From NCBI GenBank assembly GCA_965178125.1, contig OZ237751.1:434001-498000 (forward strand): a stretch of 64,000 bases of DNA, read 5' to 3'. Of this stretch, positions 1 through 64,000 are shown one piece after another. The position numbers and the translations under genes were made by a program. Numbering within the stretch: position 1 is the stretch's first letter; each line of letters starts with the position of its first letter. Source of the DNA: Bilabrum cf. latius. Taxonomy: Eukaryota. Below the pieces are notes generated by a model. That model was given only the letters and a program-made list of their open reading frames with translations. It was not told the DNA's origin and ran no database searches.

Positions 1-650
1 ATGGCAACCTTCAGCTGCTCCTCGCGAGGCACGTCTCGGTGGGCGGGGACATGGACGAACTACGAGGTCGAGCACTTGCTCGAGGAGGTCAAGTGCAGGG
101 AGCTGTACAGCATGTAGTTGCATATGAACATGCCCGCATCATCGGTGCACTCGATTTTCTCGCGAGAGCTGCCGGCGCGCTCGTCTGCTCGCACGCAAGC
201 TGCCGCAAGCTTAGCGTCAACCTTTACTTGGAGAGTGTCCGGGGCGCTTGGCACCACTGGAACAGGAAACATTTGCGATTCGCCAGACTCGTCTGAAAAC
301 ATCCACTATGCACAATTTCTGCCAGTGCATTCGAGCCTAAAGTTGGGGTAGCCGTCATACACACCAAAATGGACGAGAACGGCGCGGTCGTGGGATTGCC
401 ACTGCGCCTTTAGCTGCTTCGCAACCGACACAAGCCCCTCCTTCACGCCACCCCTGCTAACATGAAGCACTTCTGCAGACGCCAGGTGCACGTACTCTGG
501 CAGAGAGCCACTGTCTTTTGCAAATAGGGCTTGGATGTCTTCAATCAATGCTGTAGTTGGGTTATTCTCGACACCATGAAACTTTCCGAACCCTGTAAGA
601 CACAGCAGGACGCGACCTTTCTCAGTCTATCGTTCAGCTACACCAGCCAT
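1..650 (-). CDS. Pyroglutamyl-peptidase I (peptidase C15); 3' end lies outside the window
   Basis: One frame from ATG 650: MAGVAER*TEKGRVLLCLTGFGKFHGVENNPT...VHFGV...FRLE...DDAGMFICNYMLY...TS*FVHVP. It has the C15 motifs (TGFGxF, catalytic E, C and H). In-frame TAGs at 627, 306 and 60 are read as Q. Confidence 0.9.
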
Positions 651-782
651 GCTGCGGTGCCTTTGCTGCGAGAATGAAAGATGTGCAAATACATTGAACC
701 ACCACTCATCACTGGTTGGCACTGCAACTGCCCAGGTGGGCAGCCCACCACAGCAAGACAGCACCACTGCTCCCATTGCAAC

Positions 783-3700
783 ATGCAGCAGTCGATATTT
801 ACAAACGATTTGAGCGAGGAGGACGCCGTAAAGCTCGTGCGGGAGGGAGCTAGCATCGCCTGCGTGGATGTGCCTCCGGGGACTTCGTTCGGGATCGACT
901 TGGCCAGCTTTTAGACAGGCACTGGATTCATGGGATTCAAGATGGTCCCACCAGGCGCACATTTCTTGTATTTTTCGTCCAAGAAGAAGGGGAATGGCTC
1001 CGCATTGGCCGAAGGAGACTCAATCGGCGGCTCCACGACGAGCCGGCAGGGCCTGTTCGTGTGGGCTCATCCGCGAGGTTCTCGCGCATTCCGCTGGTCC
1101 GCCCCCGAGGAAGATATTGATGATGAATCCTTGTTGCCTGGTGACCTCGCGTAGCGATGGAAGGCGTCTGCCCGTGCAGGCGCTCTGGATGGCCAGCTGG
1201 GTGCGTACCCCCTGCGGCTGCTCAAGCGCTGGCGCAACCTGACCGGCCACATATCTGATGACCTGCTGCATCGATTAGGCTCTTAGCCTGATAGAGAAGC
1301 GTGGCTGTCCCAGCGTCGAGCCAGGGACAGCGCCAGGTCCTCGAGAGCAGCCTATTTGAGCGAGCAGAGGGACCGGAAGCAATTGCGCGCCAGGCTCGCA
1401 CAAGCCGCGGCCCCAGAGCCGGCCGCGAAAGAAACTGCCGCGCAGGCCAGCATGCAAGACGATAGCGGTGAAGACTAGAAAGCAGCATTGCAGGCTCCCA
1501 GCGCGGCAGGAGGAGCAGCAATGGACCCCGAAGGGACAGGCGCCTCTGCTGCAAGCGCGCGGGCCCAAGACGACCGAGCCAGGGCCGCCATCGAGTCCAA
1601 GTACGGGACAGCCAGCCTGCCGCCCAACCATCTTCAAGGGGCGGACCCATCGCACTCGTCACATGCCCATGGAGCTGCAACCCCTGGCCGCGCGACGATG
1701 TCTCGCCCGTCCCCCGTTTCCAAGACGAGCAGTCCCATGGCGGATCTGCTATTCCCTGAGCTCGCCGAAGGTTCGCCAAAGGTTCCTCTTAACGCTGCGC
1801 ACAGGGGTTTTATGGCTGCGGGTGAAACAGAGACGAGGCACGTGGTGGGTCCGAGTCCGAGCCAGTCCCCGTTGCGCGGCGGTGTGGCTGATGCTGCGTG
1901 CACTGCAGGGTCTAGCGCGGCAGCGGTTGGCAGCAGTTCTGCAGCGCACGTAGGGTCCGCCAGGGGAGGGTCACCGGTGCCTTCATATTCGGTTTCTGCT
2001 GGAGCACCTTCCATGCCGCCGTCCGTAGCCATGGAAGCTGACGAGGCTGAGGACGGCCCGAGGGTGACGACCTCCCACGCAAGGGAGACAACCGGCGCGG
2101 AACTTGGACCGCTTGCTGGCAGCACTGGGGCTGCAAGAGATTCACGAGGCGCTGCCGGCCCCTTCATATCTCTAGAGGCATTCTTGGAACAGAAGAAGCA
2201 GGGTCCGCCGAAGCCAGCTGGCAGCGCGGCATCCAGCGGAGCAAGGGGGACACAGACGCCGCCAGCGACCGATTCCGACGCGACTGAGTCGCCAATCAGG
2301 ATAGGTCGCTCCGATGACGACCCCATGACCCGCCCAAACATGTACAGTGCCGACCCACCCGCGACACCAGAGGAGGCCGTCGCCAGGCAGCGGCTGAGGG
2401 AGCAGGCAAGGGACATCGATAGGAGAGACGACGTGGTCGCTGGGAGGGGTCCTCTAGTGTGCCTGGCCGCGTGCGGAGGCTCTGCTCTGCGGCTGATGCC
2501 CCTGCGGGGTATCGGCAGGGGTTCAATCCCTGAACATGTGACTGCGTGGGGGGTGGATCCGTCCGGCACGCTCCGGCACTGGATCCGGCAGCACGCGGAG
2601 TCTGCCGCCGGCGATTCGCTTGGCAGACAAACGCGCTCTGGACGATCATCATCCTCTTCTGCGGCGTCATGCATGGCAGATTCCGTTGGCACAGGTTTCG
2701 ATGCGTCTTCTGGCTAGTCGCCTGGCTAGCCCAGCCTGCCATCTGCAGCTCTGCGTGCGGGTGCCATCGGAGCGATTGGCGAGCTGCAGATTTCTTTCGT
2801 GTGCGCGCTCCTAGAGCACAGCAGGCAGGCCTTTCTTCATTGGCAGCGGCTGGTTGACGTTCTCCTTCGGTGCGACGAGGCCATTTGCGCTGCTGGAGGG
2901 ACTGGGGCCGCAGATGCTTCTGTTGGTGCGTCTGGCACGGTGTCGGCGGGTGCAGGCAACCCATCCATTCGGATGCATGCAGCAGCGGCAAGCACTCCAC
3001 CTGCCCATCTCTGCACGACAAGCGGGCAGCCGACGGAGCGCTGGTTCCTGCTCGCCTGGAAGGCGCTCGCCGAGCAGCTGCTCGAGCTGCCGGAGGAAGT
3101 CGTGCTCGGTCCGTTCGCGGGTAGGCTGCAGGGGCAGGACAGGATCAAGGATGGCAAAGCCGAAACTGGCAACTCAAGCAAGGCGTCCAGCACGGAGAAA
3201 GCTATGAAGAAATAGCACGGTAAGTTGGAATGTGCCGCAAGCAGTGGAGCCGGTGGGCAAGCCGCCATGGGCTCTGAGTCTGACGGGGAGTATGACGTGG
3301 AGGGGGACAAGGACCAGGCCGGCCTGGTCGATTCCGGGGATGAGGAGGAGTCTGGCGACGACGACGACATTGAAATGGAGGCACACGAAGGCAAACATGC
3401 TGTGGAAGAGGATGATTCCGACCATGCCATTGACCGGGATGCATTGAGGTCCTGGAGGGCTTCGCACTTCCTGCTGCGGCCTCTCGGGGCACTCTCGCGG
3501 TCCATCCGCGTCAATGAACGGCACGACGGGTCTCACGGAGGATCAGGCGCCGCTGCATGCGCATCACCCAGGCTGCAGCGAGCAGGCAAGGCGCTCATTG
3601 ACCTTGTGGCTCGCAAGTTTGGCCCCCTGGCCCAGGTGCAGGTACAGCAATCGGCACTCGGCGCACAGGCTTCCTCGCGCATGGACGGAGGCAAGGCGGG

Positions 3701-3836
3701 CATAGGCGAGCTTGGAAACAGGCTAGGAGATGGACAGGCTATGCACCCCACTGCTGATAGTGAGGACGAGGACGAGGCGCCTGTCGTTGTGGAAGTGAAC
3801 GAGAGCGGACAGCTGCTGTCTCACAAGATGTTCTGA
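783..3836 (+). CDS. AAR2: AAR2 (U5 snRNP assembly factor), about 1017 aa with long low-complexity insertions
   Basis: The ORF fragments starting at 681, 930, 1488, 2799 and 3225 share one frame and are separated only by TAGs (7). Motifs: FGIDLASF*TGTGFMGFKMVPPGAHF, LGAYP...RWRNLTGHIS, IGELQISFVC...AFLHWQRLVDVL, and C-terminal EDEDEAPVVVE. Ends at TGA. The start at 783 is inferred. Confidence 0.88.
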
Positions 3837-3924
3837 TACCAAGTGCTCGGGCTGCTCCAATCGAGTGGATATTTACAAATTAACATATTAACAGTGCCAC
3901 TTTCACGAGCACACGTGCTCGCTC

Positions 3925-5565
3925 TCAGTTGTCGTACCCGAGCGTGGCGTGCCTCGACTTGAGCAGCACAGCGCGGAGCAGGTCATCATCGTCTGCCTCG
4001 TCCTCCTCATCCTCCTCCTCGTCTTCGTCCTCATCGTGCTCATCGCCAGCACCAACCAGCACGCCACTCTCACCACCAGGCACACGTGCCTTGCTAGCAC
4101 TCGCTCCCTTGCCCGTCCCCCCAGCGGCCGGGTCATCATCGAGCAGCCCGCCAAGGTCATCCTCCTCAACCTACGGGCGAGCCTCTCGTCTGCTATGAGG
4201 CCCGCTGCCGCTGGAGCCGCCCTTCTTGCCGCCGGTCGTGAGGCCAAGCAGAGCCGATAGATCATCATCGTCCTCTTCCTCAACGACCCGGCGCTCGTTC
4301 ACCTGCGCCGCGCCGGCTGACGGTGCTGTTGCAGACGCCGACGCTGACGCTGACGCAGACGAGGACGAAGACTAGGACGAGGAGGAACGTTTCCCTGCGC
4401 TCCCCCCTTCAGCTGCCCCTCCGGCGCCCTCCTCCTCATCCTCGGACCCATCATCATCCGAGGAGGTGTCCCCCCCTGTTCCCTGGGCCTTCCTCCTGGC
4501 CTTCTCCTGCTGCAGGAAGCCCTTGACGTCCTCGCCCCAACCCTACTGCTTGCCCTCATTGATTCCGATGGCGAGGCTCAGCGCGGCTTGCAGCAGCGCG
4601 GGCCTTCGCTCTTGTTCCATCATGTACCTCTTCTTGATCTGCCTCCTGTTCCGGTGCGGCAGCAGCACGTTGATCATGGTCAGGTCGCTGCCGAACCGCC
4701 TCACGCCCTCATAGAACTTCTTGAGCTCGGGCTCCGTCCAACGCTTCTGGCCCTGGCTCTTGTTCCCCCGGCGGAAGCTCGCGCTGGTGCTCCGAATCTG
4801 CCCGTCCAGCTCATCTTCCTCCACCACCATGCGCTCGCCGCCCGCCTGCTCGTCCGCCGCGCCCGTCTGCAAGAGTCCAAGCCCGGAGCCGCGCTGCAGC
4901 ACCTCTGCGTCGGAGAGGAGAGTGAGCTAGCCGCCATCAAAAGAAAGGCTGGCGCTCAGAAGTGGCCCTGTCCGCTGTTGCTGGGCTGCTGTGTCATCCG
5001 CTGCGTCGGCGTCGGAGCCGCTGTCCTCGCCGGCCTCCCTCCGTCTCTTGCGCTCCTCCCTCTTTTTCTTGCGCTCTTCCCTCTCCCGCTATCGCATTGC
5101 TTCGTGGCGTTTCATGCCTTCTGTCAGCTCCCCGCTAGTTTCGTCCCAAAGCAAGTCGCGAATGCGGCGGACGGAGCCTTCCGCCATTCCTGTGACGCTG
5201 CTCGCCCCTGTCACGGAGCGGCGCCCGCCCCGTCCAGGGCCACCAAGGAGGGATCGATCAAACGTTGTCACAGAAGCACCACCTGATAGGACACTCGCGT
5301 CGTCGGCTCCTGCACGGCTCGCCTGTGCGCGAGACGACGGACGTCGCCTGTTCGGTGCGACAATTTGCATCCGGCGCGACCTTCCTCGACCACCCCCTGT
5401 CGGATGCAGCCTGTTTCGGCCTCGTACGGCGGCGCTGCCACGGAGCTGCGCGCTGGTGGCAGCGTTGCCACGCCTGTCTTCGTGCGAGGCCACGCGAGGA
5501 AACTTGTTCTGAACTCGAGAACCGCCATCCTACACTTCCGACCGCGCTCGTTTCTTGCCATGCAT
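3925..5565 (-). CDS. BDP1: TFIIIB subunit Bdp1 (B'')-like SANT/Myb protein, about 546 aa
   Basis: One frame from ATG 5565 to TGA 3925 with 6 TAGs. The SANT domain RWTEPELKKFYEGVRRFGSDLTMINVLLPHRNRRQIKKRYMMEQERRP is preceded by STSASF, as in Bdp1. Acidic C-terminal tail. Confidence 0.82.
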
Positions 5566-5711
5566 CGACAAAAAGTATTATAGTTTACTTTCTCAACAGT
5601 GTTGTATCCGTCAAATGCCCTTTTGTGAGGATCTCTCGTCATTTACCAAACGGCCGAGGAGGCGACAACTTCCGGTCTCGTCGCTCCGGCGCGCCGCACC
5701 CAGCCCCGTCA

Positions 5712-7206
5712 TCAGTACAGGTCGTAGAAGAAGTCGAGACCCTGACCGACCTCCCACATTGCAACCCCGACTCCCAATTCCTGCGCCAGCTGGTGCCTCT
5801 TTCGAATGCTGTAGAGCGTAGGGTACCACACCTGGTGCCGCTGCCGCGACGCTGCGTCCATGTACTCAAAGTAGTGCTCCTCGGCGTCATTGTCCAGCAC
5901 AATCCTTGGCTTGTGCTCTCGCAGCAGTTCCAGGTACTTGCTGCCTGTGATGGGCTGCCCGTTGTCGGTGCCGTACATGTTCAAACCGAGCAGGAGCTTG
6001 CGAGCAAGTGCTCGCCGCCCACTGCTCGCACCGCCAGTGCCGCGCGCCAGGCTACCGTCCGCCGACACCTACACCGCACCGTCCTCGTCCTCATCCTCCA
6101 GCCCGTCGCTGTCCCCTGCGGGCCCTAGCAAGGCTTCCACGCTCTCCTCCATCCAAGCGAGCGGGGCGTTGGGACCGACCACGCCCTTCCCCGATGAGTA
6201 GTCGTAGGTCATGAGGCTGAACCTGTCTGCTATCTTGGCTGCCTCTTTGAGGCCCTCGTGGTTGAGGCCCTGCAGCACCTGCCCGCTCTCGTCCTTGACC
6301 GTGGGGGGCAGAACCAGCACGAGCTCCAGCGGGGCGAGGCCCTTCCTCGTCCTCGTGGTCTCGGTTGCAACCTCGAGGGCCTGCTTGAGTGTGACGAGCC
6401 ACAGCAGCATGGGCCTGGACACGGGGGCCTCGAGGACGAGCCCGTCGAGGCTGTTGCTCACGATGACGTCAACGATGAGTGTCACGGCCCTTGCTTGCTC
6501 TGTCTCGCTGAGGGCACGGGCCTCCCAGACGAACCGGGGAACAACCTTTGGGCACTTGCTCGGGGGAGTGCCTGCACGTCGGCTGCCCGCTCGGGATGTG
6601 CTCGCGCACGGAGCGCGCACCGCCTTGATCCAGCCGCGATCGATGTCGTGCAGGCCAGTGATTGTCGCAAGGCCCTGCTCCGATTCGCGGATCTGAAACC
6701 ACACGGGAGCTATGTAGTCGAAGCGTTCGGCAAGAGCCTTCGCAACGTCATAACCGTGAGAATTCCTGCGAGTTGTGCCAGGTGTTGCGATAGAGTGCTG
6801 ACTGGTGGATCCATCAGAATGGCGGCAAGAACGCGTGCAGACCAGCTGTGGCCCCCACACGCGACACACAACAAACCCTCTCGCTTCGCAAGCAGTAGCA
6901 CTGCAGGCCATCGGCTCTCTCTTACCACGGCGTGACGTATGCAAGGGATTCTCCAGCAAACGAAAACTTAATGCTTCTCTTCGTAGTGACGTGGAAATGT
7001 TCAAGAGAAATCTGCCTCCAAGACTAGTGTCGCTTCACAGCGAACCGACCAGCGTTTGACTTTACCGGCGTAAGCGGTCTTTGATCGTCAGAATCGATGG
7101 CGTCGGATGCAGCAGCTGCTCGTCTCCGCTACCGCCTTCGAGAGGTGCATGGCTGCGGAAGCAAAACAGCCGCAGCCACAAGCACTAATGTACCCTTTGC
7201 AATCAT
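5712..7206 (-). CDS. CHID1: Chitinase domain-containing protein 1 (CHID1/SI-CLP)-like GH18 protein, about 444 aa, with signal peptide and one intron (6766-6925)
   Basis: Splicing out 6925-6766 rebuilds LAYVTPW|NSHGYDVAK. Other motifs: IAPVWFQ, LDGLVLE, FSLMTYDYS, GPNAPL, KLLLGLNMYG, EHYFEY, VWYPTLYSI, AMWEVGQGLDFFYDL. Hydrophobic N-terminus, 3 TAGs, ends TGA TGA. Confidence 0.92.
6766..6925 (-). other. Spliceosomal intron (160 nt) in CHID1
   Basis: GTAAG...CTCGCAG. Removing it restores the conserved YVTPWN motif. Confidence 0.92.
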
Positions 7207-7342
7207 AGATTGTCCAGTCGATTTGCCAATGGCTGTGTATTGTTGAATTTAGTCTCCAAGCTCAAAGTCTGATTTTCCTGCCAGTGCGGAAACTACTCGC
7301 TACCTCAACCGGACGTGAACGGCAACATGACAAATAAATAGC

Positions 7343-8887
7343 ATGGCTGAAGATGCCAAGATGCTCGAGGACATGTATTTGGAAGCTTGTAAATCAGAGT
7401 CACTTCCAGCACCGCGACCCGAAGTGATTTCGGCTGCTCGCGGGCGAAGAGCAGGGTCTGCCAGTGGAGGCGACCTTGCAAGTATCCCGGCACTTTCACT
7501 AAATGGGTCGCACCACTCAAGGTTTCGCAACAGAATCAATGATGGGGACATTAGCGCTATAATTTCTACGATTCTCCCACGAGATGATGCGGTTGTCGCG
7601 ATTCTCTTGGGAGCTGATTTCAGCTGCAACCGTATTTCCGATGTCGGGGGGCTCAAGCTGGCGACTGCCGTAGCATCAGGAGCACTACGATCGCACCTGC
7701 ATCTCCGTGCCAACGATATTACCCACAAGTCGGTGGAAGCACTGGCAGACGCGCTGACATCTCCATCCTGCGACCTGCGGTCGCTAGACCTGTCTGGCTG
7801 CAACGTCGGGAAAGAGGGCGCAGTGGCGCTCGCGAATGCGATACGGAAGGGAACACCCCTGGAATCACTGCTCCTCAACGGCGCCGAGCTCGAGACGACG
7901 GGCCTAATCGATCTCCTCTCCTCCATACGAGACCTGTCGGTTGAGGCGGCCGGTGCCTCGATGGCTGGAGAGGACCTCCCCTCCGTCTCGAGCGTGCCTT
8001 CTTCCTCCTCCTCCCCCTCCGAGCCAGCAGCCGCAGCCGAGGAAGCCGCGTCCTCGGAGCTTCCCGCATCATCGGGGCACGCGACCTCGGGCTCGGGCAC
8101 TGGCACTGGCACTGGCTCGGGCACTGGCAGGGCAGGGGGGGGCGCACTTCGCCTGCGCCGGCTGGAGCTGGACAACCCCCGGCTGTTCGCGACCACCGAG
8201 GACACGACGTACCACTGTGCCAGGGCCGTGTCCCGCAACAGCTCACTGCAGTGCCTGAGCCTCGAGAAGCAGCCGCACGCCTCCAGCACAGGGGCGGAGG
8301 TGCTCGCCGCTGCGCTGGAGGAGCACCCGGGGCTGCGGGAGCTTCGGCTGGGCTGCAACCGGCTGGGGCCCGATGGTGTTGGCGCCCTGGCCCGGCTGTC
8401 CGTGGCCAACCCGCTCATCCGGAGCTATAAACTGGACTGCACCCACGGGTGCGATCAGGGGGCGGCGGCCTGGGCTGACGTGCTGGTGGCCGGGTCCGGC
8501 GCGGAGCGGCTGGACCTGCGGTCGTGCGGGATGCGAGACGGAGGCGTGTGCGGGATCTTGGAGTCGATCGCGCGCGCGGCCACGGAGGAGACGGTGGCGC
8601 GGGGGTGGCGGCTGCGGCGCGTGCTGCTATGGGGGAACGAATTCGGCCCTCGGTCGTGCAAGATGGCGGTGAGTCTTTTCGAGGCGGGTGCTCTGGTCCC
8701 AGTGGGGGACGCTGGCAGTGGCGGGGCTGGGGCTGGGGCTCGGGTGTCGGGCGCGGGAGGGGCGGACGGGAAGGGGCCTGTGGGTGGCTCGTCCATGGGA
8801 AATGGCGGGGGCGCGCTGGTGCGCGTGGAGGTGGATGTGCGTCCATTCGTGGCGGACGATCGGGCGCAAGTGGCGCATTGCGCGTGA
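7343..8887 (+). CDS. LRRC34: Leucine-rich repeat protein (RNI-like), LRRC34-like, 514 aa
   Basis: Uninterrupted ORF with RNI-type LRRs (LRSLDLSGCNVGKEGA, LRELRLGCNRLGPDG). The C-terminal LLWGNEF...DVRPFVADDRAQVA resembles LRRC34. No TAG; ends TGA TGA. Confidence 0.8.
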   Translation: MAEDAKMLEDMYLEACKSESLPAPRPEVISAARGRRAGSASGGDLASIPALSLNGSHHSRFRNRINDGDISAIISTILPRDDAVVAILLGADFSCNRISDVGGLKLATAVASGALRSHLHLRANDITHKSVEALADALTSPSCDLRSLDLSGCNVGKEGAVALANAIRKGTPLESLLLNGAELETTGLIDLLSSIRDLSVEAAGASMAGEDLPSVSSVPSSSSSPSEPAAAAEEAASSELPASSGHATSGSGTGTGTGSGTGRAGGGALRLRRLELDNPRLFATTEDTTYHCARAVSRNSSLQCLSLEKQPHASSTGAEVLAAALEEHPGLRELRLGCNRLGPDGVGALARLSVANPLIRSYKLDCTHGCDQGAAAWADVLVAGSGAERLDLRSCGMRDGGVCGILESIARAATEETVARGWRLRRVLLWGNEFGPRSCKMAVSLFEAGALVPVGDAGSGGAGAGARVSGAGGADGKGPVGGSSMGNGGGALVRVEVDVRPFVADDRAQVAHCA

Positions 8888-9139
8888 TGACGACGACCTC
8901 AACAGCGGCGAGGATCTGGTGATTGCTATGCAACAGCACAATCGTACCGATACTACGTGCATATTAAACTTCGAATTGTCCAAACAGCGGCAAGTGTAAT
9001 TGCTTGATTGGCGGCGTAGCCAGTTCGGCTCGTGCAAGTCCGGTGTCCGATCCGTCCACAGAGTCTTCTGGTGGTCTCAAATCCCTCCCAGAACTAGCAA
9101 AATCCATTCTGGTAGAGTCACACAAGTGCTGGTCCACTG

Positions 9140-10336
9140 ATGGAGAGGCAGTCAGTTGGTATTCCTGTTGAGGTGATTGACCTGGTTAGCGACAGCTCTA
9201 CTGGCAGTGGGAGCGATTCAGACGAGCTTTCATGTCCCTCTCAAGCCGATAGTAGCTTTATTTATACTGAGACGGGCTCCTCTGCTAGGCTTGAGCGATT
9301 TCCCCGCAGCCTGAGGAGATCCTAGCGATCAGTTGTGGCTGCCGCCAGTGGGAGGTCCCACGGACGGCAGCCAGTGCTAGCAGCAGAAAGGGGGGCTGCA
9401 TATGCCCCTGAGCAATAGAAATACATGAGCACACGCGGGGCGGGTAGTGCGAGTCTCGGACAGAAGCGGTCTCGCGCAGAGTAGGATACTGTTGAGGTGG
9501 AATCGGCTGCAATAAGCAGTTCGTGGGCATCCGATGGAAAAGGAAAGTGCGGGCGGACATCCACCTCAAGTCAACAAAGGAATCATTATAGTAAGGCAAG
9601 ACGGGGTGTAGACCTAATGCAGAACGGATCCGCTGAGCAGTCTGGGGAGCGCAAGCACGAGTGCTCCGTGTGCGGCAAGGCGTTTGGGGAGGCGGGCAGT
9701 CTCAGGACGCATATGAGGACCGTGCATCTGGGCGAGCGCAAGCACGAGTGCTCCGTGTGCGGCAAGGCGTTTGGGGAGGCGGGCAGTCTCAGGACGCATA
9801 TGAGGACCGTGCATCTGGGCGAGCGCAAGCACGAGTGCTCCGTGTGCGGCAAGGCGTTTGGGGAGGCGGGCCATCTCAGGACGCATATGAGGACCGTGCA
9901 TCTGGGCGAGCGCAAGCACGAGTGCTCCGTGTGCGGCAAGGCGTTTGGGGAGGCGGGCAGTCTCAGGACGCATATGAAGACCGTGCATCTGGGCGAGCGC
10001 AAGCACGAGTGCTCCGTGTGCGGCAAGGCGTTTGGGGAGGCGGGCAGTCTCAGGACGCATATGAGGACCGTGCATCTGGGCGAGCGCAAGCACGAGTGCT
10101 CCGTGTGCGGCAAGGCGTTTGGGGAGGCGGGCAGTCTCAGGAGGCATATGAGGACCGTGCATCTGGGCGAGCGCAAGCACGAGTGCTCCGTGTGCGGCAG
10201 GGCATTCAGACACGCAACCCACATAAAGAACCAAATGGGAATGGTGCTGTCAATCGTGCCTTTTTGGAGACACCGTCCTAGAAGAGCTGCCTGTGGTTCA
10301 TGCTTCTTACCAGGTGCCGGCCAATGTGTCACTTAA
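9140..10336 (+). CDS. C2H2 zinc-finger protein with 6 complete near-identical fingers and 1 degenerate finger, about 398 aa
   Basis: ORFs 9140 and 9497 share a frame and are joined through 3 TAGs. Repeat unit ERKHECSVCGKAFGEAGSLRTHMRTVHLG; N-terminal EVIDL (SIM-like). Ends TAA. Confidence 0.85.
9647..10207 (+). repeat. Coding 87-bp tandem minisatellite (zinc-finger units)
   Basis: Units start at 9647, 9734, 9821, 9908, 9995, 10082 and 10169 (the last is partial). They are nearly identical at the nucleotide level. Confidence 0.97.
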
Positions 10337-10669
10337 AGCGGGCGCGCGCGGGCTGAGCCCAGCTCCTCACTTCTCGTGAGGAATACTTTATGCCGGCTCA
10401 ACGCAAATAATTTTCGATGGCATAGCCTTAAATGTTCAAATAGTTTCACATTGTCGCGGTTGGGTGCGTGTCTAGCCACCAGTGCGGCTAACCTTGGGAT
10501 CCGCGCTCTCGCTGTTCAAAATGTTTGGGTCCCTTCCTGGCGCTGCTCAACTTCTTTCCGTACACGTGGTCTCTACTCCATGGACCTCATTCATTGTCGG
10601 ATCTGCATAGTAATTAGTTCTCTCTTTCACCGCAAACTGCATCGAAATTATCGTTCCTACTGACGAACC

Positions 10670-12097
10670 ATGGAACACGAAGACGGCGATGGGAAACTGT
10701 TTGACAAAAATCTTTGGCGTGCTGCACATACTGGGGACTTGGGGCGCGTGGTTGAGCTGCTGAAGAGGCCAAGGGCTTCGGATGCTGTCAACCGCCAGGA
10801 CGAGTATGGCACCAGCCCTTTGCATTTCGCCGCGATCGGTGGCTCTTCCGATATTTGTGATTTGCTGCTAAAGCACGGAGCCTACGTGAATTGCCACGGC
10901 AATGGCGCGACGCCGCTACATTACGCAGCGACGCGAGGACATGCGAACTGCGCACGAATTCTGATCAATGCTGGCGCGATGGTAGATGCGGTCGACTTTG
11001 CGACGGGGGACGGGCGGACTCCGCTGCATAAAGCCGCTCACAACGGCTCGTTGGAGCTCGTTGAGCTCTTGGTACAGCATTCCACAGCGATCGATGCAAG
11101 AGATGCATCGAGCAGAACGCCAGCCGAAGTCGCTTCATTACGAGGCCATGTAGCGGCGGTCCGTGCCATCGAAAAGAGAAGACTAGAACTTCAGAGGAAA
11201 GCAGTGGTGCGTAGCAGACTACCAATTCCAGAAAGTGTCACAAAACGTGACGCCCAATCGCCTGGGCTCGTACCTGCTTCAGCTCCGCCAGAAGCACTGG
11301 CCGCAGCCAAAACTTGGATCCAGACAAAGAGAGCAACAGAAAGCAGCGCCAGGGCGCTGTGTACGGAGAGCGTCGCTGCAGAATCTTCGGTCATGGCAGG
11401 GGCGGGCCCACCCCGCGGAGATGCTGGAGGTCGTGGATCAAGTGGTGCTTCTTCCCCCGTGGCGGACCACGGGCACGGGACAGGCGGCAGCTCTCCGGCG
11501 ACCCGTCAAGGTCTAAGAGAAGGCAGCATATCTGTGCTGGGCAGATGGAGTGCCCGAGCAAGTGCTCGCGAGTCGGTCGCAAGCGGTGGGACAGGGGAGG
11601 TAGTGCAACCTGCACCAGGCTGTAGTGGTGCTGCACAAGGCTCTGCCACTGCCAGTCGTGCCGGCAATGGCACGAGCACAGGCAGCACGCGAAACACACC
11701 GGCAGGCAAGGAGCCCACTGCGACCAGCTCTGGCCCTGGGCGATCAGAGCACGGAGCAGATGCTAGTGCTGCTCATGCTCACTCTGGCAGTTCCAGTTCC
11801 AAGGCCCCGCGCTGCCCAGCGTGCGGCAAGCCAGCCATGGTGCTCCAGCCGCTTCCTCGATCCTTGGTGGATGCCATGAAATCAATCCCCGCTGCTGTGG
11901 GCGAGTCAGCGGACCATCATGCCGGGTCTGCTGACCGTGCCGCGACAGAGGCAAGGGCAGGAGGGTCTGGAGCAGCAGAGCAACGGCCCGCGGCACTGCT
12001 GGCTGACGGGATCGGGATCAGGCCCGGCACGCTCGTGTGCGGATCCTGCGTCGCCCAGGCTCGGCGTGAAGCTAGGCGGGCCCTCGGCATATCGTGA
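10670..12097 (+). CDS. Ankyrin-repeat protein, 475 aa, with a low-complexity C-terminal half and a possible split CxxC...CxxC zinc site
   Basis: Ankyrin repeats GTSPLHFAA, GATPLHYAA, GRTPLHKAA and SRTPAEVA; CPAC...CGSC near the C-terminus. Ends TGA. Confidence 0.88.
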   Translation: MEHEDGDGKLFDKNLWRAAHTGDLGRVVELLKRPRASDAVNRQDEYGTSPLHFAAIGGSSDICDLLLKHGAYVNCHGNGATPLHYAATRGHANCARILINAGAMVDAVDFATGDGRTPLHKAAHNGSLELVELLVQHSTAIDARDASSRTPAEVASLRGHVAAVRAIEKRRLELQRKAVVRSRLPIPESVTKRDAQSPGLVPASAPPEALAAAKTWIQTKRATESSARALCTESVAAESSVMAGAGPPRGDAGGRGSSGASSPVADHGHGTGGSSPATRQGLREGSISVLGRWSARASARESVASGGTGEVVQPAPGCSGAAQGSATASRAGNGTSTGSTRNTPAGKEPTATSSGPGRSEHGADASAAHAHSGSSSSKAPRCPACGKPAMVLQPLPRSLVDAMKSIPAAVGESADHHAGSADRAATEARAGGSGAAEQRPAALLADGIGIRPGTLVCGSCVAQARREARRALGIS

Positions 12098-12607
12098 TTG
12101 CTGGGCCTGGCGCACCCCGCGACGGTCATCACACGTGCGGCCATCGCCATTTGGACACCTCCCTCCCAGTTGGAAGACTCTCCCCTGGGCCGCTTGGATT
12201 GGATGCTGCATGCAACGGGGGGAATCTTTGCGACTCGGTGGGTAGTAACGCATAGAGACAGAATTGGGCGCGGGGCTGCTGCCAGAGGTATCACTGCGTG
12301 CGTCGCGGCGCATCGCCATTAACCATTAGTCCATTCGTATGCCGCGGCGCCGCTTGAAGGGCGAGTGTTCGTGGATCTTGGCGACTGGCGGGAAAGCCGG
12401 GGAGTTAGCTGTCTTCGGTCCTCAACGGATTCTTGATGATATAGGTACGCATTCACGAGTGGTGATTGTTTTCGAGGGGTGTGTCTCGTCCCTCGTCGAC
12501 TGAGATGGATGAACGGAACCTACTTGAAATTTCGTCACCCAATTTTGACAGGAGCCGCTGCGCGATCGATCTGCTTCTCGTTGTCTTATCGTGGTACAAT
12601 TGCGACC

Positions 12608-14764
12608 ATGGGCGCCATATTAGCGGTGATGGGCGATCCAATATCGATATACCGCGTCAGCGGGTCCAAGGAATGGGGATCGCGCGGTTCAAAGGTACTG
12701 ACTTGCACCTTGGTCTTTGTCGGATTGCTTGGGTGTGTGCTGTCCCAGTTTGCGCTCAAACCGAGATAGGGAACTCGTTCATGCGCTTCAACAGCGCCTT
12801 GGGGAGACGATGAAGTCTAGAGCCTGTCTATAGGGTGTTATGAACTCTCAGATGCGGTGCCTACGCTCAACGAGGATGACGGCGGCGTTTCTCTTGAGGC
12901 ATTTGCGCAGGCCACAAGTGGCCTCAGTGCTTTGAGTCGGAATGGAACAACTACATTTAAAGAGCAGATTGAGTCAGAATTCCTGACTTCGGACACGACT
13001 AGGTACGTAGAGGTCATTGACCAGCAGGCTGGCAACCTCGCGAATACGGCTATCACACTGAGTTGCTTTGCTATCATTGTCGGTGGGGCTTGGTTGTTTA
13101 CCTCAAACCGGCTAGTCAGCCACACCACTTCAACTAGGGAAGATTTTGACGCCTTTGACGGCGAGTATTTGATCATTTTTGAGGTCATTCCTCGTTGGTG
13201 GTTTCGGTTCATGCTTCACGCGCTGTTCATCCCCGTAACTCGCTTAGTGCCATCCGTACTTGAAGTAGATTATAACGACGACAGGGGAGGGGGCGACCCA
13301 GAGGAGGACGTTGTGGTTGGCGTTCGGCTCGATGGATTTCCTGGCGGCAATGCCGGCGACTATTGGGCTAAAGGATGGTACGGCGTCGCTGCGGTTTGCG
13401 GGCTCCTTTTTCTTGCGGGCGTGTGCTGTTGCATGCAAGCTGATGATGAGTCAATGGCGGTGGTAGGATTGGTCGGCCTGGGCGTCCTTGGCACGTTCGG
13501 CACAATGCTCGCTCTCACAGGCACGATGCTCATGGCCGACGGCCCGCAGACGGCGCTAGACTGCGCCATGGTGCCTTCTTTCCAGGCGTTCGATGGCCTG
13601 GGATCGCCGGGTGGTGGTTCCATTCGATTTATGATGGTAGCCATCGACGTGCTGCAGGTGCTGCTGTGCCTTGGCTTCGCCCTCAGCGTGCTCCTCGAGC
13701 TCATGGCACTGGCGGGCGTCCGGCCCGCCTGCCTAAAGCAGGAAGGGGACGACACCCTGCCTTTTTGCTGCGAAGGATAGCCGCCAATAGACGAAGACCC
13801 TCACGATGTGAGTGAGCCTGGATCCGAATCTGATTCGGAGCATTCCGGCGGCGGGAGAGGGAGAGGCAGAGGCAGAGGCAGAGGCAGGGGAATGCGGAGG
13901 CAGGGCTCGGGAGGAGCTAGCGGCAGCTCTGGAGGCATGATGTCACCGCCCTCGGGGGCTCCTCCCCGCGGCCCAGATGGGGATGGGGATGGGGATGGGG
14001 ATGGGGATGGGGATGGGGATGGGGATGGGAGAGCATCAATGGGATTGTTCGGGGGTGAGGACGAGAGCGATGACGAGGAGGGACACGGGGAACCTTCGCT
14101 GTTCCCCCCCACCCGTGGAACCTCGGGGTAGGACCAGGGTGGCCGCGGGTGGTCTTCTGACAGAGCAGGAAGAGCAGGAAGAGCAGCTGCAGCTGGGGCT
14201 GGGGCTGGGGCTGGATCAGGCACAGGCGGGACGATGGTAGCCCCTCCTGCGCCTGTCCCGAGAGCACCGCCACCCCCCTACACGGCCGCCATGCCGATGC
14301 CCCCCAGGCCACCAGCAGCCCCTGTGAGCCCCATGGCCCCCAGGCCACCAGCAGCCCCTATGAGCCCCCACCCGGGGACAGGGGCAGATTTTCAAGGTAT
14401 TGAGCTCACCGATCTTGGAGGGGCAGGGGGCGAAGCAGCGCACAACACCCCCTACCAGCACGTCAACCCGTACGCGCAGCAGCAGCAGCAGTAGCAGCCC
14501 GGTGCTTATGGTCATGGGCATGGTGCCGGTGGTGCTGCTGTTGAGTGGGGATTGGGCCATGGTGCAGGCACCGGTGGAGCCGTGGCGTACGACCCGTACA
14601 CCATGTGGGGTGCCGGGCATGGGCAGGTGCATGGGCATGGGCATGGGCAGGGGCATGGGCATGGGGATGGGGACGGTGGCCTGGATGTGGTGAACCCCTA
14701 CCTGGCTGCAACTGGCGAGAGCGGCGGCACGCAGCCGAGATCCAACGCCGGGGGCTATGTGTGA
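12608..14764 (+). CDS. Hypothetical multi-pass membrane protein with a long low-complexity (RG, DG, P, Q, GH) C-terminal tail, about 718 aa
   Basis: ORFs 12479, 12857, 13808, 14234 and 14552 are one frame joined by 5 TAGs. Several hydrophobic segments (e.g. YGVAAVCGLLFLAGVCCC, VVGLVGLGVLGTFGTMLAL, VLQVLLCLGFALSVLLELM). Ends TGA; the start is uncertain. Confidence 0.7.
13976..14029 (+). repeat. (GATGGG)n hexamer microsatellite encoding (DG)n
   Basis: About 9 consecutive copies, directly visible. Confidence 0.9.
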
Positions 14765-14937
14765 CATAAGCCAGGTGCACTCGTAAGACCTGGCACCTAT
14801 TTTTAAGATTATTCTTAGGATTGGAACAGGTCGTGGTTGCGACCGCTTTCAGGCGCTGGCTGACCATTCTTGCGACCACTAGGATATCGATACTTACTTT
14901 ACTGATTCATCTTGGATTAGCAAACAGATATGACACA

Positions 14938-17900
14938 ATGAGTTCCAATCATGACAAAGAGGCAGCAGAGGGTGCGATCGGCGCATTTAACTCCACACGT
15001 AGCACCAAATCAAGGCGTGGCCGTATCGTGCTGTTCGGTGACCGACCACCGCAAGCTCCCCCGAGCGAATCCAGCATTTCTAGCCATGGGAGCTTGGACG
15101 AATTGGATGCCTTTCGCGCAGCTGCAGGTAGCATGGCATCACAGCCCGGGGGCGTTTCGTCGGCGGATGATGCTGCGAGCGGCCAACGCACAACTGCACA
15201 TGTGCAGCAAGCTGCCGCTGCACTCGTTGCTCCGAGCCCAAAACCTGCCAGCCTTGCTTCATTTGCTGGGATCACGTCAAGGGTGGCAATGGCTGCTGCT
15301 AGGGCAAAGGCACAGGTACGCAAGCGACGTCGCCGGGCCTCCCTTGGAGCTGACGTCTCGGACGAGAGCGATAGTGATAACAAGCACAGAGATGAGGAGG
15401 CTGAAGACGACGACGCGGAAGAAGAAAGTGAAGACGAGGAAGAGTACCTGACTTCGTCGTACGATGCTCCAGCCTGCGATGGGAAAGGCAGCAAACTCAC
15501 AAGAACGGGCACGGAAACGCCACAGCCTCCAGCGACAGCGCGCGGAGGCGACGGGACAGAGAGAGAAACTGCAGGCGCCGATAAAAGATAGACTGCGGCT
15601 GGAACGTCTACCATGCGTAGAGGGTCTGCGACAGACACGCGCCGCCTGCTGCCGCCCCCGCCCTCGCGCCCGCTGGCACCTGACGGCACCAGCGCTGCGA
15701 GCCGAGGCAAGGGCCATCAGGCGTCGGGCAACCGACGGGACTCCAACGCAGACAGCCAAGCTTCGGGCCACGGTAAGCTAGGCAGTGGTTCCAAGAAGCG
15801 GCGGAGCTCTGGAAGGCGCTCCAGCCTCGTGTACGGCAGGAGGCGCAGGCGGTCTAGCGCGGCCTCTCGGCATCATCGCCCGACGGTGAGCACGACCCTC
15901 GCGACGATGAGCGAGATGAAGATCAAGTTCGCGCTGATGGGGGGCACGGGTGCCAAGCGCTTCCGGAGGCACAGCAGTGGCAGCGGGGGGTCATCCTCGG
16001 ACGAGGAGGCTCACGCTGAGGCGATGTCCTCTGGTGATGAGGAGGACAGCGAGGCCGAGCTGGAGTCTGATGAGGAAAGCAGCGACGACAGCGACATCGA
16101 GGAGGCCGCGAACGCCATCCGGGCCGTCGCTCGGGAGGACGAAGGGGAGCAAGGGGGCGAGGATGGAGATAGGGGCATGACCATGACCAGCGGGTCGTCG
16201 ATGTCGAGCATGCACAGCACGGCCAGCGGAGGAGCGAGCGACGGGCTCATGGCGTCCCTGCTTGGGGCGTCCCAGGGCAGCCTCAAGGGAGCTGGGGCGG
16301 CGGATGGGGGCGATGGTGATGAAGAAGAGGAGGAAGTCGGTGAGCTGGACCTGGAGACGCTAAGGAACACGATGAGGAACGCAGGACACAGCACGGAGCA
16401 AGGATCTGGTGGGGCGGCACCGTCAGGGGCCCATGGGTAGGTGCACGACCAGGGAACAAGGGGTGGTGCGGGCGCTGGCAGGGCGGTCAATGGGCGCGCT
16501 TCGCCCAATGGTTTGGCGTCTGTGGCAGCAGCCACGCAGGACACAATTGACGGAGCTGGCTTGGCAGCGGATGGCAACGAGGAGGTGGATGAGACTGCGT
16601 CCGTGATGCTAACTGCCAGGGGTCCGCCGTACGATGGAGAGGGCAACGAGGGGGGCGAAGACCAGTTCAAGCTGCTCCAGCAGCAACTGGCAGCACGGGA
16701 GGCGAGCGAGGCAGAGAAGGCGAACCAGTTCGTCATCGGTGGCCAGCTGGTGGTGGACAGCAGCAGTCACCAGGCCTCCCACAACGACGACGGCCTCAAC
16801 TCAGTGTCTCAGATAGAGAACAGCCTGTCCATCGCTCCATCAAACCGTAGCTTGGTGTCAGGGGAGGATGGGGAGAGCGCGCACGGGGAGGTGCCGCGAC
16901 CATATCCACCCGGACAAGGGAGGGGACAAGGGAAGTACAAGGTTCGGTCGCTGAGCGACGAGGACTCGCCTACCATCCCCGAGGACACGCTCAACATGGC
17001 GAGAGAGATCAATGCGGGCGGTACCATCCTTAGGGCATTAAGAAAGAGACGGAGGGAGTCCATGGCGAACGCGCAAGAACAGGTAACTGCTGCTGGTGCG
17101 CGAGGCGCAGAGCTCGCAAGCGGTAGTGCTGGTGCTTTGGACACCACGGCTGGGTCTGGGGTTGGGAGTAGCTCGCCAGAAACAAAGCAATCCGATGGAA
17201 CAGGCGGCAAGGCTTCGCAGAAGGGGTCGCTCGACTCAACCTCTACCGAAGTGAAGAACAAGCCCATCGTGGCGGCTGGCCAGGACAGCCACCAAGCCAG
17301 CGCCTCAGCAGCTGTCAACAGTAGCAATACTGCTGCCTTGTCAGCGGGGTAGAAGCTGATGCAGGCTGCAACTGGTGGCAAGCAGAGCAAAGACAGCCGC
17401 AAGTCGCGCTTCTCGTTCAAGGATGTGGTGACCGCGGCCCGATTGATGAAGAAGGAGAGGAAGAGGAAGAAGAAAGAGAAGGAGAAGCGGCGGAGAAAGC
17501 GCCGCAAGAAGAAGAAGAGCCCGCAAGAGATGTACCCATACGGCTGCAACGGCTCGCAGTGCCACCACGACATGGCAGTGAGGCTGCAGGTTGCTAGAGA
17601 CAGTCCATGGTTTCAGTGGACCATCGTGATTTTCATCCTGCTCGCAGGTATACAGAGCGGCATGCAGCTGTACTCGCTGCCCAGCGGCCTTGTCGATACT
17701 CTGAATATCGTCGATTTTGTAGTCACGGCTGTCTTCACCGTCGAGCTTGTGCTCAAGGTGCTGGCTGAAGGGAACGAGCCCTGGATGTTCTTCCTGCACG
17801 AGGACGGGTGGAACGTGCTGGACACCGTGATCGTGCTTGCCTCCTACGTGCCTTACATCTTGCTGGCCACCGGGCAGGATGTAGCTGGCGACGGGGACAG

Positions 17901-20900
17901 TACGGGGGCTTTGGCCACCCTGGTTGTGCTGCGTATGGTTCGGCTCGTGCGACTCGTTCGAGTCGTCCGCGTCTCTCTCAAGCTGCGGACGCTGGTGTCT
18001 GGGCTGGCGCAGTCGGTGTGAGTGATGCCCCGATGCCATCGTTCCTAGGTTTAATTCCATTGTCGGTTGCATGCGCGTGCTGTTCGTCACGACCTGCCTT
18101 ATTTAATCCCGCCTGTCCTCCGTTTCTCTTCCCTGCGCAGATCGTCGATCGGGTATCTGAGCCTGCTCATGCTGCTGCTTTTCTTCGTGTACGGCGTGCT
18201 AGGGGTGAGCCTGTTCCGACGAAATGACCCGTTCCACTTCGGAGACCTTATCACGGCCCAGATGACGCTGTTCCGCATGGCGACGGGAGAGGACTTCAGC
18301 AACATCATTTACATCGCTGCGCTCGGCTGCGACTCATACAAAGAGTACGATTTCCTGCCCGTCGAGTGCGACTCGCCTGACCCTTAGCCGACAGTGGCGA
18401 TGCTGTTCTTCGTGACCTTCTAGGTGGCAGCCAACATAGTCGGTCTCGGCCTGGTGATCGGTGTGCTGGTCAGCTCCGTGGCGGAGGCGCAGGAGCTCCT
18501 GGAGCAGGAGATTCGAGAGGAAGAAGCGGAGAATCAGCAGAAGCTCCGTAAGCTGCTAGGACTCGCCGATGATGCCAACCAGGGGCAAATCAAGCAGAAG
18601 CTGGACGAGAAAATGACCGGCAAGCTGGAGTCCATCTCTTCTGGTCTCAACGACGCTCTGATCCTGCTCGACAGCATGTACGACGCGCACCAGGAGATCG
18701 AGACCAGCACGATGATTCTCAGCGCGATCAGCGGCCAGGGCGCGGATGCCCTGCAGCACGCCACGGAGGACGCCGAAATGCAAGCCAGCCAAAAGACTCA
18801 GGCGATCATGCACACAATCAGCAAAGCCGTGACGGCGCAGGGGGCGAGGGAGCAGGCTGGTCACCAGAGCGACGGGGCGGCAGACAGCTACAGCTACCTG
18901 CCCACATCTGCGGATGCACCTCGTCCCACGGTGGGGGCAGGCATCGCAGGAGCAGCAGCGGCGGCTGTACGCCTGCGTGCCATTCGCAGCGGCTTGGGCA
19001 GCCAGAAGCTGGGTGCAGGGGCTGCCGGTAGCAGTGCAATCGCCCGCACAGCTGCCCTGCATGAGCACGAGGAGGCCAGCCAGCTCAAGAGGAACTCCAG
19101 CGGGCTGTGGGGTGCCGTGCGCGGTGTGTGGGGTGCAGTGAGCAACGGTTTCAACTCGCAGAACCGGGTTGTGCCTGGCGTGGCCGGCGGGTCGCCTGGA
19201 GCCATCGAAGGCGGTGTTACAGCCGGTGCCGGTGCCAGCAGTGGCGCAGAGTCACCCCAGCCAGCAGGTGCAGATGCAGCGGCACCCAAGGCGGCTGCTG
19301 CTCAGCTGCTCGGCGTGCTGCAAAGCATGAGGGGAGGGGCCATGTCAGCGAGCGCGAAGAGGTTGCAGACCGACGCGATGCTGGCCATGCGCGCCTCGAG
19401 CGGGTCGAGTCCTGCGAGCGGTGCGAGTGCACCCGGGCAAGGTGGTCCTGGCTTGAGTTTGGCCAACGATGCCGCTTCTGAGGTGTCTTCTACCGCTGGC
19501 GATGCCATGTCTGCGGTGGCAGATGCCCTGATGCGAGAAAAGCTCAAGAGATAGAAGAGGTGCGCATCGCAAGAGGCGGATGGCGGCGGTGCTATGGGTG
19601 GTGCTGGTGGAGCTGGCGCTGGGGTGAAACTCGTCGGCGCGGGCGACTCCCCTCCCGTCGCGGAGTACTCTAGAGGCTCCAGGCGAGGAAGCAATTCGTC
19701 CGGGGGGTCTTCCATGGGATCAGGCACCGTCCGCTCGATCAAGGATGCGAACAGCCTCAACCTGCCCGGGAAGCCCGCCCCTACCGGCAGCGCCGGACTC
19801 ACCATGCAGTCTTTGATGGCCGCTGGAGGAGGCGCCGGGTCACCATAGGGCGGCGGCATGTCTCCAGGCCTGGGCCTTCGCGCCGCGCAGCTGGGGCTGG
19901 AGCGCGTGGCCGAGATGCTTCTGTCCAAGGCCACCAAGAAGAAGAGATCCCACTGGGCGAGGGCAGCGGAGCTGTCTGCGTCGTTCCACAGGACAAGGAG
20001 CGGCACTGCGAGCATGATGGGGGGCGGTGGTGGAGCGCCCCAAACACCCGGCTCCAGGTTCGCGCAGGCTGTGCTAGAGGCCAGGAGCGATCATGGTGCG
20101 GCGGCAGGTAGCCTGGGTTTCCCTGCTGCTGGTTTCCCGGCGACGCAAGGCCCTGCTAGCGGGCGACCGAGCCTTGTTCTCCGGAAGGTCCCCACAAGCC
20201 CGCCTGCCCGACATGGCAGGAATTCGAACAATGGGTCTCTGGCTGGACGGATGCCCCCGGGAGGGTCCCCTGGGCGGGCCGGAGGGATGGGGTCAATGGT
20301 GGGGGGCTCAGGTGGAGAGGGGGCGACCCAGGGCCAGTCACCGCTGCGTTCGGTGCAATCGAATGCGGACGTGGCTGCGCTCCAGCGGGCCGCGAACGCC
20401 GTGTCTGGGGCATTCGGCGGCAGGGAGCGGCGGGGGAGCGGTGCCTAGGGAACACCGAGCGCCCGGTCGGGGTACCCCCGCGGCTCCGCCAGCGGAGATG
20501 CAGCATAGGCACGGGGCGGGCAATTGCATCAGCACCAGCACTAGCACTAGCACGACGACAACACCATCTCTGGTACGACGGCACTCCCGGCCGCTCGGGC
20601 TGCAGCGGCCGGTGCGCAGTTCGCGGTGTCTTCCGATGAGTCGGGCACGCGCCCGCGGTCCATGTCAACGACGGGGATGGCGTGGTCTAGCTCGAGGAAG
20701 AGGCTAGTGCCAGCGGGGCCCAGCAACGAGCTGCCCGATGGCAGTGGGTCTGGAGAACACGGCGATGGTGGTGGTGGTGTTGGGAAGGGGGGGGGCGTGG
20801 GGGTGCCCGACCTGTCAAGCATCGTGGGTCGCGCCCGTGCCGCCTCTGCCTCCCCCATTGTTCCCCCAGCCATGCGGGCGAGATCCGACGGAGGAGACCA

Positions 20901-21609
20901 CCGGTCGTACGGGAGCGGCTCCAATTCCGGTTACGCGGGTGCCGCGTCGCCGGTGCCGCAGGGGGGCCACGACGGGACGTCGGTCATCAGCCACGCGCAG
21001 TCGACTCCGTCGGGGTCCGGGCATCGCACGCTCCGGAATGCAGCTCTCGAGAGAGCCCTGCAGAAAGCAAGGCAGGCGAGGCAGAACATCAGCGCGGTGC
21101 AGCATCTGGGCCACGGCTTCGGCTCCAAGAAATCGTTCCGATGGGACCGGGACAGTGACAAGGCCAGCGTGGCGCACGCGGCCCGCATCCTCCTCGAGGG
21201 CAGGCGGTCGGGCACGCCATCCTCGGTGCAGTCAGGGGTGACGGCGGGTTTGAGGGGCGGGGGGGCGCTGCAGAATGCGGTTGCGGCTTTCTCGTCCTCC
21301 TCGAGGGGCGGCGGGTAGGGTGCAGTGCACGGTGCTGCGAGACCGACAGCTGTGGCAGCCACCTCGCCGCTGGCCAGGGGGCTGGCAGTGGCTGTGCCTC
21401 GGGAGGGTCCCGGCCAGGCGGACGAGTCAGGGGACTCGTCACACGGCCCTTCGGGCTCCTCTGCGGCGGTGCGGAGCACGGGCCATGGGAGCAGCCCGGG
21501 GCGGCCGCGCAGGCGCATCAGCGCGTTTGGCGCTGCGGTGCCGGCGTCTGAGCTTGGCCTCGGAATCGCGAGACCGCGGGGGGATTCTTCGCCGCATGGT
21601 GGAGAGTAA
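14938..21609 (+). CDS. Single-domain (one 6TM unit) voltage-gated cation channel, BacNav/CatSper/EukCat-like, in a mostly disordered protein of about 2180 aa; intron 18018-18140
   Basis: One frame with 12 TAGs. S1 SPWFQWTIVIFILLAG; S2 VFTVELVLKV; S3 GWNVLDTVIV; S4 LRMVRLVRLVRVVRVSLKLR; S5 IGYLSLLMLLLFFVYGVLGVSLF; pore NDPFHFGDL...TLFRMATGEDFS; S6 AMLFFVTF*VAANIVGLGLVIGVLV; then a coiled coil. Ends TAA. Confidence 0.88.
18018..18140 (+). other. Spliceosomal intron (123 nt) in the channel gene
   Basis: GTGAGT...pyrimidine tract...GCGCAG. Removing it eliminates an in-frame TGA and joins the S4-S5 linker (LAQSV|SSIGY). Confidence 0.88.
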
Positions 21610-21760
21610 ACAAAGCACGGTCATTCTTGTAGCAATGTTGAAGTTTTACTGACCGAAGCGGCAGGGTATTCGCGCAATGGGATACCTCGTGACAAATGTA
21701 GTGTGAGTATCTAGTTCAAGCGGCAACCGACCGCTGTTGCTGCCGCAGTGCCACGCATCG

Positions 21761-22277
21761 TCACGGGAGCTGGCTCTGGCGGGCTTCAATCAGGGCAAAA
21801 GCTTCCTTCTTCCCGTTCCTAGACATCGTGTCCTCCTGCTCTACTCGGCGGGCGTAATACAGCAGCGAAGGGATCAACACCAGGGCAACGAATACCCCGA
21901 AGGCGTTGCTAGAATCCAATTTCCATTGAGAAAAGCGGTTCTCTCTGTACGTGTCGAGCTTCTGCGAGCACAAAGAGAATGAGAAGGGCAGACAAGCTGT
22001 TGCCGGGCGTGGGATACATCCATGCGGGCAGAGGCACAGCTGAATGCGAGCAACTCACCTCTACCCAGTAGTTTTTCTTAACATGTGATTCCAACATGCC
22101 CTTCGGCCCAGCCCCGTTGGCACCGAGGTAAGATTCAGGTTCATTGCCCATAACATCAGATTTGCCATTGAAATGGCGAATTCCACGGGGACTTTGGGCA
22201 GCTACCATGGTCTGAGCAGACGACCTACCAAGGACACTTCTTATGCTAATCGCACCAGCGCGCAAACCTCTTCTCAT
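21761..22277 (-). CDS. NDUFB4: Mitochondrial complex I subunit NDUFB4 (B15)-like, about 139 aa; intron 21962-22058
   Basis: The spliced product KKNYWVE|KLDTYRENRFSQWKL...TM helix (FGVFVALVLIPSLLYY) resembles plant-type B15 (KNKFIEDW..AREN...F.W plus a TM helix). The R/S-rich N-terminus looks like a mitochondrial presequence. Ends TGA. Confidence 0.68.
21962..22058 (-). other. Spliceosomal intron (97 nt)
   Basis: GTGAGT...CTCGCAG, phase 0; joins the two coding frames. Confidence 0.85.
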
Positions 22278-22431
22278 TCTGCAGTCTGCACCGTTCGAGT
22301 GCTGGAGCCCTATCCGATGATCTGGTATATGTGTTTGTAACGTGTGCTTGACTTGCCCGCTACGGCGACCAGGCCGCAACAACCCCACTACTGACGACCG
22401 CAGTGTTCTAGTATCAAATTCTCTGATTTTG

Positions 22432-25400
22432 ATGTTATACTTGCTGGCTGCCCTTGCGGGCGCCGCAATGGCCTCAAGGGATGCGAACCTCTTGTGCGAT
22501 CACACCACGGAAGAAGCACCGAGCGGTCTCTGCGACCAATTACATGAGCTGCAGGCTGCAGAAGGCGAAATAAGTGTAGTATCTGCCTCAAAAAATATTC
22601 AACTTGTGTATGGTGGTGATGATGGTGAGATGACTCAGTGTGATTCAGTGGCGCATGTGCTTGGCATCTCGATAGTTTCTGTCCGCAGCGTGCAATTGTA
22701 TCTCGCACTATGTACTAGCACGCAGGAGGGTATGTTGTGCATGGATAGGATGGATCGTCCGGGCAGTCCTTTCGGTCCGTGCCAAGTGCAGATACCACCG
22801 ATGAGGAGCTTTCAGCCTGGGCTGCATTTCGCGCCGGGTCTGGAGGCAGCGGAGCGCTGGCAATAGCCTCCGATAGAACCGGGCCAAGTCTGTTTCCCAA
22901 TGAATTTCCAGCTGAGCATGGTTCGCGAGCTGGTGGCGTCTCCGACAATGCATCGCTGAGCATGGGCCTGCTAAGGGACCGCTCGCTCACCTACACGCAC
23001 ACGCTTGTGCCGGCTCCCAACGCCAATTCCCTCCCGTTGCCGGCTTTTGTGCCCCCATCTATCGACGGAGCCCCGCAATACGTAGCCGTGGAGATATCCT
23101 ACTGGCAGCACGAGGCGAACGAGGGCTTCAGAGGGCAGCTTGCCGACGCGCGCATGCACATGCAGCTGGTCAGCCCCAGCGCACTGGAAGGGGACCGGAA
23201 TGAGCCGAACGAACACATCAACATCACCACCCCGGTGCATTCCATCGACCAAGCTGGTCTGGGCCGGGTGAACCGCTGGAGGATGGGCTCATCCTCCGCC
23301 TCCGCCTCGATCAGCCCGGCCCTAGCAGGCGACGCGACGGGCAGACAGGGCTCCTCGCAGCGCGTGGTTGAGCTGGTGCCTCGGGACGTGAACGCATCGG
23401 ATGGAAGGTTCGTGAAGCTGGCAGCGATCGCGCGGGTGGAATCCTCCTGCGACGACCGCGCCGCGACCACGAACGAGCCTGAGTGGGTGCAGCGGCAAGA
23501 GGATTCTAGGCGGGGAGGCAGGCCTCGTGGCTGCATCGTGGTGCTGACCCAGGACGCCCGCAGGCACCTATGGATGGGCCACATCACGCGCACCATCGCC
23601 TACGCGAACCTCACGATCGCTCTGCTGCGAGGAACAGCCCCTCAGAGGGGGGAGCCCCAGGACGCCCACGCCCACCACCACTATGCCCGGCTGCCCGAGC
23701 ACCCCTCCGTGCTGCAGATCCGAGCCAGGAGCTCTGACTCTGCAGCCACCTACAACGGCTTCGGCGCGTTGGGGGCGGGTTAGCCAGCGTGGCCTATCCG
23801 ACCAGCCCTGGCCGCGTGCCCCCACGACACGGCTGGGGCAGTGTCCTGGGACGCAGCAAGCACCTGGAGCAGGACTGGTGCGGCTGTCGCGGAGCTCGCT
23901 CCAGGGGGCACCCCTGCCGATTGGGCCGACGTCACGCTGCCCGAGAACACCGTGGTGCTGATTGGAAGGGGTGCCTTGACCGAATCAAATCAGATCGGTG
24001 CGAGGCTTCTGGGGACAGTGCGCGTGCCACCTGGATCTGCTCTCGTGATCGAAGACAGCGGAACCTCTGGTCTTCTCACCAGCGGGGAGCAGGATCCTGT
24101 CGACGGCACGGCAGCGTCACTCACCCGCCCGATCGGCGTGGTCATTCACCAGCGCGGCGGTACCATCGCGGGTCACGGGAACGCCCGCGTGGCTGTGGGC
24201 GGGCCGGGCTGCCGGTACAGCGGGCAGCTGCGCTGGGTGATTCACGGCAATAAGACTGCGCACGGAAATCCCACGGATGATCCCTCTTAGGACAGAAGCG
24301 CCTCACAAGTGCCCACCAAGGGCATCGTGGTGACGGGTGCCGGGAGCGCTCTGGATCTCCACGGGAGAGAGACTGCGCGCACCTGGACCTGGCTGGCGCA
24401 CTCGGCCCGGCCGGGCGACTCCGTCGTTTACCTGCAGCACCCGCTGGCCAGTGCAAAAACTGGTGACCAAATCGTGCTCACGACAAGCAGGCATAGGGAC
24501 TACTTCGAAGACACGCACGGCAACGAGGTCGCGACAGTGCAGGAGGTGCGAAGCGGCGGCTTGGAGCTGCGGCTGACCAGAGTCCTTTCCGAGATGCACT
24601 GGGCCGGCAGGGAATACCAGGCAGAGGTTGGCCTGCTGACCCGCAACGTAGTCATCGAGGGTGGAGCCGCGCCTGGCGCACTCATGGATGGAGATGACCC
24701 GGAGGGCGACCGCTTCGGAGCCCACACGATGGCTGGGTTTGACGCGGTTCTGCGCGCGGATGGGGTGCAGGTCCTGAGGGGCGGGCAGCGCAACCAGCTC
24801 GCGAGGTATCCGTTTCACATGCACATCCTCAGCGGATGGGCGGGCAACGGGTCCTACGTGCGGGGGTGCTCCGTGCAAGACTCCTTCTTCCGGGCTGTGA
24901 CTGTGCACGGGACGAACGAGGCGCACGTTGAGCGGCTGGTGGCATACAATGTGGCTGGCAATGCGGTGTATATGGAAGATGGCTTGGAGGAGCGCAACGT
25001 GATCGAGTTCAATCTCGTCGCCCGTGTGATGGCGATCGGGGCGTGGGCGGCAGGCGGCGCCCAGGCGGGGGAGCGCTTCTGCGCGGGATGTGTGACACCG
25101 AGGAGCGGATACCAGCCGTTCACGAGGTCGCAGCTGGTGCAGGGGGCTGACACGGCAGCGTCACCCTTCTACTTTCCCAACATGTACAACGTGGTGCGGG
25201 GCAATGTGGCGAGCGGGGGCTGGTCGGGTTTCTCCTTCCCAAACATGCCGCGAGCGATGGGCCTGGCAGTTGGCTCCGGCGTGTCCAACGCGCAGCCCAT
25301 CAACCGCCCGGTGTTGGAGATGCATGGCAACATCGCGCACTCGTCAGGAATGACGTGGCCCACGGGAGCGTCGATTTATCTGGGTGGTGAGCTGCAGTAC

Positions 25401-27836
25401 CGTGAAGAGGACGACGTGAACTCGGGGATCACGTACAACAGCGGGCGCGTGGGCCGACGCACACGCTGGCCCGACGGCTCCAATGTGCCGACGTTCTTCA
25501 ACGACACGAGGACTCATCTGTGCCAGCAGGCACAGAACCACTGGGGTACCGCCGTGGAAGTGCACAGAGCCGAGGTATACGACTGCTTCCAGGGCCCCGT
25601 GCTCTTCGGGGAGGCGCTGCTGCAGGACGCATGGTTGCAGGGCAGGACAGACAACCCGGTGGCAGCCGACGACGTCAATCGGCGCAGGGGTTTCCAGTAC
25701 TACGACACGAGCGTGCGAACATTGCTAAGCAACGTGACGTTTGCGAGATTTGAGCGGGATGATGAAGCCGCCCTGCTGACCATGACACACTCGGACCACT
25801 TCACCAACCAGGCCATCAACTGCGTCCAAGAGGCCACGTTCGTGGACGTGGCCCCCGCGAATCGGATCGTTCAGGTCAACATGGCAGAACACGCGCTGCA
25901 TGCCCGCCAAGCAAACAGAGAGACGGGCGCAGCTCGACGCAGCAACATTGTAGACTTTGACGGGTCGGCCTCGGGGTGGGGCGTGCCCACGATCATCGGG
26001 TCGCACCTCGAGTGGTGGGACGCTGGCCCGGGCTGCCATCGGGACTAGGTGCTGGGCATGTGGATGTGCGACCTGGATCCAGCTGCGGATCCTGCCCTGC
26101 GGCACGAGCTGCCGGACTGGCTGCGGGCAGGCGTTCAGGCTGCCGCGAGCAGCTCGCTTCGGCTTCTTCCTGAACGTGCAGGCAACCCTAGTGCCTGCTC
26201 TTCTTCCGCATGCGCGAGTCACGATGAGACAGGCGACATCCTGCGATCCGTGGCACTGTCGCACCCCTTCACGCGTGACTGGAGGACAATTTCGCCCACT
26301 GCTCGGCACGTCGCTCACGTGAGTCTCCACATTCCAGGGATGATGCGAGGCAGTGCGGACAGGGATCACGACCACACCTACGGGTACTGGAGGAGGCTGA
26401 CAGACCCACTGACGGCGAGCCGGAACCGGACGCTTCCGTTCACGCTGAACAGCGGCGTGACGGGCATCGGCAACACTGGCTGGCGGCTTCACCTGGACCA
26501 CTACGGGGCCTCGCCGAGCCATTTCTCCCTGCGCACGCCACAGATCGACCGGGGTCGCTTCGTGGTCATGGTGCTCCGATACCCGCCCGGGACCACGATC
26601 CACCGAGTCTCCCTCGTACAGCTGTGGTTCGGAGGTCCCTTCGAGGAGGAGGTGCCAGTGGCCCGGTCCATCGATGAGATCATGGACGAGCATGAGAGGG
26701 TACCTTCCGTGGAGGAGGTCACACGGCTGTGCCAGGGGCAGAGGAACGGCTTGTGCTCCGCGTTCATCGACGGCAACCACACGGATGCGGGTCCCAAGGT
26801 GTTCTTTGACGAGTCCACCGGGTACCTCTACCTCAGGATGGTCAACCTGTACCACTACATGGCCGGAGGGCAGGCCTACTCGCGGAACTGGTACTACTCG
26901 AGGCAGGGCATGTGGCGCACGGGATCCGATTTCTGGCACCGGCTCACGGTCAACATGAGCTGCCCCGAGTAGTACAGAGAAAAACACGCGAGCCCCCACC
27001 TTGGCTATCCGGGGTACAACGCAGAGGAAACCGTGGATCTCTGTAGGACCGCGCCTGTAGACACAACGCCACCGTGGTCCGTCTCCGCTGCTGATGCAGC
27101 AGCAGCAGCAGGAGCAACGGCAGCAGGCGGCAACAGGCGCAGCCTCCGCCGCTTGCAGGCTGCTGGCAGCGGCATCACCGGCAGCCTGCCTCTGAGGGAG
27201 GGGGACTTCCCACCCGGCTGGCTCTCGGTGCAGCCTTCTGCCGGCAGGGTGCAGCCCATGGTGGAGTTGGCGCACGCCCGCGTTGTCGCCTCGCCCTCGC
27301 CCACTCCAAGCGCGACTCCCAGCCGTTCGCCGTCGCCAAGCGCGTCCTCCTCCTCGCCTGCCATGCCTCCCGGCACATCTGCCAGTCCCAGCCCGGGGTC
27401 CCTCGGCTCGCCAGGGGACGGGAGTGGTTCCCCTGGCGCTGACGGGGATTCGAATGGCGAGGGTGACGACGGCCTGTCCGCGGGGATCATCGCAGGTGCA
27501 GCGGTGGGCGGCGTGGTGGCTCTGGCCGCGATCGGGGCCGCGGTGTGGTGGCTCGCGGGAAGCCGCGCAGGCAGGTCCGCCTCCAGGCGAGTGTCAAGTG
27601 CGAGCCCCGGTGGGAAGGACGGGACCAAAGGTGGTGCGTACCAGGTGGCTGGAAATGGCGTGACGAGTGGACCCAGGATGCCTTACGAGGCCGACAGCAA
27701 GCAGGCTGCTGGCGACGGTGCGCACGCCGGTGGGAGGCGAGCCATGGCAAAAAGGAACGGCAACTTCTCGGTGCAGAATCCTATAGGAGCATCGGGCCGC
27801 AACCAGGCGCTCCCTTTGGGGAATCGGCGCGCGTGA
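22432..27836 (+). CDS. G8-domain / CEMIP-TMEM2-like beta-helix type I membrane protein, about 1780 aa; probable intron 22730-22791
   Basis: Signal peptide MLYLLAALAGAAMA. G8 region (TKGIVV...LDLHG...TWTWLA); AEVGLLTRNVVIEG, FGAHTM, GQRNQLARYPFHMH, SFFRAVTVHGT, GNAVYMEDGLEERN; S/P-rich stalk; TM IIAGAAVGGVVALAAIGAAVWWL. 4 TAGs; ends TGA TGA. Confidence 0.85.
22730..22791 (+). other. Probable spliceosomal intron (62 nt)
   Basis: GTATGT...GTGCAG. Removing it puts the signal-peptide exon in frame with the main ORF; no conserved motif confirms the junction. Confidence 0.6.
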
Positions 27837-27870
27837 TGACTCGGAGCTGCAAGCTAGAGTGCTTTTTCGG

Positions 27871-27904
27871 TCTAGTCTAGTCTAGTCTAGTCTAGTCTAG
27901 TCTA
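27871..27904. repeat. (TCTAG)n pentamer microsatellite in 3' flank/intergenic DNA
   Basis: Six perfect copies at 27871-27900 plus a partial copy. Confidence 0.95.
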
Positions 27905-28022
27905 CGCACCTCTTAAAATTGCGGAGTTTGTAGTTCTTCTTTGCAAATCTGCTCACTACAGCTAAACCTTCCCACGGAGGTCTGCAAGCAAGCGTCACGC
28001 TAGACGGTATCCTGATTTTGCT

Positions 28023-29366
28023 ATGCGAATTCCCAAGATCCTCGTGGTGTTTGGACACGGTGCAGGAGCAAAGTCTGGGCACCCTTGGATGCAATCATGG
28101 GCAAAACGTTTGGAATCTTTGAGTTTGCCAGGAAAATCTCAGATATCGGTGCGTCTTTTTGACTTTAAAGGCAACCGGATACCGAGACTTGCCGAGCAAA
28201 TGCTCGAGCAGGCGCAATAGCTTGCTGCAGCACACTTAGATCAGGCAGACATGGAACGATCAGTCATTTTACTGGCTGGAAAATCGATGGGGTCAAGGGC
28301 AGCGTGCTAGCTAGCCATGGATCTCGTTGGAAAAGGCGTGGAATCCGTTTCAGGCTTCAGGCTCGCAGGTGTTGTAGCCTTTGGGTACCCCATGGTAGGA
28401 GGCAAGGGAGCAATTCGAGATGAATGGGTTCGCAAACAAACGCTGCCGCTGCTGCTGTGCTCTGGCACGGCAGATCCCATGGGTCCTGTGGATCTCCTGC
28501 GAAGGATCGGAGCCCAGGCTGGAGGAAAATGCGACTTGCACCTCACAGAAGGTGGCAATCACTCCATTGTAGTTCCTCCTAGCAAGCTCAAGAAGCGTGG
28601 CGAAACCGCAGACGAGAGTGACGCTCGCATCGCTAGCGCCGTGCGATGGTTCCTGCTCCGCCGGTGTGGTTTCCCCGGCAAGCTTCGAGAGCCCACCAAC
28701 CACTGGCATGCTGCTGCAAGCAGCACCGGGATAGAGGGAAGTATGCCTGGAAGGCGCCCTCAAGGGCTAGAGACGCTGTCTGCTGCGCCGTCGTCATCAG
28801 CAGCAGGATCAGCAGCAGGGTCATCATCCTCGTCCTTTTCGTCAGCGGCTGCCTCAGGCGTCGCAGCAGCAGGCAAGATAAGGACTCCAGAGACTGGCGA
28901 AAAACTAGGGGCGTCAAAGAAAAGCCGATCCATCAAGTCCAGCCGAAAATCAAGGGGAGGGGCAAGGGGAGGGGAGGGGGGAGGGGCAAGGGGAGGGGCA
29001 AGGGGAGGGGCAAGGGGAGGGGCAAGGGGAGGGGCAAGGGGAGGGGCAAGGGGAGGGGCAAGGGGAGGGGCAGGGGCAAGGGGAGGGGCAAGGGGAGGGG
29101 CAAGGGGAGGGGAGGGGGGAGGGGTGAAGGAGGGGGCATCAGCCGCTGGGATAGGGAAAGGGGGCAAAGCCACCACGTCACTCGGGAGGAAGCGCAGGAG
29201 GGCGCCATCCGCTGGCAGGGCCCCTGGCACGAAAACCGGGATTGGATCGAGGGCAGGGGCAGGGAGCCACAGCAGAGGCAACTCGAAGGCGGCCACGAGC
29301 GGGGCAGGATCGAAGGGTGCAACGGCGGATGGCAGCCAGAGGCGGTCCAAGCGACGTAGGCAGTGA
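28023..29366 (+). CDS. KANSL3/TEX30-like alpha/beta hydrolase with an RGG-like (GGAR)n basic tail, about 447 aa
   Basis: VFGHGAGA; nucleophile elbow LAGKSMGSRAAC*; FGYPM; GTADPM (acid); GGNHSI (His). 2 TAGs (28218, 28308); ends TGA TAA. Confidence 0.85.
28951..29120 (+). repeat. Purine-rich 12-bp tandem repeat (GGAGGGGCAAGG)n encoding GGAR
   Basis: Directly visible G-run repeat with a few variant units. Confidence 0.9.
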
Positions 29367-29509
29367 TAAAGTGTTGCGGTACAGTGCCGGGAAGGGCCGT
29401 CCAGCCTGACCCAATTGTAGCGAAACACTAGTATTTAGTTCCGGGATTTCGCGGCGCCTGGACAATCCCATTTCACCAGCACAATGTCACCTCTCACATT
29501 TAGGCACTC

Positions 29510-31770
29510 ATGTAGGCTGACCATTGGCAATGCCAACGCTGCACAACTTTTAACGAACCGACGTTTCTGGCTTGCTCTATGTGCCGATGGCAGCGCGTTG
29601 GAACGGCAGGTACGACCTCAGCAGGTGCAGGAACGGGGCCTGAATTGGCAGGCTCCAACCTGCTGTTGATAGACGTAAGTCGCTACAAAAGCTTCAAACC
29701 GGACATGCATGTAATATTTGTGCTGAAATTCGTTCTGTGTCTTCTTTTAACCCTTGCGATATTTCGCAGGATCCCGTGCTGCGCGCATCCATGGAAGCTG
29801 TGTGTGGACCATCCCCGTCTGCGTCAGTGCTGGTTCGGACCCTGCGATAGAACGATCAAGATATTCCAGAGCAGCTCGCTGCAGCAGTAGTCGCAGAGTA
29901 GGACGCTATCGTTCAAACGCAAGATCTTCGACCGGCGGGTGTCGAACGCACCACCGACGACTGGCCGTAGCAGGCCAGAGTTCGCGGTCCAATTCAGGTA
30001 CAGGTCCCATTTGTATCGGAGGCTAGGCCAAATCGACTACGGAGACGCCTTGCGGCTGCTCGGGGCGCCAAGCTACTGGGGCCTACTGAAATTCGCAAGG
30101 TAGCTGCCTCCGAGGCAGGTAGAGAACTCAATGACAGGCTTGCCTCGGACGCGAAGGCAGAGCCCGACTAGATTTTGCAGCGAGCAAGGCAATTCGAGCG
30201 GATAGCTGGTCCAATTTCCGCTGAGCCCACGGTGAGCGAGCAACTCGTGGACCGCATGGTCGAACAGGTATTGCCAGCTCGGGAGGCAGCTGGTTCTGCG
30301 GCTCGTGCTGCATCCGGTCCAGAGTCCAGTGCAGCAGCAGATGGAGAAGATCAGGGCGCTGGGACCGGTGCGCTGGATGGAGCGGCCGACGCCACGGCTG
30401 CCGGTGCGGTCCCCGCCGATGATGCCGCCGGCCCCGCCACTGGAGCCGGCACCGGTGACGGTGGCCCAAGCTCTGCGTCAGCCACTGGCATGGGCACCGA
30501 GGCGCGAGACAGGGCCAAACGCCTTGTGACGGACCTCATGAACTGCGTGCTCGGACTAAATGCCATTTTGCAGCGCGAAAGGATCAGCAGGAAGGCGCTC
30601 GAGACGGCACTGCTGGACGAGAGGGCAGCTCACGCCGTGGGTACGGGCGCGCTCTTGCACCACTGCGGGGCGACGCTGGAAGGCCTCAAGAAAATCTCCC
30701 CCGATCTGAGTGAAGCGATCGGTCCGCTCGGAGAGGGCGCTGTCGCTAGGTGCAGGGCACTGCGGAACCAGACAAGGTAGCTCCAGCCGCAGTCAGTGGC
30801 CCCTAGAGGCGGAGGATCCGCCCCCGGTGGAATCGGCCCTCACAGCTCCACCGGCGGCAGTGGCGCTGCCCGCGGGGGCGCCGGTGGCTCCCATCCACCT
30901 CCGGTCGTGGTCGCGCCCCGACGACAACGTGTAGTGCCCAGCGGGCCTCCGCCGATGCCCACCATGCCGACGGCTGCCCAGCAATCACAGCCGGCGGGCA
31001 CGGGAGATGGTGGTCCATCGGGGCCCATCGTCCTGCCCCCGCCCGGCAGCCATCAATTGACCGGGGCAGGACCAGCGACCGGGCATTGGCAACAGGCTGC
31101 CAGCGCCCCTGCTCCTGCCCCGCTGCAGCTGGAGAAGCTGAACGACCCAGTGGACGCATGTGTCGAGGATCCCGGCGATTTCGCAGCTCTGGGTTGGCAG
31201 GCGTATGCCGCGACAGAGGCTCAGCCGCGGCTCGCACGCACGGGCAGGGAAGCCATCTCTGCCCTTGCACAGCATGTGAGACGCTTCAGGCTGCTCCAGC
31301 AGGGGCACGAGCTGCAGCGGTCCAGAGGTGCCGAGCTGCTCGTGGGTGCGCGCAAGCGGGACCACCTGCAGAGGCACATCGTCGAGTGGCGGAGGAACAA
31401 GGCGCACGAGAAGGAACAGGCATAGATCAGGGACATGGTGGAGAGAGGACAGCCTGTCTCCATTGCGCAGCTCAACAAAACGCGCGTTTCATACGCAAAG
31501 GCAAGGCAGAATCCCTTCCTCGCTGCATGCCCAGTGTGCTTCACAGGCCCGTGCCAGATTGACAATACATACGTCGGTCCGTGCCGCGAAAAGCACATGT
31601 TGTGCCTACCGTGCATGCAGCACCACGCCGCGAGGCTGATTCGCTCGGACATATCCCGGATCACGTGCGGGCATGAGGGCTGCGATGCGGTGATCGACCA
31701 GGCGGACGTGCTTGCTATTCTGAGCGATGAAGACCTGCTCAGCAGCTACAGGGCACTCCTTGGCACCTGA
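29510..31770 (+). CDS. RanBP2-type zinc finger plus RING1-only protein; truncated paralog of the downstream RBR ligase, about 721 aa; intron 29675-29769
   Basis: M*ADHWQCQRCTTFNEPTFLACSMC (RanBP2/NZF finger; codon 2 is TAG). Phase-0 intron GTAAGT...TTCGCAG. C-terminal CPVC...CREKHMLCLPC...CGHEGC, then TGA. Colinear with 31943-34703; 7 TAGs. Confidence 0.75.
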
Positions 31771-31942
31771 AGGCAGGGCAGTTGACCGGATGGGTGAAGA
31801 TTTTTTGCTGGGCGAACCTGCAACATGCGGCAGGGAGAAGGTGGGCGAAACTGTCCTTCAAGTGACTTGTAACCGGAACCTCCAGAATGCCTCCCTGAGG
31901 ATCCATCCTTTTTCGCGTTTAAACTTACAAACTATCATCGAA

Positions 31943-34703
31943 ATGGAAGGACAGCAATGGAGATGCTCATGCTCGCTTCTTAATTCGTCTGATCACTTGG
32001 CGTGCTCGGCTTGTGGCCAGGAGAGGCAGTAGGATCGCGGAGGAGGAGGCGACCATTCGGTCGCTGCAGATGATCTCTTCGCGATGATTCCCGTAAGATT
32101 GTTTGATATTAATTCAATTGGCGCATTGTCATAGCTGGTGGGGTAACCGGTAGTGGTCTCTCTATCCAAAAAATCGTTCGCAGAACGCGGACCACCAAGC
32201 TTTCGCTCGAGTCGAGCTAGGGCAGTAGCCAACCGCAGCGTAGGTCATGGCCTTCCTAAGGAACAACCATCTCCCAGTTTCCGATGCTCTTCTTGCCCTT
32301 AGCGTGGCGTAGAGTGACAGCAATGCCCGTTCTGCAGTATTGTCCTCGGCCGCACCCGGTCAAAGCCATGCTGTAGAGACCTCTGTGGAACAGACCAGTC
32401 TATCTTGGAAGCAAAAGCTAACGAGGAGCATCGCAAATGATCGAAAATTTCAGGAGATCACGCCAGATTAGATATGCGCTTCCGCGCTCCACCTAGCACA
32501 AGACGAGTTGAATGGCAAGCTCGCGGCTGCTACCCAGTTGGATGCTGCTGCGATTCTCAAGGCGGCCAATGAAGAGGAGCAAGGCAAAGAAGCAATGAAA
32601 ACAGCGCCCCAAATAGCTGCTATCCGCGCGTACCCGGAAAGTTTGCACATGGACGAAGCAGCAGCAGCAGCGGCGGCGGTAGCGGCAGCGGCAGACGCAG
32701 CTGAGGCCGCTCGAGCAGCCATGCCAAGGGCGGGCACTGATCGGGATCAGGAAGCGGCAGCTGGGGAAGCTTCAAATACTACGGAGCTACAGGCTGAAAA
32801 TGGTGGTGGTGCCGCTACTGCCGGCGGGACAGATGGCCAGCAGGAGCAGTAGCAGGATCCGGCGACAGCGACTGCAGCAGGGGCTGGGGCAGAACCAGCT
32901 GCTCCCGAAGGCGAGCGAGGCGGGGCGGCATCGGGCGCGGGCGGCGAGACAGACGCAGAAATGGCGGCTCGTCTCGCCGCCGAGGACGGCCACGGGCTTC
33001 ACGGGGCATTCGGCGAGATGGGCGGCATGGGTGGTCAATCCGCTCGTGCCGCCATCCAGGGCCTGTACGCCTGTTTTCAAAGGGAGAGGATCCGGTCGGA
33101 AGCACTAGCCCAGGCACTTGAGGACGAAAGAGAAGTCCGGGCGGCGCACACCGGGGCGCTGTTGCACTAGTGCGGCGTGGCGCTGCAGGGCCTCAAGAAC
33201 AGCGTGCCGCAGCTGGGCAGTGTGATAGGCCCACTCGGGGAGATTGCCATGAAGAACGCCGCCATCGCCAGGCAGGAAACGAGAAGACTTCTGGTTGCAG
33301 ATCCTGGGACTGTGGCCGATGAAGCTGTCGCTGCAGCTGCTGGTACGCGCGCGGGATTCGGTGCCGCGCAACAACGGGAGCCAGCCGCATCCGCCAGCAG
33401 CATGCCGCTGAGGCGCCGCGCAGCGCCCTCTGCGCCCCCTCCGATGCCGGTAGCCTTTCCCCAGTATGCAACGGGGTCGCACGCACCCGTTGATCCGACT
33501 GCACCACCGGGTGTCATCGTTCTCCCGCCACCAGGGAGCCGCACGGGTGCAGGACAAGCGACAGGGCATTGGCAGCAGGCTGCCAGCGCCCCTGCTCCTG
33601 CCCCGCTGCACCTGGAGAAGCTGAACGACCCAGTGGACGCATGTGTGGAGGATCCCGGCGATTTCGCAATCAGCGTGAGGAGAAAGGACCGGCAGTCCAT
33701 TCGCGAGGCGGTGTCTGCAGACCGCACCCTGGGGCTGGCCGGCACTGCACGCGAAGCCATTAACTGCTTGCAGGCGCAGGTGCTTCAGTACAGGATGCTG
33801 CAAGTCAGGGAGGCACGAATGCAGCTGCGAGACATGCGGAGGCTCCGAACCATCAAAGTGCAGCTGGGGATCGAGCGCTGGAAGGACGAGTCCAAGAACG
33901 GCAAGGTGTTCCGCGATCAGCAGGCCGAGATTCGGAGGATGATCCGGACAGGGCAGCGGGTACCCGTGGGAGCCAGGAACCTGTTGCGCCTGACCCGGCA
34001 GCAAGCCGCCGCAGATCCGTTCCTGGAGATGTGCGACGTGTGCTACGTCGGTCCGTTTGCCGTGGGCGATACGTTCGTGGCGCAGTGTGGGCACAAGCTT
34101 TGCGTGGGCTGCACGCAGAACCACACGGCGCACTGCATCCAGAGCAACCAGGCGGTTGTCGAGTGCTTCGCGCACGATTGCGATCAGATCCTTGGCGGGC
34201 CTGACGTGCGAGCCATCCTGGCGGGACACGCGGAAGAGGACAAGCTGATCGCCATGTACGACGAGGTGCTCGCGAAGCGCGCAATCGAGTCGATGGGCAA
34301 GTCCATCCAATGTCCCAACAAGGAGTGCAACGACGTGCTTCTACTGGAGGAGGGCGCGGGGGGCGAGGGCGACGAAGCCGGCAAGGTGAAGTGCCTCTCC
34401 TGCAGCAGCGAGTTCTGCCACAAGTGCAAGGTGCCGTGGCACAAAGGCTCGACCTGCGAAAAGTTCCAGCAGTGGCTCAAGGAGAACGGGAGCGCCGACG
34501 AGAGCTTCAAGCAGTGGCAGCTGGACAGGCAGACCAGGGCGTGCCCGTATGCCGACTGCGGGGCGATTGTGGAGAGAACGGGCGGCTGTAATCGCCTGGG
34601 CTGCAGGTGTGGAAGGAATTTCTGCTACAGGTGCGGGTATAAGCTGGTGAACGGTTACGCCGACTTCGGCATCGCCGGTCACCCGTGCCCTGTGCACGGC
34701 TGA
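31943..34703 (+). CDS. RBR (RING-IBR-RING) E3 ubiquitin ligase with an N-terminal RanBP2-type zinc finger, about 889 aa; intron 32093-32183
   Basis: WRCSCSLLNSSDHLACSAC; RING1 CDVC...CGHKLCVGC...CFAHDC; IBR CPNKEC...CLSCSSEFCHKCKVPWHKGSTC; RING2 CPYADCGAIVERTGGCNRLGCRCGRNFCYRC. Phase-0 intron GTAAGA...TTCGCAG; 7 TAGs; ends TGA. Confidence 0.88.
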
Positions 34704-35018
34704 GCCCAACTTGAAGCTGCGCGGTCGACGAAGGCCCGTCTTTGTGGACGAAGTTAGCTGTAGCCTGCGGCACACGCGGAGAACGATAGAACTAGAGCAG
34801 TTACGGGGTCCAGCGAACGGTCAGACTGAGTAGCGGCGTACAAGTCACCAAGTTCCCGGGGCTGCCCCCGTCGAATGAGCGAGGACTGCGGGCTTCGTGT
34901 AGCAGAATCCTGCAAACGAGCTGACTAGTGCAGCATATTGCAACAGCTTTCTATCCAGTATTCAGTGCTTTGTTTTTTTAAATGCTAAGTCGAGCGGCTA
35001 AGGGTTCAACCAACCCGA

Positions 35019-36613
35019 TCAGTCATCCTCCTCGTCGTCCACAGTGACCCTCACGTGCGCGTACACGATCGGGTGCCTGACGTCATAGTACGCCACCACG
35101 TCAGGCTGAGCCACCCCGCCCTGCTTCTGACCCCCCGTCACCCACATCACTCCGCCGACCTCCGCCGCCGAAAACCGGAACAACGGCTCCGGGATGGGGG
35201 CCCGGTTGACCCACACGAGGCCCCTCGCCAGCGAGACCACCCCGTCCTCTCCCTCTGTCCCTTGCTCCCTGGCATCTTCGATAGAGCCGGGCAAGGGCTC
35301 CAGATCGAGAGACACCACGTCGTGCGTGGGTATCTCGTTCTGGTTGCAGAGCAGCTCCGGTGCATAGCTGCACGGCGCAATCCGACCGGACCACACCTCG
35401 CCCCCTACCACGACCAGCTGGCCCTGCTGCACCCCGATGGCCGCGTCGCCCTTCCCCCTAGGGAGCTCCGGAAGCTTCACCCAGGCATCGTCGCGCACGA
35501 GGTACATCTCCACGGCGGCCTAGAAGGCCCCTTTCTCCGTCCGGTCGTTCCAGCCTCCAACAACAAACACCCGCTCCTCGGAAAAGTCAGGGGCGTTGCC
35601 GGGGTCGTACGCAGCAGTGACGTCACCACGGGGCGTCGGCATGTCCGCGCGAGGCTCCCAGGAAGTTTCCCCGAAGCGGAGAAGCTCCACCCTGGTGCCC
35701 GACGTGGTCATGTCGAAGCCGGGCCCGTACCCCCCCACCACGAGGGCGCCGAGGGAGGTTGCAACCGCTGCTATGTCTCCCCTGGGTCCGAGCGTCATGC
35801 TGGGGCCTTCTGTCCAGCCGCCCGCACCCCCCTCCGCCACGGAGAGCAGCAGGGTGGTTGCAACCGGATCGCTGTCAAAGTCCTCGAACCCGCCCGTAAT
35901 GAGCAAGTTATCGCCAAAGGCGCAGCCCCCGAAGCGGGCACGGCCTACGGGAAGGGTCATGTTCATGTTCCTGGGCTCGTACTCCTCCGTGATGGTGTCA
36001 AACACGTACGTGACGGTTGCGATGACGCCAGCCGCGTTCACGCCGCCTACGACGTAGATCTTCTCCCCCGCGGCGATCGCAACGTGATCGCTAGTGGCTT
36101 GGTTCAAGTGTGGCTTGGGTAGCCACTCCCCGGAACCGGCAAAGAGGGCACCTGCGGTGTCGAGGACACAGACGAGGCGTGACGTGGAGTCGAGCATGGT
36201 GCCGCCTGGGAGGACACGACAAGAGAGCTGCTTGGCACGGCCCGGTAACCTTCAGTTGTTATCAAGATTCTAAGCTCACCTATGAACTCATGGTCATCGA
36301 CAGCATCCGGGGATGAACGAAGCAAAACGTCGCCAATTCGTGCGTTCTCCGACGAATCATCGTCGTCGTTCTCTTCGATCTCTACAACGCCAACAATCGC
36401 GATAATAAGTGCAACCAAAGCAACAAATAGTGCAGTAAATGTGGTCCCGGTCAAACAGCTGTTGCTGCAGCCGCCCTGCTGCCTGCTCGCCTGAACGCTT
36501 TGTTGAGCCTCTACGTCAACAGTGACTGCTGCTGCCGATGCTGCGCTACCCTGCTCGTTTGTGGGTTCATCTAATTGTACGTGCTGACCTGGGACATCCT
36601 ATACTGAGGACAT
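35019..36613 (-). CDS. Kelch-repeat beta-propeller protein with an N-terminal TM anchor (type II), about 488 aa; intron 36152-36279
   Basis: TM TALFVALVALIIAIVGVV. Kelch motifs KIYVVGG, LLITGG, ALVVGG, VFVVGG, LVVVGG and MWVTGG. Donor GTGAG at 36279; acceptor CCGCAG at 36152, with an alternative in-frame CCCAG at 36206. 2 TAGs; ends TGA. Confidence 0.82.
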
Positions 36614-36849
36614 TGTGGTAGGAGTCCAGGAGACAACAATTCTTGCCGCATCTTGCTGCACGTGGCTTGGTGCATTCACTGCAGTGCACCAACGGCGCCG
36701 CGTGCCGTCGTCAGCCTGAGGCGAAATCGGTCGCAACGGCTCCGGCTGGCAGGGACACAAATACTTTCTTTGCTTTCAATACTGACGCACCGCACCGAAA
36801 GGCCGGACCGCGCCAAAAGCATGCCGAGCCCCGACCTGTCGCGGGTGGG

Positions 36850-38544
36850 TCACAATCCGTACGACGAGGGCCCGAGGTCAGTCTCCGCCTGCCACATTAG
36901 CTCCATCTCGCGGCGGGCCCACCCAGGCAACTGCTCGCCCCGATGGCCCCCTCGCGCGCGCCCAGCCCCAGCCTCTCCGGCGCCCGCACCCGCCACCCCT
37001 GAATCGGCCCCATATTCATCTTCCACTTCATCTTCATCGTCACTCGGCACGCTCGCAGCACGAATGAGCGCCACCATCCGGTCGCCCAGGACATCTTCAT
37101 CCTCGCTGCCTGCGCGGTGGGCCGCCCCAGAAGCCCGACTCGCCAGACTGGCTCCACTGGGTCCAGAGGGAGCCATGCCATATCCTAGAAACGGCGCAGG
37201 CTACGGTGCTGGTGCTGGTGCCGGTGCCGGTGCCGGTGCCGGTGCCGGTGCTGCTGCATGCTCATACGCATGCCCCCCAGACGCAGCACCCCTGGCCCCC
37301 GCACCCCACCGCTTGCCAAAGCCTCGCCCACCCGCCATCTGGCACACCACCGCGCGCCCCACCGCAGCTTCCAGGCCCCTGTCTCGCATCGCCGCTCCAC
37401 GCCTCGCGTACTTGGACTGCATGTGCAGCTCAAACTAGTGGTCAAACCGGCGCAGCTGCCTGCTCACTGCACACGCCGCCCTGCGATGGAACGCCAGCAC
37501 GCGTGCCACGGTCCTTGCGGCTGTGAAGGCCAAGCCGACCACCTCCCTTGTTACGGTGGTGACCCCGGCGACCCTGTGGGCATACTACTCATTTCTGAGC
37601 TCCATGAGCATCTTGAACCCATGGTACAGCGTGTTCTGCAGCCCCCGCTGGTGTCTCGCAATCACCTCGGACTTGCTGCGGTCAGCGCGAGCCTCCGCCA
37701 GCACGCGGCTGTCCTTCACCAGCATCTCTGCCATGTCTGGCACGCACCTCTTGAGTACCTTGAGCAGCTGATACGTGTCCTGCTTGTACTCTTCGCGCGG
37801 TATCCCGTCCCTCCCGTGGTCCAGGACTCGGAGCTGGATCGCACGGCCCACTAGGTCGCTGGCCATGGCGCGCACGAGGTGCAGGATGCGGGTCAGGTAG
37901 TCTGACGGAGCCAGCTCCCACGGAAACCACAGCGTGTACGCACCAGCGCCTTCCTCCTCCGTAAAGATCTCGACCGTGGTGTAGTCAGGAGGGGGGGCTG
38001 ACTCGAGTGCCGCCCTGGCCATGGGTCCCAACTGGCCCGGCCTGGCCTCCCTCGCGTCTGCCTCTTCGTCCTCTCGGCTCAGCTTGGGCACGGCCTTGTG
38101 GTCCAACCCAGTGTACGCGCCCTCCTCGTCGTCCTTGAGCCCGTCGATCGCGCGGCGCACCGTGTCGCGCAGCTTGCTCGCGCCCCCCGGCGCAGTACTA
38201 CCTGGGGGCATCCTACGGAGACTGGGATCTGCTGATCTGTCATCATCTGCAGTAGTTATGTATCTGCGAGCTCTGGGATCGCCGCGAAGCTCAGCAATGA
38301 CCTTGTCTTCGGTCACGTACTCGGCCTCAGGATTCGATGTTGTGCGCCGGAGCTTTGCAGCGGCCCGGCTACCAGCATCCCGGGCCGCCACCAAAGCAGC
38401 ACGTGCAGCTCCTTGTTGTCTGGACGGGTCAAATGCCTGCTGCACGCGGCCCGGGGCCGGCTGTGGGGCCTGAGCTGGCCGACCACGTCCCGGCCTGCCA
38501 TCCCTGTCGTGATGATGATGACCGCCTCTTCCGTGGCCTTGCAT
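36850..38544 (-). CDS. Hypothetical protein, about 564 aa
   Basis: ORFs 37585-38544, 37201-37422 and 36850-37176 are one frame joined by 3 TAGs; ends TGA. No domain recognised. Confidence 0.65.
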
Positions 38545-38859
38545 GGTGAATCAATGAGTTTATTTGTAAGTTGTTGGTCAAGTAAGTTTACTCTGCGGCG
38601 ATTGTTTGAGGCAAGTGTGCGGCTACTCCTGGCAAATCAGCAGCTGCGTTCTCGTGCAGGATCGCATGCCTTGAGCGGTGCATTGCGGATCGCTGATGCC
38701 GCCGTGCGATAAGCTTACACTTCAAAGTTTCTTCGTTGCTGTGTTCGTTCTATTCTTTGGATCAATAGTAGTGTCATCCAGAAGTTGGCGCAGGTCGCGA
38801 TCAACCACACCCAACAAAATGCGAAATACGCGGAACGGCTCACCTGTCGTGCTTATCAA

Positions 38860-40596
38860 TCATGTCCACACCCCGACAATCGTTGTATCGAAGGGCCTCC
38901 CGTCTTTCAGCCCCAGGCGGTGCCCAAGCGCATCGAGATCGAACCGAAGCGCGGCCTCGTAGACGCGCATCGACCGGAGCTAGGCAGCACTCAGCCCCGC
39001 AGCGGCAGCCATGGCCTCTTCCTCCGGACCGGCTTGTGCAGCAGCACCGCCGCCACCTTCGCCGCCCTTGCCCTCAGTAGCACCCCTGCCCTCCCCTTGC
39101 CGTGTTCTGGTAGCAATCCCCGCCGCCACCACCCCGGGGGTCCTCGAGGACGACTAGGCGTTCCCAGCCGCCTACCCACGCATGCCTGCACCCCCTGTCC
39201 TCCCGGCAATTCCTCTCACCACCGTCAGTCTACCACCGCCACCCAGCCCCAACTCTAGCCCCTTACCTTTACCCTTACCCTTCCGTGTCCCGCCTGCTCC
39301 GACCTACGTTGCTGCTCCCCTTGCTGTTCCCCTTGCTGCTCCCCTGCCGCCACCACCGCCGAGGGTCGTACTACCAGTGGTGCCGTGGAGCTCCATCATC
39401 GTCAAGGCGTCCTCCGCGCCGTGTCGCACGCATGGACGACTCTTTCTGGTCCCGCCCAGGTCTCCCAGCATCGCCATGGCACCGCTCGCTGCACCGCTGC
39501 CGATCCCTGATGATGCCGGCCTGCTGCTGCTGCTGCTGCTCCCGACCGCCATCCCGCTAAGCGTGGACAGCCGGCTGCTCCTTCTCCCCTGGGCACCCCC
39601 CTCTTGCACTCTCGCTTGCATTCCGACCTGTCCACCGCCCTGTGCCCTCAGCAGAGCCGCCCGAGCAACGCCCTGCTGGGCCAGCAGCCCGGTGGGGCCG
39701 CTGATCGCAGCGCGATGCCTGGCTGCCTACTCTCGAAGCTCGCCTGCTTCCTGCTCAAGCTGTGCCGCCTTGCGCTCCTTCTGCTCCTTTTCTATAGCAG
39801 CAGCCTCCAACTCCTAGGCTGTGGGCTTTTTCCCCTTCTTTTTCCCCTTGCCCTTGCCCTTGCCCTCGTCCGCCTCGGGCTCTTCGGCTGGCCCTCGCAG
39901 GCCGGCCGCCTCCCTCTCTTTGGCGGCTGCTTGCTCTTCCAGCGACTATGCGCGAGACGCTGCCGCGTCCAACTGCTCCTCGACTGCCCGCAGCTTGGCT
40001 GCAGCATCCTAGATGCGCTTTCGATTCGCTTCCAGCGCCGCAGTCATTTTCTCGAGGGCATAGAAGCCGTCCTTTAGGGTGCCAGCAAGCGATGTGCCGT
40101 CGATGGAAGACCTGGGCAGTCGCCACAGTGATCGCAGGGCGGATGACGACTGTTGGGCCATCTGCAGGATTCGCTTCTGGAATGCGATTGGCTTTGCTCT
40201 TGCCAGATCCTTCTGCACCTCGTACTCCCCTACCTATCGCCAGGGCTTTCCCGCCTCCCTCGCGTGATGATCGCTTGCAGGCGGGTTGTAGGGTAGTCTC
40301 TGCTATCGTCTCGTTTCCTCTTCGTGCAGCAGCTTCAGCCAATAGGCGGCTGGCACATCATCGACGGATGCATCAGGATGCGGTAGCCTCTGCACGGCCT
40401 TCCCCGCGCTAGCCTTAGCTGCTCGTGGTGACTAACCCAGTCTAGCAGCTGATGTAACGTCTTGCAGGACTTCAGACGGGATAACTTTGCGACCAGCGCG
40501 GACTACGTCTGGGAACGCGCCGTCGTCCGCAGGCGTCCCGTCTGCGAGTACGAGGTCCTCGACCCGATCCTTCGCAGGTTTCCAAAGTCGTGACAT
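38860..40596 (-). CDS. Hypothetical coiled-coil / G-K-rich protein, about 578 aa
   Basis: The frame is open from ATG 40596 (MSRLWKPAKDRV) to TGA 38860 when its roughly 11 TAGs are read as sense. E/K/A/Q-rich coiled-coil centre. Confidence 0.68.
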
Positions 40597-40805
40597 TTCA
40601 CTTCCGTCAAAGGTGGATTTTGTCCGCAAGAATGCGTGAATGGAACGAAACTGAAAAGTTTCCGTTGCGATCAGTGGCGTGACGAGTGCGGTCACCATGG
40701 TGGTGACGCCAAATCACTGATGGAGTCAGAGAAGAGCTGCAGACTGGATCGAAATGGACCAGCCACCCAAAAATAAAAAAACTCAACGCTCTGCAACCTA
40801 GCACG

Positions 40806-43328
40806 TCACCAACCCCACGCTTGAAGCTGCTGCAGCAGCCACCGCGCGTTCGTGACCCCCCTGTCCCTGGCCTCTACCACGGCGCCCATGAGCATACCCT
40901 GGTCCTCTGTGCTGATGCGGGAGGCGCACCTATTCTGGCCGTCACTGCCCTGCACTATATTGCACAGGGCAGCGCAGGCCTTCCTCGCGCAGCTGCCATG
41001 CTCGGAGTAGAGCAGTCCGGCCAGCCCGTGCACCACTCCCGCCTGATCAAGCAACTCGGTCTTGAACCGACTGGGGCCAGCCGCGATGTTGCATATCGCT
41101 GCAGCGGCCTCCTCCGCCTCCTGTAAATCGGTAGAAAGCAGCAGAGGTGCCAGGGCAGGCACTGCGCCCGCTCCCAAAACCGCCGACCTGTTCCTTTGGT
41201 TGCTTTGCGCGAGCATCGCGAGTGCCCTAGCTGCTTGCTGCCGGTTCGACTCCACTCCGGCTCCCACTTGGAGCAATTCTACAAGAGCGGGCACGCAATC
41301 AGCCGCGACGTAGTCTTCCGCAAGCTTCGAATGGACGCTGGATACAAGCATGCTGATGGCACTCGCGGCAGCCTAGCTCTCGGCTCCGATGGAGCGGAGC
41401 TTGGGGGCGAGGGCACCGGGAGCACCGCACTGTGTTATGTGACTCCTCACTGCGGGCGATGAGTATATGGCGAGCGCTTCTAGTATGCGAAGGGCCCAAA
41501 GCTGCTCGTGACCCGCTCCCTCGCTGGTGAGCCGAAACAGTCCAGACATGGTGCTGATCTGGAACGTGCACCCAGCCAGCGCCCCGCCCATGTTCAGCAG
41601 ATCCAAGCAGCAGACGGCAATGCCGGCCCTGTCAGGCTCAGCAAGCTGGTCGACGATAACTTGAAAGTTTCGCCCGGCGGATTGAAGGCAGTGCAACAGG
41701 CCCGATTTGGCAATCTCTACTGCTCTGTCGATTTCACTTCCATTCGCGCCATCCGCGTCGCTCTTGCCGAATACCTGAGACCGAACGCACCATGCGTACA
41801 TCATCAACGTATCTAAATCGACCCGCTTGATTCCTTTGTGCACCCTGGCCAGCTCGCTTGCAGCAAGCTTTGCCGCTTCTGGCGATCCGAGCAGCTGCTC
41901 CGCTAGCTTAGTCACAGCTGCGGGGCTGAAACCTTCGCCCTTGCCCCCCTTGTGCAGCACTCGCACCGCGTCGCAAACTCGCGTGCGCTCCTTTGGATCG
42001 ATCCGAAGCAGCCCACGGATCAGCTCCCGCAGCCAGTCCGGCCGTGTCACCAGCAGCTCGGCTCCGCTCCACCCCCCGGAATACCCGGCCAGGGCCTCCC
42101 CCAGCCCGCCACTCGTCACCTTCGACTCGTCCGGGAGCTCGCCGGGATACCCCTCCCCAAACGGGTGAGCGCCGCCGGTTGCAACCTCGTGCAGCAGCAC
42201 GCCCAGCGCCCACGAGGCCTGCTTGCCGTGCGGCACCGTGGCGTCTCTGTCACCGGCCACGCCCCTGTTCCACCCGTCCAGCACCTCTGGTGCCAGGTGA
42301 GCTTGATTGCCGCCGATCGCATCTCCGCCTATTTGCAAGAAGGAGAACTTGCACGCGTCCAGCTGAGCCGCCACCCTGTCTTCCGTGTCCCGATCGGGTG
42401 CATCGGAGGTGCCACTGGCTGGCGAGCCACTGGCAGCCTCGGCAGCGGCAGCGGCCGCAGCAGCAGCAATACTGGGTGACCCATCTCCTGCTGCCCCTGT
42501 GGCATCCACTCGCAGGCTGCAACCGAGGTCGATCAGCACTACGCGCCCCACGCCTTCCGGACCCCCCTTCGAGTCCCACATCACGTTGTCCAGCTTCAGG
42601 TCACGGTGCACCACCCCGTGCTGCAGCAAGTGATGCACGCCCTCCGCGATGTCTCTGCTCCAGCAAACTAGGAAGTCATCTTTGATCTGAGCTCCAGTCC
42701 TGGCTTCGAGCTTTTCCAGCTTGTCGCACAGAGGCATTCGGAGCAGTTCGAGCCCGATCACCTGCGCCTTGCGGGGCTGCAGCGGCTGCCGTCCCATTTC
42801 ATCACCGCCTTCGTCGTCGCTGTCCTCTGCTAAGCACACCAGCGATGGCTCTGGCAGTCTTTGTACCATCCAGAGAGGTGGCTTAGCCACACACTCGAAC
42901 ACCAGCCGGATCAAGTTTCGATGCACGGGGATCCTGGTGAGTACGTCAAACTCTTTCTGCGTATCATTTGTTTCTGCCTTCGAAGACGATAACCCGTAGT
43001 TGAAAACCACTTTGACTGCAAGCTTTTCGCGGCGCCGGCTTGCTGCTGGCGCTGCCTCGGCTGCGGCAGGTGCTGCTTCCTCTGGAATCTCCACCTTGAA
43101 CACAGCTCCAAAACCTCCATGGCCGAGAATGACCCTACCAGAAGCCGGCTAGACTAGCTTCTGAAGAAAGGCTGACCCGAATTTTCGTCTCTGGATTCGC
43201 GTACCCGTTCTCGTAATTTTGTGGATATCTGCCATGCAACTGGGTAGTGCTGGGGGAACTTGCTCCCTCAATGCACCTAATGGTGCATCGATGCCTGATT
43301 CATCTGAACCGGCACCACTTGCTGCCAT
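40806..43328 (-). CDS. Ser/Thr protein kinase (PINK1-like motifs) fused to C-terminal armadillo repeats, about 840 aa
   Basis: ILGHGGFGAVFKV (visible only past an upstream TAG), LAVKVVFNY, HRDLKLDNV, LIDLGC, GGNQAHLAPEV. ARM repeats CVPALVELL...AARALAMLA and AVPALAPLL...AAAAICNIA. 2 TAGs; ends TGA. Confidence 0.85.
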
Positions 43329-43639
43329 GCTTCATCAAGTTGTCGTCAAGTTTGCCACTCGTGGCCGGGTTGGTTCCGCGATCCTGATGCACCGCCGCGC
43401 ACACCGCACAGCTTGCATGCAGCAGGAACGCGCGGGGAATGAAAGTTCCCAAAAGTGTGAACTGCTTACTCCCATTCTAGTCCCAACAAGGCGAGCAAGG
43501 CCGAGGCACGCCCACCAATGCCTCAGCCCGCTGACACCGAGGCACTGCTGAGATTGGCTGCTGAGATCGGATACAGACTGAAAAGTGACGATCCAGCATT
43601 TCAAGCACGCAAGCAGACCCTTCTAAAAGGCTCATGCAA

Positions 43640-45865
43640 TCAGGCCAAATCAATTCGGAACGCCGCCGCCCATCCCAGCGCGGCAGACCGCAGGAGCTCA
43701 GCGCGCGTGTCCCCGAGTCGGCCGAGCACCTCACCCCCGCCACTGGCACTGGCACTGGCAGCAGGGGCGGAAACAGCCCCCCCCTTGGAAGCGAGCACCA
43801 TGGCCAAATCGCCCTGGTGCACGTACCCCTGGCTCTCCGCAAGCGACCTGCTCCGATCCGAAGCGAGCGAGAAGTGGTCGTGCCTCTCCACGCTGTAGTA
43901 CTGCGAAAGGGGCACCAGCTGCAAGGGCGACTCGGAGCCGGAATGCTCGCCCTCCCCTCCGTGGGGGTGCGCCACCGTGCCATCTGGCCTCTCGACAGGC
44001 AGGCCCACCTCTCGCGCCACGTCGTCGGCCGATACGCTCAGGGGGTAGGTCCACCCCGAGAGCATGTACCGGGTGTACGACCCATTTCCCGGCGGGGTGT
44101 TCTCGAGGCCGTAGCAGTTGTCGTCGAGGCTTGCAGCACCGTCATCTGCGCGTTTCCCTTCGGTTCTTTGACGGAAGGGTCCCATTGAGTCGCTGCCCCT
44201 GTGCTGGCCCGTCTCCCTGAACCAGAGGTAGACCGGCACAGTGGCCAGCTCTGTCGTCCTTGCCATCAACATGCCTTCCTCCCACTCGTCCTAGTAGCCG
44301 CTGCTGGAGTACACGGAGCAGTCGCGGAGGGCGCACGGGGCCTGGTCCTCCCTCTCCTGCGACCAGTACTGGGTGATAGGCACGGGGACCGCCGGCAGCG
44401 AGTACTGCACTGACAGGCCGGAGGCATCCAGGGTGTGGCTGGCGGGAAGGGGCGCTCCCCCTGAGCCCGCCCCTAGGACAGACACACCCGTGATGTTGCG
44501 GGCGAGCAGCTCCGGCTTCACGAAGGGCAGCAGGATGTTGGAGGCAGAGGCCGCGGGTGCGCCGGCGGCCACCCCATCACTCGTCACACGGCCAGCGTCA
44601 GCGTCCGCGTCGCTACCCGGGTCCGACATGCCCACCACGTACAGCGCGCTTCCGTCGTTCTTGTAGAAGCAGTAGAAATGCCACTGTGACTGGTTGCCGC
44701 CGCTCGCCGTCCACTCGTAAGGATACACGGGCTCTGTGAGCTTGCCGTCCACGATCTCGTTTCCAAAGGTCATCCACGCAGACAGCCCCTGCAGCGTGGC
44801 GACGGCTGCCGGGGCCCACAGTCCGTCGGGACCCGGCCCGATGTTCATGAGAAGATTCCCACCGTGTGACGTGACTGCGAGCAAATCCCACAGGATGAGT
44901 GCAGGGGACTTGTAGGACGCTCGCGGGTTGTAGGCCCACTGCTGCGCAATGGTCATGGGCACTTCAAAGGGCCTGTCGGGGCCCGTGGCGATGGTGCTGG
45001 AGCCGAACACCGAGTGAACCTTCGTTTCCGTGTGGTCCGAAGTTTCGCTGTAGTCCCTGAATGGCCCGTTGCCCCGCACCTGCACCACCACCTCTGGGTT
45101 GGCCTTCCTCATGTCGGGGAGCACTGCTTCCACCCGCGTGTCGTATGAGGGCAGGGTTGAGCCAGAATCGATCCAGAAGTGAGTCGGCTGGTAGTTTTCC
45201 GCGATTTCTCTCAGCTAGCCGTGCAAGTAAGACTGGAACGATTCCCAGGTGCCGGGCTGCTCGTGGGGTAAGTAGCTCGGGCTGCAGCAGCCGCCGAGGG
45301 CGGTGGTCGCGTTCGGATACCAATAGTCGTTGCGGTTCCACAGCGATGGGCAATAGTAGGCCCCGACTCGATGCCCTTTCGCAGAGAAGGCTTCCTTAAC
45401 TTCGGCGAAAAGATCCCGTCCGTATGGAGTGTTCGTAATCTTGTAGGTTGTGAGCTTCGAGTCGAAGTTAGAAAATCCGTCGCAATGCACCACCACCCAC
45501 GTGACGTACCTCATTCCAGCGTTCCACGCAAGTTCGGCCATCGATGCAAGATCTATATTGGACGGGTTGAACGTCTTGGCCAGGGCGGCGTAAGCCTCGC
45601 GATGCGCGGCGAGCTCCTGCTCGTTGGTGATCTTCACCGTTGTTCTGTTCGGACCCTGCACGTCGCACGGAAACGATTTGCACTGAAGGGGAAAGGATAT
45701 CTCGTCTCCCCATTGCGTAACTGGTCCAAAGTGGACGAACAAACCGAAGCGCGCCTCGTGGAACTTCTGAAGGCCCACAGCGTTTGGAATTGTCCAGAGC
45801 GGTGGGGGGCTTGCAGCAGCACAACCAACTATGAAAGTGGCAACTAAAACCCCAATTTGCTACAT
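43640..45865 (-). CDS. Secreted GH29 alpha-L-fucosidase with a C-terminal accessory domain, about 741 aa
   Basis: Signal peptide M*QIGVLVATFIVGCAAA. Motifs ARFGLFVHFGP, AGMRYV...HCDGF, GRDLFAE, YLHG*LREIAENY, FWIDSG (nucleophile Asp) and GGNLLMNIGPGPDG. 3 TAGs; ends TGA. Confidence 0.9.
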
Positions 45866-46005
45866 GCGTAGTGTGTTCATCTGTGCACAGCCGCGATTTT
45901 ATGATGTCGCGCACGCTTGCTGTTGCAGTTGCACCGAAGCTCGTCATGCCTGCCAGTGGGAGCAAGGAATAATTTATATCGTACAGTCAGACTGCAGAAG
46001 GTACC

Positions 46006-48108
46006 ATGAGGACCTCTCTGTCGTTACTTGCAGCATTTCTATACTCTGCCACCGCAATACATGGTTACGATTACGACGTGGTGATCTACGGCTCCACGCC
46101 AAGTGGTGTTGTTGCTGCTGCTGCCGCGTCATCTAGAGGGCAAAGCGCTGCAATCGTTGAACCCAGTGGCTATATTGGCGGTGAAATGGCTGGGGGGATG
46201 GTAGATGATTCTGTCGAGGGCACAGTGAAAGCGTACGGTGGTGTCGCTTCGCAGGTCTATTCCATCGCTGCGTCTCTGTACGGTGGCCCGAACGGCACTG
46301 CCTGCCACGCAGCAGAGCCGCACGTGATTGCCGCGGCCTTTAAGCAAATGATTGATACCAACAAGATCACGCTGATGCTGAACACCGAAATATGCTCGGC
46401 TGACGTTGCTGGGCGCGGCACTGCAAGCGCAAAGATCGCGTCCATCTCGCCGTGCGACAGCTCGCAGAAATCCGTCAGTGGGAAAGTGTTCATCGACGCC
46501 ACGTACGAGGGCGATCTGATAGCACTGGCCGGCGTGCCACACGCCCTGGGTCGCGAAGCCCGAAGCGATTGGAACGAATCGCTCGGAGGCGCGCATCCGC
46601 TCACGCACTCGTCCGCCATGGCATGCTCCTTCAACTTCGGGGATACTAGAATCGACCCATTCAACGAGTCGAATGGAGACCCACTATACATGGTGTGCGC
46701 GGGGCAGCGCGGCCAGTGTGCCTACAACGGAGGCAGCTCTGGCACTGCAGACGGCAAGGTCTAGGCATTCAACCTGAGGGCCTGCCTCACGCAGAGCAAA
46801 GCCGACGGGGTGCCAGTGGAGGCGCCAGCCGATTACGATCCCAGCAAGTATGAGCTAGTGCGCAGATACCTGAAAGAATCTCAGCACAGTGCGCACGATG
46901 CGTCGTCCATGGACCGATCCTCGAGCAGGCTTAGGGGGGCTGCAGCTGCGGCGGGTCTCCAGTTCGAGTCGACGAGTAGCAGCAGCAGCAGCGGATACAG
47001 CGGATAGGCAACGGGATCCGTCGGTTTCGCAGATCCGTGGGGCTGCCACGGCTACACTGGGGGAAAATGCGACACGAACGACCGCGGTCCCGTGACGATC
47101 AGCGGCCCTGTCGGGTGGCAGTTTGCGTGGGCCGAGAGAAACTACACGGGGCGGCTGGACCTGCTACGAGAGAACATCGATTTTGTGGCTGGGTTCTTCA
47201 CCTTTGTGAGCGAGGCAGAGGAGTCCGGCCCGGAGCTTCGCGCGCTTGCGAGCTCCATCCTGCTGTGCAAGGACGAGTTCCAGTCGAGCCCAGTGGGGCG
47301 GCCGCACTGGCCCTTCATGCCGTACGTGAGGGAAGCCAGGCGGCTGCAGGGACCCGACGTGTTCACGCAGACCGACTACGCGAACGCTGTTGGTGCGCCG
47401 GAGAGTATGCTGCCCCGGGGCCGGTCGGGACTCGGGTCTCGCTGGAACGTGTCTATCGGGCTCGGGTTCTGGTTCTTGGACTCGCATGACGTCCAGACCG
47501 TGCCTGCCAACGGAAGCAGCAGCAGTGCCAGCGCTGGCGGTAGGGACGCTAGCAGCTGGTACACCTTGAACGAGGGCTGCATCTAGTACGGGCGCGACAT
47601 CATGGACACAGGGATAGCGTACGGCCTGCCTTACGGCATCATGCTGCCGCCCGCGCCGGAAGAGGGCGGTTTGTGGACCTCTGGTGGCAGGGCGCATGAT
47701 GCTGGCAGATGGAGCAAGCATTCGTACAGGGGCGTAGCCGAGAGGAACCGATGCGCTGGCGATGACGATGAGCGAGGTGAGTCAGATACCTGCAATCACG
47801 ACCAGATGCTGCTAGCCAGGGCATTTGGGGAGAATGGTGGTGCCGTGCAGGAGACAGCTGGGGTGGGCAACCTGCTGGTGAGCGTGGCAGTGTCGAGCAC
47901 CCATGTCGGGTTTAATCCGCTTAGGGTAGAGCCCACGTACATGGTGCTTGGCGAGGCGGCCGGCAGTGCTGCCGCCCTCGCAGCCTCTAAGGGCGTGAGG
48001 GTGCATGACGTGGATCTGGGGGAACTGCAGGCGCATCTGCGCGAGGCTGGCGCGGTGGTGACCCGCGATGACATGAAGAAAAGGGTCCCGCCTACTGAGC
48101 ACTGCTGA
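46006..48108 (+). CDS. Secreted FAD-dependent oxidoreductase (FAD_oxidored/PF12831-like), about 700 aa
   Basis: Signal peptide. Motifs YDVVIYGSTPSGVVAA, KVFIDATYEGDL, GKV*AFNLRACLT, PYVREARRL, LDSH, YGLPYGIMLP and NLLVSVAVSSTHV...LRVEPTYMVLGEAAGSAAALA. 3 TAGs; ends TGA. Confidence 0.88.
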
Positions 48109-48234
48109 TTGTCGGCAAAGAATAACTGCCGGTGGGCTGCATAGATCAGCGTACTCGGTCGTATGCACGGCGGCAGAAGCTCGTGCTCGTAGTCTGCATG
48201 CGATTTCGAAAAGGATGCACATATTTTCTGCAGA

Positions 48235-49095
48235 TCATGAGCCTGGCCCGCCTGTAGGCTCTGTGCCTGGCACAGACCCGGAGGCTGCGGTGATGACCGC
48301 GTTTCTAGACGGACCTTTAGGAGCGCTGCCTTCGGACGCCGGCGGAGCACTTGCTCCAGCAGCAGCCTTGCTCGCGCTGCTCGCACCATCCGCCGCCTCG
48401 GCATCCTCTTCTCCCCCTTCTCCTATCCTGCCTGGTTCCGATTTCACGCCGTATTGCTCGGGCCATAGGAACGGGGCGGCCGCCAGCTGCAGCGCATGCA
48501 CGTAGTACTGCGTCCGGTCGATGAGCCCTCGGGTGAGCAACCCAACCGAGCCACCGCCGTGCTTTGAGTTGACCCTGCCAAACACGGCGTCATCCGCATG
48601 CCCAAGTTCCATTCCTTGTGCTAGCAAGTCGACGACCGGTGACGGCAAAACAAAGGAGCCGGTCCGAGAGCACGAGATCGCTTCGGACTCGACGTGCATC
48701 AGCGCCATCCATGCGAAGCAAGAAATCGCTTGAGATCCGTCTCCCATGCGTGTCGAAGCTGCAGATGTTGTAGCAGGTGAGCTTTTCTACAGTAGCCTGA
48801 GATTGCTTGAAAAATTCTCTCGCACTACTCCACCCTCGAGGCCAATGCTAAAGTTTGGGGTGAGGCCCTCTGCCTCTGCCATCTTGAGAGCAACTTCGCT
48901 ACGGTTCACTGCACCCTGTCTCGTTTCGTCATCTCCGACAGGCTAGTCCGGCACATCAGAAGGTGCGCTGAAACCGTGCACTTCTATGTCGGACCCCGGC
49001 CAGCACGTCTCCATGGCAAGCCTAGCAGCACGAACTTTTACAGGATTCTTCGATCCAACAGCGACCACAATTTTAGATGCTGCAGCAGACGACAT
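48235..49095 (-). CDS. Non-canonical purine NTP phosphatase (YjjX / NTPase_I-T, inosine/xanthosine triphosphatase family), about 286 aa
   Basis: VAVGSKNPVKVRAA, SDVPD*PVGDDETRQGAVNR, SIGLEGG, FAWM, SRTGSFVLP, GMELGHADD and GSVGLLTRGLIDRTQYYVHALQLA. 2 TAGs; ends TGA. Confidence 0.92.
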
Positions 49096-49232
49096 TGTTT
49101 CTGTTCGAAATTAGTCAACAATTTTTGAATGCAGAGGCCATGAAAATGTTGAGGCTGTTCCGAGGAGTGTGACGAGCCGACCATGACCAAAACACTGCTG
49201 TGCATGCTGCATGCATGCTGGACACAAACTCT

Positions 49233-51155
49233 TCATCCTATGCCATTTTCAGAACGCACAAATGCAGCGAGTACCCCAGCAAGGGTTCCACTTTCCTAGG
49301 ACCCATCCCCGTTCCCGTCGTCGCCGCTTGTCGTGTTCTTTGCCTCCTCACTGGCAGCAGCACCACCCACGCCATCCCCAGGTACCTGTAAAGGTGATGG
49401 ACCGGCGGTCGATTCTGAGATCTATCGCTTCCCACTGGGCCCTGTTGACAACACGGGAGTTGTTTCCGTCTTCCTCCTCCCCCTCTTCATCCCGCTCCCA
49501 CCCACACTCCCGAACATGGAGCTCACCCTGCTCTGCTCCCAGCACAGTATCATCTCGCGCTCGTCCGGGGCCACACACAGCACGTCGCAGAGCGACACGA
49601 GTGCCTCCACTCCTGCTTGTTCCCCTGACCTCCCCATGGCGGTCGCCAGCAACGAGCCGGCAGACCGCAGCCTCGCGGCAACGCCTGCAACAGCATCGCC
49701 AGAGGCAGCGGCCTGTGCCTCGAGCTTGCTCAGACGTCGCTTGGTCAGCTGCAGCTCCGCGCGGGCCTGCGCCAGCGATCCAGCGAGTCTATCCTGCATG
49801 GCTCTGGACGCTGTGCCATCCTATCCCCCTGCTCCCACTTCCGCCGTGCTGCCCAGCCCAGCACCCTGGGCGCGGCCGTCCACCGCAGCAGCCCGCACTG
49901 CCTGCTCCAGCGCCCGCTCCCGCCCTCTGGATTCCTCTAAGCTCCGCTGCAGCTGCTGCACTCGTTGCCTTAGACTAGCCAGCTCTTCGCTTCTTGGCTT
50001 CCCTTCCTGGTCCTACCCCACGGTCATGTCCTAACCCACCCCCTAGTCGGTGCTATTGCCTTCGACTTGCCCTGCAGCTGAGTCTAAGCCATGAGCACGA
50101 GCTGAGCGAGTGCCAGAGGAGGCTGTCACGGGTCTGTCGGTACCCTTACCGGATTCGCTGGACTGCAAGCTCGGACCCTCGTTGCCCGTGGCACCGCCGC
50201 CTCCACCCCCCTCCACAACCGCAGGTGCCGAGCTCGGGAGACCCAACCCCGACTCCCCGCTGACTTGATCTGTACCAGAGGTGCCACGGCCTGCAACCGA
50301 GCCTTGCTCTGATTCTGAGAGCCCTGGGCCCGTGCCCGTGCCTGTGCCTGTGCTTGTGCCTGTGCCGGCCAATTCGATTTCCTCCAGCAGAGTCCTTGCC
50401 CTGCGCGCCTCTGCCTGAGCCTGCGCTCGGCCTGCTCGAGCGAGCGCCGCGTCTTCCTCTGCGGCTATTGCGCGTTCCGTCGCCTACTGTAGGCTAGCTT
50501 CAGCGTCAAGCGCTCGTGATTTCCACATGCTAGCCTCTTTAAATGCCATCGATGCGATGGAACGCATCTCGTCCTCGTCCCCGCTCGTCGGCTTGGATCT
50601 CTTCGTTTCTGCAGGCCCATGCAGCGCTGTCACTTCCAGTCTGCCATGGCCTGCCACCTTAGAAATACGTTGCGTATCATGATTTATTTCAACACCCTGC
50701 TACTGCACGCCCTCTCCTGCATTGGCAAAAGCGGACGAGCTCGCAGTTGCCATCGGCTCGCTTTGCGGCGCCTTGCCGTCTGCCGCTGCTGGGTCTGCAG
50801 CAGGTGGCCCTGCGCTCTATGAGCTCTTGCCCGTCTGATTCATAAAGGTAGTAGCGCTGCTCGTGCCCAGGTGGCTGCTAGCATCGCCGCTTGCTACCGG
50901 GTTTGGCGCATTTTGTGCATACGCAGGCTCGGAGATACCTTCAGCCGATTCAGCATTCTTGGAGTTGAGCGAGTCTTCGTATGCCTGTAACCGACGTTCG
51001 ATCCAGCCGAGCCCTTTGCTTGATTCGTTGCTACCCGTAGTCTCATCAGTTAGTTCGGAGCTGCCAGCTACACCTTCCTCATCAGAAGACTCATCTACAA
51101 TTGCAGCTGCTAACACTTCAGCACCAGAGTATAGCTTATCCCATGCCTGTTGCAT
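49233..51155 (-). CDS. Hypothetical coiled-coil protein, about 640 aa (alternative upstream start at 51347)
   Basis: ORFs 50817-51347, 50043-50372 and 49422-49799 are one frame joined by about 9 TAGs. Heptad-like segments such as LASLRQRVQQLQRSLEESRGRERALEQ. Ends TGA. Confidence 0.68.
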
Positions 51156-51369
51156 TAATATGAATGTCTCTACACGTGAAAAGGCCACAGTATTTACTTT
51201 TAAGTTTGGAGGCCTTTTCGAGCATTGGCGAACGTTCATGAACTCAACATTAGATGCAGTGCACGCTGGTGCGAATGCAACGGACCGCTTCGCATTCTGA
51301 TGGGCTTTCGCCCGTGATCCGAATTGCAAATCATTTAATCGCGGCATTTTTCGCTATCTTGATCCTATC

Positions 51370-54300
51370 ATGTCTCTCGAAATTGACTCGAAGTTTGTAG
51401 ACTCCAGTATTGAGTCAGATTTCGATGATGCAACCGGCCTTGAAGTCGAGAAATCCCTCGGAATGTCAGCGGGTAGCACTGCTCTGCGTGATATAGGGTC
51501 GGATTAGGCACTTCTACCTAATCGTCGCAGAGCCGGTCTATTCCGAAACGCTGGCATCAGCGGACAACTTCACGATTCCCGATCCGAGCTCGGGCTGCAA
51601 GACTCCATGCTGAAGACAACCCTTGCTGGATTCAGGAAGCTCCATTCTGCTGGAGATGCTATTGTAGATGAGGTGTATGGATTACGAGCACATGCTCTAG
51701 CCAAGGAGGCTGATGTTCTTGTTGAAATGGATCGCCGTGGTGGGCGTCGCAGTGACGAGGTACGCAAGTAGCGCCAACGAGACCGGAATAATAAGCCGGT
51801 TAAGCAATCTAGGCGAGCCGTAGATAGACGAAGAATGAAAGCTGTGCGGCACCGATCCAGAGAAGGCGCCATGGCGGCCCTGCAGAGCCTCCTGCAGCAG
51901 CCGGCGGAGACGCTGGTGACAGCGGGTGCGAGCACCACGCGCCGGCGTACTACTAGTACTAGTAGCCACCGTGGGGACCGCCGCCAGCGATCGGACGCCC
52001 ACACTCGCGGAGCAGCCTCTGCTGATCTGGGTGCGTGGCTGGGGCACCCGGAGCTTAAATTCAACCGCAGGGACGCCGCGCAGAGATACGAAGCAGCGTT
52101 CAGGGCCGCGACCGCCCCGGGGTACAGCCCTGCAGAGGCGGCCAATGAGCGAAGCAGGAGCACGCTGGGACGAACAGTCGACAGTGGGGGTATCGCGCCG
52201 CACTTGGAGGGTATCGCGCCGTCAGAATCCTATCTATCGTCTGTTGCGATGGCAACCGCAGTGAGAGGCCGGCGCGTCGCGATGGAGGCGGGAGGCGGTG
52301 GGACAGGTCTGCCTGCACATGGCAGCATCGCAGGCAGCAGACAGAGCGTAGGACTGAGCTCCAGAGAATCCGTCGGCAGTTCCTAGTCTTTGCAGTCGAC
52401 ACTAGCTGTGGCTGGCTACCCAAGCAAACGGCAGGCGGTACCGTACTCTGGAACTCTCGATCGAATCATGCCACTTGACGGCACTGCTGCTACATGGGCG
52501 GCTGATAGCGCGGCTAGCTTGCCGCACGTTGCTAAAGCTAGGCTAAACGCACGCAAAACTGCGTTTGACAAGCAGCAGCAACAGCAGCAGCAGCAGCAGC
52601 AGCAAGTGTCAAACGGTAGGGTCATGGTCACTGGCGCTGCGGATGTCGATGCCGATGCCGAGTCAGGACTTGGATCTAGGTTTGAGCCGGGGCGAGACGC
52701 GCCGAAACATGCCTCGCGCTCAACTTTCCTCACTTCGCTGCAGGCAGAGTCCATCTCGGAACAGAGGGAACGGGCCGCGCCAGGGTCGGCAACTCCGGCA
52801 CGGCAGCGTGCTGCCGCAGCTGCTGCCTCGTCCCCTGACGAGCCAGTAGAGGAACAGTACAGCGTGACTACAGCCATCCATCAGTAGATAATCCAGCTGG
52901 CCATAGATGTCGCAGAGCGGCAGCGCAGGCGTCAGGGCAAGACGCATTCGGAGCTTCGGGCCATGCTCCAGCACCGGCCAGCCGTTGTGGGGGAGGCGTG
53001 CTGCCTGGCTCTGCTGGAGGACGCCATCATGCAATCAGAGTCACCCGTCGGTCTCCCAAAGACCATGTCAGCTGGAGACGGGGGCTTACATGGTGCGGTG
53101 GCAGACTGGCGAACGAAGCGCACGGTGGCCGGTATCAAGCTGCACCACGACGATGACGAAGGCAGGCCGTTGCGCAGCTGGTTCGATTTCCGTACGGCAG
53201 GCGAGGCAGGTAGGCTGCTTCGCCAGTCGCTTGCAAAACTGCCTGCAGGATCAAATGAAGCCTAGCTTGGGTTCTCGCTGAAAGGCACATAGTTGCAGGC
53301 CGGTGGACATCGCGATGAGGATAGCGTCTCGCGCCCAGGTGCTAGCCTGCAACCCAAGCCTGCAGGCGCGGAGGGAGGCCGCAGCACGAGCACGAACCCG
53401 CTGTTCATCGGGCCTGCATGGCTGCTAGAATGTGCCACGTGCTCTAGTGTTGAGGCAGCCGCGGCGACGACTGCACGGAAGCTCGCTATGCATGCAATGG
53501 CAGCCACTAACAGTCCTGGTAGCGGTGCTGAATCTGGCCAAAAGGGTGCGCCAGCTCAGGCTGCAGGTAGCGGCGCCGGCCCAACCCGCAGTCCGCCCAG
53601 ACCTAAGGAAAGAACCCTTTCTGGCGCTTCGGAAGAGGAATTACACCAGGGCCCGTCACCAGGCAGGGGGGCACGGGGTTCAGCTGCTACAACGTCGGCC
53701 GGGCGTCGTCCGGTGCAGACCCCACAGCCCGGCTCGACCACCGCCCGTCGATTGGTAGATGCCAGTCAGAACGAATTGGGGCACGCCGACGCTGTGCATG
53801 TGCTGGAGCGCGAGAGCACCAGGCTATCGCGGGTGCAATCGTTCCACGAAACAAGGCAAGCGGGAAGGTCGGCTCACCAGGGAAGTTAGGGAGTACGCGA
53901 TCGACCGCCCGGAGCACCTCGACGGCAGTTTGAGACCCAGAGCGCGGGTGGGGCGGGCATCAGCGGGATCGAGGATCCTGACGCTGTGCTGCGGATGCTC
54001 AAGGGCCCGCCAGGAACGGCCGAGATGTTCCAGGACGTGAGACAGAAGGCGGCATTGGTGGTGCAGCACGCCCGAGTGTTAGCAAACATCCGCGCGGCGA
54101 GGGGGTAGTTCATGGCGGGGCATCTCCACGGTCCTGTGGTGCTGCCGCTGGTGTTTGCTAGCGCTGCACACATGCAGCGCTTGGTGTTAGATCATGAGCC
54201 CGCCATGGGAGACGACGATGCTGTGCGGGAGAGTTCTAGCTTAAGGCAATCCGCTGGCCGTATGCTGTCGTGCGTGCGCAGTCTGCTCCAGTCGAGACTT

Positions 54301-57300
54301 CAGGAGGTTGCTGCGGGATCTGAATCTACGTACCGTTCTGTTCTGGCATCTGTGCTAGCAACTGTATCGCAGGCCGTAGACGCTGACTGGTCCCAGATTG
54401 CCGAGCTGTCGCGCAACCGCAACGAGTCCTTCCAGCAACTTGTGCAGGACGGGTCCCCGTTCCTCTCGCAGCAGGAGTCTGTAGAGCAGCTAGCAGCTGC
54501 AGTGCAGCCCCGCTCTCGTATTCGCCGCAAGCAGGTTGGTGTGCTGTTGAATGTGCTTGCAGCAGTGTTCGGTGGCGTGGGTTTAGAAGCACTCGGTGTT
54601 GCAAGCATGCGCAGAAGAGGGGCTGTGGCTTCACCGCATGCCCTCCGAAACGATCCGGTAGCCTTTGCGAGAGAGATAGCAGAGGAGAGTGGAAGCATCC
54701 TCAGGCAGGTGCTCTTGCTTCATGCCCAGAGCGGAGATGTTGACAGGCTGCTTGCCTCTGGGTCGAAGCCAGGCGCTGGTAGCAAGAGGTGGGGCACCCC
54801 GGGATCGATCCCCAGGCCTCCTTCACGGCCCCGAGCTCCGCCCCAGCGGCAAGGGCTCGGCGGGATGCCTGGCCTCAGAATCAATACGAATGCTCTCGAC
54901 AGAAAGGACTCGAATGTTTCGCAGATGACGCCCGGGGGCGGGCTAGGGCTGGGGTCGCCATCGGCGCATTTGCACAGGTACCGCAAGGCCATTGCAGCCG
55001 TCTCTGGCAAGCCCATCCGCCCGTCTCCTCGAGCAAAGCCTATGCTTCGCACCCTTAGCACAACGAGCATGGATGCACGGGAGTCTGCCGCCGAGCTGAT
55101 TCAATTCGATCCCAAGAGTCTGGTAGCTGTCCTGACTGGTAGGCAGCAGCTAACGCAAGCGTTGCAATCGCAGCCTCGGGGCAGTGCCATAGCCGGAAGG
55201 GTGCAACCTGTCCTGCTGGGCACGCGATATCTCACGCCGATTACATCGTGCTACAAACGTGGCGACCGAGTTGTTGTTCGAGTTCCAGGCCGAGAGTCGT
55301 TCCGGGGAACCGTACTGGAGTCGCATCCCGATGGCACCTACGACGTGAGGCAGGACAAGCCGCCTCCGGGCGACGAGCGCAGGCGGTTAGATAGAAACAT
55401 TGCCCGGCACAAGCAGGCATCGAAGAACCACGCGCAACCAGGATCGTCACACTAGAGGAGCTCAGCGTCGCTGGCCTCCTCCGCCGTCACCGGGCGAACG
55501 CCCGAATCCACAAGATCAGGTGCTGGCGCTCGGCCTAGCGTGCGCGCGGGCAGCCATTGCAAGTCGCCTTTGTCTGCAAAGCACTCGCAGATGCAGAACT
55601 AGGGATCCATGTGGGGCAGTGGTGACATTGACAGTCTGGCCCAGGGCAGCACAGCCTCGGGGTCGACCCAGAACACCTCACTAGCGCCTCGCACGCCCAC
55701 CGGTGCAATGACCCCAACAGCCAGGTCGCCGGGCAGGAAACTCACGCGCGAGAGCTCCATGCACAGAAAGTCTAGCTTCAGGCGGAAGCGTTCGTCAAGA
55801 AAGCTCGTTGATAGCAAGCCGAAACCAGCCAAACCCCTGTCACTCGCTCAATAGGCCAGCCGCATCTCCATCAGCACGGCCGACCTGCAGGTGCAGTCCA
55901 TGGTGCTGCAAGTGCAGAACCAAACCCCGGTCGCGTCACTCTTTGCGAGCGTTGGCATCTCTGAGAGGAAGACAAGCCATGGCAGCACGTACTACGTCGA
56001 GCTTGGGTTGCATCCAAAGTACATGCGAGAGGAGAAATCGGCATACCTGTTCGGCCTGCGCAAGATCCAGGCAGGCATGCGGCGCGTGCCTCTGCTGGCG
56101 ATGCTTCAAGCGATCGAGGACGATCCCTTGGATTGGTAGGCGTACGTATTTGCCGTTGATATATTGCTGTCCATGGGAAGGAAAGAGGAGGCATCTGCCC
56201 TTGCACAGCGGGCTGTTGCCCTGCACCCTCACATTTTCGAGACCCGTCGCGCTCTCGGGCTGGCCCACCTCAAGTGCGGGCACCTGCGCGATGCGGTGAT
56301 GCACTTGCGTGTAGCAGTGCGCATTGACCCCAGCAGCGAAGCGGCGCTGCAGCTGCTGTGGGAGGCCGAAGCGAAAATGAGGAACCTATCAAGGTCCCGG
56401 CAGAAGCAGATGCTCATGAACGCCAAGTACAGCCACGGGCAGCGACAGCGCGACCGCGCTGCCAAGCTTGACGGACTGTCTAGTTCCATATCCGGAGCGC
56501 ACAAAGTTTCTAAAGAAATGATGAAGAAAGGTACCGACGCTGCGAACCGTCTTGCACAGCGCTCTGGTGGCATACCTCTAGAGCAGCTCGAAGTGCCGGA
56601 CCCAGTGTCGATCAAGAACGTGATGCCTTCCTTGGCACGCCTGGTTTTGCTAGAATACGTGAAGCCCCTTTCCAAAGGGCCGCACGTGGCATTTGCTCAT
56701 GGCTCTGTCATGGATGCGCACGCCCTGCGCATGTACACCAGCGACATGTCTGGCTCGGCCTCTTATGCTGGCCTGCAGGCTCCGATCATGCGGCCAACCG
56801 ATGGACCGCACACCGGAGAGATCCTCAGGTACTACGGCTAGCATAGCATGGCTGACAATGCCTCTTCACGGTCAGACATAGCGAGTTAGGGCGGGTTAAA
56901 GGATAGGGTGCAGGCATTCGTAGCATCGGGGGATTTCGGATACCGTCGCGATGCATTCGTGTCAGCTGCTGGCAGGCGCGCAGTTGGCGGAGATGCCGTC
57001 GCTGCAGACCAGTCTGCCGGACTTGAGGTGGTGGCATGCCTCTCCAGGCACAGATTCTCTGCAAATCTAGTGGAGTAGTTCGCCGTGGCGAGGGAGGCTA
57101 GGGCGGGGCTTGGGCAATCAACGAGCAGGGTCAGCATTCAGTCCAATCCTAGGTCTCCGGCACAGGCTCAGATGCTCTCACCGTCGCAAGACCGACTGCT
57201 GGCAAGGAGACGCAGAGCTTCCCATCTCAGGCAGCGACTCGCTGCGATGCAGAGCGATTCGCTCGATACTGCGCTGGGATTAAATCATTCAGTTGCGAGG

Positions 57301-60300
57301 CAGAGTAGGCGAACCAGCGAGGCAGCGGCCTTCGACCCGGAGCTCTGGCTCCGCAGCGTGTTCAGCTCGGAGACGCGGTAGAAGACGAGGCGCGGACTTG
57401 ACAATCCCCTGTCCGGGTAGCACTCCAGATCGTGGAGAAAGCTCAATATCGTCAAGGAAGTAGGTGCGGCTGCCACGCAGATCCAGAATGTCATTCCCGA
57501 GGACGGCGAGCTGGACGTGTTTGGGCAAGATGATCACCTCGGAGACGTTGAGGCTGAGGCAAATCGGATTTGGTTGCTTCATGCGAGGGGTTCATCGTTG
57601 GATGAGGTAGGTGTCGCAGTTGAGACCGTGCTACGTCGACGGCCGTTGCTATCCATGCACGCTCTTCGTAACAGCTTGCGTGTTGTGCGCGAGAGGTGGA
57701 GCAGCAGGCAGCCGGATGCCGTCCATGAGGATGTGGATCGCTCCCGCTCCGATGGGAAGCCGACGTACGCCAACCCAGCCCTGACTCCCAAAGAGGGCCG
57801 TATGACTCCAAGGCACAAGCTCCAGGCAGAATCGATCATGTCGACCAGAAACAGAGCAATGTCAACTAGAACAAAGGCGCATTTCTGGGGCGATCACGCC
57901 CCAAGTTCCTAGCAAGACGGCATGTTGACTGTGCGGGGCATCCCTGGGGTGCAGAAGGCCGGCGGGGGGCAGGGGCAGCAGCTCGCTACCACAGTGCTCA
58001 TGGGTCTCGATGATGCTGCCAGGTCATCGCAGCGGTCGAGCGCCGGCGGGTCAGCCGGTGGCCGCCGTGGCGCCCGGCGGTCCAGCATTGTGGATGCTGC
58101 CGAGCGGTAGAAGCGGGACCGGAAGCTGTTTGCTCTGTTCTCTATGGCTTCGGCGGTACTTCCGCACGCGGGCCCGTCCAAGCATGCGCTAGCTCTCGTG
58201 CGAGTCGTCCAGCCGTGGCAGTTCGTCAGGCTTGGCTGGGTCGGTGAACGGATTCGGGCGCTTGCTGCCGCTTCGTTGCTAAAGCCTAACCGACCCACTC
58301 TGCCGAAACCTGTTCCTTCGAGGCGCCCGAAGCCCCCGGTGTCCCAGCGTCCGAACCGGGCTCTATCGAGGAAGGCCTCACTGCTGAGGCGCATGCGAGG
58401 CGCTGCTAGAACTGTGCAGACGCTCGTGTCATTCGGTAGCGCAAACAAACGGTCCAAAAAAGACCCGTCTCAACCTTCATTGGCGCCGAAGAGGTCAATT
58501 TTGTCCTAGATGGGCTCGAGCGTGGGTGCGTCGCCGACTGCCGTTGCACCGACCACCTCGGCCACTGGATCAATAGTACACCAAGTAGGGGTCTCCAAAG
58601 CCTCAAATGTGACAAGTGTTCGAGTGTCGGGCTCTAGTACAAGCAGCAACAACAAGGTCCTTGGCTTGAGCAGCTCCAAGAGTCCCGGATCAGGTGGGTC
58701 GCCGGAGAGTCGCTCGAGCAGCCCCGTGAAGGGGATTCTGAGGAACTCCAGCCCGAAAGCAGGTCCAAAGGAAGTGAGGTTGGCAGTTTCTCTTGATAAG
58801 AGTGAAGTCCCTGCGATTTCTGCAGCAATCGCGTCAAAGTGGCAGCCATGGCTGGCGCTGAAGCGCATCTGTGCGGTGCTGTTGGCCATGGCTGGCAGCG
58901 AGCTGGAGCCGGCCTGCGTCGATCTTCTAAACGCAGTGAGCGACAACACCCGGCGCAATGTGATCTCATGGCTACATCAAGAATATCGAAGAAGTCTCAA
59001 GAAGGGGGCCGCCGCCGGTGGTGGCATCGGCAGTGTGACCAGATCGAGACCCCTTCTGAAGCGGCTCACAAAGGTGCTCTTGGCTTCTATGCCCTATTCA
59101 TTGTCCAAGCGAGCAACAGAGGCGCTACAAGCAACCGACAGAGTCGGTCCAGGGCTATCGTTTGCAGTGGCAGACCAGGGCGCCGACCGTGCCATGCAGT
59201 TCATGGCAGGCTGGCTGCAGCCGACGATGCCGTCATGGTCTGCGGCTGACGCTGGCACCGAGACCTTCAAGACTAGCACCCAGCTTGTCTGTGGCGACGT
59301 GCTGGTGGAGGCGGGGACACTTGGAGCCGCAGACGAAGACATGCTGGAGATAACTCCAACGAACGCTTTCTTGGACGCCATCGATGCCGGCCTGGTCCCC
59401 GAGTCTGTCCCAGGCACGGCTCGCAACGTCCGCGATGCACTCGCTGATGCGTGGTCGCCCGTCTCAGATACGAGCGATGCTATCATTCCAAAGCACAACG
59501 CAAGCCAAGCATGGCTGAGACTAGTCCTTACTGGTGCTGACGAAGCCGAAGGCGAGAATGCATGGCACGATCGCGCGCTGGCGACTGACACGGTGCCCGA
59601 CGAAACCGTAGTACCGGCCCACGCAGTTGTGCGCCACGCGCGCGTGCAGGCTTGGGTCCGGGCTGCGCTGGACACAGAAGCAGCCGAACGAGTAGAGCGA
59701 GCCGCCGGAGTGAAGGCCGATGCGTTGTCTGCATCAGCCAAGCGATTCCGGTAGCACCACGCGGCCAGTGTGGCGGAGGCCGTTGGCATGCGGATCGATG
59801 TTCTGGGCGGTCTATTCGATGGACATGATGTGTCAATTCTGCACAGCTCGCCTTCGGTCGAGTCACGGATTTCCACTCCGCTTCGTCGAAAGACTGGAAG
59901 CCCGAGCGTTTCGGAGCTAGTCGCACAGACAATGTCCATGCGAAAGCGACGCAGTAGGCTCAGCATCGGTCTGCCGTCGTTTTGGGTCGGAAACGGCGCG
60001 CATCCTATGCTTGTGAATGGCATTCAGGCGAAAGGAAGCATGACGAAGGGGTCAAGGACAGACTAGGCCAAAGAGGCTGCGGCCCTCCAGCGCAAGCAAG
60101 CACTGCAGCAAGCAACTCGAGCCAGGTCACTCAGCGCTAACAGGGACGAACCAAGCTACCGGCCTTCAGGTGACATTGCAACGACGGAGAATGATGTACC
60201 GCCGGGGCCCATGGTAAAGATTCGTTCGTTCACTGGGGAAGTTTTGCGTGGAGCAACCCCAAGCGACCAGGTCGAGACCACGGAGGTCTCACCGCTCGTG

Positions 60301-63300
60301 GCAGGTTCCAGCCGTTTGATTCGGACCACGAGCATGAAGCGCGGTGCCATGGCAACGAATTCCAGCTCTCCTGGATAGGCCAGCCTCCAAGCATCACCAA
60401 GCAGAGCAGATTCACCGGATAGCGACGGGGCAGATGCGTCATCTTCCATGCAGAATATGCTGGCGTCGAACCTCGAGAAGCACCTAGTGCGTGCGCAGTC
60501 CTTGCAGGAGGTGCTCGAGAACAAGGACGCGGGCAGGGGATTCGAGCAAGGATACGAGCAAGCCAGAGGAGAACGAGCTGCGACGCAGCAGCGCTTGCGG
60601 CGCGGTGATGGGGCGCAAACTCCGCAGTTCCGTGGGGATGATGAGCAACCTCTGAATGCGACAACGGGTTCTGCTACCTTGGATGAGGAAGCCACGCCTG
60701 GTGTTGTAGCTGAGAAGGAAGATGATGAGTTGAGTGGCAAGGGTGAAGATTTAATGGGCGGTTTCGAGGACGTAGAGGATGACACCCCGAAGCCTTCGCC
60801 GAGCACGGAGGAGTTGCTGGACGATGCTACCGGAGTAATCGGTTTAGATTCAGAAGCGTCTGGGAGTTCTCGTAAAGCTGGTGGCGAGTCAAACGACGAT
60901 CCAGAGGCTGATGATTCGTCCGACGATTCGTTGGACGAGCTGGACGTGAGCTTTGCATCGTCAGTGGCGATTCCAGCGAACGGTCTGCAGGCCGATGAGC
61001 TGGGGCTGCTTGACATCTCCGACGTGCATGCGGATGGCCGAGACAGGAAACACAAGAAGCACGGATCCAAGAAAAGCAGAGATAAGGAGAAGGACGATGC
61101 ATCCAAGTCGCAAGCTAGTAGCAGCGATTCAGGCTCATCTTTAGGCAGCCGTCCGAGCAAGACCAGCAGCAACCGCAGCAAGAAATCAGGGCTACAGGCT
61201 GCGTTCGATGCATTTGAGTCTGATTCTGAATAGAGCAGCAGCGAGGCCTCCCAAAGAGACAACGATGATCCTACACTGGACAGAGGAGGGGGTAAGCGCT
61301 TGCATCGCAAGGCAAGTAAAAGATAGCGGAACCGTCGGCCGGGCAGCAAAGGCGACATGAAGCGACCAGCCAGCGTGCGAGCCATGTCGCGAGGCTCGAC
61401 CCGCGCTCAGCTCACGAGCAGTCCTCGAGGCCACCGAGTCCGCACACGGGCAGAAACACTGGCAAGTGCCACTGCCAGTGGGTAGGAGACCGTGCGGGGC
61501 GACAGACGCCACTCGAAGTCCCACCGAAACCGCAAGCGAACGAACTCGGAGGACAGCTCTGGCAGCGGCAGCAACACAGGCTCTGACTCGGAAGAGAGCC
61601 TGGATGATGAGGGCAAGAAAGTTCTTCGGAAAGCGTTCGGTGCGAAGGATCGTGGCTCCATGCATTCAGATGACGGCTCGGGCGAAGACAAGGAGCAGAT
61701 GGGCGGGGCAGCCGCAGACAAGCGCAAGGACCACGATGACAAGCAGCATCGCAAGCACGGTAGAGGTTCAAAGAAGCAGAAGGGAAAGGGTCACGCTGAC
61801 GGTCAGCAGGCTGGGTCAGTGGCTAAGCAGCAGAGAGACATCATCAACGCTCAGCTGCAGGCGCTCACGGGAGCCGGGAATGACAGCGCACGGGCCGCGT
61901 CGGCCCAGTCCTTCCGTCTGGGTAGCAGAGCAGGAAGCAGTCGTGCGCCAGTCAAGGTAGGCGAGACTGGAAGCTCGGGGCAGGTGCGCGACGAGGATCT
62001 GGATGTGGACGTGGACGAGCTTGTGGAAGATGAGGACCTGGACGAGGAGGACGAGCCGAATGCTGGATCGAAGAAATCCTCCTCGCCCAGGGCAAGACAC
62101 GGCAGCAGCATGCGTGCAGGAAGCATGCGGGCCGGCTCATCGCATTCAAAGCACCGCAGCAGGTCCGGATCAAGAGAGAGCCGATCCGGAGCTCGAAGTC
62201 CGCGCATTGCTCAGTATTCTGCGGAAGGAATCCGCATCGAGCCTGACCACGGCAGAGGTGCCAGTGCAGGCCCAGACAGGAGTGTTTCGAATCAGCTAGT
62301 TTCAGCCATCCAAACTGGGGAGCTTTTTGTTGCAAAGAAGCCGGGCAAGTCGTTGCTTGCTGCAGACTCTGCAGAGTCTCAGCCTGGAACGAAGGACGAG
62401 TTTGGGCTAGTGCGCCTTGGACAGGGGCAGGGGTCAGCAAGCGGTGCTGGAATGGAGCCAAAGATTTCTCTGTCTCAAATGCAAGCAGACGAGCTTATTG
62501 AGGCAGGGACGAGGACCGTTGGTGGCAAGATTAAAGGCAAGAGCAAGGGCAGACGCCGCTCAATGTCTCGCCGCTCTTCCATGCAACGGAGCAAAGCAGC
62601 TCTGTTCGAGAAGCGAGAAAAACGGGCACAGCGACGCTTCTCCGTTGCTGTCGCCAACACATCTTCTGTTCAGAGACTGAGTCACATGAAATCTACCGCG
62701 GCATCAAAAGCAGCAGACTACGGAACTGGGATGCCCACGCGATTTCGGAAGCAGAGGAGGAGGGCATCCATCGCAGCGACGGGCGGCAGGCTGCTTCAGA
62801 GCGAGACGGGTCAAGTCAAGAATTCCCGTGCTAAGACGAAGGCTGTGGTGGTCAGGATGATGCTAGCGAGCAAGGCATAGTCCTAGAAAGACGGCTCCAA
62901 ACCAGAGCATTCTCCCTCGACCGCACCCGCCGCAGCCAAAGCCAAGTCTGGGCGGTAGCTTCCCAAGCTTGCCATCAAGATCGCTGACCCAAGCGCAGCT
63001 GCTGCCGGGGCCAGCAGCAGCACCAAATCGAAGTCGGCTGCATCCTCGTCTGCCGCAGCGCGTCATCAGAATCAGAATCGGCACCACGAGCAGCCCATCC
63101 ACTCGGCCGATAAAACGGCCCAGGCTCTGGACGGACTCGCTAGGCAGCGCAACTCCGATTGGATCTCCGAGCAGATCGGCGCCAACGAGGACTGCTTACC
63201 TTCCGCACTCAAGAAGAAACTCAGGTTGCTTGCTCAGGAAGTGGCGGCCGGCTCACACGCCGATGTGTCGAAGAGAGTTGAAGAGGCAGCGGCGGCAAGC

Positions 63301-64000
63301 CACAAGATTGCCAACTCCAAAGCATCTTCTGGGGCAAGCACTGGCAGTGCAGGCAGCAAGCATTACTGGGATGCAAGAGCTCCGATAGAGGCTGAGGGCT
63401 CGCAAGGGATGAGCCCCGCAAGCAGCCTGGGTGACGTAGTTTCGTTTGCAATCCAGAAGACTCTGGGAACGGCCGATGCGGCCCTTTCAAAGGCGAAGCC
63501 ATCAACCGTCGACGGCCAGGACGGAGAGCCTCCAGAGGACGAATCACTGCTGAACGATCCTGTCGCGCAGCACAAGGCCGATGCGCTTCGAAAAGACAAA
63601 GATGAGCGGCTGCACAACCGGATTGCGCTGGCATGCGCCACCCCGTTCTCCCGGGGAGTCAATCTAGCTGTCATAGACGACCTATCCAGGGCTTCCTTCA
63701 TCTCTTACTATGAGAGTGGAGAATATGGCCGGGGCGTGAAGCTGGCATGCAAGATTACCAAGCGCTATCTAAGGTCTCTCGTGCGCCCAAGTGAGATTGC
63801 GCAGCGGGCGAAGCAGGCAGCTGAGCTGTCTCAGTCTATGGGTGGTGGCCTCGGCATGGCGGGCAAAGGACGCAAGCTGGGTGCAGGGGCTGGGCACGCA
63901 GCCGCGCGGGGCCTCCGGTCAAGGCCCGGCTCCAAGCAGCGGGTGGTAGTGATCGATGTTGATGACACGGCTCTCAGCAGCTACCAATACATGCTTCGAA
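51370..64000 (+). CDS. Giant intronless protein (>4200 aa, continues past the window) with Tudor-like, TPR and HAD acid-phosphatase (class IIIB)-like domains
   Basis: Sixteen track ORFs (51835 to 61492) lie in one frame with about 29 TAGs and no TAA/TGA. Tudor-like YKRGDRVVVRVPGRESFRGTVLESHPDGTYDV (~55250-55357); TPRs (~56095-56370); ISYYESGEYGRGV...RYL...VVVIDVDDTALSSY (~63700-63990). Confidence 0.8.

What the first reader, a model, noticed from the sequence alone, without database searches (positions are those of the whole stretch)
1..64000. Variant nuclear genetic code: UAG encodes glutamine
Seen in sequence: about 120 in-frame TAGs (hand count) interrupt 20 of 23 genes on both strands, with the frame preserved each time. 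TAG falls at positions I recall as conserved Gln: YjjX SDVPD*P (48943; family SGVxxQP), FAD oxidoreductase GKV*AFNLR (46762; family VQAYNFR), GH29 YLHG*LREI (45215; family xxQLxEL) and Bdp1 DGG*L (4927). It also replaces CAG inside repeats: (CAG)5-TAG-CAG at 14477-14497 and CAG CAC CAG CAC TAG CAC TAG CAC at 20530-20553. Inference: UAG is a regular Gln codon in this genome. I know of no such report for a Cafeteria-like stramenopile, but both the taxon and the novelty are unverified.
Basis: partly seen in the sequence, partly recalled or inferred. Interest (0 to 1): 0.97.

Follow-up and report, generated by a model that had tools for sequence, protein, structure and literature searches.

The report
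UAG read as glutamine, nuclear genes
This stretch of GC-rich protist nuclear DNA uses the stop codon TAG as an ordinary glutamine codon while keeping TGA and TAA as stops, a rare kind of genetic code seen so far in only a few unrelated eukaryotes.

Summary
I count 125 in-frame TAGs in 21 of 23 long ORFs (19,581 codons). All four cited TAG sites and both repeat sites sit in frame at the stated coordinates.

Reading TAG as sense raises the longest frame from 622 to 4,233 codons. Reading TAA as sense changes nothing.

TAG aligns with conserved Gln:
- FAD oxidoreductase: 113 of 120 homologues
- GH29 fucosidase: 57 of 84
- YjjX-type NTPase: 4 of 4 solved structures

A small profile-based codon inference gives Q +9.2 bits, next H -3.7.

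The ORFs end in TGA (19) or TAA (2), and TAA shows no sign of sense use.

Contigs of a second study keep all 29 TAGs they cover, unchanged. One of them lacks a 128-nt GT..AG intron, so it is cDNA-like. Editing, splicing-out, assembly error and pseudogenes are therefore unlikely.

The taxon is unresolved, and nothing supports "Cafeteria-like". Composition and stop usage argue against Amoeboaphelidium (about 40% GC) and Iotanema.

UAG=Gln with UAA kept as stop is a known kind of code. This looks like a new lineage carrying it. tRNA-Gln(CUA) and eRF1 could not be examined.

The parts
3..962 (-). ORF, pyroglutamyl-peptidase (Peptidase_C15)-like, runs off the window start; 3 in-frame TAG
681..3836 (+). 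ORF, AAR2 spliceosome-assembly factor homologue; 7 in-frame TAG; ends TGA
3925..5571 (-). ORF with Myb/SANT (Bdp1-type) domain; 6 in-frame TAG including 4927-4929; ends TGA
5712..7004 (-). ORF, GH18-like; 1 in-frame TAG; ends TGA
7343..8887 (+). ORF, leucine-rich repeat protein; no TAG; ends TGA
9008..10336 (+). ORF, six C2H2 zinc fingers; 6 in-frame TAG, all N-terminal of the fingers; ends TAA (10334-10336) with non-coding-like sequence downstream
10670..12097 (+). ORF, ankyrin-repeat protein; no TAG; ends TGA
12479..14764 (+). ORF without Pfam match; 5 in-frame TAG including the one inside (CAG)5-TAG-CAG at 14477-14497; ends TGA
14821..21609 (+). Ion-transport channel gene of two exons (14821-18017, 18141-21609); 12 in-frame TAG including the two in CAG CAC CAG CAC TAG CAC TAG CAC at 20530-20553; ends TAA (21607-21609)
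18018..18140 (+). Predicted 123-nt intron, GTGAGT..GCAG. Removing it joins the two halves of the Ion_trans domain into one open 2,221-codon frame
   Evidence: predicted from sequence; no RNA laid here
22710..27836 (+). ORF, G8 + CEMIP beta-helix protein; 6 in-frame TAG; ends TGA. A 96%-identical database fragment ends exactly before codon 1113
28023..29366 (+). ORF, Abhydrolase_11 domain + RGG repeats; 2 in-frame TAG, both in the domain; ends TGA
29737..31770 (+). ORF, paralogue of the next gene; 6 in-frame TAG; ends TGA
32103..34703 (+). ORF, RING-between-RING (IBR) ligase; 7 in-frame TAG; ends TGA
35019..36197 (-). Kelch-repeat gene, second exon (the ORF's own ATG lies in the intron); 1 in-frame TAG; ends TGA
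36152..36279 (-). 128-nt intron, GTGAGC..GCAG, absent from contigs of runs X5 and X6 and present in run X1
36850..38544 (-). ORF without Pfam match; 3 in-frame TAG; ends TGA
38860..40698 (-). ORF without Pfam match; 11 in-frame TAG; ends TGA
40806..43328 (-). ORF, protein kinase + armadillo repeats; 2 in-frame TAG; ends TGA
43640..45880 (-). ORF, GH29 alpha-L-fucosidase; 3 in-frame TAG. The one at 45215-45217 (codon 222) sits in a column with Q in 57 of 84 homologues
46006..48108 (+). ORF, FAD-dependent oxidoreductase; 3 in-frame TAG. 46762-46764 (codon 253) is Q in 113 of 120 homologues. 47584-47586 (codon 527) has Q as the commonest residue (39 of 120) and Q in the 45% orthologue
48235..49095 (-). 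ORF, NTPase_I-T (YjjX family); 2 in-frame TAG. 48943-48945 (codon 51) aligns with Q in 4 of 4 solved structures
49233..51479 (-). ORF without Pfam match; 10 in-frame TAG. The last TAG (codon 728) is followed by only 20 codons of low GC3, so its reading is open
51370..63999 (+). Giant ORF of at least 4,209 codons that runs off the window end; 29 in-frame TAG, no TAA or TGA

Best explanation
The window is nuclear DNA of a GC-rich (61%), gene-dense, intron-poor eukaryote. Its translation system reads UAG as glutamine at about 14% of Gln codons (125 TAG, 570 CAG, 186 CAA). UGA is the main terminator and UAA a minor one.

Shown here:
- TAG is a sense codon inside genes that are under selection and transcribed.
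- The residue that best fits TAG is Gln.
- TAA and TGA are not read through.

Inferred from known cases, not seen here: UAG is decoded by a dedicated tRNA-Gln with anticodon CUA, which pairs with UAG but not UAA. In addition, eRF1 carries changes in its N-terminal domain that weaken recognition of the third-position G, so termination at UAG is lost while UAA and UGA are still recognised.
For: 1. Frames. The longest frame is 622 codons under the standard code, 4,233 with TAG as sense, and unchanged with TAA as sense. The 23 ORFs cover most of the window, and 16 of them have Pfam matches. 18 of the 125 TAGs lie inside the matched Pfam stretches.

2. Residue identity.
- FAD codon 253: Q in 113 of 120 homologues.
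- FAD codon 527: Q is the commonest residue, 39 of 120.
- The 45%-identical full-length orthologue P0001 has Q at both FAD sites.
- GH29 codon 222: Q 57, H 17 of 84, and Q in 3 of 3 PDB alignments shown.
- NTPase codon 51: Q in 4 of 4 PDB alignments.
- Codon inference on three alignments, using the 4 TAG columns with at least 30 residues: Q +9.2 bits, next H -3.7, E -4.5. The same procedure recovers the standard meaning of 56 of 58 sense codons.
- Pfam score with each of nine residues placed at TAG in four domains, summed against X: Q +5.2, H +3.4, S +2.3, E +1.1, K +0.3, Y -0.5, R -1.4, L -2.8, W -5.5 (sums mine).

3. Context. The base after TAG (A .19, C .31, G .35, T .14) matches that after CAG (.20.33.35.13). 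TAG also interrupts CAG runs.

4. Stops.
- 19 ORFs end in TGA and 2 in TAA.
- Sequence after both TAA codons is non-coding-like: score -0.09 and -0.10 per codon and GC3 0.50 and 0.47, against +0.05 to +0.33 and 0.55 to 0.81 in the ORFs.
- Coding-like flanks on both sides: TAG 56 of 938, TAA 4 of 340, TGA 12 of 1544. All TAA and TGA cases are antisense to genes.
- With 186 CAA and 206 CGA codons in frame, a C-to-T process would also have produced in-frame TAA and TGA.

5. Not an artefact.
- Run X1 contigs match at 44 of 44 in-frame TAGs in 32001-52000.
- Listed zero-difference contigs of run X5, which comes from another study, cover 29 of those 44.
- X5 and X6 contigs are gene-sized, and one lacks a 128-nt GT..AG segment that X1 keeps.
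- In a roughly 92%-identical relative (X7), 31 of the 39 listed differences inside three ORFs are third-position and synonymous.

6. Mechanism. In Tetrahymena, tRNA-Gln(CUA) reads UAG but not UAA. Iotanema eRF1 carries a T32G change in the GTS motif. Both come from passages of PMC5304391.
Against: - Only 4 TAG columns were deep enough for the formal inference. Two of them (CEMIP codons 527 and 1113) are variable, with Q in only 2 of 63 and 4 of 86.
- GH29 codon 530 has no Q among 16 homologues.
- AAR2 codon 78 aligns with E in the one solved homologue.
- The ion-channel domain scores better with Y, S, H or L than with Q (Q 54.8 against Y 58.0).
- Peptidase_C15 marginally prefers E and S.
- Only nine residues were tried in the Pfam test.
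- TAA as terminator rests on two genes.
- The tool itself labels X5 'RNA? (probably DNA)'. Contigs drop rare variants, so low-level editing cannot be excluded.
- No tRNA gene lies in the window and no whole genome is held. The tRNA and eRF1 steps are therefore untested.
- One ORF (49233-51479) has a short, low-GC3 tail after its last TAG. This leaves room for occasional termination at TAG.
Confidence: 0.86

Rival explanations
1. Both UAG and UAA encode glutamine (the table 6 type seen in many ciliates, ulvophytes, oxymonads, diplomonads and Amoeboaphelidium). TAA is simply rare because the genome is GC-rich, and UGA is the only stop.
For: UAG and UAA usually change meaning together (abstract and passages of PMC5304391). 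TGA ends 19 of 21 ORFs and TAA only 2. TAA is the rarest stop triplet in every frame.
Against: - There are no in-frame TAA in 19,581 codons, although CAA is used 186 times.
- Reading TAA as sense merges no gene-like ORFs.
- Sequence after both TAA-ended ORFs scores as non-coding.
- TAA codons with coding-like flanks are at the background level, 4 of 340 and all antisense, like TGA at 12 of 1544.
Confidence: 0.05
2. UAG is a sense codon but stands for another amino acid (His, Glu, Ser, Lys, Leu or Tyr).
For: - Several TAG columns are not Gln-rich: CEMIP 527 and 1113, and GH29 530.
- AAR2 codon 78 aligns with E.
- H is second in both tests.
- The ion channel prefers Y.
- UAG=Leu, Ser and Glu are known elsewhere (PMC11687900 passages).
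Against: - The three strongly conserved columns are all Gln: 113 of 120, 57 of 84 and 4 of 4.
- Q leads the summed log-odds by 12.9 bits.
- Q leads the summed Pfam scores.
- TAG replaces CAG inside CAG runs and shares CAG's downstream-base profile.
Confidence: 0.03
3. Ambiguous code: UAG is mostly glutamine but also terminates some genes depending on position or context, as in Condylostoma, karyorelicts or Blastocrithidia.
For: The ORF 49233-51479 has only 20 codons of low GC3 (0.25) after its last TAG. Gene ends were defined by reading through every TAG, so a true TAG terminator would go unnoticed.
Against: The stretch after the last TAG scores as coding in 21 of 21 ORFs. TAGs are spread along the ORFs without piling up at the 3' end, with decile counts 21, 13, 13, 13, 11, 10, 14, 14, 8, 8. 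Every complete ORF reaches a TGA or TAA.
Confidence: 0.05
4. The TAGs are not translated as such. They would instead be pseudogene lesions, C-to-T sequencing or assembly errors, sites of U-to-C RNA editing, or parts of small introns.
For: CAG-to-TAG is a single transition. X1-X4 may be the very data the window was assembled from, so their agreement is not independent.
Against: - Only TAG, never TAA or TGA, interrupts the frames, despite 186 CAA and 206 CGA codons.
- The substitution pattern against a relative is that of genes under selection: 31 of 39 differences are synonymous third-position changes.
- Contigs of an independent study, cDNA-like at this locus, keep 29 of 29 covered TAGs with no gap or change.
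- The frame is preserved across all 125 sites.
Confidence: 0.01

Closest known systems
UAG=Gln with UAA and UGA kept as stops: Iotanema spirale (Fornicata), Protocruzia tuzeti and two phyllopharyngean ciliate lineages (PMC5304391, PMC11687900; passages read)
   Same: Only UAG is reassigned and it goes to glutamine. UAA still terminates. In-frame UAG falls at conserved Gln positions.
   Different: This genome is 61% GC and uses TGA for 19 of 21 gene ends, whereas UAA is the predominant terminator in Iotanema (passage). It is a 64-kb multi-gene stretch with spliceosomal introns. From general knowledge, that is unlike typical AT-rich ciliate macronuclear DNA; I did not test this here. Lineage unknown. 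tRNA and eRF1 not seen.
UAR=Gln codes (NCBI table 6): many ciliates, ulvophyte green algae, Hexamita, Streblomastix, Amoeboaphelidium protococcarum (PMC11687900, PMC6299283; passages)
   Same: [quoted passage not shown]
   Different: TAA is not used as sense here. Amoeboaphelidium genomes are 40.5% and 39.9% GC (Table 1 of PMC10608142), against 61% here.
Genetic code 15 in gut phages (UAG=Gln; PMC9523058, search listing and abstract only)
   Same: The same formal code table.
   Different: Those are phage genomes that switch code during infection. Here the genes are eukaryotic (AAR2, Bdp1-type Myb, RBR ligase, voltage-gated-type channel) and have GT..AG introns.
Other UAG-only reassignments: UAG=Leu in a rhizarian and some ciliates, UAG=Ser in Scotinosphaera, UAG=Glu with UAA=Lys in one ciliate (PMC11687900 passages)
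   Same: The meanings of UAG and UAA are uncoupled.
   Different: The amino acid differs. Leu, Ser and Glu all score below Gln here.

Membership tests
UAG=Gln nuclear code with UAA and UGA as stops (Iotanema / Protocruzia / phyllopharyngean type; formal table 15) | In-frame UAG inside genuine, selected protein-coding genes | tested here: met
   125 TAG in 21 of 23 ORFs. 18 lie inside Pfam-matched stretches. 31 of 39 differences to a relative are synonymous third-position changes.
UAG=Gln nuclear code with UAA and UGA as stops (Iotanema / Protocruzia / phyllopharyngean type; formal table 15) | UAG columns in homologue alignments are enriched for Gln over every other residue | tested here: met
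   Q +9.2 bits against H -3.7 on 4 columns, with controls 56 of 58. Q in 113 of 120, 57 of 84 and 4 of 4. Few columns, and two of them uninformative.
UAG=Gln nuclear code with UAA and UGA as stops (Iotanema / Protocruzia / phyllopharyngean type; formal table 15) | UAA is not a sense codon and terminates genes | tested here: met
   0 in-frame TAA in 19,581 codons. 2 ORFs end in TAA with non-coding-like sequence after it. Flank test 4 of 340, at background. Rests on one 64-kb window.
UAG=Gln nuclear code with UAA and UGA as stops (Iotanema / Protocruzia / phyllopharyngean type; formal table 15) | UGA terminates genes | tested here: met
   19 of 21 complete ORFs end in TGA. Flank test 12 of 1544, all antisense.
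UAG=Gln nuclear code with UAA and UGA as stops (Iotanema / Protocruzia / phyllopharyngean type; formal table 15) | UAG is present in the mature mRNA (no editing, no splicing-out) | tested here: met
   Listed zero-difference contigs of run X5 cover 29 of 44 TAGs. The same run lacks a GT..AG intron. These are contigs, not raw reads, and the run's RNA nature is inferred.
UAG=Gln nuclear code with UAA and UGA as stops (Iotanema / Protocruzia / phyllopharyngean type; formal table 15) | A tRNA-Gln gene with anticodon CUA | not testable with these tools
   No tRNA in the window by ARAGORN or Rfam. No whole genome is held.
UAG=Gln nuclear code with UAA and UGA as stops (Iotanema / Protocruzia / phyllopharyngean type; formal table 15) | eRF1 N-domain changes that weaken UAG recognition | not testable with these tools
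   eRF1 is not in the window and the genome is not available.
UAR=Gln code (NCBI table 6) | In-frame UAA as well as UAG at Gln positions | tested here: not met
   No in-frame TAA. TAA-sense reading lengthens no gene-like ORF.
Ambiguous stop/sense codes (Condylostoma, karyorelicts, Blastocrithidia) | The reassigned codon also ends genes | tested here: inconclusive
   None of 21 ORF ends requires TAG, and tails after the last TAG score as coding in 21 of 21. One 20-codon tail is doubtful. No translation data.
   Among the organism-named best hits of two genes, one is a stramenopile (the chrysophyte Epipyxis). The rest are amoebozoans, a choanoflagellate, a diplonemid, sponges and a malawimonad, at 34-46% identity. 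Two genes only, and no rRNA.

The most novel reading that the evidence does not exclude
This would be an independent and so far unreported origin of the UAG-only glutamine code. The host would be a GC-rich, TGA-terminating protist that is neither a ciliate nor a fornicate, and for which DNA and cDNA-like data already exist. Close environmental relatives seem to share the code. A 96%-identical database fragment stops exactly at one of the TAG sites. A 91% fragment starts just after another. A 61% relative is itself known only as a 168-residue piece of this 1,708-residue protein. If so, a whole clade, not one species, has uncoupled UAG from UAA.
Probability: 0.5. Interest if true: 0.78.

Novelty: new member of a known kind. 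Interest (0 to 1): 0.64.

Why it matters
Nuclear code changes are rare. Changes that separate UAG from UAA are rarer still: passages of PMC5304391 and PMC11687900 list only a handful. Each new lineage tests whether the same two steps recur, namely a tRNA-Gln(CUA) and a change in eRF1 where it contacts the third-position G.

A GC-rich genome is an unusual setting for this code, and I inferred two consequences. First, TGA is the default stop, so losing TAG as a terminator costs little. Second, CAG-to-TAG transitions are frequent, which may be how the codon was captured.

There is also a practical point. Gene callers using the standard code will cut almost every gene of this organism into pieces. 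Database fragments P0137 and P0173 already look like such pieces.

Tried and rejected
- Whole genome: not held. No genome-wide inference and no tRNA or eRF1 search was possible.
- tRNA and Rfam scans of the window: nothing found.
- AAR2 N-terminal domain in the search for homologous proteins: no hit passed.
- PDB searches: FAD and Abhydrolase_11 gave no hits.
I dropped AAR2 from all later searches, so its two in-domain TAG columns remain judged from one PDB alignment only.
- Metagenome scan with the FAD alignment: 80 loci, all 23-30% identical and of bacterial type. No close relative, and P0001's own contig was not returned.
- CEMIP-like search: 150 homologues, but the two alignable TAG columns are variable and uninformative.
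- Tandem RBR paralogues: too diverged (240 of 649 identical). TAG pairs with H, E, R, S, N and others, which decides nothing.
- RNA runs: no listed holder is on record as RNA. The RNA nature of X5 and X6 is my inference from the spliced joint.
- Read-laying output: it showed only 40 of 558 differences, so I could not see what the 92% relative X7 has at the TAG sites.
- Taxon: names of 30 best homologues of two genes were scattered across eukaryotes, so the taxon is unresolved.
- Literature: searches for a report of this code in a stramenopile, aphelid or other non-ciliate lineage found only the known cases. The aphelid genome paper (Curr Biol 2022) is not held.
- Supplements: closed. The eRF1 alignment of PMC5304391 (Additional file 6) could not be seen.
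- Considered and rejected: a giant virus or phage using code 15. The genes are eukaryotic housekeeping types with GT..AG introns.

Full report
WHAT IS THERE

The window is 61% GC throughout. Under the standard code no frame stays open for more than 622 codons. Reading TAG as sense gives frames of 4,233, 1,730, 1,184, 1,083 and 1,052 codons. Reading TAA as sense leaves the longest frames unchanged.

The TAG-sense ORF list yields 23 long, mostly non-overlapping ORFs on both strands. They hold 19,581 codons in all and 125 in-frame TAGs, and 21 of the 23 carry at least one. Sixteen of these ORFs match Pfam families. The families are eukaryotic in character:
- AAR2, Bdp1-type Myb, RBR/IBR ligase, kinase plus armadillo
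- ankyrin, LRR, C2H2, Kelch
- G8/CEMIP, a voltage-gated-type ion channel
- GH18, GH29, Abhydrolase_11, Peptidase_C15
- a FAD oxidoreductase and an NTPase of the YjjX family

Eighteen TAGs lie inside the matched stretches. Two ORFs are exons of one ion-channel gene. A 123-nt GTGAGT..GCAG intron at 18018-18140 joins the two halves of the Ion_trans domain into one open frame of 2,221 codons.

IS IT MORE THAN CHANCE OR ERROR?

Off-frame, TAA plus TGA occur about 20 times per 1000 codons. A 4,210-codon frame free of both cannot be chance (about 1e-37, my arithmetic).

Only TAG interrupts the frames. The ORFs hold 186 CAA and 206 CGA codons but no TAA or TGA. A C-to-T mutation, damage or editing process would have produced those too.

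Public runs were laid on 32001-52000.
- Run X1 matches at all 44 in-frame TAGs of that stretch. It may be the window's own source, so this is not independent.
- Run X5 comes from another study and carries another organism label. Its listed zero-difference pieces cover 29 of the 44 TAGs.
- X5 and X6 contigs are gene-sized and end near ORF boundaries, and their depth differs more than tenfold between genes.
- In both X5 and X6, one contig skips 128 nt that X1 retains.

I take this as cDNA. The tool itself marks X5 'RNA? (probably DNA)', and contigs hide rare variants.

Run X7, a protist metagenome, holds a relative about 92% identical. Of its 39 listed differences inside three ORFs, 31 are third-position and synonymous and 8 change the residue. 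The interrupted frames are therefore under purifying selection and are not pseudogenes.

WHICH AMINO ACID?

I translated TAG as X for all searches, so the answer was not built in.

Alignments with homologues:
- FAD oxidoreductase, 120 homologues: codon 253 is Q in 113, M in 6 and E in 1. Codon 527 has Q as the commonest residue (39, then G 18 and S 17, with 28 gaps). Codon 334 sits in an insertion and says nothing.
- The one close orthologue, P0001 (45% identical over its full length), has Q at both alignable FAD sites.
- GH29 fucosidase, 88 homologues: codon 222 is Q in 57 and H in 17 of 84. Codon 530 is V, S, A, K, P or T in 16, with no Q.
- The three PDB fucosidase alignments shown and the four YjjX alignments shown all place Q opposite the TAG.

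Formal inference. I summed column log-odds for every codon over the three alignments. The 4 usable TAG columns give Q +9.2 bits, H -3.7 and E -4.5. The procedure recovers the standard meaning of 56 of 58 sense codons that have at least 4 columns.

Pfam scoring. I scored four Pfam domains with each of nine residues placed at TAG. Values are in bits:

| Domain | Q | Other scores | X |
|---|---|---|---|
| NTPase_I-T | 144.7 | next K 141.8 | 140.9 |
| Abhydrolase_11 | 91.9 | H 91.6 | 90.1 |
| Peptidase_C15 | 31.9 | E 32.3, S 32.1 | 31.3 |
| Ion_trans | 54.8 | Y 58.0, S and H 56.9, L 56.4 | 55.8 |

Summed against X, Q leads (+5.2), then H (+3.4) and S (+2.3).

Results against Gln:
- The ion-channel domain prefers several residues to Q.
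- The two CEMIP columns have Q in only 2 of 63 and 4 of 86.
- GH29 codon 530 has no Q.
- AAR2 codon 78 aligns with E in human AAR2.

These are variable columns, where any general Gln codon is expected to land. No TAG falls on a column that is conserved for a residue other than Gln.

Context agrees with Gln. The base following TAG has the same distribution as the base following CAG, and TAG interrupts CAG runs.

WHAT ABOUT TAA AND TGA?

Nineteen ORFs end in TGA and two in TAA. Downstream of both TAA codons the frame scores as non-coding: -0.09 and -0.10 per codon with GC3 0.50 and 0.47. The ORFs score +0.05 to +0.33 with GC3 0.55 to 0.81.

In an unbiased scan of all six frames, I counted stop triplets with coding-like sequence on both sides. 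The counts are TAG 56 of 938, TAA 4 of 340 and TGA 12 of 1544. Every TAA and TGA case lies antisense to a gene. TAA therefore behaves like TGA, as a stop.

Whether TAG ever terminates cannot be settled without translation data. The stretch after the last TAG scores as coding in 21 of 21 ORFs. One tail is only 20 codons long with low GC3.

HOW IT MOST LIKELY WORKS

Shown: TAG is a sense codon, best read as Gln, in transcribed and selected genes, and TGA and TAA are stops.

Inferred from the known cases: a tRNA-Gln with anticodon CUA, and an eRF1 that no longer recognises UAG. A tRNA-Gln(CUA) reads UAG and not UAA in Tetrahymena. Iotanema eRF1 has T32G in the GTS motif, at the residue that contacts the G of UAG. 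Both points come from passages of PMC5304391. Neither component can be looked for here. The window holds no tRNA and no genome is available.

COMPARISON WITH WHAT IS KNOWN

UAG=Gln with UAA retained as stop is reported for Iotanema spirale, Protocruzia tuzeti and two phyllopharyngean ciliate lineages. UAR=Gln is reported for many ciliates, ulvophytes, Hexamita, Streblomastix and Amoeboaphelidium (passages of PMC5304391, PMC11687900 and PMC6299283).

This window fits the first type on every feature I could test.
- It is unlikely to be Amoeboaphelidium. Those genomes are 40.5% and 39.9% GC (Table 1 of PMC10608142), and TAA is also sense there.
- It is unlikely to be Iotanema, where UAA is the predominant terminator.
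- A 64-kb GC-rich multi-gene stretch with spliceosomal introns does not look like ciliate macronuclear DNA. That point rests on general knowledge, not on a test here.

The taxon stays open. Organism-named best homologues of the CEMIP-like and GH29 genes are amoebozoans, a choanoflagellate, a diplonemid, a chrysophyte, sponges and a malawimonad, at 34-46% identity. Nothing points to Cafeteria.

Nine literature searches found no report of this code outside the lineages above. The library lacks most subscription journals, and supplements were closed.

RELATIVES

Three database fragments suggest that relatives share the code.
- P0137 (96% identical, 164 residues) ends exactly before CEMIP codon 1113.
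- P0173 (91% identical) starts 7 residues after codon 527.
- P0246 (61% identical) is a 168-residue piece of a protein that has 1,708 residues here. It has P at codon 1113.

These look like standard-code gene calls cut at in-frame stops. I could not fetch their DNA. Against a shared code in all relatives, the orthologue P0001 runs 642 residues without a stop.

VERDICT

I add that only UAG is reassigned. This is a known kind of code variant in what appears to be a lineage not yet reported to carry it. The mechanism is inferred by analogy, and the organism is unidentified.

Noticed in passing
window 9641-10203: An 87-bp unit repeated 6.5 times at 98% identity encodes six nearly identical C2H2 zinc fingers. 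All 6 TAGs of this ORF lie upstream of the repeat.
   Followed up: partly
window 29737-31770 and 32103-34703: Two neighbouring same-strand genes are diverged paralogues (240 of 649 aligned residues identical) that share a nearly identical 45-residue block. Only the second keeps the IBR/RING2 end.
   Followed up: partly
window 51370-63999: A single open frame of at least 4,209 codons runs off the window end. It is low-complexity and rich in Ser, Ala and Arg, and its only Pfam match is one weak TPR. Its start overlaps the start of the minus-strand ORF 49233-51479 by about 110 nt, so one or both true starts lie further in.
   Followed up: no
window 36670-37336, 42006-42672, 50010-50676: Summed contig depth jumps 10- to 500-fold in all four runs. 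This probably reflects short GC-rich low-complexity repeats (for example the Pro-Ala run) that attract contigs from elsewhere. Many of the listed 'joints' start or end there.
   Followed up: no
window 33611: All four runs, X1 included, read G where the window has C. The site is carried on a 71-nt contig that bridges two longer ones. It is probably an allelic bubble or a consensus slip in the window.
   Followed up: no
window 18018-18140 and 36152-36279: The only two introns recognised are alike: 123 and 128 nt, GTGAG at the 5' end and GCAG at the 3' end. Genes otherwise look intron-free.
   Followed up: partly
window 43640-49095: A secreted-looking GH29 fucosidase, a secreted-looking FAD oxidoreductase of a mostly bacterial family (xanthan-lyase-related names among its hits) and a YjjX-type NTPase sit side by side. 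The FAD gene's only close relative is one unnamed eukaryote-like orthologue. It may be an old acquisition from bacteria.
   Followed up: no
window 28951-29124: A 12-bp unit repeated 15 times encodes an Arg-Gly-Gly repeat tail on the Abhydrolase_11 protein. The overlapping +1 frame is also open and reads as GRGK repeats, which produced a spurious second ORF (28646-30235).
   Followed up: no

What the first reader, a model, noticed from the sequence alone, without database searches (positions are those of the whole stretch)
10334..21609. UAG and UAA are uncoupled: UAA and UGA still terminate
Seen in sequence: I found no in-frame TAA in any reconstructed CDS, although CAA is common and TAG occurs about 120 times. 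Of 21 visible gene ends, 19 are TGA and 2 are TAA (10334 and 21607), and GC content drops right after 21609. Established knowledge: in most eukaryotic reassignments (many ciliates, hexamitin diplomonads, some ulvophytes) UAA and UAG change together. Split meanings are rare, with examples such as Iotanema (UAG=Gln), a rhizarian with UAG=Leu and a few ciliates. Inference: a table-15-like code, implying a CUA-anticodon tRNA and an eRF1 that largely ignores UAG.
Basis: partly seen in the sequence, partly recalled or inferred. Interest (0 to 1): 0.88.

Follow-up and report, generated by a model that had tools for sequence, protein, structure and literature searches.

The report
UAG reads glutamine; UAA, UGA stop
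This piece of nuclear DNA from an unidentified GC-rich protist reads the stop codon UAG as glutamine but keeps UAA and UGA as stops, a split seen in only a few other eukaryotes.

Summary
With TAG read as sense, 23 long ORFs tile the 64 kb window. They hold 123 in-frame TAG, 0 TAA and 0 TGA in 19,496 codons. They encode eukaryotic proteins such as AAR2, Myb, C2H2, ankyrin, an ion channel and a kinase.

TAG means glutamine. It sits on Gln in 39 of 40 homologues at one site, 49 of 49 at a second and 11 of 20 at a third. Spliced transcript contigs carry 23 of 30 checked TAGs unchanged, so this is not editing or introns.

If TAA were coupled to TAG, about 40 in-frame TAA would be expected, and none is seen (P about 4e-18). 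Of 21 gene ends, 19 are TGA and 2 are TAA.

A relative in metagenome contigs, 57-64% identical in protein, has TAG at the same two Gln sites. One of its genes ends on TAA.

Two corrections apply. The TGA at 18019 lies in an intron, and the TAA end at 10334 is weakly supported.

The tRNA and eRF1 could not be examined because no genome is held. The code matches Iotanema and some ciliates, so this is a new member of a known kind.

The parts
1..64000 (.). Gene-dense eukaryotic nuclear DNA, 61% GC. With TAG read as sense, 23 long ORFs tile it, holding 123 in-frame TAG, 0 TAA and 0 TGA in 19,496 codons.
   Evidence: Pfam
48943..48945 (-). In-frame TAG at residue 51 of the NTPase_I-T gene (48235-49095). 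It lies in the invariant DQP motif.
   Evidence: Gln in 49 of 49 aligned homologues, 1 gap. Also TAG at this site in the relative L002. Codon checked.
46762..46764 (+). In-frame TAG at residue 253 of the FAD_oxidored gene (46006-48108).
   Evidence: Gln in 39 of 40 homologues, Glu in 1
47584..47586 (+). In-frame TAG at residue 527 of the FAD_oxidored gene.
   Evidence: Gln is the commonest residue, 14 of 40. TAG at the same site in relative L001.
45215..45217 (-). In-frame TAG at residue 222 of the alpha-L-fucosidase gene (43640-45880).
   Evidence: Gln in 11 of 20 homologues
14938..18017 (+). Exon 1 of the ion-channel gene, with 3 in-frame TAG.
   Evidence: Pfam Ion_trans 2-125 at its end. 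Transcript contigs start at 14911-14952.
18018..18140 (+). Spliceosomal intron of 123 nt (GTGAGT...CAG). It holds the TGA at 18019 and a TAA at 18052.
   Evidence: Joint 18017>18141 in contigs of X6, X7 and X8. The X5 contig is unspliced.
18141..21609 (+). Exon 2 of the ion-channel gene, with 9 in-frame TAG. It ends on TAA.
   Evidence: Pfam Ion_trans 128-238
21607..21609 (+). TAA, the most likely stop of the ion-channel gene.
   Evidence: It is the first in-frame TAA or TGA after 1,156 open codons. An unspliced transcript contig covers it (X6, 21254-21961). GC drops from 72.7% to 54.5%. The downstream frame overlaps a convergent spliced gene.
10334..10336 (+). TAA ending the C2H2 zinc-finger ORF (9008-10336). 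It is a plausible stop but weakly supported.
   Evidence: Downstream sequence is 50.8% GC and looks non-coding. However, the 40 codons before it also score as non-coding, -0.16. No listed transcript piece covers it.
48106..48108 (+). TGA stop at a conserved C-terminus of the FAD_oxidored gene.
   Evidence: The window ends ...PPTEHC*, the relative ends ...PPTEKC* (TGA), and P0090 ends ...PPPRDAC.
21962..22058 (-). 97-nt intron of a small minus-strand gene. Its CDS is 22208-22059 plus 21961-21764, with stop TGA at 21761-21763.
   Evidence: Joint with CT..AC ends in X6, X7 and X8
22625..22725 (+). 101-nt intron near the 5' end of the CEMIP/G8-like gene. The apparent ATG at 22710 and the TAG at 22716 lie inside it.
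   Evidence: Joint in X6, X7 and X8

Best explanation
The window is nuclear DNA of an unidentified, GC-rich, gene-dense and intron-poor eukaryote. Its cytoplasmic translation reads UAG as glutamine and keeps UGA (the main stop) and UAA as terminators. This is the code of NCBI table 15.

Shown here:
- TAG is an ordinary sense codon, at 6.3 per 1,000 codons and 14% of Gln codons.
- TAG stands at conserved Gln positions.
- TAG is present unchanged in spliced transcripts.
- TAA and TGA never occur inside coding frames.
- ORFs end on TGA or TAA.
- A relative about 60% identical in protein shares the trait, including TAG at the same Gln sites. The reassignment therefore most likely predates their split.

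Inferred, not shown: a tRNA-Gln with anticodon CUA, which pairs with UAG but not UAA. It probably arose from a tRNA-Gln(CUG) copy by one anticodon change. Also inferred is an eRF1 that has lost recognition of G at the third stop position while still recognising UAA and UGA.
For: ORF structure:
- The longest ORF is 623 codons under the standard code and 4,233 with TAG as sense. Making TAA sense adds nothing, with the longest still 623.
- The ORFs hold 123 TAG, 0 TAA and 0 TGA in 19,496 in-frame codons.
- Frame counts are TAA 0/51/64, TGA 0/296/363 and TAG 124/175/141.
- Pfam domains span TAGs in AAR2, fucosidase, FAD_oxidored, NTPase_I-T, Ion_trans, Abhydrolase_11 and Kelch.

Amino acid:
- Gln stands in 39 of 40, 49 of 49, 11 of 20 and 14 of 40 homologues at four TAG sites.
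- Over all 10 TAG columns with at least 80% occupancy, summed log-odds are Gln +3.9 bits, next Glu -6.2.

Transcripts:
- 23 of 30 in-frame TAGs between 9001 and 29000 lie in listed pieces of X6 contigs with 0 other letters. Eleven are also in X7 and 8 in X8.
- The same contigs carry three GT-AG joints.

Coding signal:
- It does not drop across internal TAGs: 0.18 before and 0.20 after, n=112.
- It drops at TGA ends: 0.26 to -0.02, n=18.

TAA:
- About 40-44 in-frame TAA are expected if TAA tracked TAG as CAA tracks CAG. None is observed, Poisson P about 4e-18.
- TGA-bounded gene frames have no TAA between start and end.

Relative (L001/L002):
- It has 9 in-frame TAG in 1,309 codons, with TAG/TAG at two Gln sites and CAG/TAG at two more.
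- Its FAD_oxidored and 'upstream' genes end on TGA at the same C-terminus as in the window.
- Its NTPase ORF ends on TAA, followed by AT-richer sequence that does not look like protein.
Against: - Only 2 ORF ends here and 1 in the relative are TAA. None is anchored by a conserved C-terminus.
- The 40 codons before the TAA at 10334 already score as non-coding (-0.16). The score before 21607 is only 0.03.
- Six of the 10 scored TAG columns are not Gln-dominated: the fucosidase signal peptide, fucosidase 530 (Val 7 of 20), and AAR2 sites with Thr/Arg, Glu, Val or Phe on top. They lie in variable or poorly aligned regions.
- TAG is somewhat scarce near gene ends: 2 observed against 6.3 expected in the last 50 codons, P about 0.05. 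This could hint at residual termination there.
- Run X6, which gives most transcript cover, has no recorded library type, and the tool guessed 'probably DNA'. Its spliced contigs argue for RNA, but unspliced DNA may be mixed in.
- The sample is one 64 kb window plus 4.6 kb of a relative. No tRNA or eRF1 was seen.
Confidence: 0.85

Rival explanations
1. UAG has a dual, position-dependent meaning. It is Gln inside genes but can still terminate close to the mRNA 3' end, as in Condylostoma, karyorelict or Blastocrithidia-type codes.
For: TAG is under-represented in the last 50 codons (2 observed against 6.3 expected) and in the last 100 codons (7 against 12.6) of 20 genes.
Against: The depletion is borderline (P about 0.05), and C-terminal tails differ in composition anyway. 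No ORF needs TAG as its stop. A TAG 21 codons before the stop of gene 49233-51479 is followed by residues conserved in the relative (...AGVLAAFV.SE). Every ORF end is TGA or TAA.
Confidence: 0.08
2. Both UAA and UAG are reassigned to Gln (table 6), and TAA is merely rare because the genome is GC-rich.
For: GC3 is 0.55-0.80, so A-ending codons are the minority. The sample is a single window.
Against: A-ending partners are still common: CAA 185 against CAG 569, with a pooled NNA/NNG ratio of 0.356. That predicts 40-44 TAA, and 0 are seen. TAA lies exactly at ORF ends where GC and coding signal fall. Making TAA sense lengthens no long ORF into coding-like sequence.
Confidence: 0.03
3. UAG is sense but encodes another amino acid, such as Glu, Leu, Ser or Tyr as in other UAG reassignments.
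For: Some TAG columns are topped by Glu, Val, Thr or Phe. Within-window paralogues pair TAG with His, Arg and Glu.
Against: The two nearly invariant columns are Gln (39 of 40 and 49 of 49). Summed log-odds favour Gln over the next residue by about 10 bits. Aligned CAG/TAG pairs occur between the two species.
Confidence: 0.03
4. The TAGs are not translated at all. They would be introns, pseudogenes, assembly errors or sites edited in the mRNA.
For: Introns do exist, and one hides a TGA and a TAA.
Against: Only three introns are seen in 20 kb, and none removes the 23 covered TAGs. No other letters appear in transcript contigs from two studies (three runs). Pfam domains and homologue alignments run straight through TAGs. 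TAG is kept at the same sites in a diverged relative.
Confidence: 0.01

Closest known systems
Nuclear code of Iotanema spirale (Fornicata): UAG = Gln, UAA and UGA = stop (PMC5304391; abstract and sections 7 and 9 read)
   Same: The codon table is the same. UAG is never seen as a terminator, and there are no in-frame UAA or UGA. The predicted mechanism is the same: tRNA-Gln(CUA) plus a change in eRF1.
   Different: In Iotanema UAA is the main stop (104 UAA against 15 UGA). Here TGA dominates (19 of 21), and the DNA is 61% GC. Nothing here ties the organism to fornicates: the one named best hit is the stramenopile Cafeteria at 52% identity, and a single-gene tree does not place it.
Ciliates with UAG-only reassignment to Gln: Protocruzia tuzeti, Hartmannula sinica, Trochilia petrani (PMC11687900; passages read)
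   Same: UAG = Gln with UAA kept as a stop (translation table 15).
   Different: Those ciliates terminate mostly on UAA: 93.5-100% of C-terminal alignments in the passage read. This window is GC-rich, carries many genes, and uses TGA as its main stop.
UAR = Gln codes (table 6): many ciliates, hexamitin diplomonads, ulvophytes, Streblomastix, Amoeboaphelidium (list from PMC11687900 passage)
   Same: UAG is read as Gln.
   Different: In those organisms UAA is Gln too. Here there are 0 in-frame TAA where about 40 would be expected.
Other uncoupled UAG reassignments: rhizarian exLh (UAG = Leu), Scotinosphaera (UAG = Ser), Oligohymenophorea sp. PL0344 (UAA = Lys, UAG = Glu) (PMC5304391; PMC11687900 passage; PMC10553269 abstract from listing)
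   Same: UAG and UAA have different meanings.
   Different: The amino acid differs. Here it is Gln by conserved-column evidence.
Code 15 in crAss-like and other gut phages (PMC9523058; abstract from listing)
   Same: TAG is read as Gln.
   Different: Those are phages of bacteria that use suppressor tRNAs. This window has spliceosomal introns and eukaryotic nuclear genes.

Membership tests
Nuclear code with UAG = Gln, UAA/UGA = stop (NCBI table 15; Iotanema type) | In-frame UAG inside bona fide protein-coding genes | tested here: met
   123 TAG in 19,496 codons of 23 ORFs. Pfam domains and homologue alignments span them.
Nuclear code with UAG = Gln, UAA/UGA = stop (NCBI table 15; Iotanema type) | UAG corresponds to conserved glutamine in homologues | tested here: met
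   Gln in 39 of 40, 49 of 49, 11 of 20 and 14 of 40 homologues. Log-odds are Gln +3.9 bits against Glu -6.2 over 10 columns, 6 of which are not Gln-dominated.
Nuclear code with UAG = Gln, UAA/UGA = stop (NCBI table 15; Iotanema type) | UAG is present in the mature mRNA, not edited or spliced out | tested here: met
   23 of 30 TAGs lie in listed pieces of spliced transcript contigs with 0 other letters. The library type of the runs is not on record.
Nuclear code with UAG = Gln, UAA/UGA = stop (NCBI table 15; Iotanema type) | No in-frame UAA in coding sequence | tested here: met
   0 observed against 40-44 expected. The TGA-bounded frames give a non-circular check. This covers one window only.
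Nuclear code with UAG = Gln, UAA/UGA = stop (NCBI table 15; Iotanema type) | UAA marks real ends of coding sequences | tested here: inconclusive
   Two ORF ends here (10334, 21607) and one in the relative (L001 1419-1421) are TAA, with non-coding-like sequence after them. None is fixed by a conserved C-terminus, and the tail before 10334 already scores as non-coding.
Nuclear code with UAG = Gln, UAA/UGA = stop (NCBI table 15; Iotanema type) | UGA marks real ends and is never in frame | tested here: met
   0 in-frame TGA. 19 ends are TGA. The FAD_oxidored C-terminus is conserved in three species and closed by TGA in the window and the relative.
Nuclear code with UAG = Gln, UAA/UGA = stop (NCBI table 15; Iotanema type) | UAG never serves as a terminator | tested here: inconclusive
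   No ORF needs it, and a TAG 21 codons from an end is followed by conserved residues. The mild depletion near ends (2 against 6.3 expected) is unexplained.
Nuclear code with UAG = Gln, UAA/UGA = stop (NCBI table 15; Iotanema type) | A tRNA-Gln with anticodon CUA and no tRNA with anticodon UUA | not testable with these tools
   No genome is held. No tRNA lies in the window, L001 or L002. The only intron-allowing ARAGORN hit is an artefact with a 1,078-nt 'intron'.
Nuclear code with UAG = Gln, UAA/UGA = stop (NCBI table 15; Iotanema type) | eRF1 N-domain altered at residues that read the third stop base (GTS, NIKS, YxCxxxF) | not testable with these tools
   eRF1 is not in the window, and no genome is held.

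The most novel reading that the evidence does not exclude
This would be a further independent origin of the UAG-only-to-Gln code, in a so far unrecognised GC-rich protist clade. The clade has at least two members about 60% identical in protein, one known only from metagenome contigs. UGA is the main stop. In GC-rich DNA, TAG would not be expected to have become rare before reassignment. The change would then have gone through an ambiguous stage rather than codon disappearance. The scarcity of TAG near gene ends could be a trace of residual UAG termination.
Probability: 0.4. Interest if true: 0.7.

Novelty: new member of a known kind. Interest (0 to 1): 0.58.

Why it matters
UAA and UAG almost always change meaning together. 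Each case where they are uncoupled shows that the decoding machinery can tell them apart. Each also offers a natural eRF1 and tRNA-Gln(CUA) pair of interest for amber-codon engineering in eukaryotes.

The non-phage cases found in my literature searches are ones whose main stop is UAA (Iotanema, ciliates). This one is 61% GC and terminates mostly on UGA. That fits poorly with the idea that a stop codon is reassigned only after AT pressure has made it rare.

DNA runs, and runs whose contigs are spliced, exist for this organism or near-identical strains. A diverged relative shares the trait. The tRNA, the eRF1 and the age of the change are therefore directly testable.

In practice, any annotation of this genome under the standard code will cut most genes into fragments. 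The short database proteins P0210, P0211 and P0361 look like such fragments.

Tried and rejected
- Whole genome: none is held. TAA could not be counted genome-wide, and tRNA and eRF1 could not be searched.
- tRNA search: ARAGORN found none in the window, L001 or L002. Rfam found no family at gathering score. ARAGORN with introns gave one artefact, a 'tRNA-Ala' with a 1,078-nt intron.
- Sequencing runs: no RNA holder is listed on record. Runs X6-X8 were guessed to be RNA, and their spliced contigs support that. Contigs cannot show 3' ends, so poly(A) sites after the TAA stops could not be read. No listed piece covers the TAA at 10334.
- Paralogues 29737-31770 and 32103-34703 pair TAG with His, Arg and Glu, which is not decisive.
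- AAR2: the four TAG columns are variable or misaligned and give no amino-acid signal.
- More sequence of the lineage: two scans of genome contigs (whole AAR2, then an alignment of window and relative) and one scan of viral contigs found nothing.
- Naming the organism: the best named hit is Cafeteria at 52% for one protein. A quick, unfinished maximum-likelihood tree of 51 NTPase sequences places the window only with its metagenomic relative (99 SH-aLRT) and nowhere else with support.
- Pfam on the two exons of the small minus-strand gene gave no family. A first try that included 31893-32091 was rejected for in-frame stops, and that reference was dropped.
- A possible 62-nt intron at 32092-32153 would place the TAA at 32144 inside an intron and join a RanBP2-like zinc-finger exon to gene 32154-34703. 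It is my reading of the sequence only and is untested.
- Literature: four searches found no report of a GC-rich non-ciliate eukaryote with UAG-only = Gln other than Iotanema. Subscription journals and supplements were not searched.

Full report
WHAT THE WINDOW IS

The window is 61% GC. Under the standard code its longest ORF is 623 codons. With TAG read as sense, ORFs of 4,233, 1,731, 1,185, 1,084 and 1,053 codons appear and tile the window. Making TAA sense instead adds nothing, with the longest ORF still 623 (lists).

The ORFs encode typical eukaryotic proteins (Pfam):
- AAR2, a Bdp1-type Myb protein, a GH18 protein, LRR, a C2H2 zinc-finger array and ankyrin repeats;
- an Ion_trans channel, a CEMIP/G8 beta-helix protein and Abhydrolase_11;
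- an IBR/RBR protein, Kelch, a kinase with Arm repeats and alpha-L-fucosidase;
- FAD_oxidored, NTPase_I-T and pyroglutamyl peptidase.

No whole genome is held for this window. Everything below therefore rests on 64 kb plus what I could fetch.

CHECK OF THE OBSERVATION

In my first set of 23 ORFs I counted 124 in-frame TAG, 0 TAA and 0 TGA. The same trinucleotides in frames +1 and +2 number 175/141 for TAG, 51/64 for TAA and 296/363 for TGA. After correcting three gene models with transcript evidence, the count is 123 TAG, 0 TAA and 0 TGA in 19,496 codons, with CAG 569 and CAA 185.

These ORFs were defined with TAA as a boundary, so I repeated the test on frames bounded by TGA alone. In the gene frames, TAA then appears only in four kinds of place:
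- upstream of the first ATG;
- inside an intron (18052);
- at the two proposed ends;
- beyond the end at 21607, in the read-through extension that overlaps the convergent minus-strand gene.
It never appears between start and end. The 4,232-codon frame has 29 TAG and no TAA. The 1,730-codon frame has 6 TAG and none.

If TAA were used relative to TAG as CAA is to CAG, 40 would be expected. The pooled NNA/NNG ratio of 0.356 gives 44. The Poisson probability of seeing none is about 4e-18.

The gene ends I could define are 18 TGA and 2 TAA, plus one small spliced gene ending on TGA. GC falls from 72.7% to 54.5% after 21609.

TRANSCRIPT EVIDENCE AND CORRECTIONS

Public runs hold this sequence. I laid four of them on 9001-29000.

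Contigs of X6, X7 and X8 come from two coded studies, and their library type is not on record. The tool guessed RNA for X7 and X8 and 'probably DNA' for X6. These contigs skip three segments:
- 18018-18140 (123 nt, GT..AG);
- 21962-22058 (97 nt, CT..AC, so a minus-strand intron);
- about 22625-22725 (101 nt, GT..AG).
A contig of X5 runs unspliced from 16453 to 27862.

Two consequences follow. First, introns exist but are few. Second, the TGA at 18019-18021 is intronic. ORFs 14821-18021 and 18067-21609 are two exons of one ion-channel gene. Their Pfam Ion_trans matches abut, at profile positions 2-125 and 128-238.

No other letters were reported anywhere on the stretch. Of the 30 in-frame TAGs between 9001 and 29000, 23 lie inside listed pieces of X6 contigs, 11 in X7 and 8 in X8. 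The TAGs are therefore in the mature message and are not edited away.

WHICH AMINO ACID

I aligned four window proteins, with TAG written as X, to database homologues.
- FAD_oxidored residue 253: Gln in 39 of 40, Glu in 1.
- FAD_oxidored residue 527: Gln in 14 of 40, the commonest, and Gln in the closest homologue P0090.
- FAD_oxidored residue 334 lies in an insertion.
- NTPase_I-T residue 51, in the DQP motif: Gln in 49 of 49, with one gap. Residue 103 lies in a variable loop.
- Fucosidase residue 222: Gln in 11 of 20. Residue 530: Val 7, Ser 4. Residue 7 is in the signal peptide.
- AAR2: the four sites are variable or misaligned, with Thr/Arg, Glu, Val and Phe on top.

Summing log-odds over all 10 columns with at least 80% occupancy, bad ones included, gives Gln +3.9 bits, Glu -6.2 and Val -8.0. 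Within-window paralogues pair TAG with His, Arg and Glu, which is uninformative.

A RELATIVE WITH THE SAME TRAIT

A scan of metagenome contigs with the NTPase protein returned 80 loci. Two of them, L001 and L002, overlap at 99.8% identity. They are 56% GC and keep the window's gene order: 'upstream' gene, NTPase, then a convergent FAD_oxidored. Their proteins are 40-64% identical to the window's.

This organism also has in-frame TAG, 9 in 1,309 codons. TAG stands at the same two Gln sites: the NTPase DQP motif and FAD_oxidored EGC[IV]Q[YF]GRD. CAG in the window is paired with TAG in the relative at two well-aligned sites. One TAG pairs with GAA and one with GCC.

The FAD_oxidored C-terminus is ...PPTEHC* in the window and ...PPTEKC* in the relative, both closed by TGA. 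The more distant P0090 also ends at that Cys. The 'upstream' gene ends on TGA at the same place in both.

The relative's NTPase ORF ends on TAA. It is followed by 49% GC sequence whose in-frame translation does not look like protein. The reassignment thus most likely predates the split of two well-diverged species.

HOW SOLID IS 'UAA STILL TERMINATES'

The negative evidence is strong: TAA is never in frame. The positive evidence is thinner.

I used a codon-usage score trained on the other genes.
- It is flat across internal TAGs: 0.18 before and 0.20 after, n=112.
- It drops at TGA ends: 0.26 to -0.02, n=18.
- At 21607 it goes from 0.03 to -0.06.
- At 10334 it is already -0.16 before the TAA.

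The TAA at 21607 follows 1,156 open codons and is covered by an unspliced transcript contig. It is followed by a GC drop and by a convergent, spliced minus-strand gene. I take it as a real stop.

The TAA at 10334 follows a degenerate last zinc finger. It may be the stop, or it may lie past an unrecognised splice or frame change. A third TAA-ended ORF (31724-32146) may be intronic.

One oddity remains. TAG is scarcer than expected in the last 50 codons of genes, 2 against 6.3. This is borderline but is the pattern seen in context-dependent codes. Against a dual role, a TAG 21 codons from a stop is followed by residues conserved in the relative.

MECHANISM

This part is inferred. It follows the reasoning set out for Iotanema in PMC5304391, section 9. 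A tRNA that reads UAG but not UAA must carry anticodon CUA. The shortest route to it is one anticodon change in a tRNA-Gln(CUG) copy. eRF1 must stop recognising G at the third stop position. Iotanema shows T32G in the GTS motif.

None of this could be tested. There is no tRNA in the window or in L001/L002, no eRF1 gene, and no genome. Three further scans for more sequence of the lineage were blank.

COMPARISON WITH WHAT IS KNOWN

The codon table equals NCBI table 15. It is documented for Iotanema spirale, with 204 in-frame UAG in 126 genes and stops of 104 UAA and 15 UGA (PMC5304391, section 7). It is also documented for the ciliates Protocruzia tuzeti, Hartmannula sinica and Trochilia petrani (PMC11687900, passages).

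Other uncoupled cases give Leu (rhizarian exLh), Ser (Scotinosphaera), or Lys and Glu (Oligohymenophorea sp. PL0344).

This case differs in composition and stop usage: it is 61% GC and 19 of 21 ends are TGA.

I could not name the organism. The only named near hit is Cafeteria at 52% for one protein, and a single-gene tree is unresolved. Four literature searches found no report of such a GC-rich non-ciliate case besides Iotanema. Subscription journals and supplements were not covered. The data appeared in 2025, so the code may already be known to those who sequenced the organism.

VERDICT

It is a new member of a known kind of variant code. The interest lies in its GC-rich, UGA-terminating setting and in the availability of DNA, transcript data and a diverged relative for testing the mechanism.

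Noticed in passing
window 9650-10200 (gene 9008-10336): Six near-identical tandem C2H2 zinc-finger units (HECSVCGKAFGEAGSLRTHMRTVHLGERK). K-mer depth there is 10-80 times that of the flanks in all four runs, so the unit is probably multi-copy in the genome.
   Followed up: partly
window 29737-31770 and 32103-34703: Tandem paralogues, 33% identical over about 730 residues. Only the second has the IBR/RBR C-terminal part. Between them, 31893-32091 encodes a RanBP2-like zinc-finger motif that may be a 5' exon of the second gene, joined through a possible 62-nt intron.
   Followed up: partly
window 51370-63999: A single ORF of more than 4,210 codons runs off the window end. It has 29 in-frame TAG and only a weak TPR match, and most of it is low-complexity.
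   Followed up: no
window 10672, 14911-14952: Transcript contigs begin within about 0-30 nt of the first ATG of two genes (ATG at 10670 and 14938). This hints at very short 5' UTRs, although contigs cannot prove transcript starts.
   Followed up: no
window 21254-22283: One transcript contig spans the 3' end of the plus-strand ion-channel gene and the convergent spliced minus-strand gene. The two stop codons (21607 and 21761) are only about 150 nt apart, so the 3' UTRs must overlap or be very short.
   Followed up: partly
window 14475-14498, 27092-27118, 28795-28823: Many false 'joints' and loose ends arise at CAG/GCA-rich low-complexity repeats (poly-Gln/Ala coding) shared between distant genes. 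These are assembly cross-links, not splicing.
   Followed up: partly
L001 1-3019, L002 1-3598: Metagenome contigs from a relative, 56% GC and 40-64% protein identity, with conserved gene order and the same use of TAG. The lineage therefore occurs in environmental samples.
   Followed up: yes
last 50 codons of 20 window genes: In-frame TAG is scarcer than expected near gene ends: 2 against 6.3 in the last 50 codons and 7 against 12.6 in the last 100.
   Followed up: partly
proteins P0210, P0211, P0361 (database): Short database proteins 56-84% identical to parts of the window's AAR2 and NTPase. Where checked, they start or stop near TAG positions. They look like fragments produced by calling genes of this lineage under the standard code.
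   Followed up: partly
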